Of a stretch of DNA of 64,000 bases, positions 1 through 64,000 are shown piece after piece. The DNA comes from Thermodesulfobacteriota bacterium (GTDB lineage Bacteria > Desulfobacterota_D > UBA1144 > Nemesobacterales > UBA2774). The first letter of the stretch is position 1. Each line of letters begins with the position of its first letter. The stretch covers positions 896,001-960,000 of the forward strand of contig OY729416.1 in NCBI GenBank assembly GCA_963422265.1. Reading direction: 5' to 3'. Position numbers and translations under genes: made by a program. The notes below the pieces were generated by a model. That model saw only the letters and a list, made by a program, of their open reading frames with translations. It had not been told where the DNA came from and searched no databases.

Positions 1-133
1 TCTATATCATCTACATCTCTATATCATCTAATACCACTCTATACGATAAACTATAATACAATAACACTAATTATTATACAATCTAATTGCTCCTACTTAA
101 TCCTACCTATCTAACACCTACCTAATAATACCA

Positions 134-163
134 CTTATAACAAATCCCATCACTCCTTGTCAA
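134..163 (-). promoter_or_regulatory. sigma70-type promoter firing toward the window start
   Basis: Minus strand reads TTGACA-18 nt-TATAAG with TG at the extended -10 position; an AGGAG lies downstream near 89-94. Confidence 0.6.
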
Positions 164-207
164 GAACTATTTGTTAAATTAAAAATGATCTTGGAATCTG
201 TAGTTGC

Positions 208-840
208 TCAGAATTTTATTAACTCCCTAAACGTGCCGAAAAGAATCTTCAAGTCCGTTATAAAACTCATTTCTGTTATGTACTTTTTACAGAACGCTAC
301 TTTTTGGGGAAGGATAATAGTATTGTGTGCATATTCTACGTCATCGTATCCCACAAGAATCTCTTCTTCGTTTCTATACATAAGCGAGGCGTAACCCGTA
401 ATGCCGGGTCTTATGCTTAGAATCAATGAATCATCACCCTGAAACTCATCTACAACCTTTTTTACCCATGGTCTTGGTCCTACAAGACTCATATCGCCTT
501 TAATAACGTTTAATATCTGGGGAATCTCGTCAAGTTTGTACTTCCTCAGTATCTTGCCAAGTGGCGTTACTCTCTTGTCATCGCTCGACGTTATGTAAGG
601 ACCTTTCTTGTCGGCATCTTTTATCATGCTTCTAAATTTATAGAACTTAAAGACCCTTCCCGATCTACCCACCCTTAACTGCGTAAATAGAACCGAACCC
701 TCGCTATCACACTTTATCAGGATAGAGATCAAAAGGATCAGAGGAGAGAGAATAATTAGCAAAGGCAAAGAGATAACCAAATCAAGTGCGCGCTTTCCCC
801 GCTTGGCGTAAAAACCCTCTTTAGTATCTTTTTTATTCAT
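208..840 (-). CDS. Priming sugar transferase (bacterial sugar transferase family)
   Basis: Motifs KRALDLV, FYKFRSM, LRKYKLDEIPQILNVIKGDMSLVGPRP, RPGITG. Confidence 0.93.
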   Translation of the reverse strand: MNKKDTKEGFYAKRGKRALDLVISLPLLIILSPLILLISILIKCDSEGSVLFTQLRVGRSGRVFKFYKFRSMIKDADKKGPYITSSDDKRVTPLGKILRKYKLDEIPQILNVIKGDMSLVGPRPWVKKVVDEFQGDDSLILSIRPGITGYASLMYRNEEEILVGYDDVEYAHNTIILPQKVAFCKKYITEMSFITDLKILFGTFRELIKF

Positions 841-1021
841 ATTAAAAAAGTCAGTAGCGTTGTCTCAGAAGATGGTCTTTGATACTTTACTCTCAATCCA
901 CATATAGATATTTCCTAACTCAACTTTCAGCAACATTTTGCGTTTCCCGTCAATCTCCTCTCTTAATCTCATATTATCACTATTTCAGCAACTGATTATA
1001 ATCGCACACCAGTCAGAGTCC

Positions 1022-1765
1022 CTATGCCCCGTCTGAACGAAGCCGCATCTGGATTCTCTTTGCCCTGTCAGCATCCCCTTTCTTCATAAGGTAATTAACA
1101 TAGCTCAGGGCAACTTCATCTGGTATATTCATCTTTGTTTCAACGCGCTGCCATACTAGGTAAGTTGCGTCTAGCATGTCTTTTGCAACTAGGTATCTCA
1201 GATAGTCACCCAGCGTCTCGTCAGATACCACCCTGCGCAGGATTAGATCATAATCGTCTATTAACTCATGACATATATCAAAAACCCTTTGCCTTCTCTT
1301 GGGATCGGCTTTGGCCACCATCTTTAACATATCCGTTGCAAGCTCAATATCACCTAGCGAAAAAGCTAAGAGAGAGGACTCCCATAGCAGCCCGATCGAC
1401 GAAGGAATAAGACCTCTTGCTCTAGTCAGAGCCAAATGGGCTTTGTTATCTTCATCCATCTCAATTAAAGTCTCTGCAAGTCCAATCCATGCGACTGTAA
1501 ACAGAGGATTCTCCCTAAGAGAATTTACGTATATCTCTTTGATCCGTTCTTCCTCTTCTGTCATGAAGAACTGGTTAATTCGAGCTATCTTGTAGGTCGC
1601 CAGGGCATTACTTTGGTTAAAGGACAATCCCTTTTCTATAGATTCTATATCTTCTCTATCAGCCAGAACAGATGAAATGCCTAAACGCAATACGACTAGC
1701 ATAATAATAAGGCTAAGAGCTATAAGAACTACTATTTGACTCTTGCAATTTAGGAATTTCGCCAT
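1022..1765 (-). CDS. Membrane-anchored TPR-like helical repeat protein
   Basis: N-terminal hydrophobic helix followed by TPR-like helices (NPLFTVAWIGLAE, ALTRARGLIP). Confidence 0.6.
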   Translation of the reverse strand: MAKFLNCKSQIVVLIALSLIIMLVVLRLGISSVLADREDIESIEKGLSFNQSNALATYKIARINQFFMTEEEERIKEIYVNSLRENPLFTVAWIGLAETLIEMDEDNKAHLALTRARGLIPSSIGLLWESSLLAFSLGDIELATDMLKMVAKADPKRRQRVFDICHELIDDYDLILRRVVSDETLGDYLRYLVAKDMLDATYLVWQRVETKMNIPDEVALSYVNYLMKKGDADRAKRIQMRLRSDGA

Positions 1766-1844
1766 TTTTTAACTTAGTGCTTAAAAGCCTTACGCCGCGG
1801 TTTCATGACAACTACTAACTCACTAACTTCCTTACTCCTAGTAG

Positions 1845-2369
1845 CTAGCGCGATAGAGCCTCCAGCTTTTCCCCTGCCTCCACTGTCTCTATACCTTTTT
1901 CGGTTACTGCCTCCATACTACCCTCATTCACCCATAACTCTATCCCTGACCTATTAATTCTTATTGTCCCCCTTACCCTTGATGTGCTTGCTTTTGCTAT
2001 CCCTAAAGTCCTAAAATCCCCTTCCCGTGTATTGAAACTTAACGCTCTCTTGCTAGGCTTAACCCTAAAATGAATGACTCCCTTGCTTACCTGCAACGCC
2101 AGAACTTCGCTCTCTTCCAATACTTTCAACTCAGAGCCTTTTTCTATTACAAAACTCGCTCCCCTCACGCGCATTAACACTTTCTGATCGTATCCTAGCT
2201 TCGTCCCTGACGTTACAGGAAGGGTATATGCCTGACCATCCCTTTTAACTAAAGTAACTCTTCCAATAAGGGTGCTTGCAGATGATGCCTCTTCTGCGAC
2301 AAGCAGCAACATAAGTATTACGAATACCGATAAAAGCTTAAATGCTTTACTCCTAAACGTAAAAATCAT
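1845..2369 (-). CDS. Exported FecR-like beta-domain protein
   Basis: Signal-peptide-like N-terminus; beta-strand pattern ending VNEGSMEAV...VEAGE typical of FecR domains. Confidence 0.5.
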   Translation of the reverse strand: MIFTFRSKAFKLLSVFVILMLLLVAEEASSASTLIGRVTLVKRDGQAYTLPVTSGTKLGYDQKVLMRVRGASFVIEKGSELKVLEESEVLALQVSKGVIHFRVKPSKRALSFNTREGDFRTLGIAKASTSRVRGTIRINRSGIELWVNEGSMEAVTEKGIETVEAGEKLEALSR

Positions 2370-2647
2370 TTAATCTTTCCAATCGCTACTGATGCTAAAC
2401 ATAACACTTAAACTAATTCAATATCAAAAAAACAAGATAGACTGCGTAGATAATAACTTGCCACATTTGCTAAGTATTTTACGGAACAATAGTAGGTAGA
2501 TACTTAAGCCTCTTCTCCGACAAAACCATTACTGCTTCCCTAACATTTGCTTTCCTCGTTAATGGGATTATAATTAAATCATTTATATCATGGAATGCAA
2601 GAATTCCGAACTCAGAGAGCACGAGTCTATAGAAAAGCAGTTGCTTC

Positions 2648-4081
2648 ATGAAACTTGTAAGTCCCTATTCAAAATTTCTTGAGCGCACTATTCTACTTCT
2701 TATCATTGCAGCCCTAGTTCTATCTCCCCTACCCATTGGCAGCGTAAAACCAGTTCACCTACTGATCATTCAGATTTCGTCGTTCTTCATTTTTCTTCTC
2801 TGGCTTATCAAATCAATAATAGAAGAGAAGACACCTTTCTTAAGTATAAAACCTTACCTGCCAATTCTATTATTTCTTGTTCTGTGCTTATTTCAGACGG
2901 TTCCGTTTCCTAGCTACATTGTGGGAGCCTTATCTGGAAAAAGCCTTGAAATATGGGAGTTAACATACTCTATACTGGCCGATATAGGCTCATCTTCAGA
3001 TATGAAATTATTCACCATAAGCTTGTATCCCAATGAGACCATGAAACAAACGTTGCTATTGTTATCTTACTTCACCTTTGGCATCGTAGTGTCGAAAAGT
3101 TTCGGACGAGTTCTAAATATCAAACTAGCGATAATCCCGATATTAGCGATAATGATGATGGAGGCATTGCTAGGAATCTATCAGTACCTCCTAAGCGGAG
3201 GACAAGAGGTTGCAAGGGGAACCTTTGTAAACCGTAATCACTTTGCGGGTTTCATAGAGATTTGCTTCCCGCTCGCTCTAGGGTACTTGCTTTCTATAAA
3301 ACAAGGCAATAAATCAGATAAAAAGTCTTTTGTAGGAAGGCTGATCTCTTCAAACCTAAAACACATATTATTGGCTATTATGATGGGAATTGTCCTTTTG
3401 TCCATAATGCTCTCAGAATCTAGGGGTGGTATTTTCAGCATATTGGTATCCCTTTTCTTTTTCTACATCGTATTCTCCAAGTTTGCACCAAAGGGCATCG
3501 AAACAAAGTGGATAATCTATATTATTGTTGCAGTATGTCTCTTGCTTGGCGTCTATATAGGCATTTACCCAATAATAGAAAGGTACCTATTCGCATGGGA
3601 GTACTTCTCGTCGTTAAAGAGGATACTAGTATGGAAAGACACGGTAAGCATAATAAGAGATTTTCCACTTTTTGGCACCGGACTAGGCACTTTCAGCCAC
3701 GTGTTTCCACTATATAAAATATCTATGATAAAACCGCTCAGATTTGAAGAAAGTCACAATGATTACCTTCAGATTCTCTCGGAGACCGGGCTGCTAGGTT
3801 TTCTCTTGATTATGCTTGCTCTCGTCCTATTTTTTCTATCATCAGTTAGAAACCTAGCGCGCTTATCATCCGAACAGGATCATTTAAGATTGTTCCTGTT
3901 ACTTGGCGCGCTGACCGGCATTCTCTCTATATTAATTCATAGCTTTGTGGACTTTAATCTACAGATTCCATCAAACGCCCTTTATTTCACTTTCCTCATC
4001 GGTTTTTCTGTTGCCATTGGAAGTAAAACAAATGATCCGGAGATGAAAACAAATAAATTAGGCCTAGGGAGTAGGGAGTAG
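2648..4081 (+). CDS. O-antigen ligase / Wzy_C family membrane protein
   Basis: Many TM helices; GTFVNRNHFAG, SESRGG, PLFGTGLGTF, HNDYLQILSETG, FVDFNLQIPSN. Confidence 0.9.
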   Translation: MKLVSPYSKFLERTILLLIIAALVLSPLPIGSVKPVHLLIIQISSFFIFLLWLIKSIIEEKTPFLSIKPYLPILLFLVLCLFQTVPFPSYIVGALSGKSLEIWELTYSILADIGSSSDMKLFTISLYPNETMKQTLLLLSYFTFGIVVSKSFGRVLNIKLAIIPILAIMMMEALLGIYQYLLSGGQEVARGTFVNRNHFAGFIEICFPLALGYLLSIKQGNKSDKKSFVGRLISSNLKHILLAIMMGIVLLSIMLSESRGGIFSILVSLFFFYIVFSKFAPKGIETKWIIYIIVAVCLLLGVYIGIYPIIERYLFAWEYFSSLKRILVWKDTVSIIRDFPLFGTGLGTFSHVFPLYKISMIKPLRFEESHNDYLQILSETGLLGFLLIMLALVLFFLSSVRNLARLSSEQDHLRLFLLLGALTGILSILIHSFVDFNLQIPSNALYFTFLIGFSVAIGSKTNDPEMKTNKLGLGSRE

Positions 4082-4085
4082 GGAG
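4065..4085 (+). repeat. (TAGGGAG)x3 heptamer tandem overlapping the ligase stop codon
   Basis: Read directly from the sequence. Confidence 0.8.
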
Positions 4086-4129
4086 AATTAGTGAACATGA
4101 CCTACCGTAACAACTTAGAGCAAGTCTTC

Positions 4130-4157
4130 AAATTGAACACATTAAATTGAACACATT
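4130..4157. repeat. Perfect 14-bp tandem duplication (AAATTGAACACATT)x2 abutting the tRNA-Asn 3' end
   Basis: Read directly: 4130-4143 equals 4144-4157. Confidence 0.9.
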
Positions 4158-4233
4158 TGGCTCCGGCGGAGGGATTCGAACCCCCGACCTAGTGGTTAAC
4201 AGCCACCCGCTCTGCCAGCTGAGCTACACCGGA
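4158..4233 (-). tRNA. tRNA-Asn(GTT), CCA encoded
   Basis: TCCGGTGTAGCTCAGCTGGCAGAGC...CTGTTAA...GGTTCGAATCC...CGCCGGAGCCA cloverleaf. Confidence 0.96.
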
Positions 4234-4391
4234 ACCGGATAATTTAAGATTAAAACTTAGACGCCCATAAACTTATACAGTAGATGCCCACGAGTCAAGT
4301 TTGCACGTAATAGGCACGTATAGGTTAGATAGAAAGGCAGCTATAAGGTTTACTACCCGGGATTCAATCCGTATGACCTCAGACCGCCCAG

Positions 4392-4419
4392 TTGAATAGA
4401 CGTCTCAAAAACGTATAAT
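4392..4419 (+). promoter_or_regulatory. Candidate sigma70 promoter for rpoH
   Basis: TTGAAT-16 nt-TATAAT just upstream of ATG 4436. Confidence 0.4.
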
Positions 4420-4435
4420 AATCTAGGTAAATTCA

Positions 4436-5344
4436 ATGCCTAAAAAAAAAGAAACAGATAAAGAAATAGATAAGGAAAAGAAACAGCCAAACAACCTACT
4501 TCCCACTCATACAACTTCGCTGCACCGATATCTCGCGGAAATAAGCAATTACCCGATATTAAGCCGTGATGAGGAGTATGCCCTCGCTATAAAATACAGA
4601 GACGAGGGGGATTTAGAGGCGGCGCGGAAACTAGTTACTTCAAACTTAAAGTTCGTCGTCAGTCTAGCGAATGAATATAAGAATTACGGATTTAATACTA
4701 TGGACATTATACAGGAAGGGAACGTAGGACTCATGCACGCGGTAAAAGGATTCGATCCAACTAAGGGATATAGGCTGATCTCTTATGCCGTATGGTGGAT
4801 AAGGGCATATATACAAAATCATATCATTAAGAGTTGGAGCTTGGTCAAGATAGGGACAACGCAGGCACAAAGAAAGCTCTTTTACAAACTGAGGTCAACT
4901 AAGAATGAGATGAAAATGGCAGGGGACAACCTTAGCACTGAAGATTATAAGGAGTTAGCTGATAAACTTAACGTATCGGATAAGGTTATTATTGAGATGG
5001 ATCAGAGAATGGGCAGTAAAGACCTATCGTTAGACGCAGAAATAAAAAATGAAAACGAATCATCTTATCTTGACTTCCTAGCCGACGACAAAGAGAACCA
5101 AGAGGATTTGATAATAAGAACAGAAGAAAAGGAAATGGTTAAAAGCGGGATGATTGAAGCCCTTAACATCCTTAAAGATCGAGAGCGCTTTATAATTGAA
5201 AAAAGGGTACTGTCGGACACGCCGCTTACGCTTGAAGAGCTGGGGGCTAAATTGAACGTTTCAAGAGAAAGGGTAAGGCAAATCGAAAGCGCAGCCTTGA
5301 AAAAAGTTAAGAGTATATTAGAAGAAAAGGGCGTAGGTCAATAA
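4436..5344 (+). CDS. rpoH: RNA polymerase sigma-32 factor
   Basis: Sigma70 regions 2 and 4 (DIIQEGNVGLM, YAVWWIRA, VSRERVRQIE) plus RpoH box QRKLFYKLR. Confidence 0.9.
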   Translation: MPKKKETDKEIDKEKKQPNNLLPTHTTSLHRYLAEISNYPILSRDEEYALAIKYRDEGDLEAARKLVTSNLKFVVSLANEYKNYGFNTMDIIQEGNVGLMHAVKGFDPTKGYRLISYAVWWIRAYIQNHIIKSWSLVKIGTTQAQRKLFYKLRSTKNEMKMAGDNLSTEDYKELADKLNVSDKVIIEMDQRMGSKDLSLDAEIKNENESSYLDFLADDKENQEDLIIRTEEKEMVKSGMIEALNILKDRERFIIEKRVLSDTPLTLEELGAKLNVSRERVRQIESAALKKVKSILEEKGVGQ

Positions 5345-5443
5345 AAACACAAAATACAGACGCGCCACAGCATGGTCGCTAGTCCAATATCACCAATAAA
5401 TATATTTAGTACATGCCTAAGCGGTTAGAAGGTCCTGAGGGGT

Positions 5444-8083
5444 TTAGCATCCTCTATCTATAATCTCAATAGCCTTATCTAAAGCTTTATCTAAGTTATC
5501 AGGCTTGTTCCCACCAGCTTGCGCCATATCATTTCTGCCCCCACCTTTACCTCCAATAAGTGGGGCAATCTCCTTAATAATATCCGTAGAAGAATATTCT
5601 TTACTAAGGTCATTAGTTACTCCGACAAGTATGAAAGCCATACCATTATTCCTACTGCCCAGTACAGCAACGCCAGAACTTACCTTGTTCCGGACGTCAT
5701 CCCATATTTTCCTTAGCTCGCTGGGGTTAGCTCCAGGAATTTCGACGGATAGCACGCGAACGCCTTTAATATCCCTTAAACCATCCATTAAGTCTCCAGC
5801 GGAATCAGTTAGCACCTTCGCTTTATAGTTTTCGAGCTCTCTTCTGATCTTCTCATTCTCTTCAGTTAATCTCCTAAGCCTAGGAATAAGATCGGATTCG
5901 GGCACCTTCAAAATTGAAGAAGCCTCAATCAACCTATCCTCCTTACCTCTCATAAAATTCCAGGCCGCTTCTCCAGCAAGCGCATTGATACGCCTTACTC
6001 CAGCGGAAGAAGCGGTTTCGGACACGATCTTAAACACGCCAACCTGCCCCGACGTAGTAAGGTGAGTACCACCACAAAGCTCTATGCTATAATCCCCTAT
6101 ACTTACCACCCTTACTTTATCCCCATATTTCTCCTCAAAAAAAGCCATCGCCCCTCTTTTTATAGCGTCATCATAGGGAACGCCTTCTTCTATATTAACC
6201 CTATCATCCCACCTGATCCTTTGATTAACAATCTCTTCTATCATCCTTAGCTCCTTTCTATCAATAGAAGAATGGTGTGTAAAATCGAACCTAAAATGGT
6301 CGTGAGAAACAAGGGATCCCGCCTGCCCTACGTGGTTTCCAAGTATCTCTCTTAAAACCGCATGAAGAATATGAGTTACCGTATGATGCAAGTTTGTCCC
6401 ATATCGGAACTCTTTATCTACTTTAAGTTCTACCAGATCGCCTACCCATAAAGCCCCTTTCTTTATTACAGCCTTATGCGCTATGAGATCAGGCAAAGGC
6501 TTCGTCGTATCTAATATCCGAGCTATGCCGTCCTTAGCCTCTATTATCCCTCTATCACCTACCTGACCTCCCGATTCTCCGTAAAACGGCGTTCCATCAG
6601 TCAGTATTTCAACCTTGTCTCCTTCGTCGGCACTATCCACCAGGTCACCATCCCTGATTATTGCCGTGACTCTTCCCATGTCAATTATTTTATGATAACC
6701 AGTAAAGTTGACTTTAATCCCGCCTGAAGCAACATCTCTATAAAACGATTCTAACTGATTATCTCCAGACTCCTTCCATGCTTTTCTTGATTGTTCTCTC
6801 TGTTTTTCCATTTCTCTTCTAAAACCCAAGTGATCAACAGAAAACCCTCTTTCACTCGCAACCTCTTCCGTAATATCCACTGGAAATCCATACGTATCAT
6901 ATAATTTGAATAGGAGATTCCCAGACAAAACCTTGTCTCCCTTCCTTTTATCAATTTCCGCATTCAAAAGCTCAAAGCCCCTATCTATGGTCTCAAAAAA
7001 TCTCTCTTCCTCATTCTTAACAATTTCCTGAACAAACTTTATTCTATCGTTTAGCTCAGGATAAGCACCCTGCATAATTTCCCTTACGCTATCAGTAATT
7101 TTATATAGACAGGGATCCTCAATGCCGAGCATCTTTGCATGGCGGACTGCTCTTCTCAATATCCGTTTGAGGACGTATCCCCTACCCTCGTTTGAGGGAA
7201 ACACACCGTCGGATATTAAAAAAGTTACGGCGCGGGCGTGATCGGCAATGACCCTAATTGAAATATCGGATTTAAGGTCTTGTCCATAACCAATCTCCGC
7301 TATCTCTTCTACGTTTGAGATTATTCCGCGAATTAGGTCGGTCTCGTAGTTGCTCTTAACGCCCTGTAGAACTGCTGTAATTCTCTCGAGTCCCATCCCC
7401 GTATCAATGTTCGGTTCAGGTAACGGCTTTAGATTGCCAGACTCGTCTCTGTTAAACTGCATGAAAACAAGATTCCAGAGCTCAAGATAACGATCGCAGT
7501 CACAGCCCACTCTACAGGTCGTTGATTTACTACAGCTAAATTCCTTACCCTGATCAATTAGTATTTCGGAGCAAGGTCCGCAGGGACCCACGTCTCCCAT
7601 AGCCCAAAAATTATCTTTCTCCCCCATTCTAACTATTCTATCTGCCGGAATGCCCGCTTGCTTCCGCCAAATCTCAGCCGCTTCATCATCCTCTTCAAAT
7701 ACGGTCACCCATAGCTTTTCCTGAGGGAGCTTATATATTTCAGTAATAAGCTCCCATCCAAATCTTACAGCTTCTTCTTTAAAATAGTCGCCAAATGAGA
7801 AGTTTCCAAGCATTTCAAAAAAGGTGTGATGCCGAGCAGTAACGCCGACGTTTTCAAGATCGTTATGCTTCCCTCCAGCTCTCACGCACTTTTGCGAAGA
7901 TGCTGCCCTATTATAATCCGGCTTATCAATACCCAAGAATACGTCCTTAAACTGCACCATCCCCGCGTTTGTAAAAAGGAGAGTAGGGTCGTTGCGCGGA
8001 ATAAGGGATGAGCTGTCAACTAAGTTGTGCCCCTTATCCTGAAAATACTGAAGAAACAGGTTTCTTATCTCTGATCCAGTCAT
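5444..8083 (-). CDS. alaS: Alanine--tRNA ligase
   Basis: DPTLLFTNAGMVQFK, HHTFFEMLGNFSFGDYFK, ELCGGTH, GGKGGGR. Confidence 0.98.
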   Translation of the reverse strand: MTGSEIRNLFLQYFQDKGHNLVDSSSLIPRNDPTLLFTNAGMVQFKDVFLGIDKPDYNRAASSQKCVRAGGKHNDLENVGVTARHHTFFEMLGNFSFGDYFKEEAVRFGWELITEIYKLPQEKLWVTVFEEDDEAAEIWRKQAGIPADRIVRMGEKDNFWAMGDVGPCGPCSEILIDQGKEFSCSKSTTCRVGCDCDRYLELWNLVFMQFNRDESGNLKPLPEPNIDTGMGLERITAVLQGVKSNYETDLIRGIISNVEEIAEIGYGQDLKSDISIRVIADHARAVTFLISDGVFPSNEGRGYVLKRILRRAVRHAKMLGIEDPCLYKITDSVREIMQGAYPELNDRIKFVQEIVKNEEERFFETIDRGFELLNAEIDKRKGDKVLSGNLLFKLYDTYGFPVDITEEVASERGFSVDHLGFRREMEKQREQSRKAWKESGDNQLESFYRDVASGGIKVNFTGYHKIIDMGRVTAIIRDGDLVDSADEGDKVEILTDGTPFYGESGGQVGDRGIIEAKDGIARILDTTKPLPDLIAHKAVIKKGALWVGDLVELKVDKEFRYGTNLHHTVTHILHAVLREILGNHVGQAGSLVSHDHFRFDFTHHSSIDRKELRMIEEIVNQRIRWDDRVNIEEGVPYDDAIKRGAMAFFEEKYGDKVRVVSIGDYSIELCGGTHLTTSGQVGVFKIVSETASSAGVRRINALAGEAAWNFMRGKEDRLIEASSILKVPESDLIPRLRRLTEENEKIRRELENYKAKVLTDSAGDLMDGLRDIKGVRVLSVEIPGANPSELRKIWDDVRNKVSSGVAVLGSRNNGMAFILVGVTNDLSKEYSSTDIIKEIAPLIGGKGGGRNDMAQAGGNKPDNLDKALDKAIEIIDRGC

Positions 8084-8324
8084 ATACTTGACCCTTAGCT
8101 ACAAGTCCATGTTGATTCTGATTTAGCTTCTCTTTTTCTCATGTGCCCGCAAACAAATTTCTTTATTATATCACAGGCTTGAATCTCTTGTATTTACTAT
8201 GAACCCTATTCCCAAACACCTGTCTAAGAAAGTGTTATAATACAAGCCGCCTTAGCGATATACAATAGTTTGTAAATGTAGAGCGATAACCTGGTACATT
8301 TATTTAATGGAGTTAAGCTAGACC

Positions 8325-10529
8325 ATGCCCAGCCTAGAAATCGCAAAGAAACACGGACTCACTGAAGAAGAGTTTGATCACATAGTAAAAATTCTGGGGA
8401 GAAAACCTAACGTTACGGAACTCGGCATAATAGCCGCTATGTGGTCCGAGCACTGCTCCTACAAAAGCTCCAAAGTGCATCTGAAAAGGCTTCCTACGAC
8501 TGGGGATAAAATAATACAAGGTCCTGGGGAAAACGCAGGTATAGTAGATATAGGCGACGGGCTTTGTGCAGTATTTAAGATGGAAAGCCATAATCATCCC
8601 TCTTTCATCGAGCCCTATCAAGGAGCGGCTACTGGAGTGGGCGGGATACTAAGAGACATATTTACAATGGGAGCAAGACCTATCGCTCTGTTAGACTCTC
8701 TTAGATTCGGGGAGCCTTCGCTGCCAAAAACTAAGTATATTGTAGATGGTATAGTAGCAGGCATCGCCGGATACGGGAACTGCGTCGGGATTCCAACGGT
8801 AGGGGGCGAAGTTTATTTCGATGATTGTTATAATGGAAATCCCCTGGTAAACGTTTTTGCGCTAGGCATTGCTGAGACGGACAAGATTTTCAGAGGATAC
8901 GCAAAAGGCGTAGGGAACTCCGTAGTTTATGTTGGATCTAAAACGGGAAGGGACGGAATACAAGGCGCCGTTATGGCGTCCGAGACGTTTACAAAAGAAT
9001 CAGAGGGAAAAAGACCAGCAGTTCAAGTCGGCGATCCGTTTGCGGAGAAGCTCTTACTGGAAGCCTGCCTTGAGCTTTTTAAGACAGGAGTCGTCGTGGG
9101 CGTTCAGGATATGGGAGCCGCGGGGCTGACTTCATCTTCGACCGAAATGGCGGAACGAGCCAATACGGGAATAAATATCAATATTGACAAAGTGCCCAGA
9201 AGGGAAGAGTCCATGAGCGCGTATGAGGTTATGTTGTCTGAATCGCAGGAAAGAATGCTGATGGTAATTGAGAAAGGAAAGGAAAATACAGCAGAGAAAA
9301 TATTCAAAAAATGGGGTGTTGATTTCAGCATTATTGGAGAAGTAACCGACGGACAAAGCCTTATGGTAACCGAAAATGGGAACATAGCCGCTGATATACC
9401 GATTAAACTCATATCGGATCAAGCACCTACTTATAAAAGACCTTATGGTAAACCACAATACCAAGACGAGGTGCAGAAACTTGACGCGTCCACGATAAGC
9501 ATTCCCAAAAAACTGAGCGACGCGCTACTTACGCTTTTGCGATCACCCACTTTGGCGAGTAAGCGCTGGATATATGAGCAGTATGATCAAATGGTTAGAA
9601 CTAATACGGTTAGCCTACTAGGCTCGGACGCATCCGTAATCAGGATGAAAAACACGAGAAAAGCAGTAGCCATTACGGTCAATTGCAACTCAAAATACTG
9701 CTATCTCGACCCCTATAACGGGACGGTGATAGCGGTCTCTGAAAGCGCGAGAAACCTTGCCTGCTCAGGAGCTACACCCATTGCGATTACCAACTGCTTA
9801 AACTTTGGCAATCCTGAGAAACCCCACGTAATGTGGCAGTTCAAACAGGCAATCGACGGTATGTCGAAGGCGTGCTTAAAGCTTAACACGCCCGTTGTAA
9901 GTGGGAACGTAAGTTTCTATAATGAAACAGAAGACAAAGCAATCTATCCAACCCCTACAATAGGAATGATAGGGTTAATAGATGACGTAAGCAAACTCAC
10001 AACCCAATGGTTCAAGGATGAAGGAGACCTCATAGTGCTTCTGGGGGAAACGAAAGAAGAATTAGGAGGAAGTGAGTACCTAGCACAGATTCACGGACAA
10101 ACGCGCGGTAAGCCACCAGAACTAGACTTAAATACTGAATCTAATTTGATTCAAGCTTTACTTGAAGTTTCAAATGAAGGTATAATAAACTCTGCTCACG
10201 ATATATCCGAAGGAGGACTTGGAGTAGCACTTGCTGAATCCTGCTTCGCTCCAAACGGGCCCGTAGGTATAAGAATCAATCTCTGTAGCGATATAAGAAA
10301 AGACTCTCTTTTGTTTTCAGAGTCCCAGTCAAGGGTAATAATCTCCTTAAAACAAAATAATTTGATAGAGTTTGAAGATATAATAGCTAAGTGGAGAGTG
10401 CCTATGGAAATAATTGGGAAGGTTGAAGGAACTAAGTTTCTTATTGAGAACTTAATAGATATTCCAATCAATGAAGCTTATAATGCATGGAATTCGGGAT
10501 TCGAGGATATATTGAGAAGCTATGCCTAA
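8325..10529 (+). CDS. purL: Phosphoribosylformylglycinamidine synthase subunit PurL (small form)
   Basis: [43 protein letters not shown]. Confidence 0.97.
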
Positions 10530-11937
10530 ACTCAAAGAAGAGTGTGGAGTTTTCGGCATATATGGGAATTCTGAGGCGGCCAATCTAACATACTTAGGGC
10601 TCCACGCCCTGCAACATAGAGGACAGGAAAGCGCTGGAATAGTAACGTCGGACGGGATAAACCTACATTATCACCGTAACATGGGGCTCGTATCAGATAT
10701 ATTCACCGAAGAAGTCTTATCCAAACTTACGGGCAATAACGCCATAGGACACGTGCGCTACTCGACTACGGGATCAAGCCATATGAAAAATATGCAGCCC
10801 ATAGTAATAAACTATTTTCGCGGCGCGCTTTCCATTGGGCACAACGGCAACCTGACAAACGCGAGAACCCTTAGGAAAGAGCTTGAAGAGAGCGGAGCAA
10901 TTTTCCAATCGACAACGGATACGGAAGTAATTGTTCATCTGATAGCTAAGTCCAAAGAGGAAGGACTGGCAAAGAAAATTGTCGAAGCCCTAAACAAGTG
11001 TAAGGGAGCCTATTCTCTGCTTTTCCTTACACCAGAGACGATGGTAGCGGCAAGAGATCCTTACGGCTTTAGACCCTTGGTTATGGGAAAGCTTGGAGAC
11101 TCGCCCGTTATCGCCTCAGAGAGCTGCGCCTTTGATTTAATAGAAGCAAAATTTGAAAGAGAAATAGAACCCGGGGAAATTGTGGTAATTGATCAAAACG
11201 GCGTTGAATTTCTTAAACCTTTTCCTGAGACAAAACACGCCTACTGTGTGTTCGAACACATTTACTTTGCAAGACCAGATAGCTTTATGACGGGGAGAAA
11301 CGTCTATCAGGTAAGAAAAGCGCTTGGCAAACAACTTTCAATAGAACACCCTGCGAAAGCGGATATTGTCGTCGCGGTGCCGGACTCAGGTGTGCCTTCA
11401 GCTATTGGTTACGCGGAAGAGTCAGGACTTCCACTCGAGCTGGGATTACTCAGGAGCCACTATATGGGAAGAACGTTTATCCAGCCACAGCAATCAATTA
11501 GAAACTTGGGCGTTAAGCTAAAGCTAAATGCTATAGGCGAGGTGCTGGAGGGAAAAAGAGTCGTTATAGTAGATGACTCAATTGTTAGAGGAACGACAAG
11601 CAGGAAGATCGTGAAAATGATACGCGCTGCAGGAGCAAAGGAAGTGCACGTGAGAATAAGCTCGCCACCGACAAAATTTTCATGCTATTATGGGATAGAT
11701 ACTCCTCTGAACGAAGAGCTCATAGCAAACTCATTAGAAATAGAAGAGATTAAAAAATACATAACGTCCGATTCCTTAGGCTACCTAAGCATGAAAGGCG
11801 TTATGAAAGCAGTAAATGAGAAGAGAATTCTCAGGGGCAAAGAAAATTTCTGTAACGCATGCTTCACAGGTGAATATCCTGCTGAGATTACTGATAGAGA
11901 AACTAACCAGAATGAGCAACCCGGCCTTTTCGAGTAG
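10522..11937 (+). CDS. purF: Amidophosphoribosyltransferase
   Basis: Propeptide then [37 protein letters not shown]. Confidence 0.98.
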
Positions 11938-12003
11938 CTAGGTTGACCTGATAGAACGCATTATACTTCAACGCAAGATCGCAGATGCTAGAATGCTAGC
12001 TTA

Positions 12004-14715
12004 CTAATTTAGTTCTTGCAATTTCTCAAACACCTCTAGCATCTTCCGCTTCTGGAATGATAATTGTTCATGCTTACCTTTCTCCTTCTTCACCACTCCT
12101 TCAGGTGCTTGGCTTAGGAAGCCAGCGCTGGCGAGCTTCCTTTCAGCGCGTTCTAATTCCTTTGTTATCTTGCCGATTTCTCTCCTAATCCTCTCAGACT
12201 CTTTCTCAATATCAATCAGACCTTCTATAGGCAAAAAGATTTCAACTCCCGGATTGACCTGCGCAATAGCCCTTGTGGGCTTTTCTCCGCTATTGGCTAT
12301 ATCAAATTTTGACAACGTGGCTAGGTTAAGAATAAGTTCCCTGTTAGATTCAATATATTCTCTAATAACGTCATTTTCAGGAAGTAAAACGACTCTCACT
12401 TGCTCAGAAGGATGCACCCTGATTGTAGCTCTTAGATTTCGGATACCGACTACTACACCTTTAACAAACTCTATTTCTCTGTAACCATGCTCAAATATAT
12501 GGTCTCTATTAAATTCTGGAAAAGAGCTTTTAACAATGCTCTCCGAATCACTCCCTTCTACGCTATTTAGCGTCACACCAAATTCACGAAGCCGCTGATA
12601 TAATTCTTCTGTAATAAAAGGAGCTATAGGGTGAAGTAGTTGGAGAGACGTTGTCAGAACTTTTATCAGAACATCCCTGGTCTTCTGCTTTACACGTTCG
12701 TCACCACTATAAAGCTCGGGCTTGACCGCCTCAATGTACCAATTACAGTAATCCACCCATATAAACTGATAAATGGCGCTAGCCGCTTTATCAAATTGAT
12801 AGTAGTCAAGTGAATCCTGAACCTCCTTTATAGTGTAATTGAGCTTGGTAATTATCCATTTGTCATAGTTAGACAAGTCTTCTTCTGCAAAAGGTAGAGA
12901 AAAATCGTAACCTTCTAGGTTCATAACCAGGAAGCGGGAAGCGTTCCATATTTTATTTATAAAATTCCTGTAACCCTGAATAGTAGACATAGAGAGTTTT
13001 ATATCTCTTCCCTGAGTAGCAAGCGCACACAGGCTAAATCTAAGAGCATCAGCACCGTTCTCTTCTATAACGCTGAGTGGATCAATGACGTTTCCCGTGG
13101 TTTTACTCATCTTTTTGCCTTTTTCATCCCTTATTAGTCCGTGAATATAAACGTCCTTAAACGGCACGTCCCCCATGAACTTAATACCCTGCATAATCAT
13201 ACGTGCAACCCAGAAGAAGATGATGTCAAAACCGGTTACTAAAACGCTAGTCGGATAGTATTTTTTGAGTTCAGGCGTCAGTTTGGGCCATCCAAGTGTT
13301 GAGAAAGGCCACAAAGCTGAAGAAAACCACGTGTCAAGCACGTCTAGATCCCTGATTAGCTCCACCTCATTGCCGTAATGATCTTTAGCCGTCTCAAGCG
13401 CTTCTTCCTCAGATTTTGCAACGAATACTTGACCGTCAGGACCATACCAGGCGGGAATCTGATGTCCCCACCAGAGCTGACGGGATATACACCAGGGCTC
13501 AACATTGCGAAGCCACTCAAAATACGTGTTTTCCCAATATCTAGGGACAAAACTTATATCTCCATCTTCAACGGCACTAATCGCCCGCGCGGCAAGCTTT
13601 TTAGCATCCACATACCACTGATCGGTAAGCCATGGCTCAATCACGACGTCAGATCTATCACCATAAGGCAGGGTGTGCGAAGTTTTTTCGACCTTAGCTA
13701 ATAATCCTAGAGACTGCATATCATCTACGATCCGCTTCCTAGCCTGAAACCTATCCATACCCCTGTAAGCAGTGGGAACATCTTCATTCATACGAGCTGT
13801 TTCATCAAATATATTTATCATAGAGAGATTATGCCTCTTGCCTACTTCAAAATCATTAAAATCATGGGCAGGCGTGATTTTCACGGCACCCGAACCTTTC
13901 TCAGGATCGCTATACTCATCCGCTATAATAGGTATTACTCGCCCTACAAGCGGAAGCACTACACTTTTTCCTATAAGGCGCTTGTAACGCTCATCTTCAG
14001 GATGAACAGCAACGGCCGTATCTCCTAACATCGTCTCCGGTCTGGTGGTCGCAACAGTTATAAATTCACTATCCCCATCCTTAATAGGATACATAAGATG
14101 CCAAAGGGATCCTTCTACGTCTTTTTGCTCTACTTCCAGATCCGAAATTGCAGTGCGCAGCTTAGGATCCCAATTCACCAGCTTTTTATCCTTATAAATA
14201 AGCCCCTGATCATAGAGATATACAAAGACTTTCCTCACGGCACGTGAAAGATTTTCATCAAGCGTAAAACGCTCCTTATCCCAATCTGGCAAAGCGCCAA
14301 GTCTTTTAAGCTGTTCTACTATAACGCCACCCGAGTCTTCTTTCCACTTCCAAACACGGTCTAAGAAAGCCTCCTTACCAATGTCAATTCTCGATAATCC
14401 CTCTTTTTCAAGCTCGCGCTCAACTACCATCTGAGTCGCAATACCCGCATGATCCATACCGGGCACCCAAAGAGCGTCAAAACCTTTCATACGCTTATAG
14501 CGAATGAGGATATCCTGTATGGTGTAGTCCAAAGCATGTCCGATATGAAGGGACCCAGTCACATTTGGAGGTGGAATCACTATAGTAAAAGGAACTTTAT
14601 CGGACTGAGTCGAAGCTCTATAGTAACCCTTATCAAGCCACTCGGCATACAATCTCTCCTCAACCTTTTTTGGATCGTAAGCCTTGTCCATTCTGGACTT
14701 ACTATTTTGAGACAT
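12004..14715 (-). CDS. valS: Valine--tRNA ligase (start uncertain, 14691-14745)
   Basis: PPPNVTGSLHIGH, WCISRQLWWGH, DVLDTWFSS, KMSKT. Confidence 0.97.
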   Translation of the reverse strand: MSQNSKSRMDKAYDPKKVEERLYAEWLDKGYYRASTQSDKVPFTIVIPPPNVTGSLHIGHALDYTIQDILIRYKRMKGFDALWVPGMDHAGIATQMVVERELEKEGLSRIDIGKEAFLDRVWKWKEDSGGVIVEQLKRLGALPDWDKERFTLDENLSRAVRKVFVYLYDQGLIYKDKKLVNWDPKLRTAISDLEVEQKDVEGSLWHLMYPIKDGDSEFITVATTRPETMLGDTAVAVHPEDERYKRLIGKSVVLPLVGRVIPIIADEYSDPEKGSGAVKITPAHDFNDFEVGKRHNLSMINIFDETARMNEDVPTAYRGMDRFQARKRIVDDMQSLGLLAKVEKTSHTLPYGDRSDVVIEPWLTDQWYVDAKKLAARAISAVEDGDISFVPRYWENTYFEWLRNVEPWCISRQLWWGHQIPAWYGPDGQVFVAKSEEEALETAKDHYGNEVELIRDLDVLDTWFSSALWPFSTLGWPKLTPELKKYYPTSVLVTGFDIIFFWVARMIMQGIKFMGDVPFKDVYIHGLIRDEKGKKMSKTTGNVIDPLSVIEENGADALRFSLCALATQGRDIKLSMSTIQGYRNFINKIWNASRFLVMNLEGYDFSLPFAEEDLSNYDKWIITKLNYTIKEVQDSLDYYQFDKAASAIYQFIWVDYCNWYIEAVKPELYSGDERVKQKTRDVLIKVLTTSLQLLHPIAPFITEELYQRLREFGVTLNSVEGSDSESIVKSSFPEFNRDHIFEHGYREIEFVKGVVVGIRNLRATIRVHPSEQVRVVLLPENDVIREYIESNRELILNLATLSKFDIANSGEKPTRAIAQVNPGVEIFLPIEGLIDIEKESERIRREIGKITKELERAERKLASAGFLSQAPEGVVKKEKGKHEQLSFQKRKMLEVFEKLQELN

Positions 14716-14819
14716 CGTTATAAGCCTTATAAAATACTGAGACAAGATTTGGGGACTAGGGAGTCGTTTTTAGACATGTCCCCGAAATCCATAGAGAAAA
14801 CTTCCCTAAACCCAACTTT

Positions 14820-17800
14820 TTATGCCGATTGTTCCTCTACGGAGGTAACAGTTGGAACCGGCACCTCAAGAACTGGCACCTCAACATCTATATTTCTATA
14901 AATCGGAAGCCCGGTTCCAGCAGGTATGAGCCTACCTATAATAACGTTTTCTTTAAGTCCCCTTAGATGATCTTTCTTACCCTCACATGCAGCTTCGGTT
15001 AGAATCTTTGTCGTTTCTTGGAAAGACGCCGCAGAGAGCCAACTTTCGGTACTTAGCGACGCCCTTGTAATGCCAACGAGGCGGGGCTCCGCAGATGCAG
15101 GTTTTCCACCTTGTTGAACAACCCTTTCATTCTCTTCAAAGAAATCACGTTTTTCCACAACTTCGGCAGCAAGTAGGGTAGTATCGCCCGGATCCTTTAC
15201 CTCTACCCTTTTAAGCATTTGCCTGACAATAACTTCTATGTGCTTATCATTCATTTTAACTCCCTGCAGCCTGTAAATCTCTTGAACCTCATCGACAAGG
15301 TAACGTATAAGGGCGCGCTCTCCACGTATCTTCAGAATATCGTGCGGATCTACAGAACCATCAACAAGCTGATCACCTGAATTGACCCATTCGCCATCTC
15401 TGACGAGTATGTGCCTACCCCTGGGAATTGAATATTTTTTTTCTTCGCCAATATCAGGAACAACGCTAACTCTCCTCTTTCCTTTGAGATCACCTCCATA
15501 CTTAACTATACCGTCAATCTCTGACACAACCGCTGGGTCCTTTGGCCTCCTGGCTTCAAAAAGCTCTGCCACCCTTGGAAGCCCCCCGGTGATATCCTTG
15601 GTCTTAGCTGTCGCTCTAGCAATTTTGGCGATAATATCACCGGCATTAACGGCATCGCCTTCATTCCTCTCTATTACAGCGCCTATCGGCAGTGAATAAA
15701 GTATGTTTCCCCCATCGCTCGTTCTAATAACAATTCTCGGATGTAGGTTCAAATCCGTAGATTCAATAACAACCTTTTTATAAATACCGGTAACCTCATC
15801 AACCTGCTCTTTCAGAGTTACGCCCTGCTCTAAATGTATAAACCCTATGGTGCCCTCAAACTCTGAAATGACAGGCGTCGTATAAGGATCCCATTCCGCA
15901 ATGATCTGCCCTTCTTTCACCTTTTCCCCATCTTTAACCCTCAACCTTGCTCCTAGCACTAGCGGACTCTTCTCCATTTCATAACCTTTTTCATCCACTA
16001 TTGCCAAAGCCCCTGCACGGTTAACTACAACTAGGTTCCCATCCTTGCCTCTCACCGTTCTTACGTTATTGAGCTTAATTACACCCTCGTGGGCACCCTT
16101 AAGCGTGCTCTCCGCAGCCCTCTGACTAGCAGCTCCACCTATATGGAAGGTTCTCATAGTAAGCTGCGTGCCTGGCTCGCCAATTGATTGGGCAGCGATA
16201 ATACCTACTGCTTCTCCAATGTTAACGAGCTTACCCGTAGCGAGATTCCTTCCATAGCACAAGGTGCACACGCCTACTTGCGCTTCACAAGTTAGAACGG
16301 ATCTGATCTTAATCTCAGCAATGCTACCAGCTTCGTCAATTGCAGAGCAGAACCTTTCATCTATTTCTTGGTTGGCACGAACTATGCACTCGCCACTAGC
16401 TGGATCAAGAACATCTTCTGACGCTACCCTTCCTAACACCCTTTCCGCCACTCTTGCTATTACGTCTCCACCGCTGTCCACTAAGCCACTAACCAAAATA
16501 CTTTCAACGGTGCCACAGTCGTATTCTTTTATCATAACATCTTGGGCAACGTCTATAAGCCTTCTTGTTAGATAACCCGCGTTCGCCGTTTTAAGCGCAG
16601 TGTCTGCCAGTCCTTTTCTCGCCCCATGGGTGGAAATAAAGTATTGAAGCACCGTCAATCCTTCACGAAAATTAGAGGTAATAGGGGTTTCTATAATCTC
16701 TCCCGATGGTTTAGCCATAAGCCCCCTCATCCCGGCGAGCTGACGAACCTGGTCCTTACTTCCCCTTGCCCCTGAATCAATCATCATATATATAGGGTTA
16801 GAACTGGCTCCCCTTTTAGTTTCTCCTTTGTCGTTCTTTGCTTCCTCAAAAGATATATCGCGCATCATTTCTTCAGCAACTTCAACGTTTGTCCTGGACC
16901 AAATATCTATAACCTTGTTATACCTCTCGCCATCTGTAATAAGTCCCTGTAGATACTGATTCTGTACCTTAACAACCTCATCACTCGCCCTTTGGAGAAG
17001 GTCCTTTTTCTTTTCAGGAATGCTCATATCGTTAATGGATATTGAGATGCCGGCTATTGTCGAGTACTTGAAACCCAAAGTTCTCATATTATCGGCAAGA
17101 AGAACCGTACTCTTGCCTCCAGCCATTCTAAAGCAGTTGTCAACAAGCTCTTCTATAGCCCTCTTTGTCATTGATCTGTTTACAAGCTCAAATGGTATAA
17201 CTTTAGGCATTATTTCGTAAAGTAGTACTCGCCCAGCCGTAGTATCATAAAGCTTGTCCTTTATGCAAACGCGAATCTTCGCATGTAACCCGATGTCACC
17301 TGAATCATAAGCCATCTGCACTTCCTCAATAGAGGAAAAGATTTTCCCGTCCCCCTTATCAACTGCCATGTCTCTGGTCATATAATAAATGCCAAGAACA
17401 ATATCCTGCGTAGGCAGTATTATAGGCTTTCCATGAGCTGGAGATAGTATATTATTAGTGGACATAACTAGAGCCCTACACTCGGTTTGAGCTTCTACTG
17501 ACAGAGGCACGTGGACGGCCATTTGATCGCCGTCAAAGTCGGCGTTGTAAGCGGGACATACCAAAGGGTGTATCTGAATAGCTTTGTCCTCAATAAGTAT
17601 AGGCTCAAAAGCCTGGATGCTAAGACGATGAAGCGTAGGAGCGCGGTTTAAGAGCACTGGATGCTCTTTAATCACTTCATCAAGCGCATCCCACACGACA
17701 GGATCCTCTTGTTCCACCAGTTTCTTTGCTATTTTTATAGTCGCGGCAGAACCCCACTGTTCAAGTTTCTGATATATAAACGGTCTGAACAACTCAAGTC

Positions 17801-18914
17801 CCATCTGTTTTGGAATACCACACTGGTGAAGTTTGAGATCAGGTCCGACCGTAATGACCGAGCGACCCGAGTAATCAACTCTTTTCCCCAGCAAGTTGTG
17901 CCTGAAACGTCCCTGTTTCCCTTTTATTATATCGCTAAGACTTTTAAGAGGTCTGCGGTTGTGCCCGAGCACGGGTCTTCCCCGTCGTCCATTCTCCAAA
18001 AGGGCATCTACTGATTCCTGAAGCATACGTTTTTCATTTCTTATAATAATATCAGGCGCCCCTAGCTCCAGCAGTTTTTTCAGCCGATTGTTCCTGTTAA
18101 TTACACGCCTATATAAATCATTTAGATCTGAAGTGGCGAACCTACCACCTTCGAGAGGCACAAGTGGTCTAAGATCCGGTGGAAGTACCGGAATATTGGT
18201 TAAAATCATCCATTCTGGACGATTCTTAGACCTCTTGAATGCTTCGCAAATTCTAAGCCGCTTTGCTATTCTAGCCCTTTTAATAGGGGAGGTAGTATTC
18301 TTCATTTCATGTCTTAACTGCTCAGAAAGCTCAGCAAGGTCTATCTTTTTAAGCATTTCCCTTATCGTCTCTGCACCCATTCCAACTTTGAAATCATGTC
18401 CATACTCTTCAATTGCCTTCCTATATTTATCTTCGCCTAATACTTCGGCAAACTCCAATGGAGAACTACCAGGATCAACAACTACGTATGATTCATAGTA
18501 AAGCACTTTTTCGAGATCCTTTAGCGTCATATCCAACAGCATTCCAATTCGGGATGGAATACTCCTCAGAAACCATATATGGGCTACAGGTGATGAAAGC
18601 TCAATATGCGCCATTCTATCTCTTCTAACCTTAGACGATATGACCTCCACTCCACATTTCTCACACGTTATTCCTCTATGCTTAAGTCTCTTATACTTTC
18701 CGCAGGTACACTCGTAGTCCTTTACCGGTCCGAATATTTTAGCACAGAACAAACCGCCCCTTTCAGGCTTAAATGTTCTATAATTGATAGTTTCAGGTTT
18801 TTTCACTTCTCCACTTGACCATTCTTTGATCTTTTCCGGAAAAGCAATTGAGATTTTTACGGCTGAGTAATCAGAAGGGTTTTTGGGTTTTTCAAAAAGG
18901 CTGTTTGCGTCCAC
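14820..18914 (-). CDS. rpoC: RNA polymerase beta' subunit (GTG start)
   Basis: [21 protein letters not shown] catalytic motif, SAASFQETT. Confidence 0.99.
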
Positions 18915-18943
18915 TCTTTATCTCCCTTATGCATATTAATTTA

Positions 18944-21900
18944 CTAATACATATCAACTTCACTCTCTTCTAGAAGCTCTACATCCAAAGCAAGTGCCTG
19001 TAGTTCCTTTTGCAAAACTCTGAATGATTCTGGAATACCAGGCTCAAAATTCATGTCACCTTTTACTATTGAATCAAATATTCTAGTCCTACCAATGACA
19101 TCATCCGATTTAACAGTAAGAAATTCCTGTAGGGTGTATGAAGCACCGTAAGCCTCAAGCGCCCATACCTCCATCTCACCCAGTCTCTGACCGCCGAAAT
19201 GAGCTTTGCCACCCAAGGGTTGTTGAGTAACAAGGGAATAAGGACCAATAGCTCTTGCGTGTATCTTTTCCTCAACCAGATGATGAAGCTTTAGCATATA
19301 CATAACGCCTACTGTAACTTTCTGATCAAACGGCTCGCCCGTCCGACCATCAAAAAGAATTGTCTTTCCATCCTCAGGCAGTTCAGCCTTGTTTAGCATC
19401 TCCTTTATATGCTGTTCTGTCGCACCATCAAACACCGCAGACTTAACTGGAATACCCCTGGCAAGCCTCCTAGCAACGTCAATAACCTCCTCATCATTCA
19501 ACTTGTCTATTAAGCCTCTTGCTGGTCCTTCGCCATATATGGAATTCAATTTTTCTCTTATTGCTTCGGGACCGAATTCTCTTTCAATAACCTCGTTTAT
19601 CTGGTTGCCCAACTCGTGCGCCGCCCATCCGAGATGGGTTTCCAACACTTGGCCAACGTTCATCCTAGATGGAACACCGAGGGGATTAAGTATCATATCG
19701 ACTGGCCTACCATTAGGAAGATAAGGCATATCCTCCTCAGAAAGAATTTTTGACACGACGCCCTTATTTCCGTGCCTCCCCGCCATTTTATCACCTACTT
19801 GCAGCTTTCTTTTAACGGCTATATTGACCTTCACAACTTTAAGAACCCCAGGAGGAAGCTCATCTGGTTTGATGAGCTTTTCCTTTCTACTATCGTAAAT
19901 AACGTTTGTTAAATCGATTTGCTCTAAAGTCCTTTCGGAAATCTTTTTTACCTCAGCCTCTACATGATCTCCTTTTTCTACCACGATATCCTCAAGCTTT
20001 TCAAAAGGCACGGACCGAAGAACCTTGAGCGCTTCTTCATCTATCTTGTCCCCCTTTTTGAGAACCGTTTTCCTAGATACAGTCAATTTTGCAGAAGCCG
20101 TTCTGTTAATTAACAGTGCCTTTATGCGCCCAAAAGCATCATCCCTCAATGTGTTAATTTCATCATTTTTATCCTGCTCCAATTGAGCTACTTCATTATT
20201 CTCAATGTCTTTAGCCCTTTCATCCTTATCAACCATTCTGGAAACTAGCATTTTTACGTCAATAACAGTGCCGTAAAGACCCGGAGTTGCTTTCAAAGAT
20301 GTATCCTTTACGTCTCCAGCCTTATCACCGAATATAGCCCTCAAGAGCCTCTCTTCAGGGGACAACTGGGTTTCGCCCTTAGGAGATATCTTGCCTACTA
20401 TTATATCTCCCGGCTTTACTTCGGCTCCTATTCTTATAATACCGCTATCATCTAAATTCCTGAGCGAATCTTCACTCACGTTCGGTATATCTTTGGTAAT
20501 CTCTTCTCGCCCGAGTTTTGTCTCACGAGCTATACACTCAACCTCTTCTACATGAATGGAGGTGAAGCTATCCTGCTTAGTAAGTCCTTCGCTTATAAGG
20601 ATCGCGTCTTCAAAGTTATAGCCTCCCCACGGCATAAATGCCACTAGTGCATTCTGTCCCAGGGCAAGCTCCCCATAATCAGTAGATGGTCCATCCGCTA
20701 TTACTTGACCAGTGCTAACGGGCTGCCCTCTTGAGACAATCGGTTTTTGGTTCCAGCATGTACTCTGATTAGATTTTTGAAACTTTATCAGATTATAAAT
20801 ATCAACCCCAGCGTCACCATCTGATACGCCGGCAGATGAACTGACAACTATTCTTGAGGAATCAACGTATTCCACCACTCCTCCCCTTTTCGCTATTACA
20901 GTTACTCCTGAATCCCTGGCCACCGTGCTTTCAAGGCCAGTTCCAACCAAAGGCGCGTGCGTGCTAACAAGGGGAACTGCCTGGCGCTGCATATTTGACC
21001 CCATAAGGGCGCGATTCGCATCATCGTGCTCTAGGAACGGTATTAACGACGCCGAGACGGAGACGAGTTGAGCAGGAGATATGTCCATAAGCTCTACCTT
21101 TTCACGATCAACCATAACAAATTCACCTGCGCTCCTGGCAGAGACAAATTCAGCAATAAAGCGACCGCGTTTATCAACAAGTGCATTTGCCTGTGCTATT
21201 ATATATTTCTCCTCTTCAAGCGCGCTCATATAGGTAATCTCGTCAGTCACTCTGGCATTCTTAACAACCCTGTAGGGAGTTTGGATAAAGCCATGTTCAC
21301 TAATTCTTCCATACGTACTAAGGCTTGAAATAAGCCCGATATTCGGACCCTCGGGCGTCTCGATCGGACATATTCTTCCATAGTGCGAAGAGTGCACGTC
21401 ACGAACTTCAAAACCTGCCCTCTCTCTTGTCAACCCCCCTGGACCCAAAGCGCTCAGCCTCCTTTTATGCGTTATCTCGGACAACGGGTTGGTTTGATCC
21501 ATAAATTGGGATAGCTGCCCGGTGGCAAAAAATTCCTTTACGGCAGCAATGACCGTCTTTGGAGCTAAAAGCTCGGTTGGCATAAGCGTCTCTACTTCCT
21601 GATATCCCATCTTCTCCTTTACAGAACGCGCTAACCTTTCAAGGCCGTGGTAAAATCGATCCTCTATTAGTTCCCCAACGGTTCGCACTCTTCTGTTGCC
21701 AAGATGGTCTATATCATCCGAAGTCCCCCTGCCCCCCCTAAGAGCAAGAAGATATTCAACTGTATTAACGATATCTTCCTTTGTGAGCGTTAATATCTCT
21801 TCAGAGACCCCATGATTTAGTTTATAATTCATTTTGAGCCTCCCCACAGGAGAAAGCCTATAGGTATCACGATTGAAGAACATATTCTTAAAAAACTCTT

Positions 21901-23068
21901 CTGCAATTCTTAACGTAGGCGGGTCCGTAGGGCGGAATTTTCTGTAAATCTCAGTTATGGCCTCCTCGCGGGTCTGCACCTTATCCGCAAGAACAGTATT
22001 CCGAAGAGAGGCAACTACAGATATATTGTCTATATAAAATAACCTCAAGTCAGTTATCCCACTTTCCTTAATCCGTTCGAGGTTTTCTTCGGTTATGATC
22101 TCGTTAAAACTGATAACAACCTCTCCGGTATTAGAATCTATAACGTCTTCGGCCGCGACCTTATCTATCAACTCGCTTGGATCAATCGCTATCCTACCTA
22201 CTTTAGCATCTCTCAATCTCTGGATTACTCTAGTAACAAATCTCCTTCCCTTTTTAACCAGGACGTTACCCGTTTTTGGATCAAGTATGTCGGCACTCGC
22301 CCTCTGGTAGGTTAGCACTTCCTGATTTATATCCTTGCTTACGCCAGATGAATCTAAATGAACGTTTTCTGCCAAATAAAAGCGCTCCATAATCTCTCTG
22401 TCGCTGTAACCAAGGGCTTTTAATAGCACGGTTGCCAGAAATTTTTTCTTTCTGTCTATTCTTACGTGTAGAAGATTCTTTGAATCAAATTCAAAATCTA
22501 TCCACCTGCCATCATGGGGAACGATCCTCGCAGAAAAAGAAGACCTGCCGGTGCTCGCATCCTTGCTTTTGATCTGATCAAAGAAAACTCCGGGAGAGCG
22601 ATGTAGTTGATTGACGATTACCCTCTCAGTCCCATTCACGATGAACGACCCGTTTGGAGTCATCAGAAGAATTTCACCAAAGTAAACTTCCTGTTCCTTT
22701 ACATCCCTTATAGTGCGATCTTCACCAGATTCGGTGTTTTCCCATATTACTAATCTGAAAGTTACGTAAAGGGGTGCTACATAGGTGTAGCCTTTTAATC
22801 TACACTCGACAGCCTCATACTTTGGCGTGCCCAATCTATAACTTATGTACTCTAGTGAGGCTTTCCCATTATTGTCTTTAATAGGAAACACCATATTAAA
22901 GGCATTGTGAAGACCAAAGTCAGCCCTATTCTCAGGATTTACATCTCTTTGGAGAAATTCATCATATGATTTTAGTTGTACGTCGAGCAGATGTGGTATT
23001 TCAAGAACCGAGGGTATTTTAGAAAAACTTTTCCTCAACTTATAAAATTCTAAACCTTCAAGGCTCAA
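18944..23068 (-). CDS. rpoB: RNA polymerase beta subunit (TTG start)
   Basis: [35 protein letters not shown]. Confidence 0.99.
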
Positions 23069-23283
23069 ATTAGGTTACCCCCCCAATGTGCGATATTGTC
23101 TATCATTCAAGCAGCTTCACGTCCGAACCCTCTTCCTTCAAAATAGAAGGACATACAACACCCAACTGAGTTTTTTGCTTAACTCACATCCAGATAAGGA
23201 CTCAAGAGTCGGAAAGTCGCGTAGCTGCGCGATCTTTTCAGAAGCATCAATAATTAATATCTGAATACAAAATTGAGACAGGC

Positions 23284-23679
23284 TTAATTAACTTCTACCT
23301 CAGCACCTGACTGTTCCACTTTCTTCTTAATTTCTTCAGCTTCTTTCTTGTCAATACCTTCTTTAATCGCTTTTGGGGCGCTCTCTACAAGCTCTTTGGC
23401 TTCTCTAAGACCGAGAGAAGTAACCTCTCTCACAGCTTTAATAACTTGAATCTTATTATCACCTATAGCTTTTAGAACTACATCAAATTCAGTTTTTTCT
23501 TCGGACTCACCGGAAGCATCGCCTACATCGCTAGCTCCAGGAACGGCAGATATTGCAACCTGCGGAGCTGCAGCTTTAACGTCAAATTTTTCCTCAATCT
23601 CTTTGATCAACTCTGATATCTCAAGCATATTCGCTTTCTCAAGATACGTGAGCACGTCCTCCCTAGTTGTTTCAGCCAT
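23284..23679 (-). CDS. rplL: 50S ribosomal protein L7/L12
   Basis: [31 protein letters not shown]. Confidence 0.98.
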
Positions 23680-23854
23680 TATAAACCTCCTTTGATATGC
23701 GTTTTCAAATATATTTTACAACCCCTTATGTAGCTACTTTTATTGTTTTGCTCCTCTTTGTCTCCCACATTTTACTCAAATCTTGCGATTCTGATACTCC
23801 TTGGTTTTTCTTCCACTTCTTGCTCCTACACAACATCTAGCAATTCCCTTTTGT

Positions 23855-24379
23855 TCATTTCCCCTCTTTGGACTCTTTAAGCGCACTCAAAGCATATAAT
23901 AGCTTGCTCTGAATCTGGAGGAGCTTACCACTGAGAGTAAACATCGGACTTGATATAGCACCCACCAACTGGGCAATCATCTCATGTCTCGAAGGCAGCT
24001 TGGAAAGCTCTGAAATCCGATTAGAATCAACAATTTTACCGCTAATGATGCCTCCTTTGATTTCTAGGTGAGACAACCCCTTTGCGGTATTAACAAAAAC
24101 CTTAGCAACGGGCGAAGGATCATTTTTACAAATCGCGACCGCTGTCGGACCTACGAACAAGGTGCTTATCTTTTCAATTTCCGTGTTTTCAGCAGCGAGT
24201 CTAAGTAAAGTGTTTTTAACGACCTTCAGCTCCGCGTCAGCCGCTCGCAAGTCTCGCCTGAGCTTCTCCATCTCCCTTACGGTAAGCCCCTGATAACCAA
24301 CAACCATAATGGAAGAACTAACTTTAAAAGCTTGACCAAACTTTTCAACTACATCCTGCTTAGCTGCTCTATTTAACAT
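23855..24379 (-). CDS. rplJ: 50S ribosomal protein L10
   Basis: YQGLTV, VVKNTLL, GPTAVA, LSKLPSR; conserved position in operon. Confidence 0.96.
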   Translation of the reverse strand: MLNRAAKQDVVEKFGQAFKVSSSIMVVGYQGLTVREMEKLRRDLRAADAELKVVKNTLLRLAAENTEIEKISTLFVGPTAVAICKNDPSPVAKVFVNTAKGLSHLEIKGGIISGKIVDSNRISELSKLPSRHEMIAQLVGAISSPMFTLSGKLLQIQSKLLYALSALKESKEGK

Positions 24380-24437
24380 TCAGGGCTCCTTAAGCTTAGT
24401 AAATTGCCGCTTCTAACACACTTCTATATCAAGTATA

Positions 24438-25163
24438 TCAAGCAGCGATCCGAAAATTCTTAAGCTCTTCGCGAATACTAACGGTATCGACCCTTATCCC
24501 AGGACCCATCGTATTGGCTATCGTAATTCTTCTTATAAATGCCCCTTTTGAAGACGCGGGCTTCATCTTAATCAGTAAGTCCATGAAGACAAGGAGGTTG
24601 TCCCTTAGCTTGTCAAAGCCAAAAGAAACCTTGCCTATTGGTGCGTGTACTACGCCTCCTTTGTCATTCCTGACCTCTATTCTTCCTGCCTTGGCTTCCT
24701 TTACGGCTTGCGACACTTCTGATGTAACAGTGCCAACTTTGGGGCTAGGCATAAGACCTCTTGGACCAAGAACTCTGCCTAACCTCGCAACTTTACTCAT
24801 AACGTCGGGCGTTGCAATAGCAACGTCAAACTCAAGCCAATTGTCGTTCATAATTTTCTCTATCAAATCCTGCAAACCTAAGTAATCTGCCCCTGCATTC
24901 TTGGCTTCAGTTAACTTATCGTCCTTAACAAAAGCCAAAACCCTAACGTCTTTTCCTATACCATGAGGTAGAATCATGCCCGCCCTAATCTGCTGATTAG
25001 CCTGTCTCGGATCAATTCCAAGCTTGACGGAGACTTCAACCGTCTCATCAAACTTGGCACTTTTAGTCCTTTCAATGAGCTTAATAGCGTCATTTAACGT
25101 GTAACTAGTTTTTGCATCTACTATTTCTACAACTTGCTCGTATCTTTTTCCTCTCTTAGACAT
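24438..25163 (-). CDS. rplA: 50S ribosomal protein L1
   Basis: KFDETVEV, LGRVLGPRGLMPSPKVGTV, TMGPG. Confidence 0.98.
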   Translation of the reverse strand: MSKRGKRYEQVVEIVDAKTSYTLNDAIKLIERTKSAKFDETVEVSVKLGIDPRQANQQIRAGMILPHGIGKDVRVLAFVKDDKLTEAKNAGADYLGLQDLIEKIMNDNWLEFDVAIATPDVMSKVARLGRVLGPRGLMPSPKVGTVTSEVSQAVKEAKAGRIEVRNDKGGVVHAPIGKVSFGFDKLRDNLLVFMDLLIKMKPASSKGAFIRRITIANTMGPGIRVDTVSIREELKNFRIAA

Positions 25164-25198
25164 TAACCTAGTCTCCTAAATACAATAAGCTCTACACG

Positions 25199-25615
25199 TC
25201 ACTCGACGTCAATTCCCATACTTCTAGCTGTGCCAGAAACAATGTTCAAGGCTGCCTGCATATCATCAGTATTCAAATCAGGGAGTTTGGTCTTAGCTAT
25301 TTCCTCAACCTGAGCCCTTGACACCTTACCAGCCTTTACCTTTGGAACTTCCCCGGAACCTTTATCAACCTTCGCAGCCTTTTTCAGCAAATAAGAAACC
25401 GGAGGGGTCTTAACAACAAAAGAAAACGACCTGTCGGCATAAACCGTCACCGTCACTGGCAGCAACCCTTCCATCTTAGAAGTCTGGCCGTTAAACGCCT
25501 TACAGAACTCCATTATGTTCACGCCACGCTGTCCCAAAGCGGGACCTACCGGGGGAGAAGGAGTAGCCTTGCCAGCTTCTACCAAGAGTTTTATATAACC
25601 GTTTATTTTTTTCAC
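25199..25615 (-). CDS. rplK: 50S ribosomal protein L11 (GTG start)
   Basis: [31 protein letters not shown]. Confidence 0.98.
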
Positions 25616-25616
25616 T

Positions 25617-26174
25617 TTAAATCTTCTCCACTAGATTAAAATCCAACTCTATAGGGGTTGCCCTACCAAAAATCGTAACAAGAACCTGAACCGTCGCTTT
25701 ATCCGGCCTCACTTCTTCAATAACACCAGAAAAATTTGCAAAAGGACCCTCAGTAACCTTCACAGTTTCACCTTTTTCGAATATAATCTTCGGCTTTGGC
25801 TTTAACGTGCCTTCTTCTATCTGCCTCTTTATCTTTTCAACTTCATCCTCTCTGATGTCAGGAACCGAATCGGGATCAATCTTACCATCCTTAAGTTTAC
25901 CACCTACAAAACCTATGACTTTAGGAATATCTCTAATAAAATGCCAACTCTCATCGTTGAGATCCATTCTAATCAGCACGTAACCAGGAAAAAACTTTCT
26001 AACCGATGTCTTCTTTTTCCCACCCTTTATCGGCTCTACTATAGTCTCGGTAGGAACGAGCACCTCATGGACCTGATTCCTAAAGTCCCCAGATCTCATT
26101 CCTTCCTCAATATAGCTCTTGACCCTATTCTCAAATCCTGTGTTAGTATGTACTACGTACCACCTGTCAGCCAT
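25617..26174 (-). CDS. nusG: Transcription factor NusG
   Basis: WYVVHT, FPGYVLI, KOW motif [18 protein letters not shown]. Confidence 0.97.
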
Positions 26175-26199
26175 AGTTTGATTTCTCTTCGGATCTAAT

Positions 26200-26403
26200 T
26201 TAGCCCAATATAAATCTAATCACATAAGAAAACGCGTAATCAACCACGCCCAAAAAAGACGCAAGAATTGCCGAAATAATTACAACGGCTAAAGTCGATT
26301 TCAACGCTTCTTGCCTAGATGGCCACGTTATGCGTCGCGCCTCAGTCTCAATCTCTTTTGCAAATTTAGTAGTCTCAGAACCTATATTTTTTAATCGACT
26401 CAT
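26200..26403 (-). CDS. secE: Preprotein translocase subunit SecE
   Basis: EARRITWPSRQE followed by one TM helix; between tRNA-Trp and nusG. Confidence 0.92.
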   Translation of the reverse strand: MSRLKNIGSETTKFAKEIETEARRITWPSRQEALKSTLAVVIISAILASFLGVVDYAFSYVIRFILG

Positions 26404-26421
26404 TTACCATTCCTAGTAGTT

Positions 26422-26495
26422 CAGGGCAGGAGGGAATCGAACCCCCAACCGCTGGTTTTGGAGACCAGTGCTCTGCCAAATTGAGCTACTGCCCT
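26422..26495 (-). tRNA. tRNA-Trp(CCA), 3' CCA not encoded
   Basis: AGGGCAGTAGCTCAATTTGGCAGAGC...CTCCAAA...GGTTCGATTCC...CTGCCCTG. Confidence 0.95.
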
Positions 26496-26511
26496 TCTTT
26501 GACACAAACCT

Positions 26512-26670
26512 TTATTTAGTTTCTTTGTGCAAAACATGGCGCTTGCACCACTTGCAATACTTTTTCAACTCAATCTTTTCGCGATGAGTTTGCTTGTTCT
26601 TTACCGTCGAGTAATTCCTTCTTTTACACTCTTCGCAGGCTAACGCAATCACCACCGTATTATCACCCAT
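26512..26670 (-). CDS. rpmG: 50S ribosomal protein L33, zinc-binding type (absent from the ORF track)
   Basis: Hand translation [52 protein letters not shown]; two CxxC; canonical position after tuf. Confidence 0.96.
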
Positions 26671-26682
26671 TTCTTCCCACTC

Positions 26683-27867
26683 CTATTCTACGATACTAGT
26701 AACGACTCCTGCACCTACAGTCCTTCCACCTTCCCTGATCGCAAAACGCAACTGCTCCTCCATCGCTACAGCAGATATTAACTCCACGTCCATGTTCACG
26801 TTATCACCAGGCATCACCATCTCTACACCCGCAGGTAACACTATAGAACCCGTTACATCCGTTGTCCGTAAATAAAACTGAGGCCTATACCCAGGAAAAA
26901 ATGGCGTGTGTCGTCCACCCTCCTCCTTCCGCAATACATATACCTCCGCCTTAAACTTCCGATGTGGACTTATACTACCAGGCCTCGCCAATACCTGCCC
27001 TCGCTCTACCTCATCCTTATCCACCCCGCGTAACAATACCCCTACGTTATCTCCAGCTATCGCCTCGTCCAGTATCTTACGAAACATCTCTAAACTAGTC
27101 GCTACCGTCTTGCGCGTCTCCCTAAATCCCACTACCTCCACCTCAGCTCCACCCACTACCCTACCACGTTCCACCCTACCCGTTACTACCGTCCCACGAC
27201 CAGATATCGTAAATACATCCTCTATCGCCATCAAATAAGGCTTGTCCATCTCACGCTCCGGCTCAGGTACATATCCATCTACCGCCCCCATCAACTCCAG
27301 CACCTGCCCCTCAGAACCCGCATCCCCATCCAATGCCTTTAACGCACTCACACGAACCACAGGAACCTCATCCCCAGGAAATCCATACTCACTCAATAAC
27401 TCCCGAACCTCTAACTCCACTAAATCCAATAACTCCTCATCATCCATCATGTCCACCTTGTTTAACGCTACCACTATATATGGCACCCCTACCTGCCGCG
27501 CCAATAGTATATGCTCCCGCGTCTGTGGCATCGGACCATCAGGCGCACTTACCACCAATACCGCTCCATCCATCTGCGCCGCTCCCGTTATCATGTTCTT
27601 TACATAATCCGCATGACCAGGACAATCCACATGCGCATAATGCCGCCCCTCTGTCTCATACTCCACATGTGCTATGTTTATCGTTATACCTCGCTCCTTC
27701 TCCTCAGGCGCCTTGTCTATCTCCCCAAACTCCACATACTCCGCACGCCCCGCCTTCCCCAATACCTTCGTTATCGCAGCCGTCAACGTCGTCTTCCCAT
27801 GATCCACGTGCCCTATCGTCCCTATGTTTAAATGAGGCTTCCCTCGCTCAAATCTAGCCTTACTCAT
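26683..27867 (-). CDS. tuf: Elongation factor Tu
   Basis: [38 protein letters not shown]; start set to MSKARFER. Confidence 0.99.
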
Positions 27868-27940
27868 TATACTCCCCCCCATACATTCTTAGTTTTATAA
27901 CCTAAGCTTAAGTTTTTATAATCCAAAATACTATATGCTA

Positions 27941-28013
27941 AGCCCACGGGCGGACTCGAACCGCCGACCTCATCCTTACCAAGGATGTGCTCTGCCGACT
28001 GAGCTACGTGGGC
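27941..28013 (-). tRNA. tRNA-Thr(GGT)
   Basis: GCCCACGTAGCTCAG...CATCC TTGGTAA GGATG...GGTTCGAGTCC...GTGGGCT. Confidence 0.95.
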
Positions 28014-28026
28014 AAAGCGACAAGTA

Positions 28027-28100
28027 AGCGGGAGACGGGACTCGAACCCGCGACCCTCAGCTTGGAAGGCTGATGCTCTAGCCAACTGAGCTACTCCCGC
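28027..28100 (-). tRNA. tRNA-Gly(TCC)
   Basis: GCGGGAGTAGCTCAG...CCTTCCAAG...GGTTCGAGTCCC...TCCCGCT. Confidence 0.95.
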
Positions 28101-28167
28101 ACCCAAAACTTTAAGGAAACTAACGAGAATATATAAAATTCCCTTCAAACCTTCACCTTGCCAAATG

Positions 28168-28250
28168 TGGGGAGGGCAGGATTCGAACCTACGTAGGCTT
28201 GCACCGGCAGATTTACAGTCTGCTGCTTTTGACCACTCAGCCACCTCCCC
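28168..28250 (-). tRNA. tRNA-Tyr(GTA), long variable arm
   Basis: GGGGAGGTGGCTGAGTGG...GCAGACTGTAAATCTGC...GGTTCGAATCC...CCTCCCCA. Confidence 0.95.
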
Positions 28251-28316
28251 CGGTACTTTATGGATACACGCCTAATATACACACCTGTCCAAAAGCTTAA
28301 CATGCTCCTTTGATAA

Positions 28317-28388
28317 AGCTGGCGAAGGGATTTGAACCCCCGGCCTGCTGATTACAAATCAGCTGCTCTACCACTGAGCTACGCCAGC
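28317..28388 (-). tRNA. tRNA-Thr(TGT)
   Basis: GCTGGCGTAGCTCAGTGGTAGAGC...GATTTGTAATC...GGTTCAAATCC...CGCCAGCT. Confidence 0.95.
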
Positions 28389-28521
28389 TATCTAAACTTT
28401 ATTGCATTCATATTTATTATATTCACAATAAGAAACCACAACCCACCCTTATACACATGCTCGTAAGCAGACATCTTATAATAAATTAGATAAATTTCGC
28501 TTGCTCACATAAAAGTTTAGT

Positions 28522-28551
28522 ATTTTAACATTATTAGACTATCACTGTCAA
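28522..28551 (-). promoter_or_regulatory. sigma70 promoter of the tRNA-tuf cluster
   Basis: TTGACA-18 nt-TAAAAT with TG at the extended -10 position. Confidence 0.65.
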
Positions 28552-28577
28552 GACATACCATTGAATTTATATAATTC

Positions 28578-29024
28578 TCAATACAGAGAGATTGTAATCT
28601 CAGCTTCAACAGCAATAGAATCGTGAATCAGCGCCTCAGCCCTAAACCTAATGATTTTAGAGCGTCTTCTTTCAAGCCTGACATGCAGCTTGACCTCATA
28701 TTCCGGAAGAACGACCTTTCTGAATCTAACCTTTTCCAATCCAGCTAAATAAGCACCGGAAAGACCTTGCTCTTTAAGCTCGTCTGTAAATGATCTATAG
28801 ACGAGGACGCCACCTGCCTGAGCTAGCGCCTCAACAATAATAACACCAGGAACAATAGGATTACCGGGAAAGTGCCCTTTGAAAAAATCTTCCTCTGGTC
28901 CGAATCTTTTAACAGCTAATATCCTCGAACCGTGGTCTAGTTCAAGCACATAATCAATAAAGAGAAAAGGATCTCTATGTGGTATATAATTCTCTATATC
29001 TTTTCTATCAATTAAAACTTTCAT
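28578..29024 (-). CDS. fabZ: 3-hydroxyacyl-ACP dehydratase
   Basis: IPHRDPFLFID, FFKGHFPGNPIVPGVIIVEALAQ. Confidence 0.95.
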   Translation of the reverse strand: MKVLIDRKDIENYIPHRDPFLFIDYVLELDHGSRILAVKRFGPEEDFFKGHFPGNPIVPGVIIVEALAQAGGVLVYRSFTDELKEQGLSGAYLAGLEKVRFRKVVLPEYEVKLHVRLERRRSKIIRFRAEALIHDSIAVEAEITISLY

Positions 29025-29044
29025 TCAATCTAATTTCTTCACTA

Positions 29045-29554
29045 CTAATTCTTTGCATCGTAAGCCTTTATAACTTGTTGAGTTACATCGACGCTCGGGT
29101 TTCCGTATACTAAGCCGCCCTCAGATTTATCAATTATCATTGTATAGCCATTTGATTTCCCTACTGACTTCAAAATACCATCCAGATCCTTTAATATCTT
29201 TTCTAGAAGCTCAAAATCTCGCCTCTGCAACTCTTCTCTAAAGTCATCCGTAGCCCTTTGAAGATCTTTATCCAGACGCTGTATCTGCCCCGCTTTTTGC
29301 TTTCTAGTATCTTCATTCATAATAGAACCATTTTGAGCAAATTCATTTTTCAGTCTATCAAGCTGGGCTCTTTTACTTTCAATAATGTCTCGTTTTTTCT
29401 TAAACTCAGCCTCGAAAGAGGCTTTCGCGGCTTTGCCAGCTTTAGAATCCCGAATAACACTTTGCAGATCTATGTAGCCAATCTTTAACTCCTGAGCATA
29501 TGCAGTGCCAGATACAAATAATAATAAGCTCAATACAAGAAAACATAACCTCAT
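29045..29554 (-). CDS. skp: Skp/OmpH periplasmic chaperone
   Basis: Signal peptide AYA-Q, KIGYIDLQ, coiled coil, DVTQQVI; start reset to the ATG after GGAGGG. Confidence 0.92.
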   Translation of the reverse strand: MRLCFLVLSLLLFVSGTAYAQELKIGYIDLQSVIRDSKAGKAAKASFEAEFKKKRDIIESKRAQLDRLKNEFAQNGSIMNEDTRKQKAGQIQRLDKDLQRATDDFREELQRRDFELLEKILKDLDGILKSVGKSNGYTMIIDKSEGGLVYGNPSVDVTQQVIKAYDAKN

Positions 29555-29570
29555 CTTGTCCCTCCATAAA

Positions 29571-31958
29571 TTAAAATAAAGTTCCCACAGTAAATTGCAC
29601 CTCATAAGAATCTTCCTCAGACAACCTATCACCAATTGGAAACCCAACCTCAAGCCTTAGGGGACCTAAAGGCGATATCCATTTTACCCCAAAACCGGCG
29701 TCTCGCTTAAGATCCGCAGGATTAAAAGCTAAGTCTTCTCCATCGTTAAACACATTTCCCATGTCCAAAAAGATAACCCCCTTAAGTCCAACCTTATTAA
29801 TAAGGGGGAATATATAGTCTATACTAACAAGTAATTCCTGCGTGCCGCCAATGATGACAAAATCGTTTTCCGACTCTGAGGTTTGCAGACGAGGAGCAAC
29901 CCTCCTGAAACCAAAGCCTCTTAAAGAATAGGGTCCCCCTAGAAAAAACCGTTCACCTATTACAAGATCATTCCCATTATCAATAAGGTTAATCATTCCG
30001 TACCTGCCTTTTACAGACAGGACGGTATCAAACCAAAATGGAATCCATTGCCTTGACGATATAGTATATTTTACAAAATCGGTATTCCCACCTATCCCTG
30101 AATATTCAATGTTGGAGTTGCTCAAATTACCAGCGCTAGGGTCCAATAGATTATTTCTTGAATCCCACGTTAATCCAATACCGAAACTACTAATAATTCT
30201 ATCAGATCTTGTTATCCTACTTATAAACTCATCTTCAATACCACCTATATCAACGTCTTCATACCTATAGGTAGCATTACCGCTCAAGAACCCCCACAAC
30301 CTTCTACCGACTGTAACGCTTCCACCAAATGCTTTTCTATCAAAATCTCTATAGGATCTATCAGTTCTAAATAAAAGGGTACCAAGAGTCCAGTCAGTAT
30401 CAAGAAGATTTGGGTCCTGATAGTTAATGTAAAATAGCTGTGTTACGCCACCGATCTGCGCATTTAGAGATAACCTTTTCCCATAGCCAAAGAGGTTTGC
30501 TTCCTGTATCTGACCTGCAAAGATAAAGTTTTCTACAGAGCTAAACCCACCAGCTACGCTGAAAAAACCGGTGGATTTTTCCTTGACTTTTACCTTTAGG
30601 GCAACCTCATCCTCTTTTTCTATAACGCGCTCAGTCAAAACTTCAACGTTATCTTCAAAAAAACCAAGCCTAGAGATCCGTGGTTTAATCGCTTGGACCT
30701 CCGTCGCATTAAAAAGCTGTTCTTCCTGAATTGAAATCTCTCTCCTGATAACCTTGTCTCTCGTTCTTGTATTACCAACAATATCAATGTCTTTTACGTA
30801 AACCTCAGGTCCCTGCTCTATATTGAAGCGAACGTCCACCGTAAGCTTTTCCCTATCTAGGGAAAAGTTTGGCTCAACGTTGGCAAACGCGTACCCCTTA
30901 TCACCGTAAAACGTGGTTAGCCGAGAGATGTCTTGAGACAAATAGCTTCCTCTAAAAATTTCTCCGTTTTTCAGTCTTAATAAACCCTTAAGCTCTTGAT
31001 GGGAAGTGATCAAATCCCCTTCAAACAAGACTTCACTCACTTTATATTGATCACCCTCTTCGACCTTAAACGTAACAATGTAACCCTTTTTCTCGTCGCT
31101 ATACTCAATCTCAGGCTTGCCAACCTTTACGTCAAGAAATCCGTTATCTATATACGTAATTCGTATTCTTTCAGAATCATTTTCTATCTCCCCCAGCCTA
31201 TAAAGCCCCTTTTTGGATATAAAAGAGAATATACCCTTGGGTTTTGAGTAAATGCCTTTCTTTATGACCTTAGTTTTTAGCTTTTCATTGCCAATAAATA
31301 CAACCTTTTTAATATACGCTTTGTCCCCTTCTTCCACGTTGTAAGTAATGCTAACTGTGCCTTTCCCCTCAGGCTCTATACTATAACTTACCCGCGTATC
31401 CACAAACCCCTTATGAGAGTATAAGCTCTTTATAGCTTCCTCGCTCTTTTTCACCCTGCTTAAATCAATTACCCTCCCTTCCCTAACTTCTACGACCTCA
31501 AGTATGTCATCGCTTTTTATATCATCATTGCCCCTTATCCTAAGATCAACGATAATTGGCTTGTCTTTAACCTCGAAAACTAAAATGACTCCGTCCTGAG
31601 TCCTTTCGACCTTTGCAATTACGTCGTCAAACGCCCCTGATTCATAAATTTTCTTCACATCTTCTTTGATCTTTGTAGAGCTAAGGGGTTCTCCAACTTT
31701 AGACGATACGTCCAGAAGTATAACCTCCGACTCTATCCTCTCGTTACCTTTAACCCGGATTTCAAGAATTCTATCCTGTTTGCCATCTTCTCCAGGTTGC
31801 AAATCCCTTTGAGAAAACCTCTGATCATGAGACTCCTCTGTTACGCCTCTTTCCTGTCCATTCACCTGATTTATTTCGGAACTGAAACAAAGCGCAAGTA
31901 TGAAGAGAAATAAAATAACACAGATATTTACAAGTCTATTTAAGCTATCAATGCTCAT
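29571..31958 (-). CDS. bamA: Outer membrane protein assembly factor BamA
   Basis: POTRA repeats (GNERIE, GNTRTRDKVIRRE), LRGF loop, SPLGPLRL, terminal F. Confidence 0.96.
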   Translation of the reverse strand: MSIDSLNRLVNICVILFLFILALCFSSEINQVNGQERGVTEESHDQRFSQRDLQPGEDGKQDRILEIRVKGNERIESEVILLDVSSKVGEPLSSTKIKEDVKKIYESGAFDDVIAKVERTQDGVILVFEVKDKPIIVDLRIRGNDDIKSDDILEVVEVREGRVIDLSRVKKSEEAIKSLYSHKGFVDTRVSYSIEPEGKGTVSITYNVEEGDKAYIKKVVFIGNEKLKTKVIKKGIYSKPKGIFSFISKKGLYRLGEIENDSERIRITYIDNGFLDVKVGKPEIEYSDEKKGYIVTFKVEEGDQYKVSEVLFEGDLITSHQELKGLLRLKNGEIFRGSYLSQDISRLTTFYGDKGYAFANVEPNFSLDREKLTVDVRFNIEQGPEVYVKDIDIVGNTRTRDKVIRREISIQEEQLFNATEVQAIKPRISRLGFFEDNVEVLTERVIEKEDEVALKVKVKEKSTGFFSVAGGFSSVENFIFAGQIQEANLFGYGKRLSLNAQIGGVTQLFYINYQDPNLLDTDWTLGTLLFRTDRSYRDFDRKAFGGSVTVGRRLWGFLSGNATYRYEDVDIGGIEDEFISRITRSDRIISSFGIGLTWDSRNNLLDPSAGNLSNSNIEYSGIGGNTDFVKYTISSRQWIPFWFDTVLSVKGRYGMINLIDNGNDLVIGERFFLGGPYSLRGFGFRRVAPRLQTSESENDFVIIGGTQELLVSIDYIFPLINKVGLKGVIFLDMGNVFNDGEDLAFNPADLKRDAGFGVKWISPLGPLRLEVGFPIGDRLSEEDSYEVQFTVGTLF

Positions 31959-32622
31959 CAACAATCCTTCCATTAGAGAGTATGATCCTTCTATCTAACC
32001 TTTTAGCCATTTCCAAATTGTGAGTAACTATAATTGAAGTCATACCATATTCGCCGTTCAACTTTAAGAATAAATCCAGAATAGAAGCACCTGTATATAA
32101 ATCCAAGTTTCCAGTAGGCTCATCGGCTAATATAACTTTAGGGCTCAGGACAACTGCTCTAGCAATAGCCACCCTTTGTTGCTCCCCTCCCGAAAGCTCT
32201 CCGGGTCTATGATCCAGTCTATCCTTCAAACCCACCCTGTTAAGAACGTTAATTGCCATTTCCTTAGCCTGATCCACGCTAAGCCCGTTTATTAAACAAG
32301 GCATCATAACGTTTTCAAGCGCAGTAAACTCGGGTAGGAGATAGTGAAATTGAAAAATGAATCCTATCTCACGGTTTCTAAAGAATGAGATATTACCATC
32401 TTTTTGAAAAAACACGTTTTTTTCATCATAATACACCTCTCCATAAGTAGGGCGATCTAAAGTGCCAACTATGTGTAAGAGCGTGCTTTTCCCCGACCCT
32501 GAGACCCCTATTATTCCAAGCACCTCGCTGTTTTTAACGTCAAGATCAATTCCCCTTAGAGCTTCGACCTTTCCACCGACGGTGTAGAAGACCTTCCACA
32601 AGTCCTGGACTTTAATCTGCAT
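31948..32622 (-). CDS. lolD: Lipoprotein-releasing ABC transporter ATPase
   Basis: GVSGSGKST, LSGGEQQR, ADEPTGNLD, FQFHYLLPEFTALENV; adjacent to lolC/E. Confidence 0.92.
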   Translation of the reverse strand: MQIKVQDLWKVFYTVGGKVEALRGIDLDVKNSEVLGIIGVSGSGKSTLLHIVGTLDRPTYGEVYYDEKNVFFQKDGNISFFRNREIGFIFQFHYLLPEFTALENVMMPCLINGLSVDQAKEMAINVLNRVGLKDRLDHRPGELSGGEQQRVAIARAVVLSPKVILADEPTGNLDLYTGASILDLFLKLNGEYGMTSIIVTHNLEMAKRLDRRIILSNGRIVDEH

Positions 32623-32625
32623 TAT

Positions 32626-33936
32626 TTATCCACACCTAATTGCTTCTACTGGATCTTCACGGGATGCCCGAAACGACGGATACAAAGTAGCAACGAAACA
32701 TACGATTATACTGGAAAAAGCAACCGTCAAGAAGTAAGCAAGCTCTATTCTAACTGGAAAGTCAGAAATAGGATAGACTTCGGGATCAAAAGGTATTACC
32801 TTTCTCACAGCCTCATTCATTTTTAGCAAATAACATATCGCAAGTCCGGTGGCTGTTCCGAGCAAGGTTCCTACAGTTCCGATTACCATACCCTCTGTCA
32901 GAAAGATTCTTAAAATCCCCTGTCTTGTTGCTCCCATAGCCCTTAAAATCGCTATATCCTTTCCTTTCTCCATCACCACCATGGTAATAGTGCTAATTAT
33001 ATTCAGAGCTGCCACAAGGATTATAAGTCCGAGTATTATGGCTATGGCAAGTCGCTCTATTCTAAGAGCCTTAAATAAACTTTTATTCGCCTCTTCCCAG
33101 TTTCGCGTGTAATACGGAAAACCCAATATAGAACTCAATTTATTGGAAATATGACTAGCCTGATATATGTCACTGACTTTTAACTCTACGCCCGAGACCT
33201 CTTTATTCATACCGAAAAACCTCATCGCGTCCTTAAGGTCAACATAGGCTATAGACGAATCATACTCTATCATTCCGTAATCAAATATGCTAATCACCTC
33301 AAACCCTTTTACCTTAGCAGTAGCTCCAAAGGGTCCCATTTTCCCAAATGGAGAGACCAAACTGACCGAGTCACCTTCGATAACGCTGAGACTAGCAGCT
33401 AACTCTTTACCAATAATTATCGGGGGACTTCCAGACTCCGTATCCTTACTCAGCCTTTTCAGTATTTCTCCCCCAATCTCTTTAACCTTCTCATCCTTCA
33501 GTTTTCTCTCATCTCTACTCAGCCTGAGGGCGCCCCTTCCAATAGCCTCTTCTATGTTGGTTACTGTGCCGGCAGTTTGTGGGTCAATCCCTCTGATTAC
33601 CGAACCCATCACACCCCCTCCTTCGCTAGCAATCATACCCTGTCCGTAAATAAATGGACTTGCCCCCTCTACCCCAGAAAAATCAAGAGCCTTATCTTTG
33701 ATCTCAGCGTAGCCTTTTATAGGTCCGTCGTAATTAAGCACTACGATGTGGGAACTAACTCCTAATATTTTTTCCCTAAGCTCCTCTTCAAACCCCCCCA
33801 TAACGGCAAGAACAACGTTTAGAGCCATAACCCCTATAAAGACACCCAGAATGGAAATCAATCCTATAACAGAAGTAATCTTTTGCTTTCCCCTCGAGCT
33901 GAGGTATCTAAATCCTATAAAGAATTCGTATCTCAT
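32626..33936 (-). CDS. Lipoprotein-releasing ABC transporter permease LolC/E
   Basis: [54 protein letters not shown]. Confidence 0.92.
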
Positions 33937-35396
33937 TCGGGTCTAAGATGCGGGAAAAATATTACTTCTCTTATTGATGGGGAATCTGTAAACAGCATAA
34001 CTAAGCGATCTATACCAATACCAGCACCAGCCGTAGGTGGCATGCCATGCTCAAGCGCCTCTACATAATCCTCGTCCATCTCGTGCGCTTCATCCTCACC
34101 CTTGCTCTTTAGCTCGAGCTGTCTCTGAAATCTCTCCTTTTGGTCAATCGGATCATTAAGCTCTGAAAAGGCATTAGCTATTTCTCGCCCGCAAATATAT
34201 AGCTCGAACCGATCCGTAATATCCGCATCAAGGTCGTTCTTTCTCGCAAGAGGAGACACTTCAAGCGGAAATCCGTAAACAAAAGTGGGATTCATCAACT
34301 CACTGCCGATCACGTTTTCAAAAATCTCCATAATTGCTTTACCCCTTATTCCATTATGTCCAAGCCCCATTGCATTAGCTTTTTCGAAAAGCTTGAACTC
34401 ATCCCTAACTACATCCTCGCCCAAGCTTTCCTCAAGCGACTTGATGACATTGATCCTTCTCCAGGGAGGAGTTAAGTCAATCTCCATATCCTGATACATA
34501 AACCTAAAAGAGCCTTTTATCTCCTGAGCCAGAAAACAGATCAACTCCTCGGTTAATTCCATTAGGTCTTCATAAGTAGCATAAGCCTGGTAAAGCTCAA
34601 TCATCGTAAATTCAGGATTGTGCTGAGTAGAGATTCCCTCGTTTCTAAAGGTTCTCCCAATCTCATATACCCTTTCTATCCCACCTACCACGAGCCTCTT
34701 TAGATAAAGCTCCGGAGCTATCCTCAAATAAAAATCCATATCAAGAGCATTATGATGAGTTTTGAAAGGGCGCGCCGTCGCACCACCCGCTATAGGGTGC
34801 AATATAGGAGTTTCAACTTCGATGTAGTCCTTTTCTCCAAAAAATTTTCTAATTAGCCTTATGATCCTACTCCTTGTTAAGAAAACGCCCTTAATATCCG
34901 AACTAGAAATTAGGTCTAAATAACGCTGTCTATATCTAACCTCCACGTCCTTTAGTCCATGCCACTTTTCAGGTAATGGTCGAAGTGATTTCGTCAATAA
35001 TGAAAATTCCTTAACGTTGACCGTCAACTCCCCGGTTCTTGTCTTGAACAAATTCCCTTTAACCCCTATAAAATCTCCTAAATCAATATACTTCTTAAAT
35101 AACTTAAGCTCTCCCTCACCTAATACGTCCCTTTTCACGTAGCCCTGAACTTTTCCACTTCTATCAGAAATATGAAAGAATGCGCTCTTCCCAAAATCTC
35201 TTATGGCGACAATCCTACCAGCCAAGGAGAATTCTTCCGTCACCTCGTCCAAATCCTCCGGGGAGAGTTCATCGTATTTCGACTTTAGTTGAGAAGCTAG
35301 ATGATCAGGCTTGTAATTATTAGTAAAGGGATTAATTCCTAAAGCTCGCAGTTCCTCTAATTTCTCTTTTCTCTGCTCAAATTGCTCGTTTTCCAT
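33933..35396 (-). CDS. lysS: Lysine--tRNA ligase (class II)
   Basis: [39 protein letters not shown]. Confidence 0.98.
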
Positions 35397-35486
35397 AATC
35401 AAACGCAAGGGCTCCATAAACTAAAGTGAGAATTAACGTCTAGCGATTATTAGGTAGCCATTTTTGATTTTTTAAGTCATATAAGT

Positions 35487-35894
35487 TCAACGACTCTTAT
35501 GTTCATCAATAATAATATACGTTGCTATAGCCTTAGCAACAAGTTTGCCCTCGTTATAAACGTCAACCTCCGCAGGCACTATTCGCCCTTCCCTTAAAAC
35601 CTTAGCCCGGGCTTCTATAATACCTTCAACTACAGGCGCAAGATAGTTTATTTTCATTTCAATTGTCAAAAAACGCTTCCCCTCCTCAACCATTGCGTAG
35701 ATCGCAACGGCGACGGCAGAATCAGCAAGCGCAAACAACGCCCCACCGTGCACCATTCCGTAAGGCTGCGTTATCTTCTCATCAAACTTCATATTAAGAT
35801 TAGCGTATCCTGGCTTCATTTCCACAATCTCGATACCCAACAAATCCCATATTGGCACATTCAAAAAGTCCACCTTATCCTTATTGCGTTTCAT
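35487..35894 (-). CDS. PaaI-family thioesterase
   Basis: QPYGMVHGGALFALAD, TIEMKINYLAP. Confidence 0.9.
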   Translation of the reverse strand: MKRNKDKVDFLNVPIWDLLGIEIVEMKPGYANLNMKFDEKITQPYGMVHGGALFALADSAVAVAIYAMVEEGKRFLTIEMKINYLAPVVEGIIEARAKVLREGRIVPAEVDVYNEGKLVAKAIATYIIIDEHKSR

Positions 35895-35967
35895 TGTAAC
35901 CCTCCTTAACCGTCAACTTAGAGCAAGCTACCAATAACTATCTATAATTAAAAGCGACTTGCTCATA

Positions 35968-37167
35968 TTATCTTGATTCAGGAACACTCCGCCCACCCCA
36001 AAAAATAAATGCCAAAAATCCGACTAAACATACAATCCCTGCAAACCCAAACATCGCGTTAAATCCCCAGAGTTCAGCCGCCACGCCGTAAGCAAATACC
36101 CCTAGCGTTCCACCTAGGGTAAAGGCAACGCTACATATTGATATAGCCTTACCCCTATCAATCTCAGGAGAAATATCTATAACTAGCGCATATATGGCGG
36201 GGTAGAAAACCCCGTGCCCAATACCCAATAGTATCCCGGACATTATCAGAGTGGACCCACCCGACGCTAGGCTTAGTCCAAATACGCCCAGCGCAAATAG
36301 AAGTAATGCAGGGACCCCTGCTCTCTTTCTACCGTATTTGTCGGGTATCCATCCACCAAAGATTCTTACGACAAGAACGGCAATCGTGTAGGTTATAAAG
36401 AAAAACTCAAACGCTTCTACCCCAATCCTTCTTGCAAACACGGGGACGAAAGTAAATACGGTTATGAAACCGCTACCTGCAACCATTAGCGTAAATGCTG
36501 AAACTAATACGCCCCTTCCGAAAAGTACCTTAAAAAAACCGCGCCCCTGAGTATCACTCTCAATGCGTCTCTCGGGTTCTTTTATAAACAGAGCTACCAC
36601 AAAAGCCAATAATCCAAATGCAAAATCAAACACAAAAAAATTGGAAAAACTATACATATCCACGATGACTTTTCCCACAAAAGGGGCAACCGCGACGTTT
36701 ATTATGCTACAAATACCGAATACCCCCATAGCCTGACTCCTCTTTAGCGGAGAAGACACGTCAGCTATAAGCGTCCCTGCAGAAATAAAACAAAGAGACA
36801 AGGCTGCACCGTGTAACACGCGGAGGACAGGAAATAGTAGATTTAACGTATGAAAATACGCAAAAGGCAGGGTGGCTATAGCCATAAGCAAGCCTCCAGA
36901 CACCAAGAACCACTTTCTTCCAAAACGATCCACGGATATCCCAGCCATCGGGGTGGTTATAACCGTTGCCATTGTCGCCGCTCCCATGATAAACCCGATT
37001 GTGGACTCATCCCCGCCAAGCTCCTCTATTCTCACTGGTAGTAAAATAAAGGAGTGATAGGTGAAGAAGAATGCAAATGATGAGAGGGTAATTAAAATAA
37101 AGTCTCTATTCAAAAGAGGTTTTAGCTCGTTGTTAAATTCTTTTGAGTTATATGTGTTCTGAGACAT
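35968..37167 (-). CDS. MFS transporter
   Basis: About 12 TM helices; motif A copies DRFGRK and DKYGRK. Confidence 0.9.
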   Translation of the reverse strand: MSQNTYNSKEFNNELKPLLNRDFILITLSSFAFFFTYHSFILLPVRIEELGGDESTIGFIMGAATMATVITTPMAGISVDRFGRKWFLVSGGLLMAIATLPFAYFHTLNLLFPVLRVLHGAALSLCFISAGTLIADVSSPLKRSQAMGVFGICSIINVAVAPFVGKVIVDMYSFSNFFVFDFAFGLLAFVVALFIKEPERRIESDTQGRGFFKVLFGRGVLVSAFTLMVAGSGFITVFTFVPVFARRIGVEAFEFFFITYTIAVLVVRIFGGWIPDKYGRKRAGVPALLLFALGVFGLSLASGGSTLIMSGILLGIGHGVFYPAIYALVIDISPEIDRGKAISICSVAFTLGGTLGVFAYGVAAELWGFNAMFGFAGIVCLVGFLAFIFWGGRSVPESR

Positions 37168-37255
37168 TACCGTAAGGGCTGAAATATAAACCCATATTAA
37201 GAAAACAAATGGTTCGGGTTATTTCCCCCGGGAATAATATCTAGACTGAGCAGCT

Positions 37256-38539
37256 CTAAGCTGAAAAAACTACTTTCCCGTTTACAATCGTGTATAGAAC
37301 TGCCCCTAATATTTCCCATCCATGAAAAGGGGTGTTTCTTGCCTTAGAACGGAATTCCTCTCTGTTTACAGTAACGTTTTTATTGGCGTCAAAAACCACC
37401 ACGTCTGCCTCTGCACCGAGCTTTAGTGTTCCTTTTCTTAGGTTAAGAATCCGCGAGGGCTCATCTGTGAGTTTGCCGATCATTTCATTAACCGTGAGAA
37501 CGCCGTCATGAACAAGCCTAAGAGAAAGGGGCAAAGCGGTCTCAAGGCCTACTATGCCAAATGGAGCAAGATCAAATTCTGCCTTCTTTTCATCCTCACT
37601 ATGGGGTGCGTGATCAGTCGCTATTGCGTCTATTGTTCCATCCTTAAGTCCTTCTATCACGGCGTCTCTATCCAGTTCACCTCTGAGCGGGGGGTTCATC
37701 TTTGCATTCGTATCGTATCCTTTCACCGACTTGTCCGTTAATGTAAAATGATGAGGCGTCACCTCAGCCGTAACGTTTACTCCCCTGGCTTTGGCAGCCC
37801 TTATCAATCTAACGGCACCCTCGGTTGAGACATGACACACGTGAAGGCGGGACCCCGTAAGTTCGGCGACCATTATATCACGCGACACCATAACGTCCTC
37901 TGAAGCACACGGAATGCCTTCTAAACCAAGAAGTGTAGACGCTTCACCTTCGTTAATCACTCCCTTGCCAGATAGATTCTTGTCCTCCGCATGAGAAATC
38001 ACTGGTATATTAAAAGCCTTTACGTATTCCATAGCGTGGCGCATTACCTTAGAATTCATCACTGGCATACCGTCATCGGACACGCCTACGCATCCGGCGT
38101 CATACATCTCACCTATCTGAGCCAGAGTCTCGCCTCCTTGAGCCTTTGTAATCGCCCCTATAGGAAAAACATTTACAACTCCCTCCGTGCGCGCCTTTAA
38201 GAGAATATATTCGGTTACGGAAGCGTTATCATTTACAGGACTAGTGTTGGGCATACAAACTATAGAAGTAAATCCCCCAGCGGCGGCGGCTTCACAACCC
38301 GTCCGAATAGTTTCTTTATGCTCGTATCCCGGCTCACGCAGATGAACGTGCATATCTACAAAACCGGGTGATACGATTTTACCTCTAGCATCTATCACCC
38401 TTACGTCGGTGTTCTGCTCTAACCTGCGGGTACTAGAAGGATACGATTTAATTATCCCTTCTTCTACAAAAACGTTACCGATTCTATCAATTCCCTGAGA
38501 GGGATCTATTATACGCCCCTCCCTGATTAGTATGCTCAA
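37256..38539 (-). CDS. pyrC: Dihydroorotase (TTG start)
   Basis: [28 protein letters not shown]. Confidence 0.96.
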
Positions 38540-39474
38540 TTCCCCCTCCCCGCTGAAGCGACTAGAACAAACATTGCCATCCTGACTGCGATCCCATTCG
38601 ATACCTGATCAAGAATTACCGAACCAGCGTGATCGGCGATATCCGAAGAGAGTTCAACACCCCTGTTTATAGGTCCAGGGTGCATGACCGTAACATTTTT
38701 ATCGGCGAGTTGTAGCCTTTCCCGAGTGAGTCCGTAGAATCTGGAATACTCTCTAAGGGATGGGAAATACTCAGAGTTCTGGCGCTCCAACTGAATCCGC
38801 AGCATAATAACAACGTCCACACCCTGCATCGCCTCGTCCAAATTATAGTAAGTCCGCACGCCCACGTTTTCAACATAGGTTGGGATTAGCGTAGGCGGAC
38901 CAACTACCCTTACCTCGGCTCCAAGTTTTATCAAGCCCCAGATGTTAGATCTGGCAACTCGGCTATGAAGAATATCTCCTACAATAGCCACTTTAAGACC
39001 TCCAATCCCTCCTTTTATTTTCCTAATTGTATAAAGATCAAGAAGCGCTTGGCTTGGATGCTCATGAGATCCGTCTCCCGCATTAATAATTGAAGAGTCT
39101 AACTCCTTAGCCAGCAACCACGGAGCGCCTGATATCGGGTGCCGTATAACGATTATGCTTGCGCCCATAGCCTCCAGGTTTCTTGCAGTATCAAGCAAAT
39201 TCTCTCCCTTTACAACACTGCTATGAGACAACGTAAAATTAAGCACGTCCGCGCTTAGTCTTTTTTCGGCAATTTCAAAAGATGACCTTGTCCTTGTACT
39301 CGGTTCATAGAATAGATTGCAAACCGTAATACCTCGAAGCGTCGGGACTTTTTTAATGTCTCGCTCGGTTATTTCCTTCATAGATTCCGCAGTATCCAGG
39401 ACGAGCGTTATCTCCTCTGTAGTTAATTCTTCAAGTCCCAATATGTGTTTACGATTGAACGTCATGCTATCCAT
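38536..39474 (-). CDS. pyrB: Aspartate carbamoyltransferase catalytic subunit
   Basis: [31 protein letters not shown]. Confidence 0.97.
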
Positions 39475-40000
39475 TGCTTATTACTACTTCATCCCGCTTG
39501 TCAGTCTCTTTTACACGCACCCTGACTTTTTCGGTAGCCGAAGTGCTTACAACGCAACCAACGTAATCAGGCTGGATCGGAAGCTCCCTGTGTCCCCTGT
39601 CAACCAGTGCTACGAGCTGTATTGAAGATGGTCTCCCAAAATCCATTATTTCCTCAAGTGCAGCCCTGGTCGTCCTACCGGTATATACCACGTCATCAAC
39701 GAGTATTACCTCCTTGCCTTCTACGGAAAACGGTATCTCGGTTTTTTCTACCTTAGGCCACTCCGTTTTTCGTCTAAAATCATCCCTATAAAGCGTTATA
39801 TCCAAAGTTCCGAGCCGTGGTCTTACACCTTCAAGCACCTCAACCCTATCCGCTATCCTCTTAGCTACATGAACGCCTCTTGTTCTTATCCCTATAATCA
39901 CAACGTTCTTGGCGCCTTTATTTCTCTTGAGTATTTCATCCGTGATTCTGTATAAAGTTTGGTTTATTGAGTAAGAATCCATAATAATTTTATTAGGCAT
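39467..40000 (-). CDS. pyrR: PyrR bifunctional regulator / uracil phosphoribosyltransferase
   Basis: [35 protein letters not shown]. Confidence 0.95.
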
Positions 40001-40273
40001 AATAAGATTTCACTGATAAATCTACTTAGAGTTACATTTCAATAGTCAATAGCATTTCGCTTAATTACAAGTGAACTCAGAAAAGACTCCCTTTTGGCTA
40101 CACTACACCACCTGAATAGTCACCCAGAATTCATTAATGAGTTCAGAATGACGCGAGAACATATCAAATTCTCCCACTAGACTTTTATCTTCGACAAAAC
40201 ACTTGGGGATGTGCCTACATAATCTGCAGACATAAGAATGAAGGAAAATGATGCCCTCCCTCAATTCATCCAT

Positions 40274-41206
40274 CTAATTAATACTCGACAGAATCCTATG
40301 CCACCTTACTTTGTTAAATATAGATGGGTTACCAAAATCCCACGACCAATGAACAATAAACGCCTTACCTGCAATATTTTCTATCGGGACAAAGCCCCAG
40401 AACCTGCTGTCCTGACTGTTGTCTCTATTATCGCCCATTACAAACACGCTACCCTCAGGCACGATTGCGGGAATCCTATTCCCCTTGTTAGTATATTCTC
40501 TACCTTGTCTAAAGATCACGGTATGATTTTCGCCGAAAAGATTCTCCCTGTATTCATCGAATCTCCCGCTATTTCTTTCATCAACATAGGAACCCATGAA
40601 TTCCAGCGTTACTTTATTTGCATTTACATATAAATGCCTACCCTGTAAATCAACTCGATCTCCGGCGACGCCTATAACCCTCTTTATGTAGTAAGTGCCT
40701 CTTTTCGATGGATCTCCTTCATTGTTAGGATAAGTAAACACTATCACATCCCCTCGCTTTATCTCGTCAATTGGAAAGAACACGCTGTCTGTAAAAGGAA
40801 TCTTAGTGCCGTAAACGAACTTATTGACAAACAGGTGGTCACCTACGAGAAGAGTTGGGATCATAGAGCTAGATGGGATCTTAAAAGGCTGTAAAACAAA
40901 AGTTCTGATAACAAGAGCGAGAGCCAATGCAAAAACAAGCGCCTCAACGTTTTGCCTTAGTTTTGATTTCATAAATTTAGAGAGATAATCATCGGAGAAG
41001 CTCTCAAGATCAGCCGTTTTCCTAATAATCTCTTCCACGTCGTCCCCCGACATAGCCAATTCTAACTTGTCTATTCCGCGCTTTATCACGGATGCTGACG
41101 CAGGGTTTATATTAGAACTGTTTTTTTTTAAAACTACTTTTGTCCGAGAGATAACCCGTTTGGCTTTTTCCCTTACCTTAGAAGCTTTTGACGATGAAAT
41201 TAGCAT
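40274..41206 (-). CDS. lepB: Signal peptidase I with N-terminal helical extension (start uncertain)
   Basis: PSSSMIPTL, YIKRVIG, MGDNRDNSQDSRFWG. Confidence 0.95.
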   Translation of the reverse strand: MLISSSKASKVREKAKRVISRTKVVLKKNSSNINPASASVIKRGIDKLELAMSGDDVEEIIRKTADLESFSDDYLSKFMKSKLRQNVEALVFALALALVIRTFVLQPFKIPSSSMIPTLLVGDHLFVNKFVYGTKIPFTDSVFFPIDEIKRGDVIVFTYPNNEGDPSKRGTYYIKRVIGVAGDRVDLQGRHLYVNANKVTLEFMGSYVDERNSGRFDEYRENLFGENHTVIFRQGREYTNKGNRIPAIVPEGSVFVMGDNRDNSQDSRFWGFVPIENIAGKAFIVHWSWDFGNPSIFNKVRWHRILSSIN

Positions 41207-41306
41207 AATAGAACTTGAGTATAAACGGCGATCTAGCACGTTTCAATACTTTTGGACAGGTTCACAATACGCACCGAGAAAAACCCGTCCGAACTTTTAC
41301 AATTAA

Positions 41307-43469
41307 CTACCTGTTTTCCAACTCCTGCATTCTGACTACGGATTTCACGCCTTTTACCCGCTTTATGGATTTGATAACGCGCTCGAGCTGGGTTAAGCCA
41401 GACACCACCACGTCAAAAGTGCCTATAGCATCATCTAAATCGGTCGAATGCATCTCAGCCTTAGAGATATTGACGTCCAAAGAAGTGAACGAGTCCGTAA
41501 TGTTAGATAGAATACCGGGACGATCAATGCCCTTGACCAACAACCTCGCTGGTCTGGCGCCTTTGAAATCTCCATCCCACTTAACGTCTATTCTCCTCTC
41601 GTGATCTACTTCAAGAAGTTTAGGGCAATTGTTTTTATGTACGGTTATTCCCTTTCCCCTCGTTATGTAACCTACTATGTCCTCTTCAGGCAAAGGAGAG
41701 CAACATCTACCAAATTTTATCATAACGTCGCTATAGCCACTTATAAGCACACCGTCGTCGCTCGAACTGGTAATAGTGTTTATTATCTTCTCTATCCTAG
41801 AATCTCTCTCGGAAGGAGAATTAGCCTTATCAACGGGAGCGACTCTTTTGAAAAGATCCGTCGCCGATACTTTTCCGAAACCCACCGCTAGATAAAAATC
41901 CTTGACGTCCTTATATCTTAGAGCCTCCAACGCGGATTCAAGACTACCCTCTCTCAACATGGACTGAAAATCAAGCCCATGCCGCTTAAACTTCCTTTCA
42001 CAGATAGATTTTCCAACAATCTCAGACTGACTTCTTTCCCGATCCCTAAGCCACGAGCGGATTTTCGTTTTGGATCCAGAGGTAACGACGAATTTCAACC
42101 AATCCCTGCTAGGATGACGGTTAGCGGAGGTTACTATTTCAACCTTGTCTCCAGTATTTAACTGATGATTTAGCGGCACAAGCTTGCCATTTACCAGCGC
42201 TCTAGCACAGGTATTTCCTACTTCAGTATGAACTGAATACGCAAAATCAACCGGCGTTGCGCCACTGGGAAGCTCTTTAAGATCGCCCCTTGGAGTAAAA
42301 ACGTAAACTACGTTCGGTATCAGTTCTCCTTTTATCGCTTCCATATACTCAGTCGGATCCTTAATATCTTTCCACTCAAGAAGCTGCCTAAGGGTAGAAT
42401 AAACCTCATACGAGGCACTACTCTCAATTCCATCCTCTTTGTATTTCCAGTGAGAAGCAACGCCGTATTCCGCCACTTCGTGCATAGCTCGAGTCCTAAT
42501 CTGCACTTCCATTCTGTGACCGAAGGGACCCAATACGGTCGTATGCAGCGATTGGTAACCATTTCCCTTGGGAAGGGCAATGTAATCCTTGAAACGCCCG
42601 GGTACCGGCTTCCATGAAGAATGCACGGCGCCTAGGGCTTGGTAGCATTCTTTTACCGAACTGATAATGACCCTAAACGCTATAATGTCATGGACGTTAT
42701 CAAACTCAAGGTTCTGTGCGTGCATTTTCTGATAAACCCCGTAAAGATGCTTGAACCTTCCTGTAACTTCAGAGTTAATGTCAAATTCCATAAGCTTTTC
42801 GGCGATAATTCTTTTAGTCTCATCTACGTGTCTTCCCCATTCCTTTTTCTTTTCGGTTATTAGTTTAGAAAGCCCTTGATAGTCTTCAGGATGTAGAAAA
42901 CAGAACGATAAATCTTCAAGATCGTTAGTAACCCAATTGATACTAAGTCTATGCGACAGCGGTGCGTATATATCTAAAGTCTCACTAGCTATCTTCTTTC
43001 GACTGTCAGCGGAAAGGTACTCAAGAGTGCGCATATTATGAAGCCGGTCGGCAAGCTTAACCAGCACTACCCTTATATCCTTCGCGGTCGCCAATATCAA
43101 TTTCCTGAATCCTTCGGCTTGGCGCTCTATATTAGAGGAATGAGGCAATTGGCTTATTTTTGTTACGCCGTCAACCAAAAAAGCAATCTCACTACCGAAT
43201 AAAGATTCAATTTCTTCAATCGTCGCAAGCGTGTCCTCAACGGTGTCGTGAAGTAACCCGGTTACAATAGATGAAATATCAAGCTTCATTAGAGCGAGTA
43301 TGCCGCTTACTTCTAGAGGATGGTTCAGATATGGCTCGCCTGATCTACGCTTCTGTCCAGCGTGAACCTTTGCAGAATAGACGTAAGCCTTATTTATAAG
43401 GTCTTTATCACTTTTGCTTAGATGAAGATACGAATTAGCCTGCTCTATAATATCGTTAAGCCTAATCAC
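41307..43469 (-). CDS. spoT: Bifunctional (p)ppGpp synthetase/hydrolase (RelA/SpoT), GTG start
   Basis: HD motif LLHDTVED, KLADRLHNMRT, RFKDYI, YQSLHT, TGS and ACT domains. Confidence 0.94.
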   Translation of the reverse strand: MIRLNDIIEQANSYLHLSKSDKDLINKAYVYSAKVHAGQKRRSGEPYLNHPLEVSGILALMKLDISSIVTGLLHDTVEDTLATIEEIESLFGSEIAFLVDGVTKISQLPHSSNIERQAEGFRKLILATAKDIRVVLVKLADRLHNMRTLEYLSADSRKKIASETLDIYAPLSHRLSINWVTNDLEDLSFCFLHPEDYQGLSKLITEKKKEWGRHVDETKRIIAEKLMEFDINSEVTGRFKHLYGVYQKMHAQNLEFDNVHDIIAFRVIISSVKECYQALGAVHSSWKPVPGRFKDYIALPKGNGYQSLHTTVLGPFGHRMEVQIRTRAMHEVAEYGVASHWKYKEDGIESSASYEVYSTLRQLLEWKDIKDPTEYMEAIKGELIPNVVYVFTPRGDLKELPSGATPVDFAYSVHTEVGNTCARALVNGKLVPLNHQLNTGDKVEIVTSANRHPSRDWLKFVVTSGSKTKIRSWLRDRERSQSEIVGKSICERKFKRHGLDFQSMLREGSLESALEALRYKDVKDFYLAVGFGKVSATDLFKRVAPVDKANSPSERDSRIEKIINTITSSSDDGVLISGYSDVMIKFGRCCSPLPEEDIVGYITRGKGITVHKNNCPKLLEVDHERRIDVKWDGDFKGARPARLLVKGIDRPGILSNITDSFTSLDVNISKAEMHSTDLDDAIGTFDVVVSGLTQLERVIKSIKRVKGVKSVVRMQELENR

Positions 43470-43478
43470 TACTTTTCC

Positions 43479-44111
43479 CTAAGGTTTGGAAGCTTCTCCA
43501 AAAAATTTTCTCCAGACAATATCCGAAACCCTATTGGCTTCGCATCTCGCGGATACTATTATCGACGATAGGGTATCAGCCGTTTTATCCAAGTCGTCGT
43601 TCACTATAATATAATCATATTTATGTACATCTCGCATTTCCTGACGCACCTTTGAAAGACGCCTATTGATTTCCGCGTCGTTGTCGCTCCCTCGCTCTAC
43701 AAGCCTTTCTCTCAAAATCTCAAAAGACGAAGGCAATATAAAACAAAGAACCGCCAAACTGTAGTTCTTTCTTATTTGTCTCGCCCCCTGCACGTCTATG
43801 TCAAGCAGTAGATCAATCCCTGTTGACTTTGCCATACCAAATTGTTCTAAAGGGGTTCCATAATAATTGTTATGCACTTTAGCGTATTCAACAAAATAAT
43901 TGTCTTTTACCATCCTACCAAACTCCGTCTCGGAAACAAATCTATAATCCTTTCCGTCCACCTCCCCCTCTCTTGGAATCCGAGTTGTATATGAAACGGA
44001 GAAGCTGAGGTTACTGTGCCTTTCAAGGGCTCTCTGGGCAAGCGTAGTCTTACCACCACCAGAGGGACCCGAAAGCACAAATATAATTCCTTCTCGCACG
44101 TTGTTTATCAT
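43479..44111 (-). CDS. gmk: Guanylate kinase
   Basis: GPSGGGKTT, SYTTRIPREGEVDGKDY, NYYGT, DIDVQGA. Confidence 0.97.
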   Translation of the reverse strand: MINNVREGIIFVLSGPSGGGKTTLAQRALERHSNLSFSVSYTTRIPREGEVDGKDYRFVSETEFGRMVKDNYFVEYAKVHNNYYGTPLEQFGMAKSTGIDLLLDIDVQGARQIRKNYSLAVLCFILPSSFEILRERLVERGSDNDAEINRRLSKVRQEMRDVHKYDYIIVNDDLDKTADTLSSIIVSARCEANRVSDIVWRKFFGEASKP

Positions 44112-44186
44112 CTCTACCTGATCCCTACTTAAAAGTGTGCAGGAACGTGACTTTCATATAGCCCGTCCTTTCACCAACGACATTAC

Positions 44187-45296
44187 TCAGGAGCATGACT
44201 TATCAAGCTCTTCAACCACTTTCTTTACTTGTTGAGAACTATCTTTATTCAGAATCAAGACAGCATCCTTCGTGTCCACCACTACTAAATTCTCAACCCC
44301 TACTAGGGCAATTATTCTCTTGCCCGATGAAGCTTGGGGGCATGCCTGACCGAAGACTGAACACCCCGATGATTCAATCGAGATGGACTCTCCACGTATT
44401 ATATTCTTACCATCTTCTCTCCTTAAGAATAAATCTAACGCCTTCCAATTACCTAAGTCACTCCAAGGGAAGCTGATGGGTATCACAACAGTGTTAGGCG
44501 AACGCTCTAAGATCAATTTGTCAATAGAACCCGAATCTATATCCGTATAGAACTGTGAGACCGCTTTCTGCTCAGATGAAGTGCCTATAGCAATTGAGAC
44601 CCCATCAAAATACCCATGCCAACTAGGAAGGAGTTTAGAAAAAGCAGATAGTATAGAAGACGTTTTCCATATAAATATACCGCTATTCCAATAGTAACTA
44701 CCCTCCTTGAGAAATTCGGCGGCAGTATTGAAATCAGGTTTCTCGGTAAATTCCCCAACCTTAAAAGCCTTGAATAAATCCGAAGACGCAACTTTCTTAT
44801 TGCTTTTCTTTATATAGCCGTATCCGGTCTCAGGCATCGTCGGGGTTACACCAAGCGTTATAAGGGGCGACCAGCCGCTATCCAAAAGCTCCATTTGAGC
44901 TACCTCAAACGCAAATACTAGCACCTGCCTAAAAGCCTCGCCATCCAATATCGCATGATCGGCAGGGAGAACCACGGCCGTTGACTCGGCATGCCTTTTT
45001 TCTATAGTTAGCATGCCATAAGCTAGACAAGGCGCAGTATTCTTGCCCTCGGGCTCAAGGATTAGATTACTCTCTGGAAGTTCAGGCACGTGGCTTAACG
45101 TTTCCTGAGCATATTGTTCAACGGTAACGATGTAAACCTTTTCTATCGGTATAAGTGGCAATACCCTATCTACAGTCTGTCTTAGAAGAGACTTTTTCCC
45201 AACAAGAGAAAGAAACTGTTTTGGTTTATCCTTAGTACTTAGGGGCCAGAACCTTTTACCCTCACCCCCTGCCATTACAAGAGCGGTCATTCCCAT
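44187..45296 (-). CDS. manC: Mannose-1-phosphate guanylyltransferase
   Basis: MAGGEGKRFWPLS, PKQFL, PETGYGYI, WNSGIF, WSDLG. Confidence 0.92.
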   Translation of the reverse strand: MGMTALVMAGGEGKRFWPLSTKDKPKQFLSLVGKKSLLRQTVDRVLPLIPIEKVYIVTVEQYAQETLSHVPELPESNLILEPEGKNTAPCLAYGMLTIEKRHAESTAVVLPADHAILDGEAFRQVLVFAFEVAQMELLDSGWSPLITLGVTPTMPETGYGYIKKSNKKVASSDLFKAFKVGEFTEKPDFNTAAEFLKEGSYYWNSGIFIWKTSSILSAFSKLLPSWHGYFDGVSIAIGTSSEQKAVSQFYTDIDSGSIDKLILERSPNTVVIPISFPWSDLGNWKALDLFLRREDGKNIIRGESISIESSGCSVFGQACPQASSGKRIIALVGVENLVVVDTKDAVLILNKDSSQQVKKVVEELDKSCS

Positions 45297-45366
45297 GCCT
45301 AAATACTAATGGATATTGGAATATTTCTCAAATTCCCCTTATCTTTTTGGAGAAGAAAAACGAGTG

Positions 45367-46044
45367 CTAAACTTGGATAAGATCGTGCAACTTGATCCCG
45401 TCTAGGCTTTCTATGACTAGGTTTGCTTCAGAAAGCCTTTCCATAGGATAAGAATTTGTTACCGCAATACATTTCATGCCGGCAGAACGGGCTGCCCTAA
45501 CCCCAGAGATAGAATCCTCAATTACCAAGCATTCTTTGAGTAACACTACATCCTCAGGCAACGACTGGACGTTAAGCCTTCTGTGCACTTCCAAATAAAC
45601 GTCGGGAGCGGGCTTACATTTTTCTACGTCTTCGGCTCCCACTATAAATTCAAAATCCTTCCTGATCCCAGCAAAGTTTAATATATGCTCTATTTCCTGC
45701 CTTAGAGCGCCGGAGCCTATAGCTAATCGGACCCTGCCTCTAACCTCGCTAATCAACTCCAAAACTCCGGGAAAAAGTTCAACATTCCCCGTTATAAGCC
45801 TATTATAATGCAGGGATTTTCTTGTTACTAGTCGAGAAATATAATCATCACTATGGTTAACCGCCCTATCTTCAAGTAATTTTTTGAAAAAAGTTTTGTC
45901 ATCATAGGCAAGGTACCTTTCATAATACTGCTCTTCTGAAAGCGATATGCGCTCTTCCTCAAGGACGATCTGGAACGCTTGTAAGTGAATAGGTTCGGTG
46001 TGGGCTATTACACCGTCAAAATCGAATATTATCGCCTTTAACAT
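45367..46044 (-). CDS. HAD-family phosphatase (beta-PGM-like)
   Basis: FDFDGV, KPAPD, IEDS; start reset to MLKAIIFD. Confidence 0.9.
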   Translation of the reverse strand: MLKAIIFDFDGVIAHTEPIHLQAFQIVLEEERISLSEEQYYERYLAYDDKTFFKKLLEDRAVNHSDDYISRLVTRKSLHYNRLITGNVELFPGVLELISEVRGRVRLAIGSGALRQEIEHILNFAGIRKDFEFIVGAEDVEKCKPAPDVYLEVHRRLNVQSLPEDVVLLKECLVIEDSISGVRAARSAGMKCIAVTNSYPMERLSEANLVIESLDGIKLHDLIQV

Positions 46045-46090
46045 AGGATTACGATATATTTCTACCTGAATCTTGGTTAAAGTTAAAGAA

Positions 46091-47071
46091 ATGAGATATA
46101 GCTTTTCTAAAATCCTTCGCAACAGTAAATTGACGCTGCGCCCGATTAAGATCGAGACTTTACAGGTTAACGTTACCAAACTATGCAATCAAACGTGTCT
46201 CCATTGCCACGTTGACGCTTCCCCAAAAAGAACGGAACAGATGGAATTAAAATCGGTTGACAAATGCCTAGAAATACTAAGAGAGAATGAATCTATAAAA
46301 AACCTTGATATAACGGGCGGGGCACCCGAGCTTAATCCTCATTTTGACCATTTCGTAAAAGAAGCCAGAAAACTCAATAAGCACGTGATGGTAAGACATA
46401 ACTTGACCGTTACGCTAGACGGCAACCCCGTTACGGGAGAGAGGAAAGCTTACCTGCCAGAATTTTATGCCGAACACCACATTGAAGTTATTTCTTCTCT
46501 GCCCTGTTACACCTCGCATTCCACGGATAAACAACGCGGGAAAGGGGCGTTTGAAAAGAGCATAGAGTCAATATTACTTCTAAATAAACGCGGATATGGC
46601 AAAGAAGGCACGAGACTTAATCTGAATCTTGTCTATAATCCCGTAGGAGCCTTTTTGCCCGCGCCTCAGAAAACTCTGGAAGCCGATTTCAAGAGAGAAC
46701 TCTATAAAAAATACGGGATAGTCTTCAACTCCTTATTCGTTATGACTAACCTGCCTATAAACAGGTTTGAGCGGCAGCTAAAGCAATCGGGCACTTATCA
46801 AGAGTATATGACAACGCTAGTGAGGGCATTTAACCCCAAGGCCGCAGAGGCTGTTATGTGTCGCTTTTTGGTTAGCGTAAGCTACGATGGCGGAATCTTT
46901 GACTGTGATTTTAATCAAATGTTAAAGAGAGATGTAGTCGTTGAGGATGAGCCAATGACAATATTTAATTTTGACTATCAAAAACTTATCAGACGAAGGA
47001 TAACGTTTGGCTCTCATTGCTTTGGATGCACGGCTGGCTCTGGCAGTAGTTGCAGCGGGGCTATAGCATAA
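46091..47071 (+). CDS. ArsS-like radical SAM protein with Cys-rich C-terminus
   Basis: CNQTCLHC, DITGGAPELNP, NLVYNP, DCDFNQ, HCFGCTAGSGSSC. Confidence 0.88.
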   Translation: MRYSFSKILRNSKLTLRPIKIETLQVNVTKLCNQTCLHCHVDASPKRTEQMELKSVDKCLEILRENESIKNLDITGGAPELNPHFDHFVKEARKLNKHVMVRHNLTVTLDGNPVTGERKAYLPEFYAEHHIEVISSLPCYTSHSTDKQRGKGAFEKSIESILLLNKRGYGKEGTRLNLNLVYNPVGAFLPAPQKTLEADFKRELYKKYGIVFNSLFVMTNLPINRFERQLKQSGTYQEYMTTLVRAFNPKAAEAVMCRFLVSVSYDGGIFDCDFNQMLKRDVVVEDEPMTIFNFDYQKLIRRRITFGSHCFGCTAGSGSSCSGAIA

Positions 47072-47096
47072 ACTCCAACGCTTAAGTTACTATAAC

Positions 47097-47744
47097 ATGA
47101 CCGAAAACAAACAAAAAAACACCTTAATAGTATTCGTTAAATATCCCAATCCCGGAAAAGTAAAAACCCGACTAGCGAAGAAAATCGGTAACGAGAGAGC
47201 CACCTATTATTACTCACTAATGGCTAAGCAAATAATAGACCAAGTGTCTCAATCTGATAATTATTCAACTACTATTTTTTTTGATCCCCCGGAAAAAGAA
47301 AAAAAGGTGATCAGATGGCTCGGAAACGGCATCAAGAAATTCATGCCCCAATCAGGAGCTAACCTAGGAAAGAAGATCGCCAACTCATTTGAGCAGGTTA
47401 TATCTTCAGGCGCAAGACGGTCTATAATTATCGGAACCGACTGTGTGGAAGTTACGAAGGAGATTGTGAACAGAGCTTTTGAGCTACTTGGAAGAGCGGA
47501 CGTCATTTTGGGTCCTACTGAGGACGGGGGGTACTACCTGTTGGGGCTTAAGTGTTTTGCACCTGAGCTTTTTGAAAACATAGACTGGAGCACGGAGCGC
47601 GTGCTCAATCAAACCCTCGACCGAATAAATGAGAAGAATCTAAGCTATGAACTATTGGAGAAATTAAAAGACATTGATACCGTGAACGACCTTGCCGAAC
47701 TGCAAAGGAGCCTTAACAATGAACCCGATAGACGTCCAAGTTAG
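47097..47744 (+). CDS. TIGR04282/DUF2064-like glycosyltransferase (rSAM-associated)
   Basis: PGKVKTRL, IIGTDC, GPTEDGGYYLLG, WST, DIDT. Confidence 0.85.
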   Translation: MTENKQKNTLIVFVKYPNPGKVKTRLAKKIGNERATYYYSLMAKQIIDQVSQSDNYSTTIFFDPPEKEKKVIRWLGNGIKKFMPQSGANLGKKIANSFEQVISSGARRSIIIGTDCVEVTKEIVNRAFELLGRADVILGPTEDGGYYLLGLKCFAPELFENIDWSTERVLNQTLDRINEKNLSYELLEKLKDIDTVNDLAELQRSLNNEPDRRPS

Positions 47745-48477
47745 CTGGTTTTTCGCTTTCCTAGCGGGACTAGTATCCTTTCTTTCCCCATGCGTTTTGC
47801 CCTTAATACCCGGCTATATATCAATGGTCTCTAAGACTTCATTTGAGGAATTGAGCAAAGGAAACACCGAAGGGAAAGTGAGCCGAATAGTTATTCCTAG
47901 TATCCTGTTCGTGCTAGGCTTTGCACTCGTATTCGTCGCATTGGGGGCTTCTGCCTCCTTGATAGGAGCGATTCTCCAACAAAACAAAAGCCTCTTGTTA
48001 AGAATATCAGGTGTAATTATTATACTCTTTGGACTCTTTTCAATGGATATACTCAAAATTCCACTTCTGAGTAGGGAAAGGCGTTTTCTAAGTGTGCAAG
48101 TAGGCAGCCTAGGGCTAATCGGGACGTTCCTTCTGGGCGTAGCATTTGGATTCGGCTGGACTCCCTGCGTAGGTCCAATTCTTGCCTCAATACTGCTTGT
48201 TGCAAGCACGGCAGAAGGAGCCGGCAGAGGGGCAGCTCTCTTACTCGTTTATTCAATAGGGCTTGGACTACCGTTTATCATAACAGGGCTAATACTGTCC
48301 AAAGCCCTTACGGCATTTGATTGGATAAAGCGTAACTATGGAATCTATAAAGTAATGGTGGGCGGCACGCTACTTGTCATAGGAATACTAATGCTCACCC
48401 ATAATCTCTTTTATCTAAACGTTTTGGGACAAAAAGCACTTGATTTCATGGGGATAGATTTCTGGAAGAGCTTTTGA
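47719..48477 (+). CDS. ccdA: CcdA/DsbD-type thiol-disulfide transporter
   Basis: SFLSPCVLPLIPGY and GWTPCVGPIL. Confidence 0.92.
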   Translation: MNPIDVQVSWFFAFLAGLVSFLSPCVLPLIPGYISMVSKTSFEELSKGNTEGKVSRIVIPSILFVLGFALVFVALGASASLIGAILQQNKSLLLRISGVIIILFGLFSMDILKIPLLSRERRFLSVQVGSLGLIGTFLLGVAFGFGWTPCVGPILASILLVASTAEGAGRGAALLLVYSIGLGLPFIITGLILSKALTAFDWIKRNYGIYKVMVGGTLLVIGILMLTHNLFYLNVLGQKALDFMGIDFWKSF

Positions 48478-48504
48478 CTAAATCCACGCTTGCGCATTGT
48501 TTAA

Positions 48505-49254
48505 GTGATGAAAGAAAAGAGCCATGCATGGCAAACTTGTTGTTCGCCCCCTACGCTGCGTGAAAGCGATGTTCACGTCTGGCAAAGCCGCTTGAACCTC
48601 ACGAGGAAAAAGCTAGATAGGCTCTATAAAACCCTTTGTAAAGAGGAGAAATTAAAAGCCAATCGCTTCAGGTTTCAGGAAGACTGTCTGCGCTACGTTA
48701 CAGCTCACGGATTGCTAAGAGAAATTATAAGCGGGTACCTAAATCTGAATCCCGAAGATCTGGAATTCTTACAAAACAAATATGGTAAGCCTTATCTAAA
48801 AGACCCCACCCGCCATAACTTGGAATTCAATTTGTCTCACTCCAGCGATGTAGTTCTACTTATATTCTCCTCGAATAGGAAAGTGGGAATAGACGTTGAA
48901 AGAGTAAGGGTTGTGAAGAAGTCCCAAAAAATAATAGATCGCTTCTTTGGAGAGACCGATAGAAATTTCTATAATTTACAAGAGGCAAGCAATAAAGAGA
49001 GAGCGTTCTTTAAGCTCTGGACTCGTAAAGAAGCCTATACAAAAGCTATTGGCGTCGGGCTGAAGTTACAGCCGAAACAGTTTGAAGCGCCGTCGGCGCT
49101 AGAAAACGTGCCGCTGACATCCGGGTCTAGACTGAGGCGCGTTAGCGGTTGTTTACTATCTGAGATAAAAGTTGACCCTGAGTATGCTGCGACTCTGGTA
49201 ACAGAAGGGTCAGATTATCAGATTGTATTTATTCAATATAGCGAACGTAGTTAA
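48505..49254 (+). CDS. Sfp-type 4'-phosphopantetheinyl transferase
   Basis: YGKP, FNLSHS, VGIDVE, WTRKEAYTKAIG. Confidence 0.93.
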   Translation: MMKEKSHAWQTCCSPPTLRESDVHVWQSRLNLTRKKLDRLYKTLCKEEKLKANRFRFQEDCLRYVTAHGLLREIISGYLNLNPEDLEFLQNKYGKPYLKDPTRHNLEFNLSHSSDVVLLIFSSNRKVGIDVERVRVVKKSQKIIDRFFGETDRNFYNLQEASNKERAFFKLWTRKEAYTKAIGVGLKLQPKQFEAPSALENVPLTSGSRLRRVSGCLLSEIKVDPEYAATLVTEGSDYQIVFIQYSERS

Positions 49255-49375
49255 AAACTTCAATAAACCTTTCTTAACACACCCCGCTCTAACAGTTATA
49301 CTAGTTTGTTTAACAGATTAAATCCTGGCTCACACGTCAAGCGATAAAGTGAAGCTAATGGAGGAGCGTAGTTAA

Positions 49376-50692
49376 ATGTCGAAACTGCCTGACAATGAAA
49401 AAGAGATGAAGAAAGCCGCGCTTGAATACCACAGCGTTGGACAAAAGGGAAAAATTGAAGTTGTGCCTACAAAACCCTGTCTTACCCAGCGGGATCTTTC
49501 TTTGGCTTACTCTCCGGGCGTGGCTGAGCCTTGCTTAGAGATAGAAAAAAATCAAGATTTAGCTTATGAATATACGAATAAAGGAAATCTAGTAGGGGTA
49601 ATTTCCAATGGCACGGCAGTGCTCGGACTCGGGAACATAGGGGCGCTCTCAGGAAAGCCAGTAATGGAAGGCAAGAGCGTCCTATTTAAGCGCTTTGCCG
49701 GCATAGACGCGTTTGACATAGAACTAAACACTGAAGACCCTGACGAAATAATCAAAACAGTTAAATACTTGGAGCCCACATTCGGTGGAATAAACCTTGA
49801 GGATATAAAAGCCCCTGAATGCTTTTACATAGAAGAGGAGCTCAAAAGACAGACTAACATACCCGTATTCCATGATGACCAGCACGGAACGGCGATAATC
49901 TCAGGAGCAGGCTTACTAAACGCGTGCGAGCTTGTGAATAAGGACGTCTGCGAGCTTGTAATGGCCTTTAACGGTGCTGGCGCCTCGGCTATTGCCTGTG
50001 CGGAGTTCTTTATAAGGCTCGGCGCCAAGAGAGAACGTATAATAATGTGCGACAGCAGGGGCGTAATATACAAAGGCAGGCAGGAAAATATGAATCCCCA
50101 AAAAGAAAGGTTCGCAGCTGACACAAGTGCGAGGACACTGGAAGAAGCAATAAGGGGAGCGGACGCGTTCGTCGGCTTATCATCTGGCGGAGCAGTTACG
50201 CAAGAAATGGTAAAGACAATGGCGGACAAACCTATAATATTCGCTATGGCTAACCCTGATCCAGAAATTTCATATCCCGATGCAATGTCAGCCAGAAGCG
50301 ACGTAATTATGGCTACGGGTAGATCTGACTATCCAAACCAAGTGAACAATGTGTTAGGATTCCCCTTTATTTTCAGAGGTGCCCTTGACGTCAGGGCTAA
50401 GGCTATAACGGAAGAGATGAAGGTAGCCGCTGCTTACTCATTAGCCGATCTCGCTAAAACTGGCGCCGATGAGCAGGTTGCAAAAGCTTATGGAGAAAGA
50501 AGCTTTGACTTCGGTCCTGAATACATAGTTCCCAAACCGTTTGATCCAAGAGTCTTGCTATGGGAATCCGTAGCAGTCGCTTCGGCAGCTATGGAAGCAG
50601 GTGTTTCCCGCATACAAATAAACATCGACGAATACAAAGAAGAGCTACAAAGGAAAGTTGCAGAAAAGCTAAAAAGGTGGAGCCTCAAGTAA
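49376..50692 (+). CDS. NAD(P)-dependent malic enzyme (MaeB-like catalytic domains only)
   Basis: [42 protein letters not shown]. Confidence 0.93.
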
Positions 50693-51378
50693 AACAACAA
50701 TCAGATTGTGCATCAGGAATAAGAGCGGTCATCTTTGATATGGATGGGGTTATGATTGACAGCGAGCCTCTTTGGGAAAAAACGGAGAGGGCTTTGCTAG
50801 CCCGAAGGGGCATAGATTACGAACCCGAATACAGAGACCAAATCGTTGGTTTGAACCAAAATGATTCTGGCAAGCTGCTTGTAGAGACGTTTAAACTTAA
50901 AGAATCGGTAGAAGAAATAATATCTGAAAGGGTGGAAATTCTAACCGCCCTATATGAAAAGGAGTTGGAGCTTATGCCTGGATTGTTGCCGCTTCTAAGC
51001 GAGCTCCGCCGTGATAACTACCTCCTAGCAGTCGCCTCGAGCTCGCCTCTTCGCGTAATCAACTTTGTCCTAGATATGTTCTCTCTCAACGATTATTTTC
51101 CGTCCGTAGTATCTGGTGAATGCACAGTGAAGGGAAAGCCACACCCGGACATCTATCTACACACGGCAAAGATGCTTGGAGTAGCACCCTCTGAATGCGT
51201 CGCAATTGAGGACTCTATAAACGGCGTTAAATCTGCTAAATCCGCAGGTATGCTCTGCATAGCCATTCCCGACAGGCGACTAAGCCAGCAGGCGTTTTGT
51301 GACGCAGACCTAATAGTTGATGATATGGAAAAGCTAAACGCCGAAGTGATAGAAAGCATGCAAACTACTATGTTATAA
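50677..51378 (+). CDS. HAD-family phosphatase (probable GTG start)
   Basis: [24 protein letters not shown]. Confidence 0.88.
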
Positions 51379-51699
51379 AGGGGATGATCGATACTTAGCG
51401 TTAAAATCTTCATCGTTCATAGTAAGGTAGATAATCCCCTCTATAAAACCAACGAGAGAGGGAACTAATGTCCAGCAGAAAATCAGATAAACTATCCCCC
51501 ACCCTACCCTGCCTAGATAAAATTTGTGTATCCCAAGACCACCCAATAGCAAGCCAAAAACACCTGCTATGACACGGCTTCTCTCACAGACGACAGACTG
51601 TCTAACACCACACTTAGGACAGATTTCAGCTCGCGGATCAATTTGAGACCCGCAATTGGAACAAAACTTTTTGTGAACCCCCTGCTGTTCTACTTGCAC
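51373..51699 (-). CDS. Zinc-ribbon + TM2 domain membrane protein
   Basis: FCSNCG...CPKCG followed by LLGGLGIHKFYLG; GTG start after GAGGT. Confidence 0.85.
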   Translation of the reverse strand: MQVEQQGVHKKFCSNCGSQIDPRAEICPKCGVRQSVVCERSRVIAGVFGLLLGGLGIHKFYLGRVGWGIVYLIFCWTLVPSLVGFIEGIIYLTMNDEDFNAKYRSSPL

Positions 51700-51862
51700 T
51701 TTGATATTACCTCTGTAATTTTTTTCTATATATTCTCGTATAGTATAGATAACAGTAACGCCGGAAGATAGCGTATCATAATTAGAGGGTCTCATCAACG
51801 TTGCATATATGTTCACGGCATATGAGACAAGGAGGAAGGTTCTCGTTCCCCATCTCCCCGTC

Positions 51863-51898
51863 AAATCCCCCTATATCCCCCTTTTCTAAAGGGGGGAA
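51863..51898 (+). repeat. Palindromic REP-like element, copy 1 (TCCCCCTTT-loop-AAAGGGGG)
   Basis: AAATCCCCCTATATCCCCCTTTTCTAAAGGGGGGA; near-identical inverted copy at 61151-61189. Confidence 0.75.
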
Positions 51899-52027
51899 TA
51901 TGTATGTAGGAGACGAGACTCATCCGTTATTCCAAATGGAGATAAGAGAAAAAGAAGGCGAGCAATTAGTCATTACTAACTAACCACTCACCCTTAGTAT
52001 TCGTTATTTGAAGAACGTCATATCCAG

Positions 52028-54015
52028 CTAGGAGCTTGGATTCGCAGCAATGCTAAGAACGTCAGTGGTTGCCCTAGACCAAGCATTGCCATCATCTTTA
52101 TCCGTGTAGTAAACGTAAGCGCGCAGATACTTGCCCACGTCCCCTTGCCCTTGCACAGGTGTATATGCGTCACTAGCCCCTTCGGGAAATACGTATTCAC
52201 AGTTAGTTGACATCTCCGCGTCATCACAACGCTCCCACCGCCAGTAACTGCGATGCACCGGAGTATTTACAGAATCCCCACGATTACCAGCATCCCAATC
52301 ACCATCATTTACCTCTACCCGTATTACTTGTCCAACCCGCGGAGAAGTATGACCTGAATGAAAAACAGCAGCTGACGCGCTGGTATCAGTGGACGTTCTG
52401 TTTGCTTTTGCCCTTATCACTATGGCATTAGTGTAAACCTTTTCTTCCTTACCATTGTCCACAATCGTCACGTATGCCCTTAGAAAATAATTCGCATCTC
52501 CAGATTCCGGGATAAGTAGGTAGCTTCTATTGTTATTTGCTAGACTTCTACTAGAAATGTCCTCCCAGCCACTAACGCCGTTAGGTGAACGTTCCCATTT
52601 CCAATTCCCTGCACCGTCTCCATTACTACTAGCCTTGCGTTTACCCCTCAGGTTCCCAATCAGCCCAACTGTTACAGGCTCGCCCACTATTGCGGAATTC
52701 CAATGGTCAGGATGAATAAATGCTCTGCGTTGCCCCGGCACACCCTTTATTGTCGGATACTGACGCGACCCACCAAAGTCCCATGGGTCATCTATATTCC
52801 AACCCGCATAAATCCCATCGTAGTCTTTGTAGTCTTTAGGTATTTGAAGATCTCGCGTGGTCTTACCTAGAACACTTGTATTTATATGATCCCCGCGGTA
52901 GCCTTCCATGGAAGTTGATATATCCCAGTATGCTCTATTTATTCTAGGAGACCAATAACCAGGCGCCTCTACCCCAATCAGCCCACCGCGACTTCCTGCC
53001 GTCCTCCTTACCCTGCCGATAGAGTAAACGGAATCTATGATACCCTCTGAAACCCCTCCGACCAGCCCACCAACACGGTATCCCCCTTGCGCGCTACCGG
53101 TGGCATAGGCGACTTGGATGGTGGCGCGCCGGGAGAACCCAACCAGCCCACCAACAACACCTCCCCCTCGCACATTGGCTGTGGAGTAGCTTTTAGTAAT
53201 TTTACCTTTGCTAAGGTTTTGGCCAACTAACCCCCCTAGCCTAATGACTAGAGCACCTTTCGCCACCCCAGTTTGCTTTACTTCACCAGTAACATAGCAA
53301 CTAGTTATAGTTCCCTCGTTCCTCCCAGCCAGCCCACCGATCTCGGAGCTATTATATTTGTTGTTAATATGTTGAGTTATCTTGACGTTTTTCAAGCCCA
53401 AGTTTTGCACTTTACCTAAGGTGCCCACTATGCCGAATAGCCCTAAGTTGAGAGTTCTTGTGGTCTCGATCGGCGTAGTAAAGTTGATGAATAGATTAGA
53501 GATAGTATTTCCGTTGCCCTCGAAGGTCGCGTTAAAATGGCTACGGCTAGAAAAGATGGGTATCCAGCCACGGCCGCCGTTCCAATAAGTAGGATCACCC
53601 GTTTCTGTAATAGTACCATCGTCGTCCTCGTCAAAGTCTAAGTCTGTGGTCAGTTCATAGCCAATGCATCCGGAAGAGGGGCAACCCATAGAGGCTTATG
53701 CGTCGGGGAAGGCAGTAGTGTAGGACGCGCTATTACTAGAACTATCTACCTGTCCATCTCCGTCTAGGTCCCAGCGAATAGCGTTGAGTTGAGCAAGGTT
53801 AGATATTTCTATAAGTTGGTCATCATCAGTGTCGTAGTCAGTAGTAGTTTGGGCGAGTGCAGTATGCGAGAAGAGAGCAGATAAAGCAAAGAAGACTGTA
53901 GATAGTATAGGTGTTAATAGAGAATAAGGTTTCTCATATCGTGGAAAATGGGGGGGGGGGGGGGGGGGGGGGTAGAAGAGATGGTTAGTTTATTGATAAC
54001 AAAGCTATGTTTCAT
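52028..54015 (-). pseudogene. Secreted GLUG-repeat / Ig-like surface protein, out of frame at a poly-C tract and carrying an in-frame TAA
   Basis: RBS AAGGAGG and ATG at 54015; C23 tract; +1 frame gives signal peptide ...FALSALFSHTALA-QTTTDYDTDDDQLIEISNLAQLNAIRWDLDGDG...FPDA*ASMGCPSSGC, joining the 553-aa ORF with GGLVG repeats and two Ig-like modules. Confidence 0.82.
53950..53972. repeat. G23 homopolymer (C23 on the coding strand)
   Basis: Counted directly. Confidence 0.9.
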
Positions 54016-54023
54016 AACTATTA

Positions 54024-54056
54024 CCTCCTTGAATTTTACTAAGCATCATTATAGCA
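54024..54056 (-). promoter_or_regulatory. Extended -10 (TGcTATAAT) and RBS (AAGGAGG) of the surface-protein gene
   Basis: Minus strand GATGTGCTATAAT...AAGGAGGTAATAGTTATG. Confidence 0.6.
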
Positions 54057-54203
54057 CATCTTTTAGCAATTCTATAAAATTCTACTAAAAACCTACCATA
54101 AAATAATAGCTATATATAATCAAGCTACTTAAAATTGAGGGCTTGAGATAAGGGTGAATTTTCCTTACACGTCATTCCCACCCCGTCCATCACTTCGTAT
54201 AAG

Positions 54204-55199
54204 CTAATCGGGTCTATGCTCTGGTGGAGCCATAAACTCGGGTCCGACATGATCCTTAATTGTTTCATCAAGGATACCGTCAATAGTCTTTAAGTCTGAG
54301 GCGCTTAGTGACCATCCGAACACTTCGTGAAACGGTTTAAGTTGTTCGGGACGCCTAGCGCCCCAAAGGGCGACATGAGAAGGAGCCTTATCTAGAACCC
54401 ATCTCAAGGCAAGGTGAACTACACGTTTTCCATAGTTTTCCTGAGCGAATCTGTCCAGCCTTTGCACGGCGTCTAAATACTGCTCAAATCTAGGCTGATT
54501 GAATTTCGGATCGAAGTTACGTATATCGTCACCATCAAACTTCGTATCAACGCTCATTCTACCACTTAATAAACCGCGGCAAATAACGCCGTATAGAAGC
54601 ATAGTGACTCCGTGCTTCTCGCAATACAGCATTATTTCCCTCTCTACCCCACGCTCAAATAGATTATAGGGGGGTTGAGACGTATGAAGAGGAGCTACTT
54701 GTCTGAATATATCCTTGTGCTCCACAGTATAATTGCTCACCCCTATAGCCCTTATTTTGCCGTCTTTATAAAGGTATCGCATAGCCTCGGCGGCTTCCTC
54801 AATAGGCGTATCGTAATCGGGCCAGTGTATTTGATATAGGTCAACGTAATCCGTCCGAAGGCGTCTTAGCGAATCATCAATCTCTTTCTTGATCCGCTGT
54901 GCCATGGAATTACGGTAAACCTTTCCGCTTGCCCAGTCAAGTCCCGCTTTCGTGGCTATAATTACTTTATCCCTGCCACCACGCTCAGAAAGGGCTTTTC
55001 CCACTATCTCTTCGGACCGACCAAAGCCATATATAGGCGCCGTATCTACTAGAGTAATTCCATTGTCAAAGGCAGCGTGAATAGTGCGTATGGACTCTCT
55101 CTCGTCGCTCCCTCCCCAAAGCCATCCCCCTATCGCCCAAGCCCCCAACCCTATTCGGGGGACGTCAATATCGGCGCCTTTAACGTTTACGTATTCCAT
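54204..55199 (-). CDS. Aldo/keto reductase (general stress protein 69-like)
   Basis: GLGAWAIGG, DTAPIYGFGRSEE, DLYQIHWPD, IGVSN, QPPYNL. Confidence 0.93.
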   Translation of the reverse strand: MEYVNVKGADIDVPRIGLGAWAIGGWLWGGSDERESIRTIHAAFDNGITLVDTAPIYGFGRSEEIVGKALSERGGRDKVIIATKAGLDWASGKVYRNSMAQRIKKEIDDSLRRLRTDYVDLYQIHWPDYDTPIEEAAEAMRYLYKDGKIRAIGVSNYTVEHKDIFRQVAPLHTSQPPYNLFERGVEREIMLYCEKHGVTMLLYGVICRGLLSGRMSVDTKFDGDDIRNFDPKFNQPRFEQYLDAVQRLDRFAQENYGKRVVHLALRWVLDKAPSHVALWGARRPEQLKPFHEVFGWSLSASDLKTIDGILDETIKDHVGPEFMAPPEHRPD

Positions 55200-55247
55200 C
55201 TCATTGCTTCCTCCGTATTATTAACTTTCATCTCGTTCACAGAGACG

Positions 55248-57860
55248 TTACAGATTCCGCTGGTAAGCCAGATAGTAAAACCCACCATTAAATCCAAATG
55301 GAGCGGATCTTCTTGAATAGGTGAAGACGCCCTCGGAGTCAACTATTACGTTACCATCCGTATCTATGATCTTGCCGCCACGGGCTTGCCCTATCTCGTT
55401 TTTATCGGGTTTTACGTCAAACAGGTTGTTAGCCCCGACTTTCACTGTTCCGAGCCATCCTAGGTTGCAGCTTAGCTGAACGTCGGTAAGGAACTCAGCC
55501 TCATATTTCTGTTCTTGCCCGTCTAGAACTTTGTACTCACCATAACGATGAAGCGCCAGCCAGACTGCAAATCTATCAATTGCGTAATCCGCTGAAAGCC
55601 TAAAGTGGCTATCAGGTTGCCAATCCTCTAATATAGAGCGGTCTTGGTCTGTGTATAGAGACCCGGGAAGACCCGCCGGAAGGTTTACAGACGTTATTTT
55701 GGTGTCAGATATCGTGCCAGCGAATTCTAAGGATAGCGCCCCCCTGCTCACAAATGGAACGTTCCATGAAGAGACCACGTCAACACCCTTTGTTCTCGTA
55801 TCGGCTGCGTTCATAAAAAACTGCGCCCTTCCAACTCCCTCAGCATTAAGAGCCTTCTGCACCACTTCAGTTAGAATACCTTTGCCATTTCTCTCTAATT
55901 GGCCGCTTATGATAATTCTGTCATCCACGGTTACATGATAGAAATCAGTAGCTACGGAGAAGTTGGGTGAAGGCTTAAACACAAAACCACCGCTCCAGCT
56001 TATTGAGGTTTCCTCCTTCAGTTCGGGTATCCCTATAGCTTTTGCTATATTGCTATCGTTTCTGAATGTTCCTACCTCAAAAGCAACCTGCTCGCCATCT
56101 TGGTCATTAAATTGAGTGCTCACGTTGTTAAAGTAAAGCTGCTGCATGGAAGGCGCTCTGAACCCAGAGCTCACAGAACCTCTGAGGGTGAGCATCTCGG
56201 AAATATCTATCTTAGAGGAGATTTTGCCGTTCAGGCTGTTTCCAAAGTCGCTGTATCTCTCGTAGCGCAAGGCAGGGCTTATCAACCAACGGCTGTATGG
56301 CGTCCAGCTCGCCTCAGAATATACGGAGAAGGCATGTCTTGACTCGTCAACCTCATCCTCAGGTTTGAATCCGGGAAAAACCTGTATTCCCCCAGTCCCT
56401 CCGCCAGTGGTGATACCATCGTAATCCGCGTAGGAATAAGGCTCTCCAGCTTTGATTTTGTGGTTGTCTCTTTTGTATTCCCCTCCCCACGCCAGCTCGA
56501 TGGTTTCCCCGAGCGGCATTGAGAAGTTCAGATTAACAGTGGTGAGATATAGCTCAAGGTCTCCAGCGTCTGCGGAAGTCGGTGTTGCGCCGGTAAAGTC
56601 TGTTTGTGCGAACGGATCATTTTCTTTGCCAAAAGACTGGGGATTGAGCTTGCGATAGGACCAAGAGGCGTTGTGGGAATTTTTCACCTTAAAGTTAAAG
56701 ACGTTTCCTCCGTGCGTCACTCCGAGATCAGTGCTGAGCCCATTGTCAAAATCGTGAGTTATCCCCGCACCAATGGAGAAGTCCCAAACTTTGGTATCAA
56801 TCAATGGAAGGAATCCGTCTGGATAACCTGAACCCTCGGGGTTTCTGTCTAACTGATTTGCCCTTCTATAAAAACCGCCGCTCGTGTTTTCCCTTCTTGA
56901 AAAAGAGCCAAATGAGTATAGACCAGACCTGCTTCCTATAGGTTTGTCAAAATTAAACACGCCGCTTATCTGCTCTGAATCGGCATCGCCAATGCGGAAC
57001 GCGTTACGGTTGATATTTCTCTCTTTGTTTTCGGGATCTTTGAGAATGACAACGGCGTTTGGTGAATGTTGCCGTAGCAAAGCCTCCTTGTTTGTTAGCT
57101 GTCCACCGGGACACTCTCCAAGCTTGCATGTCTTAGTGTCAGGGTATTGTATATCACCCATTAGTCCTGCGCGGTTTGTGCGCTGTCTGTCGCGAAATTC
57201 TACCGCCACGTGAAGGGAACCATCATCTCCTATCTTGAAACCTTTATTTAGGTTCGTGATAAAATGAGCGCCGTCTCCTTCGTAGGTCTCACCGTAGGAG
57301 GTTGTGAAAGCACCACCTTCATAATCATCTTTTAAGATTATGTTTATGACTCCAGCTATCGCGTCCGAGCCATACAGAGCCGATGCCCCATCTCTCAACA
57401 CTTCTATACGCTTAACTGCGCTGATTGGTATAGCGTTGATGTCGTAGCCAGCCGTGCCTCGTCCTACAGAAGTGTTGACGTGTATAAGCGCGCTTCCATG
57501 TCGGCGCTTACCGTTTATTAACAGTAAGACTTGGTCTGGACCCATTCCCCTTAAAGTCGCGGGACGCACAGAATCCGTCCCGTCGCTTATGGTGGAGCTT
57601 GAAAAGTTGAATGACGGGATCAACGTTTGAATGACGCGTCCAAGCTCGTTGTGCCCCGTTTTGAGTATTTCCTCCTCATCTACAATATCCACGGGAGTCG
57701 GTGAATCAGCAACGTCCAGACCCTCTGCGGTTACTACCAAAGTTCCAAGCCTGAATATTGATTTGCTGAGGTCAGACGCTTTTTCTTCAGCCAAGATGGG
57801 TTGAGCAAGAACGCAGGACAGCAGGGCATAAAATGCAAATCGGAAATTTTTACAAAACAT
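55248..57860 (-). CDS. TonB-dependent receptor
   Basis: Signal peptide, TonB-box-like TLVVTA, plug motifs LRGMGPDQVLLLINGKR and RIEVLRDGASALYGSDAIAGVINI, GFRAPS, GANNLFD. Confidence 0.94.
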   Translation of the reverse strand: MFCKNFRFAFYALLSCVLAQPILAEEKASDLSKSIFRLGTLVVTAEGLDVADSPTPVDIVDEEEILKTGHNELGRVIQTLIPSFNFSSSTISDGTDSVRPATLRGMGPDQVLLLINGKRRHGSALIHVNTSVGRGTAGYDINAIPISAVKRIEVLRDGASALYGSDAIAGVINIILKDDYEGGAFTTSYGETYEGDGAHFITNLNKGFKIGDDGSLHVAVEFRDRQRTNRAGLMGDIQYPDTKTCKLGECPGGQLTNKEALLRQHSPNAVVILKDPENKERNINRNAFRIGDADSEQISGVFNFDKPIGSRSGLYSFGSFSRRENTSGGFYRRANQLDRNPEGSGYPDGFLPLIDTKVWDFSIGAGITHDFDNGLSTDLGVTHGGNVFNFKVKNSHNASWSYRKLNPQSFGKENDPFAQTDFTGATPTSADAGDLELYLTTVNLNFSMPLGETIELAWGGEYKRDNHKIKAGEPYSYADYDGITTGGGTGGIQVFPGFKPEDEVDESRHAFSVYSEASWTPYSRWLISPALRYERYSDFGNSLNGKISSKIDISEMLTLRGSVSSGFRAPSMQQLYFNNVSTQFNDQDGEQVAFEVGTFRNDSNIAKAIGIPELKEETSISWSGGFVFKPSPNFSVATDFYHVTVDDRIIISGQLERNGKGILTEVVQKALNAEGVGRAQFFMNAADTRTKGVDVVSSWNVPFVSRGALSLEFAGTISDTKITSVNLPAGLPGSLYTDQDRSILEDWQPDSHFRLSADYAIDRFAVWLALHRYGEYKVLDGQEQKYEAEFLTDVQLSCNLGWLGTVKVGANNLFDVKPDKNEIGQARGGKIIDTDGNVIVDSEGVFTYSRRSAPFGFNGGFYYLAYQRNL

Positions 57861-57946
57861 CTTTCCTCTCTCCTTTTGAACCATATTGAACTTAAATATG
57901 TTAAGATAGATTACTTAAACTACTATTGCAAGGGGGTTAATAAAGT

Positions 57947-60001
57947 ATGAAGTTGTCACATACCCATTTTGATCATACCTATTCAATAATCAGATTAACG
58001 GTGCTCATTTTAATCACCTTTGCGGTTTCGTTTTTGTTCATAGGCGAGGCGCACGCGGAGATAAAAGAATACGATCTGACGGTAGATTATAAAGAGGTGA
58101 ACTTGACGGGCAAACAAGAAATAGCAATGGCAATCAACGGCTCCATTCCAGGCCCGATTTTATATTTCAATGAAGGAGACACAGCAAGGATCAACGTCAC
58201 GAACAATATGGACATTAGGACTTCTATACACTGGCACGGGATTCTTGTGCCAAATAGAGAAGACGGCGTTCCTTACCTCACGACTCCACCTATAGAGCCG
58301 GGAGCTACTTATACATACGAATTTCTAATAAAACACTCTGGCACCTACTGGTATCACTCGCACACGGGTCTGCAGGAGCAGGTAGGGGTCTATGGTTCTA
58401 TAGTAATAAGCCCAAAAGAGAAAAGAGAAGACATCGAGGAGCCTTACGCCGATTACGCCCTAGTTCTATCCGACTGGACGGATGAAAGCCCGAACGAGGT
58501 GTTAAGAGACTTAAAACGCGGAAGCGAATATCAATCATTTAAGAAGAAAACTATGCAGACGCTCTATGGTGTTTTCAAAGCTAAGGCGGTAACTGAAAGC
58601 CTTAAACGCTCATTCCATCGTATGCCACCCATGGATATATCGGACGTAGCCTATGACCTATTCCTTATTAACGGCAAGCCCACTTCAACCCTGGATTTGC
58701 CAGCGGGAACAAAAGTGCGCCTTAGGGTAATAAACGCCGGAGCCTCCACGTATTTTTATCTGAACTACGCAGGCGGCAAAATGAAGGTAATTTCAGCAGA
58801 CGGCATGAACGTGAAACCTACGGAAATGAACCGCATTTTGATAGCCATCGGTGAGACTTACGACGTTTTGATTACCATTCCTGAAGGCGGCGCATATGAA
58901 TTCCGCGCAACCGCCCAGGACGGTTCGGGACACGCATCATTATTTATGGGCAAGGGAGACCGTGCATTCGCTGCGGACGTTCCTAGACCAAATCTATACA
59001 GAATGAAACACGAGCACTCAATGAAGCATCACAAGAATATGAAAACCTCTAACGACCATAGACCCCTACCACCATACGCGAAACTCAAGTCGCTAGAGCG
59101 AACCGAACTTGCCCCTGGAAATAAAACTAGGGAGATCACGCTTAACCTTACCGGAGACATGGAGCGATACGTCTGGACAATAAATAACAAAACGCTGAGC
59201 GAGGCAGACAAAATTCTAATCCGCAAGGGAGAGAACGTCAGGTTCATATTGGTGAATAAAACGATGATGCACCACCCTATGCACCTACACGGACACTTTT
59301 TTCGCGTGCTTAATGGACACGGAGACTACTCTCCCCTCAAACATACGGTTGACGTCCCACCACTGAGTAAAAAAACTATAATGGAGTTTGAAGCCAACGA
59401 AGAGAAAGACTGGTTCTTCCACTGCCACGTTCTTTATCATATGATGTCGGGGATGTCCCGAATCGTTAGCTACGAAGGGTCGGTTATAGACCCTGATATA
59501 AAAGAAATGAGGCCTAATCTTTACAAAGACCCAATTTATTATTGGGCGGACGTTACGGCGTTAAGCAACATGACAGAAGGCGGTATAAACATGTCTAATA
59601 CTCGAAACACTTTGAGTGCCGAATGGGAAGCTGGATTTCGGGAAGAAGAATATGAAGTAGAGTTGACCTATAACAGATATTTGGACCGCTTTATTACGGT
59701 ATTAGCGGGAGCTTCTCTTGCCGACGACCACAAAAGAGGAGTGCTGGGAATAAAATACCTGCTACCGTTTTTAATAGATGGCACAGCATGGATAGACACG
59801 GAGGCAGAGTTGAGGGTTACGTTAGAGAAAGAAATACATCTTACCGAACGCCTAAGCACCTTTGGCGAAACGCATTACGACACGGAAAGCAAATGGGAGT
59901 GGAAAGCAGGGGGAGCCATAATGATGGGTAAAAAGATATCTCTAGTTGGTCAATATCACTCCGAGTTTGGCGGGGGAGGGGGTATCTTAGTAAAATTCTG
60001 A
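57947..60001 (+). CDS. CopA/PcoA-type multicopper oxidase with C-terminal beta-rich extension
   Basis: HWHG, WYHSH, HPMHLHGH, HCHVLYHM copper ligands. Confidence 0.93.
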   Translation: MKLSHTHFDHTYSIIRLTVLILITFAVSFLFIGEAHAEIKEYDLTVDYKEVNLTGKQEIAMAINGSIPGPILYFNEGDTARINVTNNMDIRTSIHWHGILVPNREDGVPYLTTPPIEPGATYTYEFLIKHSGTYWYHSHTGLQEQVGVYGSIVISPKEKREDIEEPYADYALVLSDWTDESPNEVLRDLKRGSEYQSFKKKTMQTLYGVFKAKAVTESLKRSFHRMPPMDISDVAYDLFLINGKPTSTLDLPAGTKVRLRVINAGASTYFYLNYAGGKMKVISADGMNVKPTEMNRILIAIGETYDVLITIPEGGAYEFRATAQDGSGHASLFMGKGDRAFAADVPRPNLYRMKHEHSMKHHKNMKTSNDHRPLPPYAKLKSLERTELAPGNKTREITLNLTGDMERYVWTINNKTLSEADKILIRKGENVRFILVNKTMMHHPMHLHGHFFRVLNGHGDYSPLKHTVDVPPLSKKTIMEFEANEEKDWFFHCHVLYHMMSGMSRIVSYEGSVIDPDIKEMRPNLYKDPIYYWADVTALSNMTEGGINMSNTRNTLSAEWEAGFREEEYEVELTYNRYLDRFITVLAGASLADDHKRGVLGIKYLLPFLIDGTAWIDTEAELRVTLEKEIHLTERLSTFGETHYDTESKWEWKAGGAIMMGKKISLVGQYHSEFGGGGGILVKF

Positions 60002-60086
60002 AGATTCTAACTATGAACGTTGATTAAACTGGGTTAATATATTTTCAAAACCTAAACCTTTAAGCGAGAACTTCGGAGGCTTAACA

Positions 60087-60653
60087 TTGAAATTCATTAA
60101 GACTTTCATATTTACGCTCATCCTTATTGTAGTGGGTATAGCCGCATATATATATTCGGGTAATTACGACGTCGCCGCGACTAGACCTGATTCTATAGTG
60201 GTAAAGTGGACCCTTGACTTTGCCAAGCATCGTTCGATAAAAAAACACTCATACGGGATTGAGAGACCGAGGCTCAATGACGGTGAGCTTGTAGAAATCG
60301 GATTTCACCATTACGAGAATATGTGCATAGGGTGCCATGGTTCCCCCAACGCAGAGCCTGCAAAAGGGTTTAATCCAAGCCCTCCCAGACTTGCAAAAGA
60401 GGCTGAGGAACTAAGCTCTTCAGAGCTTTTCTGGATAACCAAGAATGGAATAAAAATGACCGGGATGCCAGCTTTCGGGATTGATCACAGCGACGAAGAC
60501 ATCTGGGCAATCGTAGCGTTCCTCAAACGCCTGTCCGATTTAAGTCCTGAAGAATATCAGCTTATGAAAAATAGCAACATGCTATCGGGTATGGAGGGAA
60601 AGTCTGACGTGGATGATTTTGAGCATGATGAGCATGAGCATTATGGGCATTGA
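60087..60653 (+). CDS. Membrane-anchored monoheme cytochrome c with His/acidic tail (TTG start)
   Basis: CIGCH, NGIKMTGMPAF, DIWAIVAF, tail EHDEHEHYGH. Confidence 0.88.
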   Translation: MKFIKTFIFTLILIVVGIAAYIYSGNYDVAATRPDSIVVKWTLDFAKHRSIKKHSYGIERPRLNDGELVEIGFHHYENMCIGCHGSPNAEPAKGFNPSPPRLAKEAEELSSSELFWITKNGIKMTGMPAFGIDHSDEDIWAIVAFLKRLSDLSPEEYQLMKNSNMLSGMEGKSDVDDFEHDEHEHYGH

Positions 60654-61150
60654 TTGTCCGGAGAAAAGCTTGGTTAGTAATAAGCGGTCACAGTATCCCT
60701 TATCACTAAACACTTGATAAGGCGTTTTAATTACTTGCGTATATACAGAAAGTCTGCCGAAGATGCTTTTAATCTCCTCTTAAACTCCAATTAGTCCTCA
60801 ATTAGTGACGTCATATTTACCACCCAAGAGCGCTTAAATTATTATGAGGACCTGCCTCATAGAGACGTGGTTACCACGTTAAAGAAAAGAGATAAAAAGG
60901 ATAGAAAATGAATAGAAAAGTTAAAGAAAAGTGCCGAGAAAGTAACAGAAAAAGATGGAAAATGAAAGAGAATAGCTAGTTCTAACAGCTTTTAATACCA
61001 GTAATCCACTCCGCCTAAACTCCCCCAGATTGTCATGATAAACTTGTTTAAGACTATCCCCTCCCGTCATTACCAACTTACCCATCATTCCCAGCTCGAC
61101 TAGGAATCCAGATAGAGCATCGGGGGACACGAGAGTTCATTCCCTACACA

Positions 61151-61189
61151 ATCCCCCCTTTTGTAAAGGGGGGATATAGCGGGGGATTT
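61151..61189 (-). repeat. Palindromic REP-like element, copy 2 (inverted relative to copy 1)
   Basis: Minus strand AAATCCCCCGCTATATCCCCCCTTTACAAAAGGGGGGAT. Confidence 0.75.
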
Positions 61190-61259
61190 AATCTTTATTC
61201 TTTTAATCATAGCACATCACTCAATCCTAAAAATTACAGTTCAGACTTTCTTCTCCCCC

Positions 61260-64000
61260 CTACAATAACAGCTTCCACCATAATAGTATTCCGTGATCCA
61301 CAACTCCACTAGAAACCTCTCGACGCTCCCCCTCCAAACTTATATCCATCCACTCTCCTACACCTACCTTGCCACCCAACCTATACTCGCGCTCCCCCTC
61401 CCCCATAATAGATATGCCACTGTATGGCGTTACAAGCCACCCACTACCTCGCGTCTCCATACCATATCCAACATCAAACTTCACACGCCCAGAAGATAAA
61501 CCCCGCTTCCCTACTCCTAACCCACTCTCTACCTCACCTCGCCACATTCGCTCTACTCCACTCGCTACCTCTCCCCACTCAGGCTCAAACATCAACCACA
61601 ATCCACGTCCCCGAACCCCATCACCCATCCGCAATGAAAAACTACCTCCCCAATCCTCAAACTCAGACTCCTCATGAAACAACAAATACCTCCCTCGAAC
61701 CTCCACGCTCAAACCCAAACCTCTATGAACATACTCTATACCTCCGCCTACCTCCATACCTACTCCACTATCCGCATCTCCGCCGTCCCATCGCCCCCCT
61801 ATCTCCACACTTGGTAGCAACAAAGAATCTCCTGTCACATACACGTCACGGCTCATCTCTAAACCTAATCGCAAACGACGCGCTACTCCACTAACACCAG
61901 AAAGACCTTCCACCCCCTCTGTCTTTAACTGCACTGCAAAACCATCACTCTTTAACCCAAAATCTATATCTCCCCATCTAGCCAACTCCTGCCGCACTCC
62001 CAACGCTACCATCAGCATATTTACGTCCGCCTCCACTTCTCCTGCTGCATCTTTCAACTCTACCTCACCTATTCCACCCCCTACCAAACCCCATATACTA
62101 AGACCAGGACGTATAGTGTAGTGCGCATATGGAAGAACGCTTGTCAACTCCAAATCTACCTCCCCTCGGATACTACCTGTCTCTCCACTCATAAGATAAA
62201 AGCTACCATCCACCTCATACTCCACCTCTCCAACACTACGAGATATCGCTACGCCCGCCAAACCCCTATTACCAAACCTATAGTCCAATCCCATGTAGCC
62301 CGTATACAACTCACCCTCTGTATCTATATCTCCATCCAAATTACTACCAGAAAATCCACTACCCGCACCACTGCCCCATAACGTCCACCCTCGCATCACT
62401 CCCCCCATATCATCACCACTACTACTCAAAGGAATAGAAAATTCGCTCTGCGCAAACAAATCCCTCCCAGAAACACGCCGTAACTCAACAGGCTCTAGAT
62501 CTAAACCCTCCAACAATTCAATATCTGAACCACCACTCAGACCCAACACCCCATCCACAGCTCCTGCCACAGAACGAGTGTCAAACGATGTCATAGAAAC
62601 ACCACCCAATGTCAATTTAGGACTACCTGCCAGAGAAGAAGAAGAAACAAAACGTTCACCTATTACGTCCACCGCTCCGGTTGCAGCTGCCCGTCCAAAA
62701 GAAGCTAACACTACAGAAAGAACACGCGCTCGCTCCTTTTCCTCGGCTGCACGAACCGTTATGCTAAATGACAACTCACTTGTATCGCCATCTACGTCCT
62801 CAGCCTTGTAGGTGAACTTCGTCTTAGCTAACGCCTCAGTCGGCTTGCCAGTGATAGCGCGAGGAGAATCATCATTAAACTTAAGATCCAATGGTAGAGA
62901 CGGTCTCAGACTGTAGGTAATAACACCGTCACCACCAGTAGCCTCAGGTAGAACAACATCAACAACTTCCACACCAACCGTCCAGACATAGTCCCCAATG
63001 GATTCTGAACCGAAAGTCGGCTTTGGCGAACCCAATACAAAAGTAGAAAAACTACTCGTTTTACCGCATACATAACCGCTGGGCACCGATGCAGGCGACG
63101 GCAGCTTCCTCCACCCCGCACCTTCTACATCGGCAAGATGATATACCGATAGATTACCTGACAGCTCTTCGGGCTCCTCCAGACAGACGATGGCACTTGA
63201 TGATGACGAGAGCTCCACGTCCAGATCTATATCCACGTAAGACGGTTTACCCCCAAAGCTCACGCCCGACGGCTCAGTAACAGTGGGCGCCGCCGGTGAA
63301 AACTCAATCTCCGTCACGCCGTGTCCAGATGGCAGCGTCAGCTTCACAGCCGTCTCGTCAACCGTTGCCGTGATGATGCTGCGACCACCGTCCTCTACTA
63401 CATCAATAATCGTGCCAGAGTCAGCACCGCTGATGTTAATCACCTTCGCAGTGGCAGTCGAGGTAAGAGATTCCGATGCCCCACCAGCGTCCGTCCAACT
63501 CACTACTACTGTGATCACAGAACCTACGTCCGCCTGTGTCAGAACGTAGGTGCTAGTAGTGGCGCCGCTGATGTCAGTCCCGCCTCGCTTCCATTGATAG
63601 CTGAACGTCAGATTACTCGGACCGTCTGGGTCAACAATCGTGCCGGTATCCGCGGTCAGTGTCTGGCCCTGGGTCGCCGTCCCCGTAATGGTTACCGCAC
63701 CAGTCGGCGAGTCGTTTACGTTCGCTACACTTGCTGTAGCAGCAGAGGTCAGAGATTCCACTGTACTACCGCTGTCCGTCCAACTCACTACTACTGTGAT
63801 CACAGAACCGACGTCCGCCTGTGTCATAATGTAGGTGCTACTGGTCGCCCCGTTGATATCAGTCCCGCCTCGCTTCCATTGATAGCTGAACGTCAGACTG
63901 CTCGGACCGTCTGGATCAACGATCGTGCCGGTATCCGCTGTAAGCGTCTGCCCCTGGGTTGCCGTCCCCGTAATGGTTACCGCACCAGTCGGCAAGTCGT
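61260..64000 (-). CDS. Autotransporter/adhesin, 5' end outside the window: tandem Ig-like repeats, putative Ig domain, C-terminal beta-barrel
   Basis: Frame open to the window edge; 95-aa repeats; LPEATGGDG..YSL..LP..L.F Ig-type module; barrel with WTLWG, GYMGLDY, RWDGGDA, VTPY. Confidence 0.85.
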   Translation of the reverse strand, partial: DLPTGAVTITGTATQGQTLTADTGTIVDPDGPSSLTFSYQWKRGGTDINGATSSTYIMTQADVGSVITVVVSWTDSGSTVESLTSAATASVANVNDSPTGAVTITGTATQGQTLTADTGTIVDPDGPSNLTFSYQWKRGGTDISGATTSTYVLTQADVGSVITVVVSWTDAGGASESLTSTATAKVINISGADSGTIIDVVEDGGRSIITATVDETAVKLTLPSGHGVTEIEFSPAAPTVTEPSGVSFGGKPSYVDIDLDVELSSSSSAIVCLEEPEELSGNLSVYHLADVEGAGWRKLPSPASVPSGYVCGKTSSFSTFVLGSPKPTFGSESIGDYVWTVGVEVVDVVLPEATGGDGVITYSLRPSLPLDLKFNDDSPRAITGKPTEALAKTKFTYKAEDVDGDTSELSFSITVRAAEEKERARVLSVVLASFGRAAATGAVDVIGERFVSSSSLAGSPKLTLGGVSMTSFDTRSVAGAVDGVLGLSGGSDIELLEGLDLEPVELRRVSGRDLFAQSEFSIPLSSSGDDMGGVMRGWTLWGSGAGSGFSGSNLDGDIDTEGELYTGYMGLDYRFGNRGLAGVAISRSVGEVEYEVDGSFYLMSGETGSIRGEVDLELTSVLPYAHYTIRPGLSIWGLVGGGIGEVELKDAAGEVEADVNMLMVALGVRQELARWGDIDFGLKSDGFAVQLKTEGVEGLSGVSGVARRLRLGLEMSRDVYVTGDSLLLPSVEIGGRWDGGDADSGVGMEVGGGIEYVHRGLGLSVEVRGRYLLFHEESEFEDWGGSFSLRMGDGVRGRGLWLMFEPEWGEVASGVERMWRGEVESGLGVGKRGLSSGRVKFDVGYGMETRGSGWLVTPYSGISIMGEGEREYRLGGKVGVGEWMDISLEGERREVSSGVVDHGILLWWKLLL
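63440..64000 (-). repeat. 285-bp tandem coding repeat (at least 2 copies)
   Basis: GTTACCGCACCAGTCGGC at 63691 and 63976; peptide PTGAVTITGTATQGQTLTADTGTIVDPDG occurs twice. Confidence 0.92.

Follow-up and report, generated by a model that had tools for sequence, protein, structure and literature searches.

Why do a few separate segments of one bacterial chromosome carry so little C on their sense strand, and why do a tuf gene, an operon leader and part of a surface protein share this trait? In the window, the whole 64,000-nucleotide stretch analysed here, the first-pass annotation had marked four skewed segments and proposed a repeat-targeted, strand-asymmetric mutation process. A scan of the whole genome (1,783,595 bp) upholds three of them as strong outliers on the + strand: positions 1-158 (2 G in 158 nt, skew -0.91, z -4.4; 0.003% of genome windows as extreme), tuf (skew -0.50, z -3.4; 0.5% of same-length windows) and 61260-62700 (skew -0.60, z -4.1; 0.08%). 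The skew is genuine and lies far beyond the genome range, and it marks a discrete class rather than a tail.

Among 1552 ORFs, one codon dialect is common to 16, corresponding to eight genes in two copies each: tuf, groEL and six genes of a two-unit operon (two ADC-family genes, thiolase, a DUF35-type OB fold, MaoC and AmiS/UreI). Their codon log-likelihoods per ORF run from +0.41 to +0.63, against 0.04 for the next ORF and a median of -0.76 (n=1552). The same dialect is found in groES and, over the ~450 C-terminal codons, in five giant surface-protein genes, so that the class comprises tuf, groES-groEL and the operon, each twice, and the C-terminal translocator-like module of the five surface proteins. 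Three members lie in the 64-kb window (the operon leader, tuf and one surface-protein module; Table 1), and the remainder are elsewhere in the genome.

Table 1. Features of the window that bear on the C-poor class (window coordinates unless stated)
Feature	Position	Strand	Remarks
Promoter and C-poor 5' leader, operon unit B	1..181	-	Serves two acetoacetate-decarboxylase-family genes
rpoC, rpoB, rplL, rplJ, rplA, rplK, nusG	14820..26174	-	Pfam; single-copy controls next to tuf
tuf copy 2 (EF-Tu)	26683..27882	-	Pfam GTP_EFTU plus domains 2 and 3
Spacer tRNA-Thr/tuf	27883..27940	-	C-poor, 4 C in 58 nt on sense strand
tRNA-Thr(GGT), Gly(TCC), Tyr(GTA), Thr(TGT)	27941..28389	-	5' of tuf; tufB-type context; outside class
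5' module, GLUG-motif surface-protein gene	53696..54015	-	Outside class
C-terminal module, ~450 codons of 2074-aa surface protein	61260..62610	-	Class; probable linker plus autotransporter-like beta domain
Passenger part, same gene	62611..64000, on to genome 963481 beyond window	-	Outside class

On the sense strand, class members contain 36-40% G and 10-13% C, and C occupies 1-5% of four-fold sites; tuf copy 2 has 38.6% G, 12.8% C and 1% four-fold C, and the surface-protein module keeps 35-45% G and 7-13% C in every 150 nt. Third-position skew on the coding strand reaches +0.82 in tuf, +0.74 in groEL and +0.87 in thiolase, compared with a genome mean of +0.07 (sd 0.18, 1552 ORFs). The shared codon shift proposed at first is borne out: GAG, AAG and CAG take 87-95%, and TTA plus TTG 77-93% of Leu. 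Additionally, Ile is ATA in 75-97%, ACG and GCG are favoured, and Arg is written CGN in place of AGR, features that the original list lacked.

The class also extends to non-coding transcribed DNA. Five untranslated leader and spacer pieces hold 19 C in 466 nt, whereas co-directional intergenic DNA would predict 87 (P = 3e-21). Segment 1-158, earlier taken as unrelated to the others, is the promoter-proximal leader of the duplicated operon and belongs to the same class. Its sense strand carries 2 C over 158 nt, with a -35-like TTGACA at 158-163, the end of the duplicated block at 181 and the unit B genes themselves just left of the window; an Rfam scan of 1..181 matched no family. The second unit copy, at genome 1299022-1301452, is 100% identical across 2424 aligned nt. 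The C-poor zone of the operon starts at the -35 hexamer, and C reappears at the terminator hairpin, in its 3' arm. Skew polarity tracks the sense strand on both replichores, not the replication strand. Two members, groESL-a and the 1.046-Mb module, oppose the local replication skew.

The boundaries, described initially as sharp, were located as well. At tuf the shift in composition lies no more than 4 nt from the CDS, and homology between the two copies ends there too (1200 bp, 100% identical; the other at genome 802237-803436). Both copies sit in canonical contexts, and fusA and tuf, separated by 26 nt, differ completely. The identical tuf sequence was assembled from four public runs at ~2x flank depth. 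In the surface-protein gene the change spreads over ~100-200 nt near window 62,600, inside a region homologous among paralogs (four elsewhere in the genome, 88-99% identity). Only the 3' module of this mRNA is skewed; the passenger uses a third, C3-rich dialect (TTC, ATC, ACC, GAC, CTG) with a GC of 0.56. The label of autotransporter barrel is not confirmed and has weak backing: the module scores 24.3 bits against Pfam Autotransporter (cut-off 26, E 3e-5), and its structure model is all-beta with a mean pLDDT of 46.

The composition of the class also alters proteins. Thiolase carries 32 unique replacements, compared with 3-15 in same-family relatives, with a net change at codon positions 1-2 of -13 C and +20 G; tuf carries 21, with G +10. 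Many of these are of the C>G type (A>G, T>S, Q>E, H>D, P>A), and the nucleotide pressure thus extends to protein sequence.

In the fuller form considered here, the original explanation holds that multi-copy, highly transcribed DNA is exposed as single strands during transcription-associated recombination or gene conversion, that deamination or error-prone repair damages one strand, and that every copy acquires the changes through conversion. The substitutions make this account unlikely. Instead of the C>T plus A>G composition claimed, the T share at four-fold sites of tuf, groEL and the operon drops from 0.29 to 0.21-0.24 as that of G climbs from 0.24 to 0.42-0.51; for groES and the surface-protein module the shares are 0.30-0.33 (T) and 0.28-0.35 (G). 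C in the class is exchanged mainly for G or another purine, and the Arg shift from AGR to CGN adds C, which counts against deamination. A dependence on context does speak for strand damage, because C loss is strongest after pyrimidines (TC 0.51 and CC 0.39 of bulk, versus GC 0.92 and AC 0.70). Yet among four close module paralogs, 31 polarised singleton changes, a sample drawn from surface-protein modules only, give C>T at 0.026 per C and G>A at 0.021 per G, with G lost 17 times and gained twice. Recent changes are therefore ordinary strand-symmetric GC>AT mutation rather than an ongoing asymmetric process, and class composition is held against mutation. Nor did a responsible enzyme emerge: a search with PF00383, the one deaminase family covered, returned no unusual deaminase and just two CDA-fold genes, whose open-frame sizes (163 and 381 aa) suggest housekeeping enzymes, and the sole reverse transcriptase in the genome is an AbiP2-type defence enzyme.

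The association with multi-copy sequence is nonetheless real. Twelve places of more than 1 kb have an absolute skew of at least 0.5, and every one is a repeat (tuf x2, groESL x2, operon x2, surface-protein modules x5), and the duplicate pairs are 99.4-100% identical, those other than tuf 99.4-99.9%. Skewed and homologous tracts coincide in tuf, in groESL and in the operon at its ancestral locus. These matches, the C-poor non-coding DNA within units and the sparing of usually highly expressed single-copy genes all favour single-strand exposure, and since every long class member is multi-copy, gene conversion could be a cause and not merely a spreader. Strain comparison points the same way: in run X6, tuf differs at 17 of 1122 nt and its flanks at 105 of 12,716 nt, a ~1.8-fold excess that is unexpected under strong purifying selection on particular codons. 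In favour of a fixation bias instead, nine of ten listed tuf differences between strains are synonymous third-position changes, six are transversions, and most exchange A, G and T among themselves. Targeting of repeats as such is not supported, however: a 2-kb dispersed repeat (97% identity) and the passenger repeats (90-94%) are unskewed. Partly skewed single-copy genes flanking the operon and a module boundary inside homologous sequence also count against strand damage.

Ordinary translational selection, in which the dialect would represent the lineage's optimal codons and show only in the most heavily translated genes, would account for part of the pattern. tuf and groEL are classic high-bias genes, replacing AGR with CGN is a codon-level rather than a composition-level change, and the full set of C34 tRNAs for G-ending codons is present. 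However, genes for dnaK, tsf, csp, HU and ribosomal proteins, usually among the most expressed, fall outside the class along with rpoB/C and fusA. Their log-likelihoods resemble the bulk (-0.90 for dnaK, -0.88 for tsf, -0.84 for csp, -0.68 to -1.04 for three HU genes and -0.36 to -0.99 for 25 ORFs in the presumed ribosomal-protein cluster), so expression alone does not define the class. The single-copy genes next to tuf (Table 1) have bulk-like usage that prefers T-ending codons and AGR, and ribosomal proteins shift opposite to the class in four-fold purines and in Arg. The 45 tRNA genes comprise one copy per anticodon except three CAT, an arrangement typical of organisms with weak translational selection. 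GGAGG, a Shine-Dalgarno-like motif, is 5-fold enriched in the class, which argues against simple elongation optimisation. Together with equally C-poor leaders and spacers, replacements that track base composition and a surface-protein mRNA affected in part only, these observations leave translational selection a little less probable still than strand damage.

Comparison with Candidatus Dadabacteria relatives separates tuf from the rest of the class. Across up to 30 relatives, class orthologues are not recoded, even where duplicated, with tuf as the exception. C-avoidance occurs in 6 of 18 full-length tuf genes including this one, thus in five other lineages of the order; tuf differs from its flanking genes in 12 of 12 relatives examined, and all 17 full-length relatives favour purine-ending codons, ATA, AAG/GAG and ACG in tuf, as translational selection would predict. 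Third-position skew spans -0.11 to +0.54 for groEL (21 relatives) and -0.30 to +0.25 for thiolase (19 relatives), and module homologues appear in just 1 of 30. In these comparisons, groESL, the operon and the surface-protein modules prove to be recoded specifically in this lineage. Duplication is not a sufficient cause: relatives carry duplicated yet unskewed tuf (most genomes), groEL (G003, G006, G012, G018, G030) and thiolase (G003), a finding that also weakens single-strand exposure. That the same three gene sets are duplicated without recoding fits dosage demand, not duplication as the cause.

A further alternative is horizontal replacement, whereby the class came from an unsampled donor with this dialect, replaced or joined the residents, spread by conversion and is now ameliorating. 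The discreteness of the dialect, its sharp edges, the rarity of module homologues, the foreign look of passenger parts and the net loss of G in module paralogs, as amelioration predicts, would all agree. Descent speaks otherwise. Protein identity to relatives is 78-91% for groEL and 81-85% for thiolase; for groEL the figure is 86-91% within the family and 78-83% outside it, and the nearest match of tuf is a same-family genome (90%), with both tuf copies in canonical contexts. In a thiolase search of 5.8 billion proteins, the best 120 matches listed are 83-87% identical with no near-identical donor-like sequence among them, and those named are Candidatus Dadabacteria and one Thermodesulfobacteriota. 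Moreover, the CGN preference is not common to the other five C-avoiding tuf genes (0.04-0.53, versus 0.71 here), and one donor would have to supply four functionally unrelated gene sets. Horizontal replacement is accordingly the least probable of the accounts considered.

The reading tentatively preferred, at somewhat below even odds, is a strand-specific fixation bias acting on transcripts of dosage-amplified genes, with edges sharpened by gene conversion. The bias would be selection, disfavouring C throughout the RNA, in codons, leaders and spacers alike, and favouring purine-ending codons as for tuf across the whole order. It would target a few dosage-amplified units, and class members are presumably the most highly expressed of the genome. 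Conversion between copies may then spread the recoded version and produce sharp edges at homology boundaries, as between tuf and fusA or between the operon and its upstream gene. Several observations sit uneasily with this reading: fusA and tuf contrast fully at a distance of just 26 nt; the surface-protein skew is limited to the 3' module although the passenger shares its mRNA, and its edge falls within sequence homologous among paralogs; and mRNA of the class is predicted to fold little differently from that of GC-matched genes, the structure being slightly weaker. One candidate agent is escape from Rho loading, as Rho requires C-rich, G-poor RNA, although Rho is encoded in 30 of 31 genomes searched, trait-less ones included. 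Other candidates are evasion of a different factor that binds or cleaves RNA in a C-dependent way and avoided pairing with abundant G-rich RNAs.

Several known systems share features with this class. Purine loading of mRNA-synonymous strands (Szybalski's rule) was reportedly described by Lao and Forsdyke in 2000. Like it, and like the reported avoidance of mRNA:ncRNA pairing (PMC5028192), the class has a purine-rich, C-poor sense strand in codons and untranslated RNA, independent of replication direction. Unlike purine loading, a genome-wide tendency, it is confined to a discrete set of ~12 segments with 1-5% four-fold C, is specific to one lineage and is strong enough to alter conserved proteins. 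Transcription-associated asymmetry, through non-template C deamination and transcription-coupled repair, is said to have been shown by Beletskii and Bhagwat (1996) and by Francino and Ochman (1996); it similarly removes sense-strand C from strongly transcribed units, and the operon zone indeed begins at its promoter. Here, however, T is not raised, C>T is not in excess among recent changes, other presumed highly transcribed genes are spared, and the tuf tract ends at homology boundaries inside operons.

The codon bias of highly expressed bacterial genes, associated by repute with Ikemura and with Sharp, likewise is synonymous and has tuf and groEL as its usual extremes; unlike it, the class leaves out ribosomal-protein and translation genes, takes in non-coding DNA and is bimodal, not graded. 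Concerted evolution of duplicated tuf by gene conversion, reportedly documented by Abdulkarim and Hughes in 1996, resembles the present copies, which are identical over exactly the coding region in different operons. Relatives with converted tuf pairs lack C-avoidance, however, and conversion explains tuf identity and sharp edges, not strand-specific composition. Vertebrate mitochondrial DNA, the analogy drawn in the first-pass annotation, owes its strand asymmetry to single-strand exposure, with a replication-linked gradient and an exposed strand in which both T and G are elevated. It depletes one base to a similar degree at four-fold sites, whereas the asymmetry here is local, unit-bound and without raised T.

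The fourth segment, 53700-54015, does not bear out its description as a mirror image. Its skew of +0.43 (z 2.4) includes a homopolymer of 23 nt at 53950-53972, G on the + strand, that supplies 23 of 103 G; with it removed, z is 1.8 and 6% of genome windows are equally extreme. This 5' module is thus no compositional outlier, and the suggestion of homology arms flanking exchanged cassettes is not supported. The homopolymer lies within the N-terminal coding region of the GLUG-motif gene, an in-frame TAA (53696-53698) directly precedes the gene's 553-aa ORF, and paralogs of the module occur at genome 134938-135369 (96%) and 1637126-1637573 (79%).

The strand asymmetry of this genome resides in a small, discrete class of sequences whose sense strand is poor in C and rich in G: two copies each of tuf, groES-groEL and one operon, together with the C-terminal modules of five surface-protein genes. 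The genome is a single contig of 1,783,595 bp (GC 0.441), and the named best matches of one of its proteins are Candidatus Dadabacteria. A codon log-likelihood trained on tuf and groEL versus all ORFs scores 16 ORFs at +0.41 to +0.63, while the next-best ORF reaches 0.04 and the bulk has a median of -0.76. These 16 are eight genes in two copies, namely tuf, groEL and six operon genes, which Pfam assigns as two acetoacetate-decarboxylase-family proteins, a thiolase, a DUF35-type OB-fold protein, a MaoC dehydratase and an AmiS/UreI channel. Class-like composition also occurs in groES and in the last ~450 codons (the module) of the five surface-protein genes, which are 1107-2113 codons long. A strand-specific scan returns 45 stretches of at least 300 nt with an absolute skew of at least 0.5, and every one longer than 1 kb falls in the same twelve class places. 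ORFs were called crudely (longest ORFs of at least 80 codons, greedy overlap removal; 1552 in all); window genes were identified by Pfam, whereas fusA and the large ribosomal-protein cluster were assigned by where they lie and how large they are.

The first-pass annotation had flagged four skewed segments in the window, and three of them hold up when ranked by skew against every window of equal length genome-wide (1-kb windows have a skew sd of 0.15). The leftmost serves as leader to operon unit B; the genes of that unit lie outside the window, ending 51 nt to its left. On its coding strand, tuf has a third-position GC skew of +0.82, compared with a mean of +0.07 and an sd of 0.18 over the 1552 ORFs. 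The fourth segment, read as a mirror image of the others, does not stand out convincingly: one homopolymer accounts for 23 of its 103 G, and z is 1.8 without that run. This segment forms the 5' module of a gene for a GLUG-motif surface protein, has C-rich third positions and shares its codon usage with the passenger parts (upstream of the modules) of the big surface proteins.

Coordinates of the segments, class features and side features (window and genome positions in separate columns)
Feature	Window	Genome	Strand	Details
Window		896001-960000
Operon unit B leader	1-158			2 G in 158 nt; skew -0.91; z -4.4; equally extreme windows 0.003%
TTGACA hexamer, -35-like	158-163
tuf	26683-27882			skew -0.50; z -3.4; equally extreme windows 0.5%
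GLUG-motif gene, flagged segment	53700-54015
GLUG-motif gene, 5' module	53696-54015		-
In-frame TAA	53696-53698			immediately precedes a 553-aa ORF
Homopolymer, 23 nt, in N-terminal coding part of the GLUG-motif gene	53950-53972
Surface-protein segment	61260-62700			skew -0.60; z -4.1; equally extreme windows 0.08%
Surface-protein module	61260-62610		-
Passenger part within window	62611-64000
N-terminus of the same gene		963481		outside the window
C-poor stretch with promoter-like element	1-163
C-poor stretch with promoter-like element		271751-272280
C-poor stretch with promoter-like element		957000-957259
C-poor stretch with promoter-like element		1507571-1507930
Replication origin		~1.58 Mb		from cumulative skew
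Replication terminus		~0.50 Mb		from cumulative skew
groESL copy		1.435 Mb	+
Module copy		1.046 Mb	+
~1060-aa gene, first copy		617070-620947
~1060-aa gene, second copy		1108459-1111635
G/C run		997271-997301
G/C run		1040420-1040445		upstream of a giant surface-protein gene
G/C run		871299-871323
Defence cluster region		1034000-1041000		~1.4 kb upstream of the surface-protein gene at 1040600
Phage-like region		2000-20000

The codon usage of the class departs from that of all ORFs in several ways at once. At four-fold sites C takes 0.01-0.05 in the class against 0.22 overall, G 0.28-0.51 against 0.24, and T 0.21-0.33 against 0.29. Lys, Glu and Gln codons end in G at 0.87-0.95 (0.48 in all ORFs), TTR makes up 0.67-0.93 of Leu (0.32), ATA 0.75-0.97 of Ile (0.45) and CGN 0.64-0.82 of Arg (0.35; groES 0.20). 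The Shine-Dalgarno-like GGAGG occurs at 6.2 per kb in class genes and 1.2 per kb in all genes, about a fivefold difference. The genome has 45 tRNA genes with 43 anticodons, each single-copy except three CAT, and its C34 species are complete. ARAGORN also calls a tRNA-Pro with anticodon AGG alongside GGG, CGG and TGG, a call that may be wrong; an A34 proline tRNA is unusual among bacteria.

Classical translational selection, by which highly expressed genes would share a preferred codon set, does not fit this distribution. Ribosomal-protein genes are excluded from the class: log-likelihoods run from -0.36 to -0.99 across 25 ORFs in the presumed ribosomal-protein cluster and are -0.65 for fusA and -0.88 for tsf, and none of these genes shares the preference. 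Usage is likewise bulk-like in rpoB/C, tsf, dnaK, a cold-shock gene and three HU genes. Ribosomal-protein genes, rpoB/C and fusA are not even intermediate between bulk and class; they have lost some C and gained T (four-fold T 0.35-0.46), with fewer purine-ending four-fold codons and more AGR. Moreover, the untranslated parts are C-poor too, with 19 C in the 466 nt of five untranslated class-unit pieces versus 87 expected (P = 3e-21). The asymmetry spans the operon as a transcription unit: C-depletion begins at the -35-like hexamer, C reappears in the 3' arm of the terminator hairpin, and the non-coding parts in between are biased. Both promoter and terminator are predicted from consensus matches. 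A further 66 C-free nt, read by eye, follow the internal operon terminator. Leaders are not C-poor in general, as the upstream regions of 527 genes hold 15-20% C. The polarity of the skew tracks the sense strand, and one groESL copy and one module, both on the + strand, have a skew that opposes their own replichore.

Rfam has no family in the operon leader or in four smaller C-poor stretches, and the leader has a folding z of -2.25. A promoter-like element (TTGA...TGATGGG...TATAAT-like) is common to several C-poor leaders or intergenic stretches, and short direct repeats (TAGGTAGG, AGATGATATAGA) occur in the operon leader.

The proposal that the outlier segments are multi-copy sequence is correct, since all long class members are present in more than one copy. 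The two tuf copies are identical over 1200 bp, and the homologous tract is also the recoded tract. The operon blocks are 99.5% and 99.9% identical between copies; block A has ~5 substitutions and one indel, and block B no mismatch over 2424 nt. The groESL copies are 99.4% identical, with 4 substitutions ahead of a divergent 3' end, and the surface-protein modules share 88-99% identity. Dispersed, near-identical copies whose identity stops abruptly at the homology edges, as here, are what concerted evolution by gene conversion would leave. In the surface-protein genes composition shifts ~450 codons before the stop, and paralog homology extends several hundred codons beyond. One operon locus is taken as ancestral because its upstream neighbour, a bulk-like gene 53 nt away, matches the synteny in relatives; at the second locus two single-copy genes are intermediate (-0.09 and -0.17). 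An assembly artefact was rejected: contigs from four runs reproduce tuf with 0-17 differing letters in ~1.1 kb and show it at about twice flank depth. A retro-element origin was likewise discarded: the sole RVT_1 gene encodes an AbiP2-type defence reverse transcriptase (PADLOC E 8.5e-200), and the duplicated operon block contains its own promoter and so is not a cDNA copy.

The earlier suggestion of a repeat-targeted process is not supported: a dispersed 2-kb repeat (97%), a 561-bp repeat (98.8%) and the passenger repeats are all unskewed. The clearest unskewed dispersed repeat is a restriction-modification-like gene of ~1060 aa, whose first 2 kb are duplicated at 97%; one copy adjoins a MazE/MazF-like pair, judged by eye from translations.

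Deamination of single-stranded DNA, exposed in multi-copy sequence, was the mechanism first put forward. The coincidence of skew with multi-copy sequence on which it builds is real, but the direction of change, the recent substitutions, the other repeats and the unaffected duplicates of relatives disagree with it, and the model does not fit. At four-fold sites the net change runs from C to G or purine rather than from C to T: in tuf, groEL and the operon T goes from 0.29 down to 0.21-0.24 and G from 0.24 up to 0.42-0.51, and in groES and the module T is 0.30-0.33 and G 0.28-0.35. Replacements extend the trend to the proteins. The thiolase has 32 unique amino-acid replacements, versus 3-15 in same-family relatives, and tuf 21 versus 4-12. 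Both sets favour codons rich in G and poor in C: summed over codon positions 1-2, the thiolase changes by C -13 and G +20 and tuf by C -3 and G +10. groEL shows little such effect.

Recent changes can be polarised in four close module paralogs (the branch of the fifth is not polarisable), giving 31 singletons: G>A 11, G>T 6, T>A 4, C>T 3, T>C 2, A>T 2, and one each of A>G, C>A and C>G. Neither expected excess appears in this small, modules-only sample, as C>T runs at 0.026 per C versus 0.021 per G for G>A, and A>G counts 1 against 2 for T>C. With 17 losses of G and 2 gains, mutational input to the modules looks like ordinary, symmetric GC>AT, so their G-richness is not a mutational equilibrium. 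Among the 10 best-supported tuf differences between strains, 9 are synonymous third-position changes and 6 are transversions, and both CGC codons of the reference tuf read CGA or CGT in other strains. In the public sequencing run X6, tuf diverges more than its flanks (17/1122 nt against 105/12,716 nt), which counts against selection on particular codons. A search of the genome for deaminases with the family PF00383 finds two genes, with open frames of 163 and 381 aa, sizes suggesting housekeeping enzymes.

Comparison drew on 18 same-family and 12 same-order genomes; in relatives with a C-avoiding tuf, the loci compared were tuf, groEL, the thiolase locus and the module. The tuf proteins of relatives are 80-90% identical. 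Their tuf genes deviate from the flanks (fusA, rpsJ, rplC, rplD, nusG or rplK) in all 12 relatives with scored flanking ORFs, with third-position purines at 0.57-0.75 versus ~0.5 in the flanks. Strong C-avoidance (third-position skew of at least 0.63) marks 6 of 18 full-length tuf genes, from six families: those of this genome and of the relatives G019, G020, G023, G025 and G030. The groEL, thiolase and module loci scored in relatives are unrecoded. Among 27 groEL loci of 21 relatives, five two-copy genomes included, the top skew is 0.54 and the top log-likelihood 0.05; 20 thiolase loci of 19 relatives, which include a duplicated pair in relative G003, with a partial locus and this genome's second copy set aside, range in skew from -0.30 to +0.25; and just one of 30 relatives has a module homologue (36% identity, skew 0.30). 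The recoding seen in groESL, operon and module is thus confined to this lineage, and, since duplicated copies in relatives are unskewed, duplication alone does not yield it. Horizontal replacement, by which the class would have arrived from elsewhere, does not fit either, as groEL shares 86-91% identity with relatives in its own family and 78-83% with those elsewhere.

Our best account, to which we give somewhat less than an even chance, is a strand-specific fixation bias that would act on the RNA of a few dosage-amplified units, combined with gene conversion that would spread the recoded state and sharpen its edges. Confidence stays at this level because single-copy genes expected to be highly expressed are unaffected and surface-protein mRNA is recoded only in part. 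As to the source of such a bias, composition suggests escape from Rho or another C-dependent RNA factor as a candidate. In an extended form, which we consider improbable, the class would be a programmed set of insulated transcripts. The messages for EF-Tu and GroES/EL, those of one core catabolic operon and the parts encoding the membrane-anchoring modules of surface proteins would have lost C, and YC above all, and so evade a C-dependent RNA-recognising factor, for which Rho loading on uncoupled RNA and a sequence-specific toxin RNase are candidates. The insulated transcripts would keep their proteins being made during translation stalls, and the duplicates, deliberately kept, would hold each other in the recoded state through gene conversion.

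Other candidates were tried and set aside. A single avoided motif, such as a toxin RNase site, is not apparent among 2- and 3-mers: none is absent, and the rarest, CCC, occurs 3 times in 8.9 kb. A trend to unstructured mRNA is weak at best (-0.19 to -0.23 kcal/mol per nt in the class, against -0.24 +/- 0.03 for GC-matched and -0.21 for typical genes). The class contains no G3-type G-quadruplex motifs, and loss of CTP synthase was rejected since pyrG is present. Rho was found in 30 of 31 genomes searched, including this one, a distribution that is uninformative. The six lowest Rho RNA-binding-domain scores among the 30 genomes (103.7-110.2 bits; the other genomes have 110.0-113.1) belong to this genome and to relatives G020, G023, G025, G029 and G030, which together include five of the six with a C-avoiding tuf. 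Because these gaps are narrow and cannot be separated from effects of phylogeny and evolutionary rate, we treat the link as a lead rather than as evidence.

Bacterial codon bias and strand-specific composition usually vary by degrees across the whole genome. In this one, two languages coexist with a sharp divide between them; the rarer extends over a few duplicated core units, through coding and non-coding sequence alike, and has even altered amino acids of EF-Tu and of a conserved thiolase. The titles and abstract openings returned by a literature search contain no description of this pattern in Dadabacteria. If selection acts on RNA composition, this is an unusually clean natural case for studying the benefit of C-free messages; a mutational cause would instead mean a new mutagenic process tied to recombination or transcription. 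In uncultured lineages, segments of this kind can throw off binning, the detection of horizontal transfer and the prediction of expression from codons.

The module in the window, first labelled an autotransporter barrel and here a candidate type Va autotransporter domain, matches the beta-barrel profile Pfam PF03797 just below the cut-off (24.3 bits against 26; E 3e-5; profile positions 1-103 of 255) and has no NCBIfam match; its AlphaFold2 model shows one helix followed by long beta strands, at a mean pLDDT of 46. Beyond it the passenger carries Ig-like repeats (IG_AIR9). Passengers of all five big surface-protein genes use a third codon dialect, neither bulk nor C-poor, with GC 0.54-0.58 and C-rich third positions (TTC 0.67, ATC 0.65, ACC 0.47, GAC 0.70, CTG 0.56). 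This usage differs from that of the modules, and the genes are therefore compositional chimeras. In the GLUG-motif gene as assembled, the frame past the homopolymer meets a stop, and a change of +/-1 in run length would connect that frame to a signal-peptide-like one; the gene resembles a contingency gene that is phase-variable or in decay. Three other sites carry comparable G/C runs. The defence cluster (locus L090) contains the AbiP2-type reverse transcriptase (504 aa), a DUF1828/DUF1829 protein (PDC-M24B) and a sub-threshold PIN-domain match. The phage-like region, with a 1895-aa tape-measure-like protein recognised by eye from translation, lies directly upstream of the surface-protein gene that is most divergent among the five, and its genes are shifted mildly toward class usage (log-likelihood -0.25 to -0.36, with one ORF at +0.04).

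Follow-up and report, generated by a model that had tools for sequence, protein, structure and literature searches.

Why does a gene for elongation factor Tu use codons so differently from the genes that surround it? The gene, tuf, lies on the minus strand at 26683..27867 of the window, the whole stretch of 64,000 nucleotides that was analyzed (positions with the prefix G000 refer to the genome of the window, all others to the window itself). It is the tufB-type copy and comprises 394 codons and a TAG stop. Its open frame extends beyond the CDS start to 27882. An earlier note on this DNA had given the span as 26683 to 27880; the first of these positions is right, and the second falls in the G-run upstream of the start codon. 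The sequence 5' of the start reads ...ATGTATGGGGGGGAGTATA-ATG and holds a putative ribosome-binding stretch, GGGGGGGAG (27872..27880, minus strand, read from the sequence), which is within the repeat described below; the 19 nt from the repeat boundary to the ATG are free of C. The product matches the EF-Tu equivalog profile TIGR00485 over residues 1-394 with 716.2 bits, the cut-off being 522.4. As predicted from this full-length match above the equivalog cut-off, tuf is an ordinary, functional EF-Tu gene.

The codon counts of the earlier note are reproduced by a recount. Every Lys codon is AAG (17, with no AAA) and every Gln codon is CAG (7, with no CAA). Glu is GAG 38 times and GAA only three times (codons 233, 379, and 394), two of these within the final 16 codons. 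Leu is mainly TTA (12) or TTG (13), with 3 CTN codons, and just 19 of the 394 codons end in C. The plus strand at 27301-27480 contains 72 C and 14 G, as claimed. At four-fold sites, C occurs at 3 of 194 (0.015) and G at 0.47, while the mean four-fold C of the genome is 0.211 (sd 0.062; 1453 ORFs of at least 100 aa); with a binomial P of 3e-16, the codon pattern of tuf is far outside chance expectation. The G-over-C skew of the gene is 0.81 at third positions and 0.50 overall. Genes on the same strand have the ordinary codon mix that the note described for rplL (AAG/AAA 4/12, GAG/GAA 11/12) and rpmG (6/4 and 2/3), and so does the neighboring rpoB (46/43 and 57/65). It had also been argued that the bias of tuf is not the usual one of highly expressed genes, and this stands: ribosomal-protein genes, rpoB, and fusA lack the signature. 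In the 27 ORFs of ribosomal-protein regions that were tested for a codon bias of translational selection, the codons preferred by tuf are not common property (AAG 0.57, GAG 0.58, ATA 0.49, G3 0.28). The suggested enrichment of EF-Tu in Gly, Val, and Arg holds weakly, with 8 lineage-specific replacements and a net gain of five G at codon positions 1-2. In a protein tree the EF-Tu of this genome is on a long terminal branch.

The signature coincides with a repeat. The earlier note had proposed a comparison with a second tuf copy, and there is one: in a megablast self-comparison the tract 26687..27886 (minus strand, 1200 bp) is 100% identical to G000 802237-803436, where the gene order is rpsG-fusA-tuf-rpsJ. 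A 60-nt composition profile confines the G-rich, C-poor composition to 26687..27886; fusA, rpsJ, and rpmG, 12-41 nt from tuf, are of ordinary composition, and the note was correct that within its operon the signature is confined by the edges of the gene and the flanking genes are ordinary. The sharp 3' boundary is marked by rpmG (L33; 26512..26670, minus strand; TIGR01023 match), which has ordinary codons and lies 12 nt downstream of tuf. Upstream, outside the repeat, is a cluster of tRNA genes found with ARAGORN, tRNA-Thr(TGT), Tyr, Gly, and Thr(GGT) (27941..28389, minus strand). Four independent public runs contain the same tuf tract, which is therefore not an assembly artefact. In these runs the tract forms a contig of its own with loose ends at 26687 and 27886, and where flank figures are comparable, in three of the runs, its words are about twice as deep as those of the flanks. 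Between the strains and the window, tuf differs by 0-17 letters; each strain nevertheless has a single contig for the tract, which we count in favor of continuing homogenization of the tuf copies.

A genome-wide scan shows that tuf belongs to a discrete class of tracts that are G-rich and C-poor on the sense strand. The class comprises tuf, groESL, and two transcription units of a thiolase/ADC-like operon, each in two copies, and five autotransporter beta-domains. Long segments of extreme GC skew are all in dispersed near-identical repeats. Four-fold C is below 0.04 in 15 of 1453 crudely called ORFs, and 14 of these represent seven duplicated genes; the remaining one is an ORF of 102 aa with only 31 four-fold sites, and the two groEL copies follow at 0.06. 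The idea that other genes might share the bias is therefore correct for groESL and six genes of the thiolase/ADC operon, but each is a near-identical duplicate and none is single-copy. A single-copy thiolase gene (G000 1301535-1302686) is intermediate, with C4 of 0.041, as is the single-copy groEL of G019 (C4 0.085), and a duplicate of 2 kb with 97% identity (G000 617762 and 1108459) is unskewed. The class tracts have a GC content of 0.48-0.51, higher than the 0.44 of the genome. At the repeat edges of tuf, groESL, and both operon units, the number of C and of G per 60 nt switches, and non-coding spacers within the tracts contain 0.03-0.10 C. Two other members reach into the window. The promoter-proximal end of the duplicated ADC1-ADC2 unit (G000 893753-896181) occupies 1..181 on the minus strand and has a 232-nt upstream spacer with 0.04 C. 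The beta-domain end of an autotransporter-like ORF lies at 61260..62600, also on the minus strand (sense-strand GC skew 0.63, C3 0.05); its Pfam Autotransporter match, at 23.6 bits, is below the cut-off of 26. The beta-domain has five paralogous copies in the genome, 90-94% identical, and at codon position 2 its C is 0.11 and its G 0.35, against 0.21 and 0.18 in the remaining genome. Together, the C-poor spacers and the skewed second positions of the beta-domain indicate that the effect is at the level of nucleotides and not of codons. In sum, the signature is confined to near-identical repeats, stops at their boundaries, and covers non-coding spacers. In the autotransporter family, the conserved repeat begins about 700 columns before the skew, which counts against a link with duplication.

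Copy number separates the tuf genes of related genomes. The signature is present in all 20 two-copy genomes and in none of 12 genomes whose tuf is single-copy by search matches, drafts included, although these 12 all belong to one sister family, so that copy number is confounded with lineage. Four-fold G is 0.02-0.11 in the single-copy genes and 0.44-0.72 in the two-copy genes; AAG accounts for 3-8 of 25-27 Lys codons in the former and for 80-100% in the latter (lowest 20 of 25). The same recoding of tuf is found in other families of the order. The members of a pair evolve in concert from two operon contexts: they are 100% identical in DNA in the genome of the window and have 0-65 differences in 1182 nt within each of 20 other genomes, whereas EF-Tu proteins are 80-90% identical between genomes, a comparison at the protein level set against one of DNA within genomes. 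The ADC pair behaves similarly, with the signature in none of 16 apparently single-copy genomes and in two of three two-copy genomes; it is present in G000 and in G025, two genomes from different families, and absent from G003. Single-copy ADC genes have four-fold G of 0.01-0.11 in 9 of the 16 genomes and up to 0.31 in the others, and Ile is ATT or ATC throughout. All 19 relatives have an ordinary thiolase orthologue (sk3 -0.30 to +0.25, against 0.87 in G000), and among these only G003 has two near-identical copies. A scan of whole contigs of G025 gives as its only clear outliers the two tuf genes and the duplicated ADC genes; the single-copy groEL (sk3 0.01) and thiolase of G025 are ordinary while its tuf is extreme. 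Duplication is not sufficient for the signature, because the two-copy thiolase and ADC genes of G003 have ordinary usage and no signature is present in the groEL pairs of G006 (97.6% identical) and G018 (94.5%). The groEL pair of G012 shows G-enrichment only.

The direction of young variants and the 3' end of tuf both bear on how the signature is maintained. A set of 18 genomes from a single genus yields 132 between-copy differences of tuf polarized by majority rule; 76 of these are losses of G and 13 are gains (P = 5e-12). Singletons of the autotransporter family, polarized in the same way, lose G 48 times and gain it 28 times. Because young variants lose G more often than they gain it, the bias acts at fixation and not at mutation, and on these counts a mutational origin of the signature is rejected. 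The signature is absent from the single-copy orthologues examined and is eroded by new variants. In the last 19 codons of tuf (26686..26742, minus strand) the bias for G-ending codons lapses (ATC, GTC, GAA, ACT, GCA). This return to normal usage had been pointed out in the earlier note, and it is also conserved across 25 two-copy tuf genes of the order: in their two last 15-codon windows, codons 376-390 and 380-394, G occupies 0.23-0.30 of the sites with a synonymous option, against 0.63-0.83 elsewhere. The corresponding figures for the tuf of the window are 1 of 12 and 0 of 12 eligible sites. Between-copy differences are three times denser in the last 60 nt of the gene. The lapse of the bias where the copies diverge more is read as a dose-response for conversion. 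In Salmonella tuf, nt 1126 is converted 100-500 times less often than nt 362 or nt 679 (PMC5485169).

The evidence points to a signature that marks genes kept as near-identical copies, and it does not favor foreign origin or high expression. It is probable, in our judgment, that the odd codon usage of tuf is linked to its duplication and to gene conversion between the copies. The DNA of tuf would have been recoded through concerted evolution with its twin, gene conversion keeping the two identical. In this lineage, conversion, or a process tightly coupled to it, would favor G, and more broadly purines and keto bases, and would disfavor C on the sense strand at every free site; the favored states would be AAG, GAG, CAG, ATA, NNG at four-fold sites, and NNT over NNC. 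We infer that the bias arises during the processing of mismatched heteroduplex between the copies. The heteroduplex would mostly pair the recipient sense strand with the donor antisense strand, the recipient sense strand being exposed by transcription or as the lagging-strand template. MutS would be less efficient at aborting A.C and pyrimidine-pyrimidine mismatches, C.C in particular, than G.T and purine-purine ones, with the result that A>G, C>T, and pyrimidine>purine changes would spread on the sense strand. Such a process would work like GRINS, gene-conversion repeats of intense nucleotide skew (PNAS 2021, PMC8256042). This specific strand-and-MutS mechanism, derived here, is tentative and in its particulars doubtful. 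An equally doubtful strong form extends strand-asymmetric biased conversion to the order: heteroduplex would be almost exclusively of recipient sense and donor antisense strand, mismatch surveillance would pass C.C, C.T, T.T, and A.C and abort G.T, G.G, and A.A, and in every gene that evolves in concert the sense strand would be pushed to become rich in G and almost free of C.

Other causes were considered. MutS is above the cut-off in 30 of 31 genomes (the exception, G017, is 83% complete) and NucS in none of the 31. Neither separates skewed from unskewed lineages; MutS is present in relatives of both kinds, and therefore repair-gene content does not explain which lineages show the signature. 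Hyperthermophily, acting by deamination, was discarded since the reverse-gyrase profile TIGR01054 is over its cut-off in none of the 31 genomes and yields topoisomerase-like partial matches only. By cumulative skew, replication terminates at about 510 kb and starts at some point within 1.34-1.7 Mb. The class genes mostly point the same way as replication. Such an orientation is impossible for both groESL copies at once; at least one must be head-on to replication, which argues against a purely replication-based strand asymmetry.

An alternative that we regard as unlikely is that the class represents the most highly transcribed genes, duplicated for dosage, and that the bias is linked to their expression, either by transcription-associated deamination (C>T and A>G on the non-template strand, which is exposed) or by selection acting on mRNA for purine loading, weak structure, or a lack of C-rich, G-poor Rho sites. 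EF-Tu and GroEL are classically proteins of top abundance, and the ADC-like pair, 85-96% identical across the order, is more conserved than EF-Tu, a hint that its expression is very high. Dosage and expression may be further confounders of copy number. A mild avoidance of C is seen in ribosomal-protein genes (C3 0.13 against 0.21), but these are not enriched in G, their AAG fraction being 0.57. Each operon tract spans a whole transcription unit, from promoter to terminator, as linkage to expression would have it, whereas the signature of tuf ends at the stop codon though rpmG follows 12 nt on and no terminator-like site was found in the spacer between them, and the autotransporter ORFs carry it in their 3' third only. 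The lapse in the last 50 nt of tuf would fit evasion of Rho as well. An origin in expression is at odds with the opposite usage of the same genes when they are single-copy (ADC, and groEL in G025) and with the loss of G by young variants, by which mutation does not build the signature. The reverse order of events, which we judge quite unlikely, is that a mutational process such as error-prone synthesis makes a skewed stretch, whose low complexity then promotes duplication and conversion. The GRINS authors propose this order and report skewed regions in single copy (PMC8256042). It would accord with the few intermediate single-copy genes of G000 and with the sense strand, which is 74% G+T at third positions. 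RecA prefers GT-rich DNA, which counts in the same direction. However, the full signature occurs in none of the 16 ADC and none of the 12 tuf genes that are apparently single-copy, and in no single-copy thiolase of the 19 relatives; tuf was duplicated long ago, before the order arose (PMC6053082), yet the intensity of the skew varies among families; and young variants run counter to the skew.

The earlier note had called tuf alien to its operon, which raises the possibility that the tracts came by horizontal transfer from a donor with such codon usage throughout and replaced the native copies. The sharp change of composition at the tract edges and the raised GC of the tracts are what transfer would produce, and in an EF-Tu tree of 17 genomes G000 is not firmly grouped with its family, being in a polytomy outside a weakly supported group of that family. 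The same tree shows no sign of a foreign donor, and the extreme tuf genes of five families form no clade. The tree is compatible with vertical descent of the gene. The closest EF-Tu, at 90% identity, is from a genome of the same family, and ADC1 is closest (95-96%) to proteins of same-family genomes with ordinary usage. A search of genome contigs with EF-Tu found, among the matches listed, distant phyla at 68-77% identity, and a phylum-level search added nothing beyond the same order. The tracts occupy conserved operon contexts (tRNA-tuf-rpmG-secE-nusG, fusA-tuf-rpsJ, mutS-groESL), and no examined genome has such usage genome-wide. With an identical second copy, no clade of extreme sequences, and the closest protein in the same family, the word alien is not supported for tuf. 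A common donor is rejected on the tree and the identities, and transfer in general is hardly credible.

Linkage to duplication and conversion, if correct, has consequences beyond this gene. The 2021 description of GRINS was mostly from polyketide synthases and gave no mechanism. In polyketide synthases a tangled gene history and selection for diversification confound every test, whereas tuf is the simplest possible system: essential, slowly evolving, two-copy, and with conversion kinetics measured in Salmonella. One order supplies natural replicates, with tuf in one or two copies and with the ADC-like pair and groESL duplicated in some genomes. Comparative genomics and marker-conversion assays could address conversion as the cause, the fixation bias, the strand, and the repair system. 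If it is real, strand-asymmetric conversion would be the missing mechanism behind GRINS, and recombination would drive a force able to outweigh translational selection on codons in those genes that the cell expresses most. Codon-usage outliers such as tuf can be mistaken for signals of horizontal transfer or expression. Moreover, a compositional drive specific to the lineage acts on tuf and groEL, both in common use as phylogenetic markers; of the five genomes whose tuf is most extreme, three (G000, G020, and G025) have longer EF-Tu protein branches.

GRINS are the closest known system to the tuf tract. They are defined as duplicated DNA of more than 500 bp and more than 80% identity with mean absolute GC and TA skews above 0.15 (PMC8256042). 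In windows of 150 nt with 30-nt steps, the tuf repeat of 1200 bp and 100% identity has a GC skew of 0.50 (genome background 0.17) and a TA skew of 0.11 (background 0.13). As its TA skew is below the threshold, the tract is filed as a GC-skew-only variant in housekeeping genes. The third-position TA skew of tuf is +0.14, and the sister tracts have TA skews of 0.19 (groESL), 0.16 (thiolase unit), 0.15 (beta-domain), and 0.08 (ADC unit). Both systems have their intense GC skew strongest at third positions, recode functional proteins synonymously (for tuf, function is predicted from the full-length EF-Tu match) with some shift to Gly and Val, and are tied to gene conversion, the copies being near-identical within a genome and different between relatives. 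They differ in their carriers, which are polyketide synthase modules and otherwise most commonly transposases in GRINS, and tuf, groESL, and a metabolic operon here. In GRINS, GC skew is correlated with TA skew (r = 0.70) and both signs occur on one strand, changing abruptly (PMC8256042), whereas in tuf r is 0.17 and the GC skew of the sense strand is positive throughout, with none of 36 windows below zero. Unlike in GRINS, third positions in the present tracts are purine-loaded, with ATA and GTA. The main text of PMC8256042, whose supplementary gene-family tables may include tuf or groEL, does not mention tuf, elongation factor, or chaperonin. In the literature searched, no description of skewed or recoded tuf or groEL duplicates was found, and the GRINS papers found all concern PKS or NRPS.

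The conversion itself has a well-known counterpart in tufA and tufB of Salmonella, which evolve in concert by RecA-dependent gene conversion; MutS lowers this conversion 200- to 1000-fold, and its effect depends on the type of mismatch (PMC5485169). A survey of tuf concerted evolution covers prokaryotes (PMC6053082). Those systems and the present one share two copies in str-operon and tRNA-operon contexts, identity limited to the coding region, homogenization within strains, and weaker conversion at the 3' end (PMC5485169, PMC6053082). No compositional consequence of conversion is reported in the relevant passages of either paper, and PMC6053082 is without the terms 'GC content', 'biased', and 'skew'. 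The tract also resembles GC-biased gene conversion (gBGC) in having a fixation bias that is linked to recombination, mimics selection, makes no difference between coding and non-coding sites, and is countered by AT-biased mutation. The tuf genes of E. coli and Salmonella use ordinary optimal codons. In eukaryotes and in bacterial recombination, gBGC is strand-symmetric and raises G and C together, whereas here, on the same strand, four-fold G rises to 0.4-0.8 and C falls to 0.01-0.09.

The tuf gene in the window (26683–27867, minus strand) reads, from its sequence, as a bona fide EF-Tu gene, scoring 716 bits against TIGR00485 (cut-off 522). Genes for tRNA-Thr, Tyr, Gly, and Thr lie upstream of it, and rpmG, secE, nusG, rplKAJL, and rpoB lie on its 3' side. 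rpmG starts 12 nt past tuf, and a search of this gap found no terminator-like site. The earlier note had described a codon usage alien to the operon, and all of its counts are correct on recount. Lys is AAG in 17 of 17 codons and Gln is CAG in 7 of 7; Glu is GAG 38 times and GAA three times, two of them within the final 16 codons; 25 of 28 Leu codons are TTA or TTG; and 19 of 394 codons end in C. Positions 27301–27480 hold 72 C and 14 G on the plus strand. The same-strand neighbours rpmG and rplL have the ordinary codon usage that was claimed for them. In addition, C is found at 3 of the 194 four-fold sites of tuf (genome mean 0.21), and ATA is used for 17 of 19 Ile. The effect of this recoding on the protein is small: 8 replacements are unique to EF-Tu of the genome under study (G000), and they add a net 5 G at codon positions 1 and 2. 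The terminal branch of this EF-Tu is long (0.16) in a 17-genome tree.

The tuf gene belongs to a discrete class. A GC skew scan at the 400-nt scale of the closed G000 contig (1.78 Mb, GC 44%; the window is its positions 896001–960000) yields 16 segments with an absolute skew of ~0.5 or above. Every long extreme-skew segment is G-rich on the sense strand of its own gene and falls in dispersed near-identical repeats. These are the two tuf copies (the second at G000 802237–803436, between fusA and rpsJ; 100% identical over 1200 bp), two groES-groEL copies (99.4% identical), the two transcription units of one operon, each present twice (99.5% and 99.9% identical), and the beta-domain ends of five autotransporter-like ORFs (one at window 61260–62600; 90–94% identical). 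The duplicated operon (G000 890773–896181, reaching window 1–181, and 1299022–1305622) encodes, in order by Pfam, two ADC-like proteins (the ADC pair), a thiolase-like, a DUF35/OB, a MaoC-like, and an AmiS/UreI protein. Among 1453 ORFs from crude greedy calling, with no gene finder, the distribution of four-fold C peaks at 0.21 (sd 0.06), and a distinct cluster of 15 ORFs lies under 0.04: seven of the above genes in two copies each, and a 102-aa ORF with just 31 four-fold sites. The two groEL copies come next, at 0.06. The class has one codon dialect (AAG, GAG, CAG, ATA, GTA or GTG, TTG or TTA, ACG, and GCG), prefers T to C in two-fold pyrimidine codons, and nearly lacks AGA. Ribosomal-protein genes show only mild C-avoidance (C fraction at third positions 0.13), no G-enrichment, and an AAG fraction of 0.57.

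The signature follows the nucleotides and the repeat. Counted in 60-nt steps, C and G flip at the repeat edges for tuf, groESL, and both operon units. C is as scarce in the non-coding spacers of the tracts (0.03–0.10) as in their genes, and the 19 nt from the tuf repeat edge to the ATG have no C. In the weakly constrained beta-domain, codon position 2 is also shifted (C 0.11, G 0.35). Counting against a strict match to the repeat, the autotransporter skew starts ~700 columns inside the conserved repeat. Four public runs, each from a different study, confirm the tuf tract independently: among their contigs aligned to the region, 26687 to ~27800 assembles as its own contig in all four. Word depth of this contig is ~2x that of the flanks in runs X4, X5, and X6, and loose contig ends at 26687 and 27886 run into the flanks of the other tuf copy. 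The strains differ from the window at 0, 3, 12, and 17 of ~1120 letters, yet each has one tract contig; therefore, both tuf copies change together.

Across relatives, the signature goes with copy number. The single-copy tuf genes of 12 genomes in a sister family of ~1-Mb genomes have four-fold G of 0.02–0.11 and favour AAA, GAA, CAA, and ATT, whereas two-copy tuf in 20 genomes has four-fold G of 0.44–0.72, AAG at 80–100%, ATA at 73–100%, and GAG and CAG as most or all of their codons. Within the family of G000 itself, the tuf signature is weaker, with a third-position G-over-C skew (sk3) of 0.20–0.28 in four genomes. The ADC-pair signature is absent in all 16 genomes with one match per gene (four-fold G 0.01–0.31; Ile ATT or ATC). 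Among the three genomes with two copies, it is present in G000 and G025, which belong to different families, and not in G003. The ADC genes of G025 have G of 0.67–0.73 and AAG for 24 of 25 Lys. The clear outliers on the whole G025 contig are the two tuf copies and the duplicated ADC genes; its many IS-like repeats have mild skew, and its single-copy groEL (sk3 0.01) and thiolase (-0.07) are ordinary. The thiolase orthologue is ordinary in 19 of 19 relatives (sk3 -0.30 to +0.25; 0.87 in G000), including G003 with two copies. Extreme groEL occurs in G000 only: the G012 pair (99.4% identical) is G-enriched without C-loss, the G003 pair (98.6%) has a weak signature, and the pairs of G006 (97.6%) and G018 (94.5%) have none. 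Therefore, duplication is necessary for the signature in every case examined, but not sufficient. Independence is overstated by the counts across relatives, because the compared genomes are kin and the tuf genes present once all come from one clade.

A foreign origin of tuf was considered and rejected. The closest EF-Tu (90% identity) belongs to a genome of the same family, both operon contexts are the conserved ones, and the five most skewed EF-Tu sequences, from five families, form no clade in the 17-genome tree. G000 EF-Tu lies in a polytomy of this tree, which therefore neither shows nor contradicts vertical descent. Mutation toward G can be weighed from young variants. The tuf copy pairs of 20 genomes differ at 0–65 sites. 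In 18 genomes of one genus, taking the state that most of the other genomes share as ancestral gives a polarity to 132 differences and none to a further 125. Of the 132, 76 lose G (G>A 45, G>T 29, G>C 2) and 13 gain it (A>G 10, T>G 2, C>G 1; loss against gain, P = 5e-12). Tuf composition is stable throughout that genus, therefore mutation erodes G and some agent that acts on fixation puts it back. In the five autotransporter copies, singletons agree in direction (G lost 48, gained 28, P = 0.03; C gained 24, lost 13).

The 3' edge of tuf provides what we term a dose-response of the bias. With 25 two-copy genes pooled, the fraction of G at sites that permit a synonymous G is 0.23–0.30 in the final two 15-codon windows versus 0.63–0.83 elsewhere. 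Between-copy differences are 3x as dense over the last 60 nt (0.0137 per nt per genome) as in mid-gene (0.0046; 17 genomes). In Salmonella tuf, selected conversion events are 100–500x less frequent at nt 1126 than at nt 362 or nt 679, and MutS reduces conversion 200- to 1000-fold, depending on mismatch type (PMC5485169).

A fixation bias linked to gene conversion would fit all of these observations. A candidate model combines two premises drawn from general background, that G.T mismatches are handled better than A.C ones and that C.C escapes recognition, with a mismatch recognition hierarchy in which A/C and T/G are high, A/A is intermediate, T/T is low, and G/A and C/T are poor (PMC5485169). 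If the heteroduplex consisted mainly of recipient sense strand and donor antisense strand, sense-strand C>G, C>A, T>G, T>A, A>G, and C>T would evade rejection more often than the reverse changes. At free sites G would then far exceed T and A, which would far exceed C; Ile ATA would be expected, as would a preference for T where only pyrimidines are synonymous, and both are observed. The strand could be set by transcription, through exposure of the non-template strand, or by gaps on the lagging strand; the two groESL copies lie in opposite orientations, which speaks against a choice made by replication alone. MutS is found in skewed and unskewed lineages alike, therefore something else sets the lineage differences. 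As a whole, we consider the strand-and-mismatch model unlikely.

The genome carries other repeats and elements. In operon copy A, unit 1 precedes unit 2 and the extra thiolase is missing, and in copy B the order is unit 2, extra thiolase, unit 1; this circular permutation suggests a tandem or circular intermediate. ADC-like proteins are 85–96% identical across the order, a conservation above that of EF-Tu. mutS (G000 1431554–1434148) lies immediately 5' of groESL copy 1, as in G003 and G025, therefore this copy is ancestral. At ~20.3 kb (20316–20570) there is an N-terminal fragment of mutS that contains two stop codons. A pair of ~1060-aa ORFs (617762–619776 and 1108459–1110473; 97% identity over the first 2 kb, divergent after) is a near-identical duplicate of ordinary composition without skew. 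Window 52058–52792, inside a surface-protein-like frame with moderate GC skew (~0.24), is repeated at G000 1638465–1639199 (92.8% identity). A 174-aa ORF at window 1845–2369 (minus strand), with a signal-peptide-like start and intermediate skew (sk3 0.56; four-fold C 0.10), appears single-copy and has no NCBIfam match. The genome contains >100 copies of a ~42-nt element that carries a C5/G5 hairpin (at 271700–272300, 8.0–8.7 kb, 1737–1738 kb, and 1777–1779 kb, among other places), partly in tandem arrays of 70–72-nt period; these do not look like CRISPR because whole units are similar. Window 61260–64000 covers the 3' portion of an autotransporter-like ORF of 2073 aa, which extends to G000 963481 and has five paralogues in this genome. 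Their passenger regions consist of tandem and dispersed repeats (GC 0.57–0.63 versus 0.44 for the genome), and their GC and TA skews are weak yet correlated (r = 0.72).

The closest known system is GRINS, gene-conversion repeats of intense nucleotide skew. They are defined as duplicated, >500 bp, >80% identical, and with mean absolute GC and TA skews >0.15; skew is strongest at third positions, functional proteins are recoded, and GRINS are tied to gene conversion (PMC8256042). The main text of that paper has no mention of tuf, elongation factor, or chaperonin, and no report of recoded duplicates of tuf or groEL turned up in literature searches. The groESL, thiolase unit, and beta-domain tracts reach or touch all GRINS thresholds (GC/TA skew 0.54/0.19, 0.56/0.16, and 0.63/0.15). 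The tuf tract reaches those for length, identity, and GC skew (0.50, of the same sign along the whole tract), but its TA skew of 0.11 is below the threshold and at the level of the genome background (0.13). The GC-TA correlation, a GRINS hallmark (0.70), is absent from the tuf tract (r = 0.17) and present in the autotransporter passengers. Therefore, tuf is not filed as a formal member; the tract works like GRINS and is a GC-skew-only variant in housekeeping genes.
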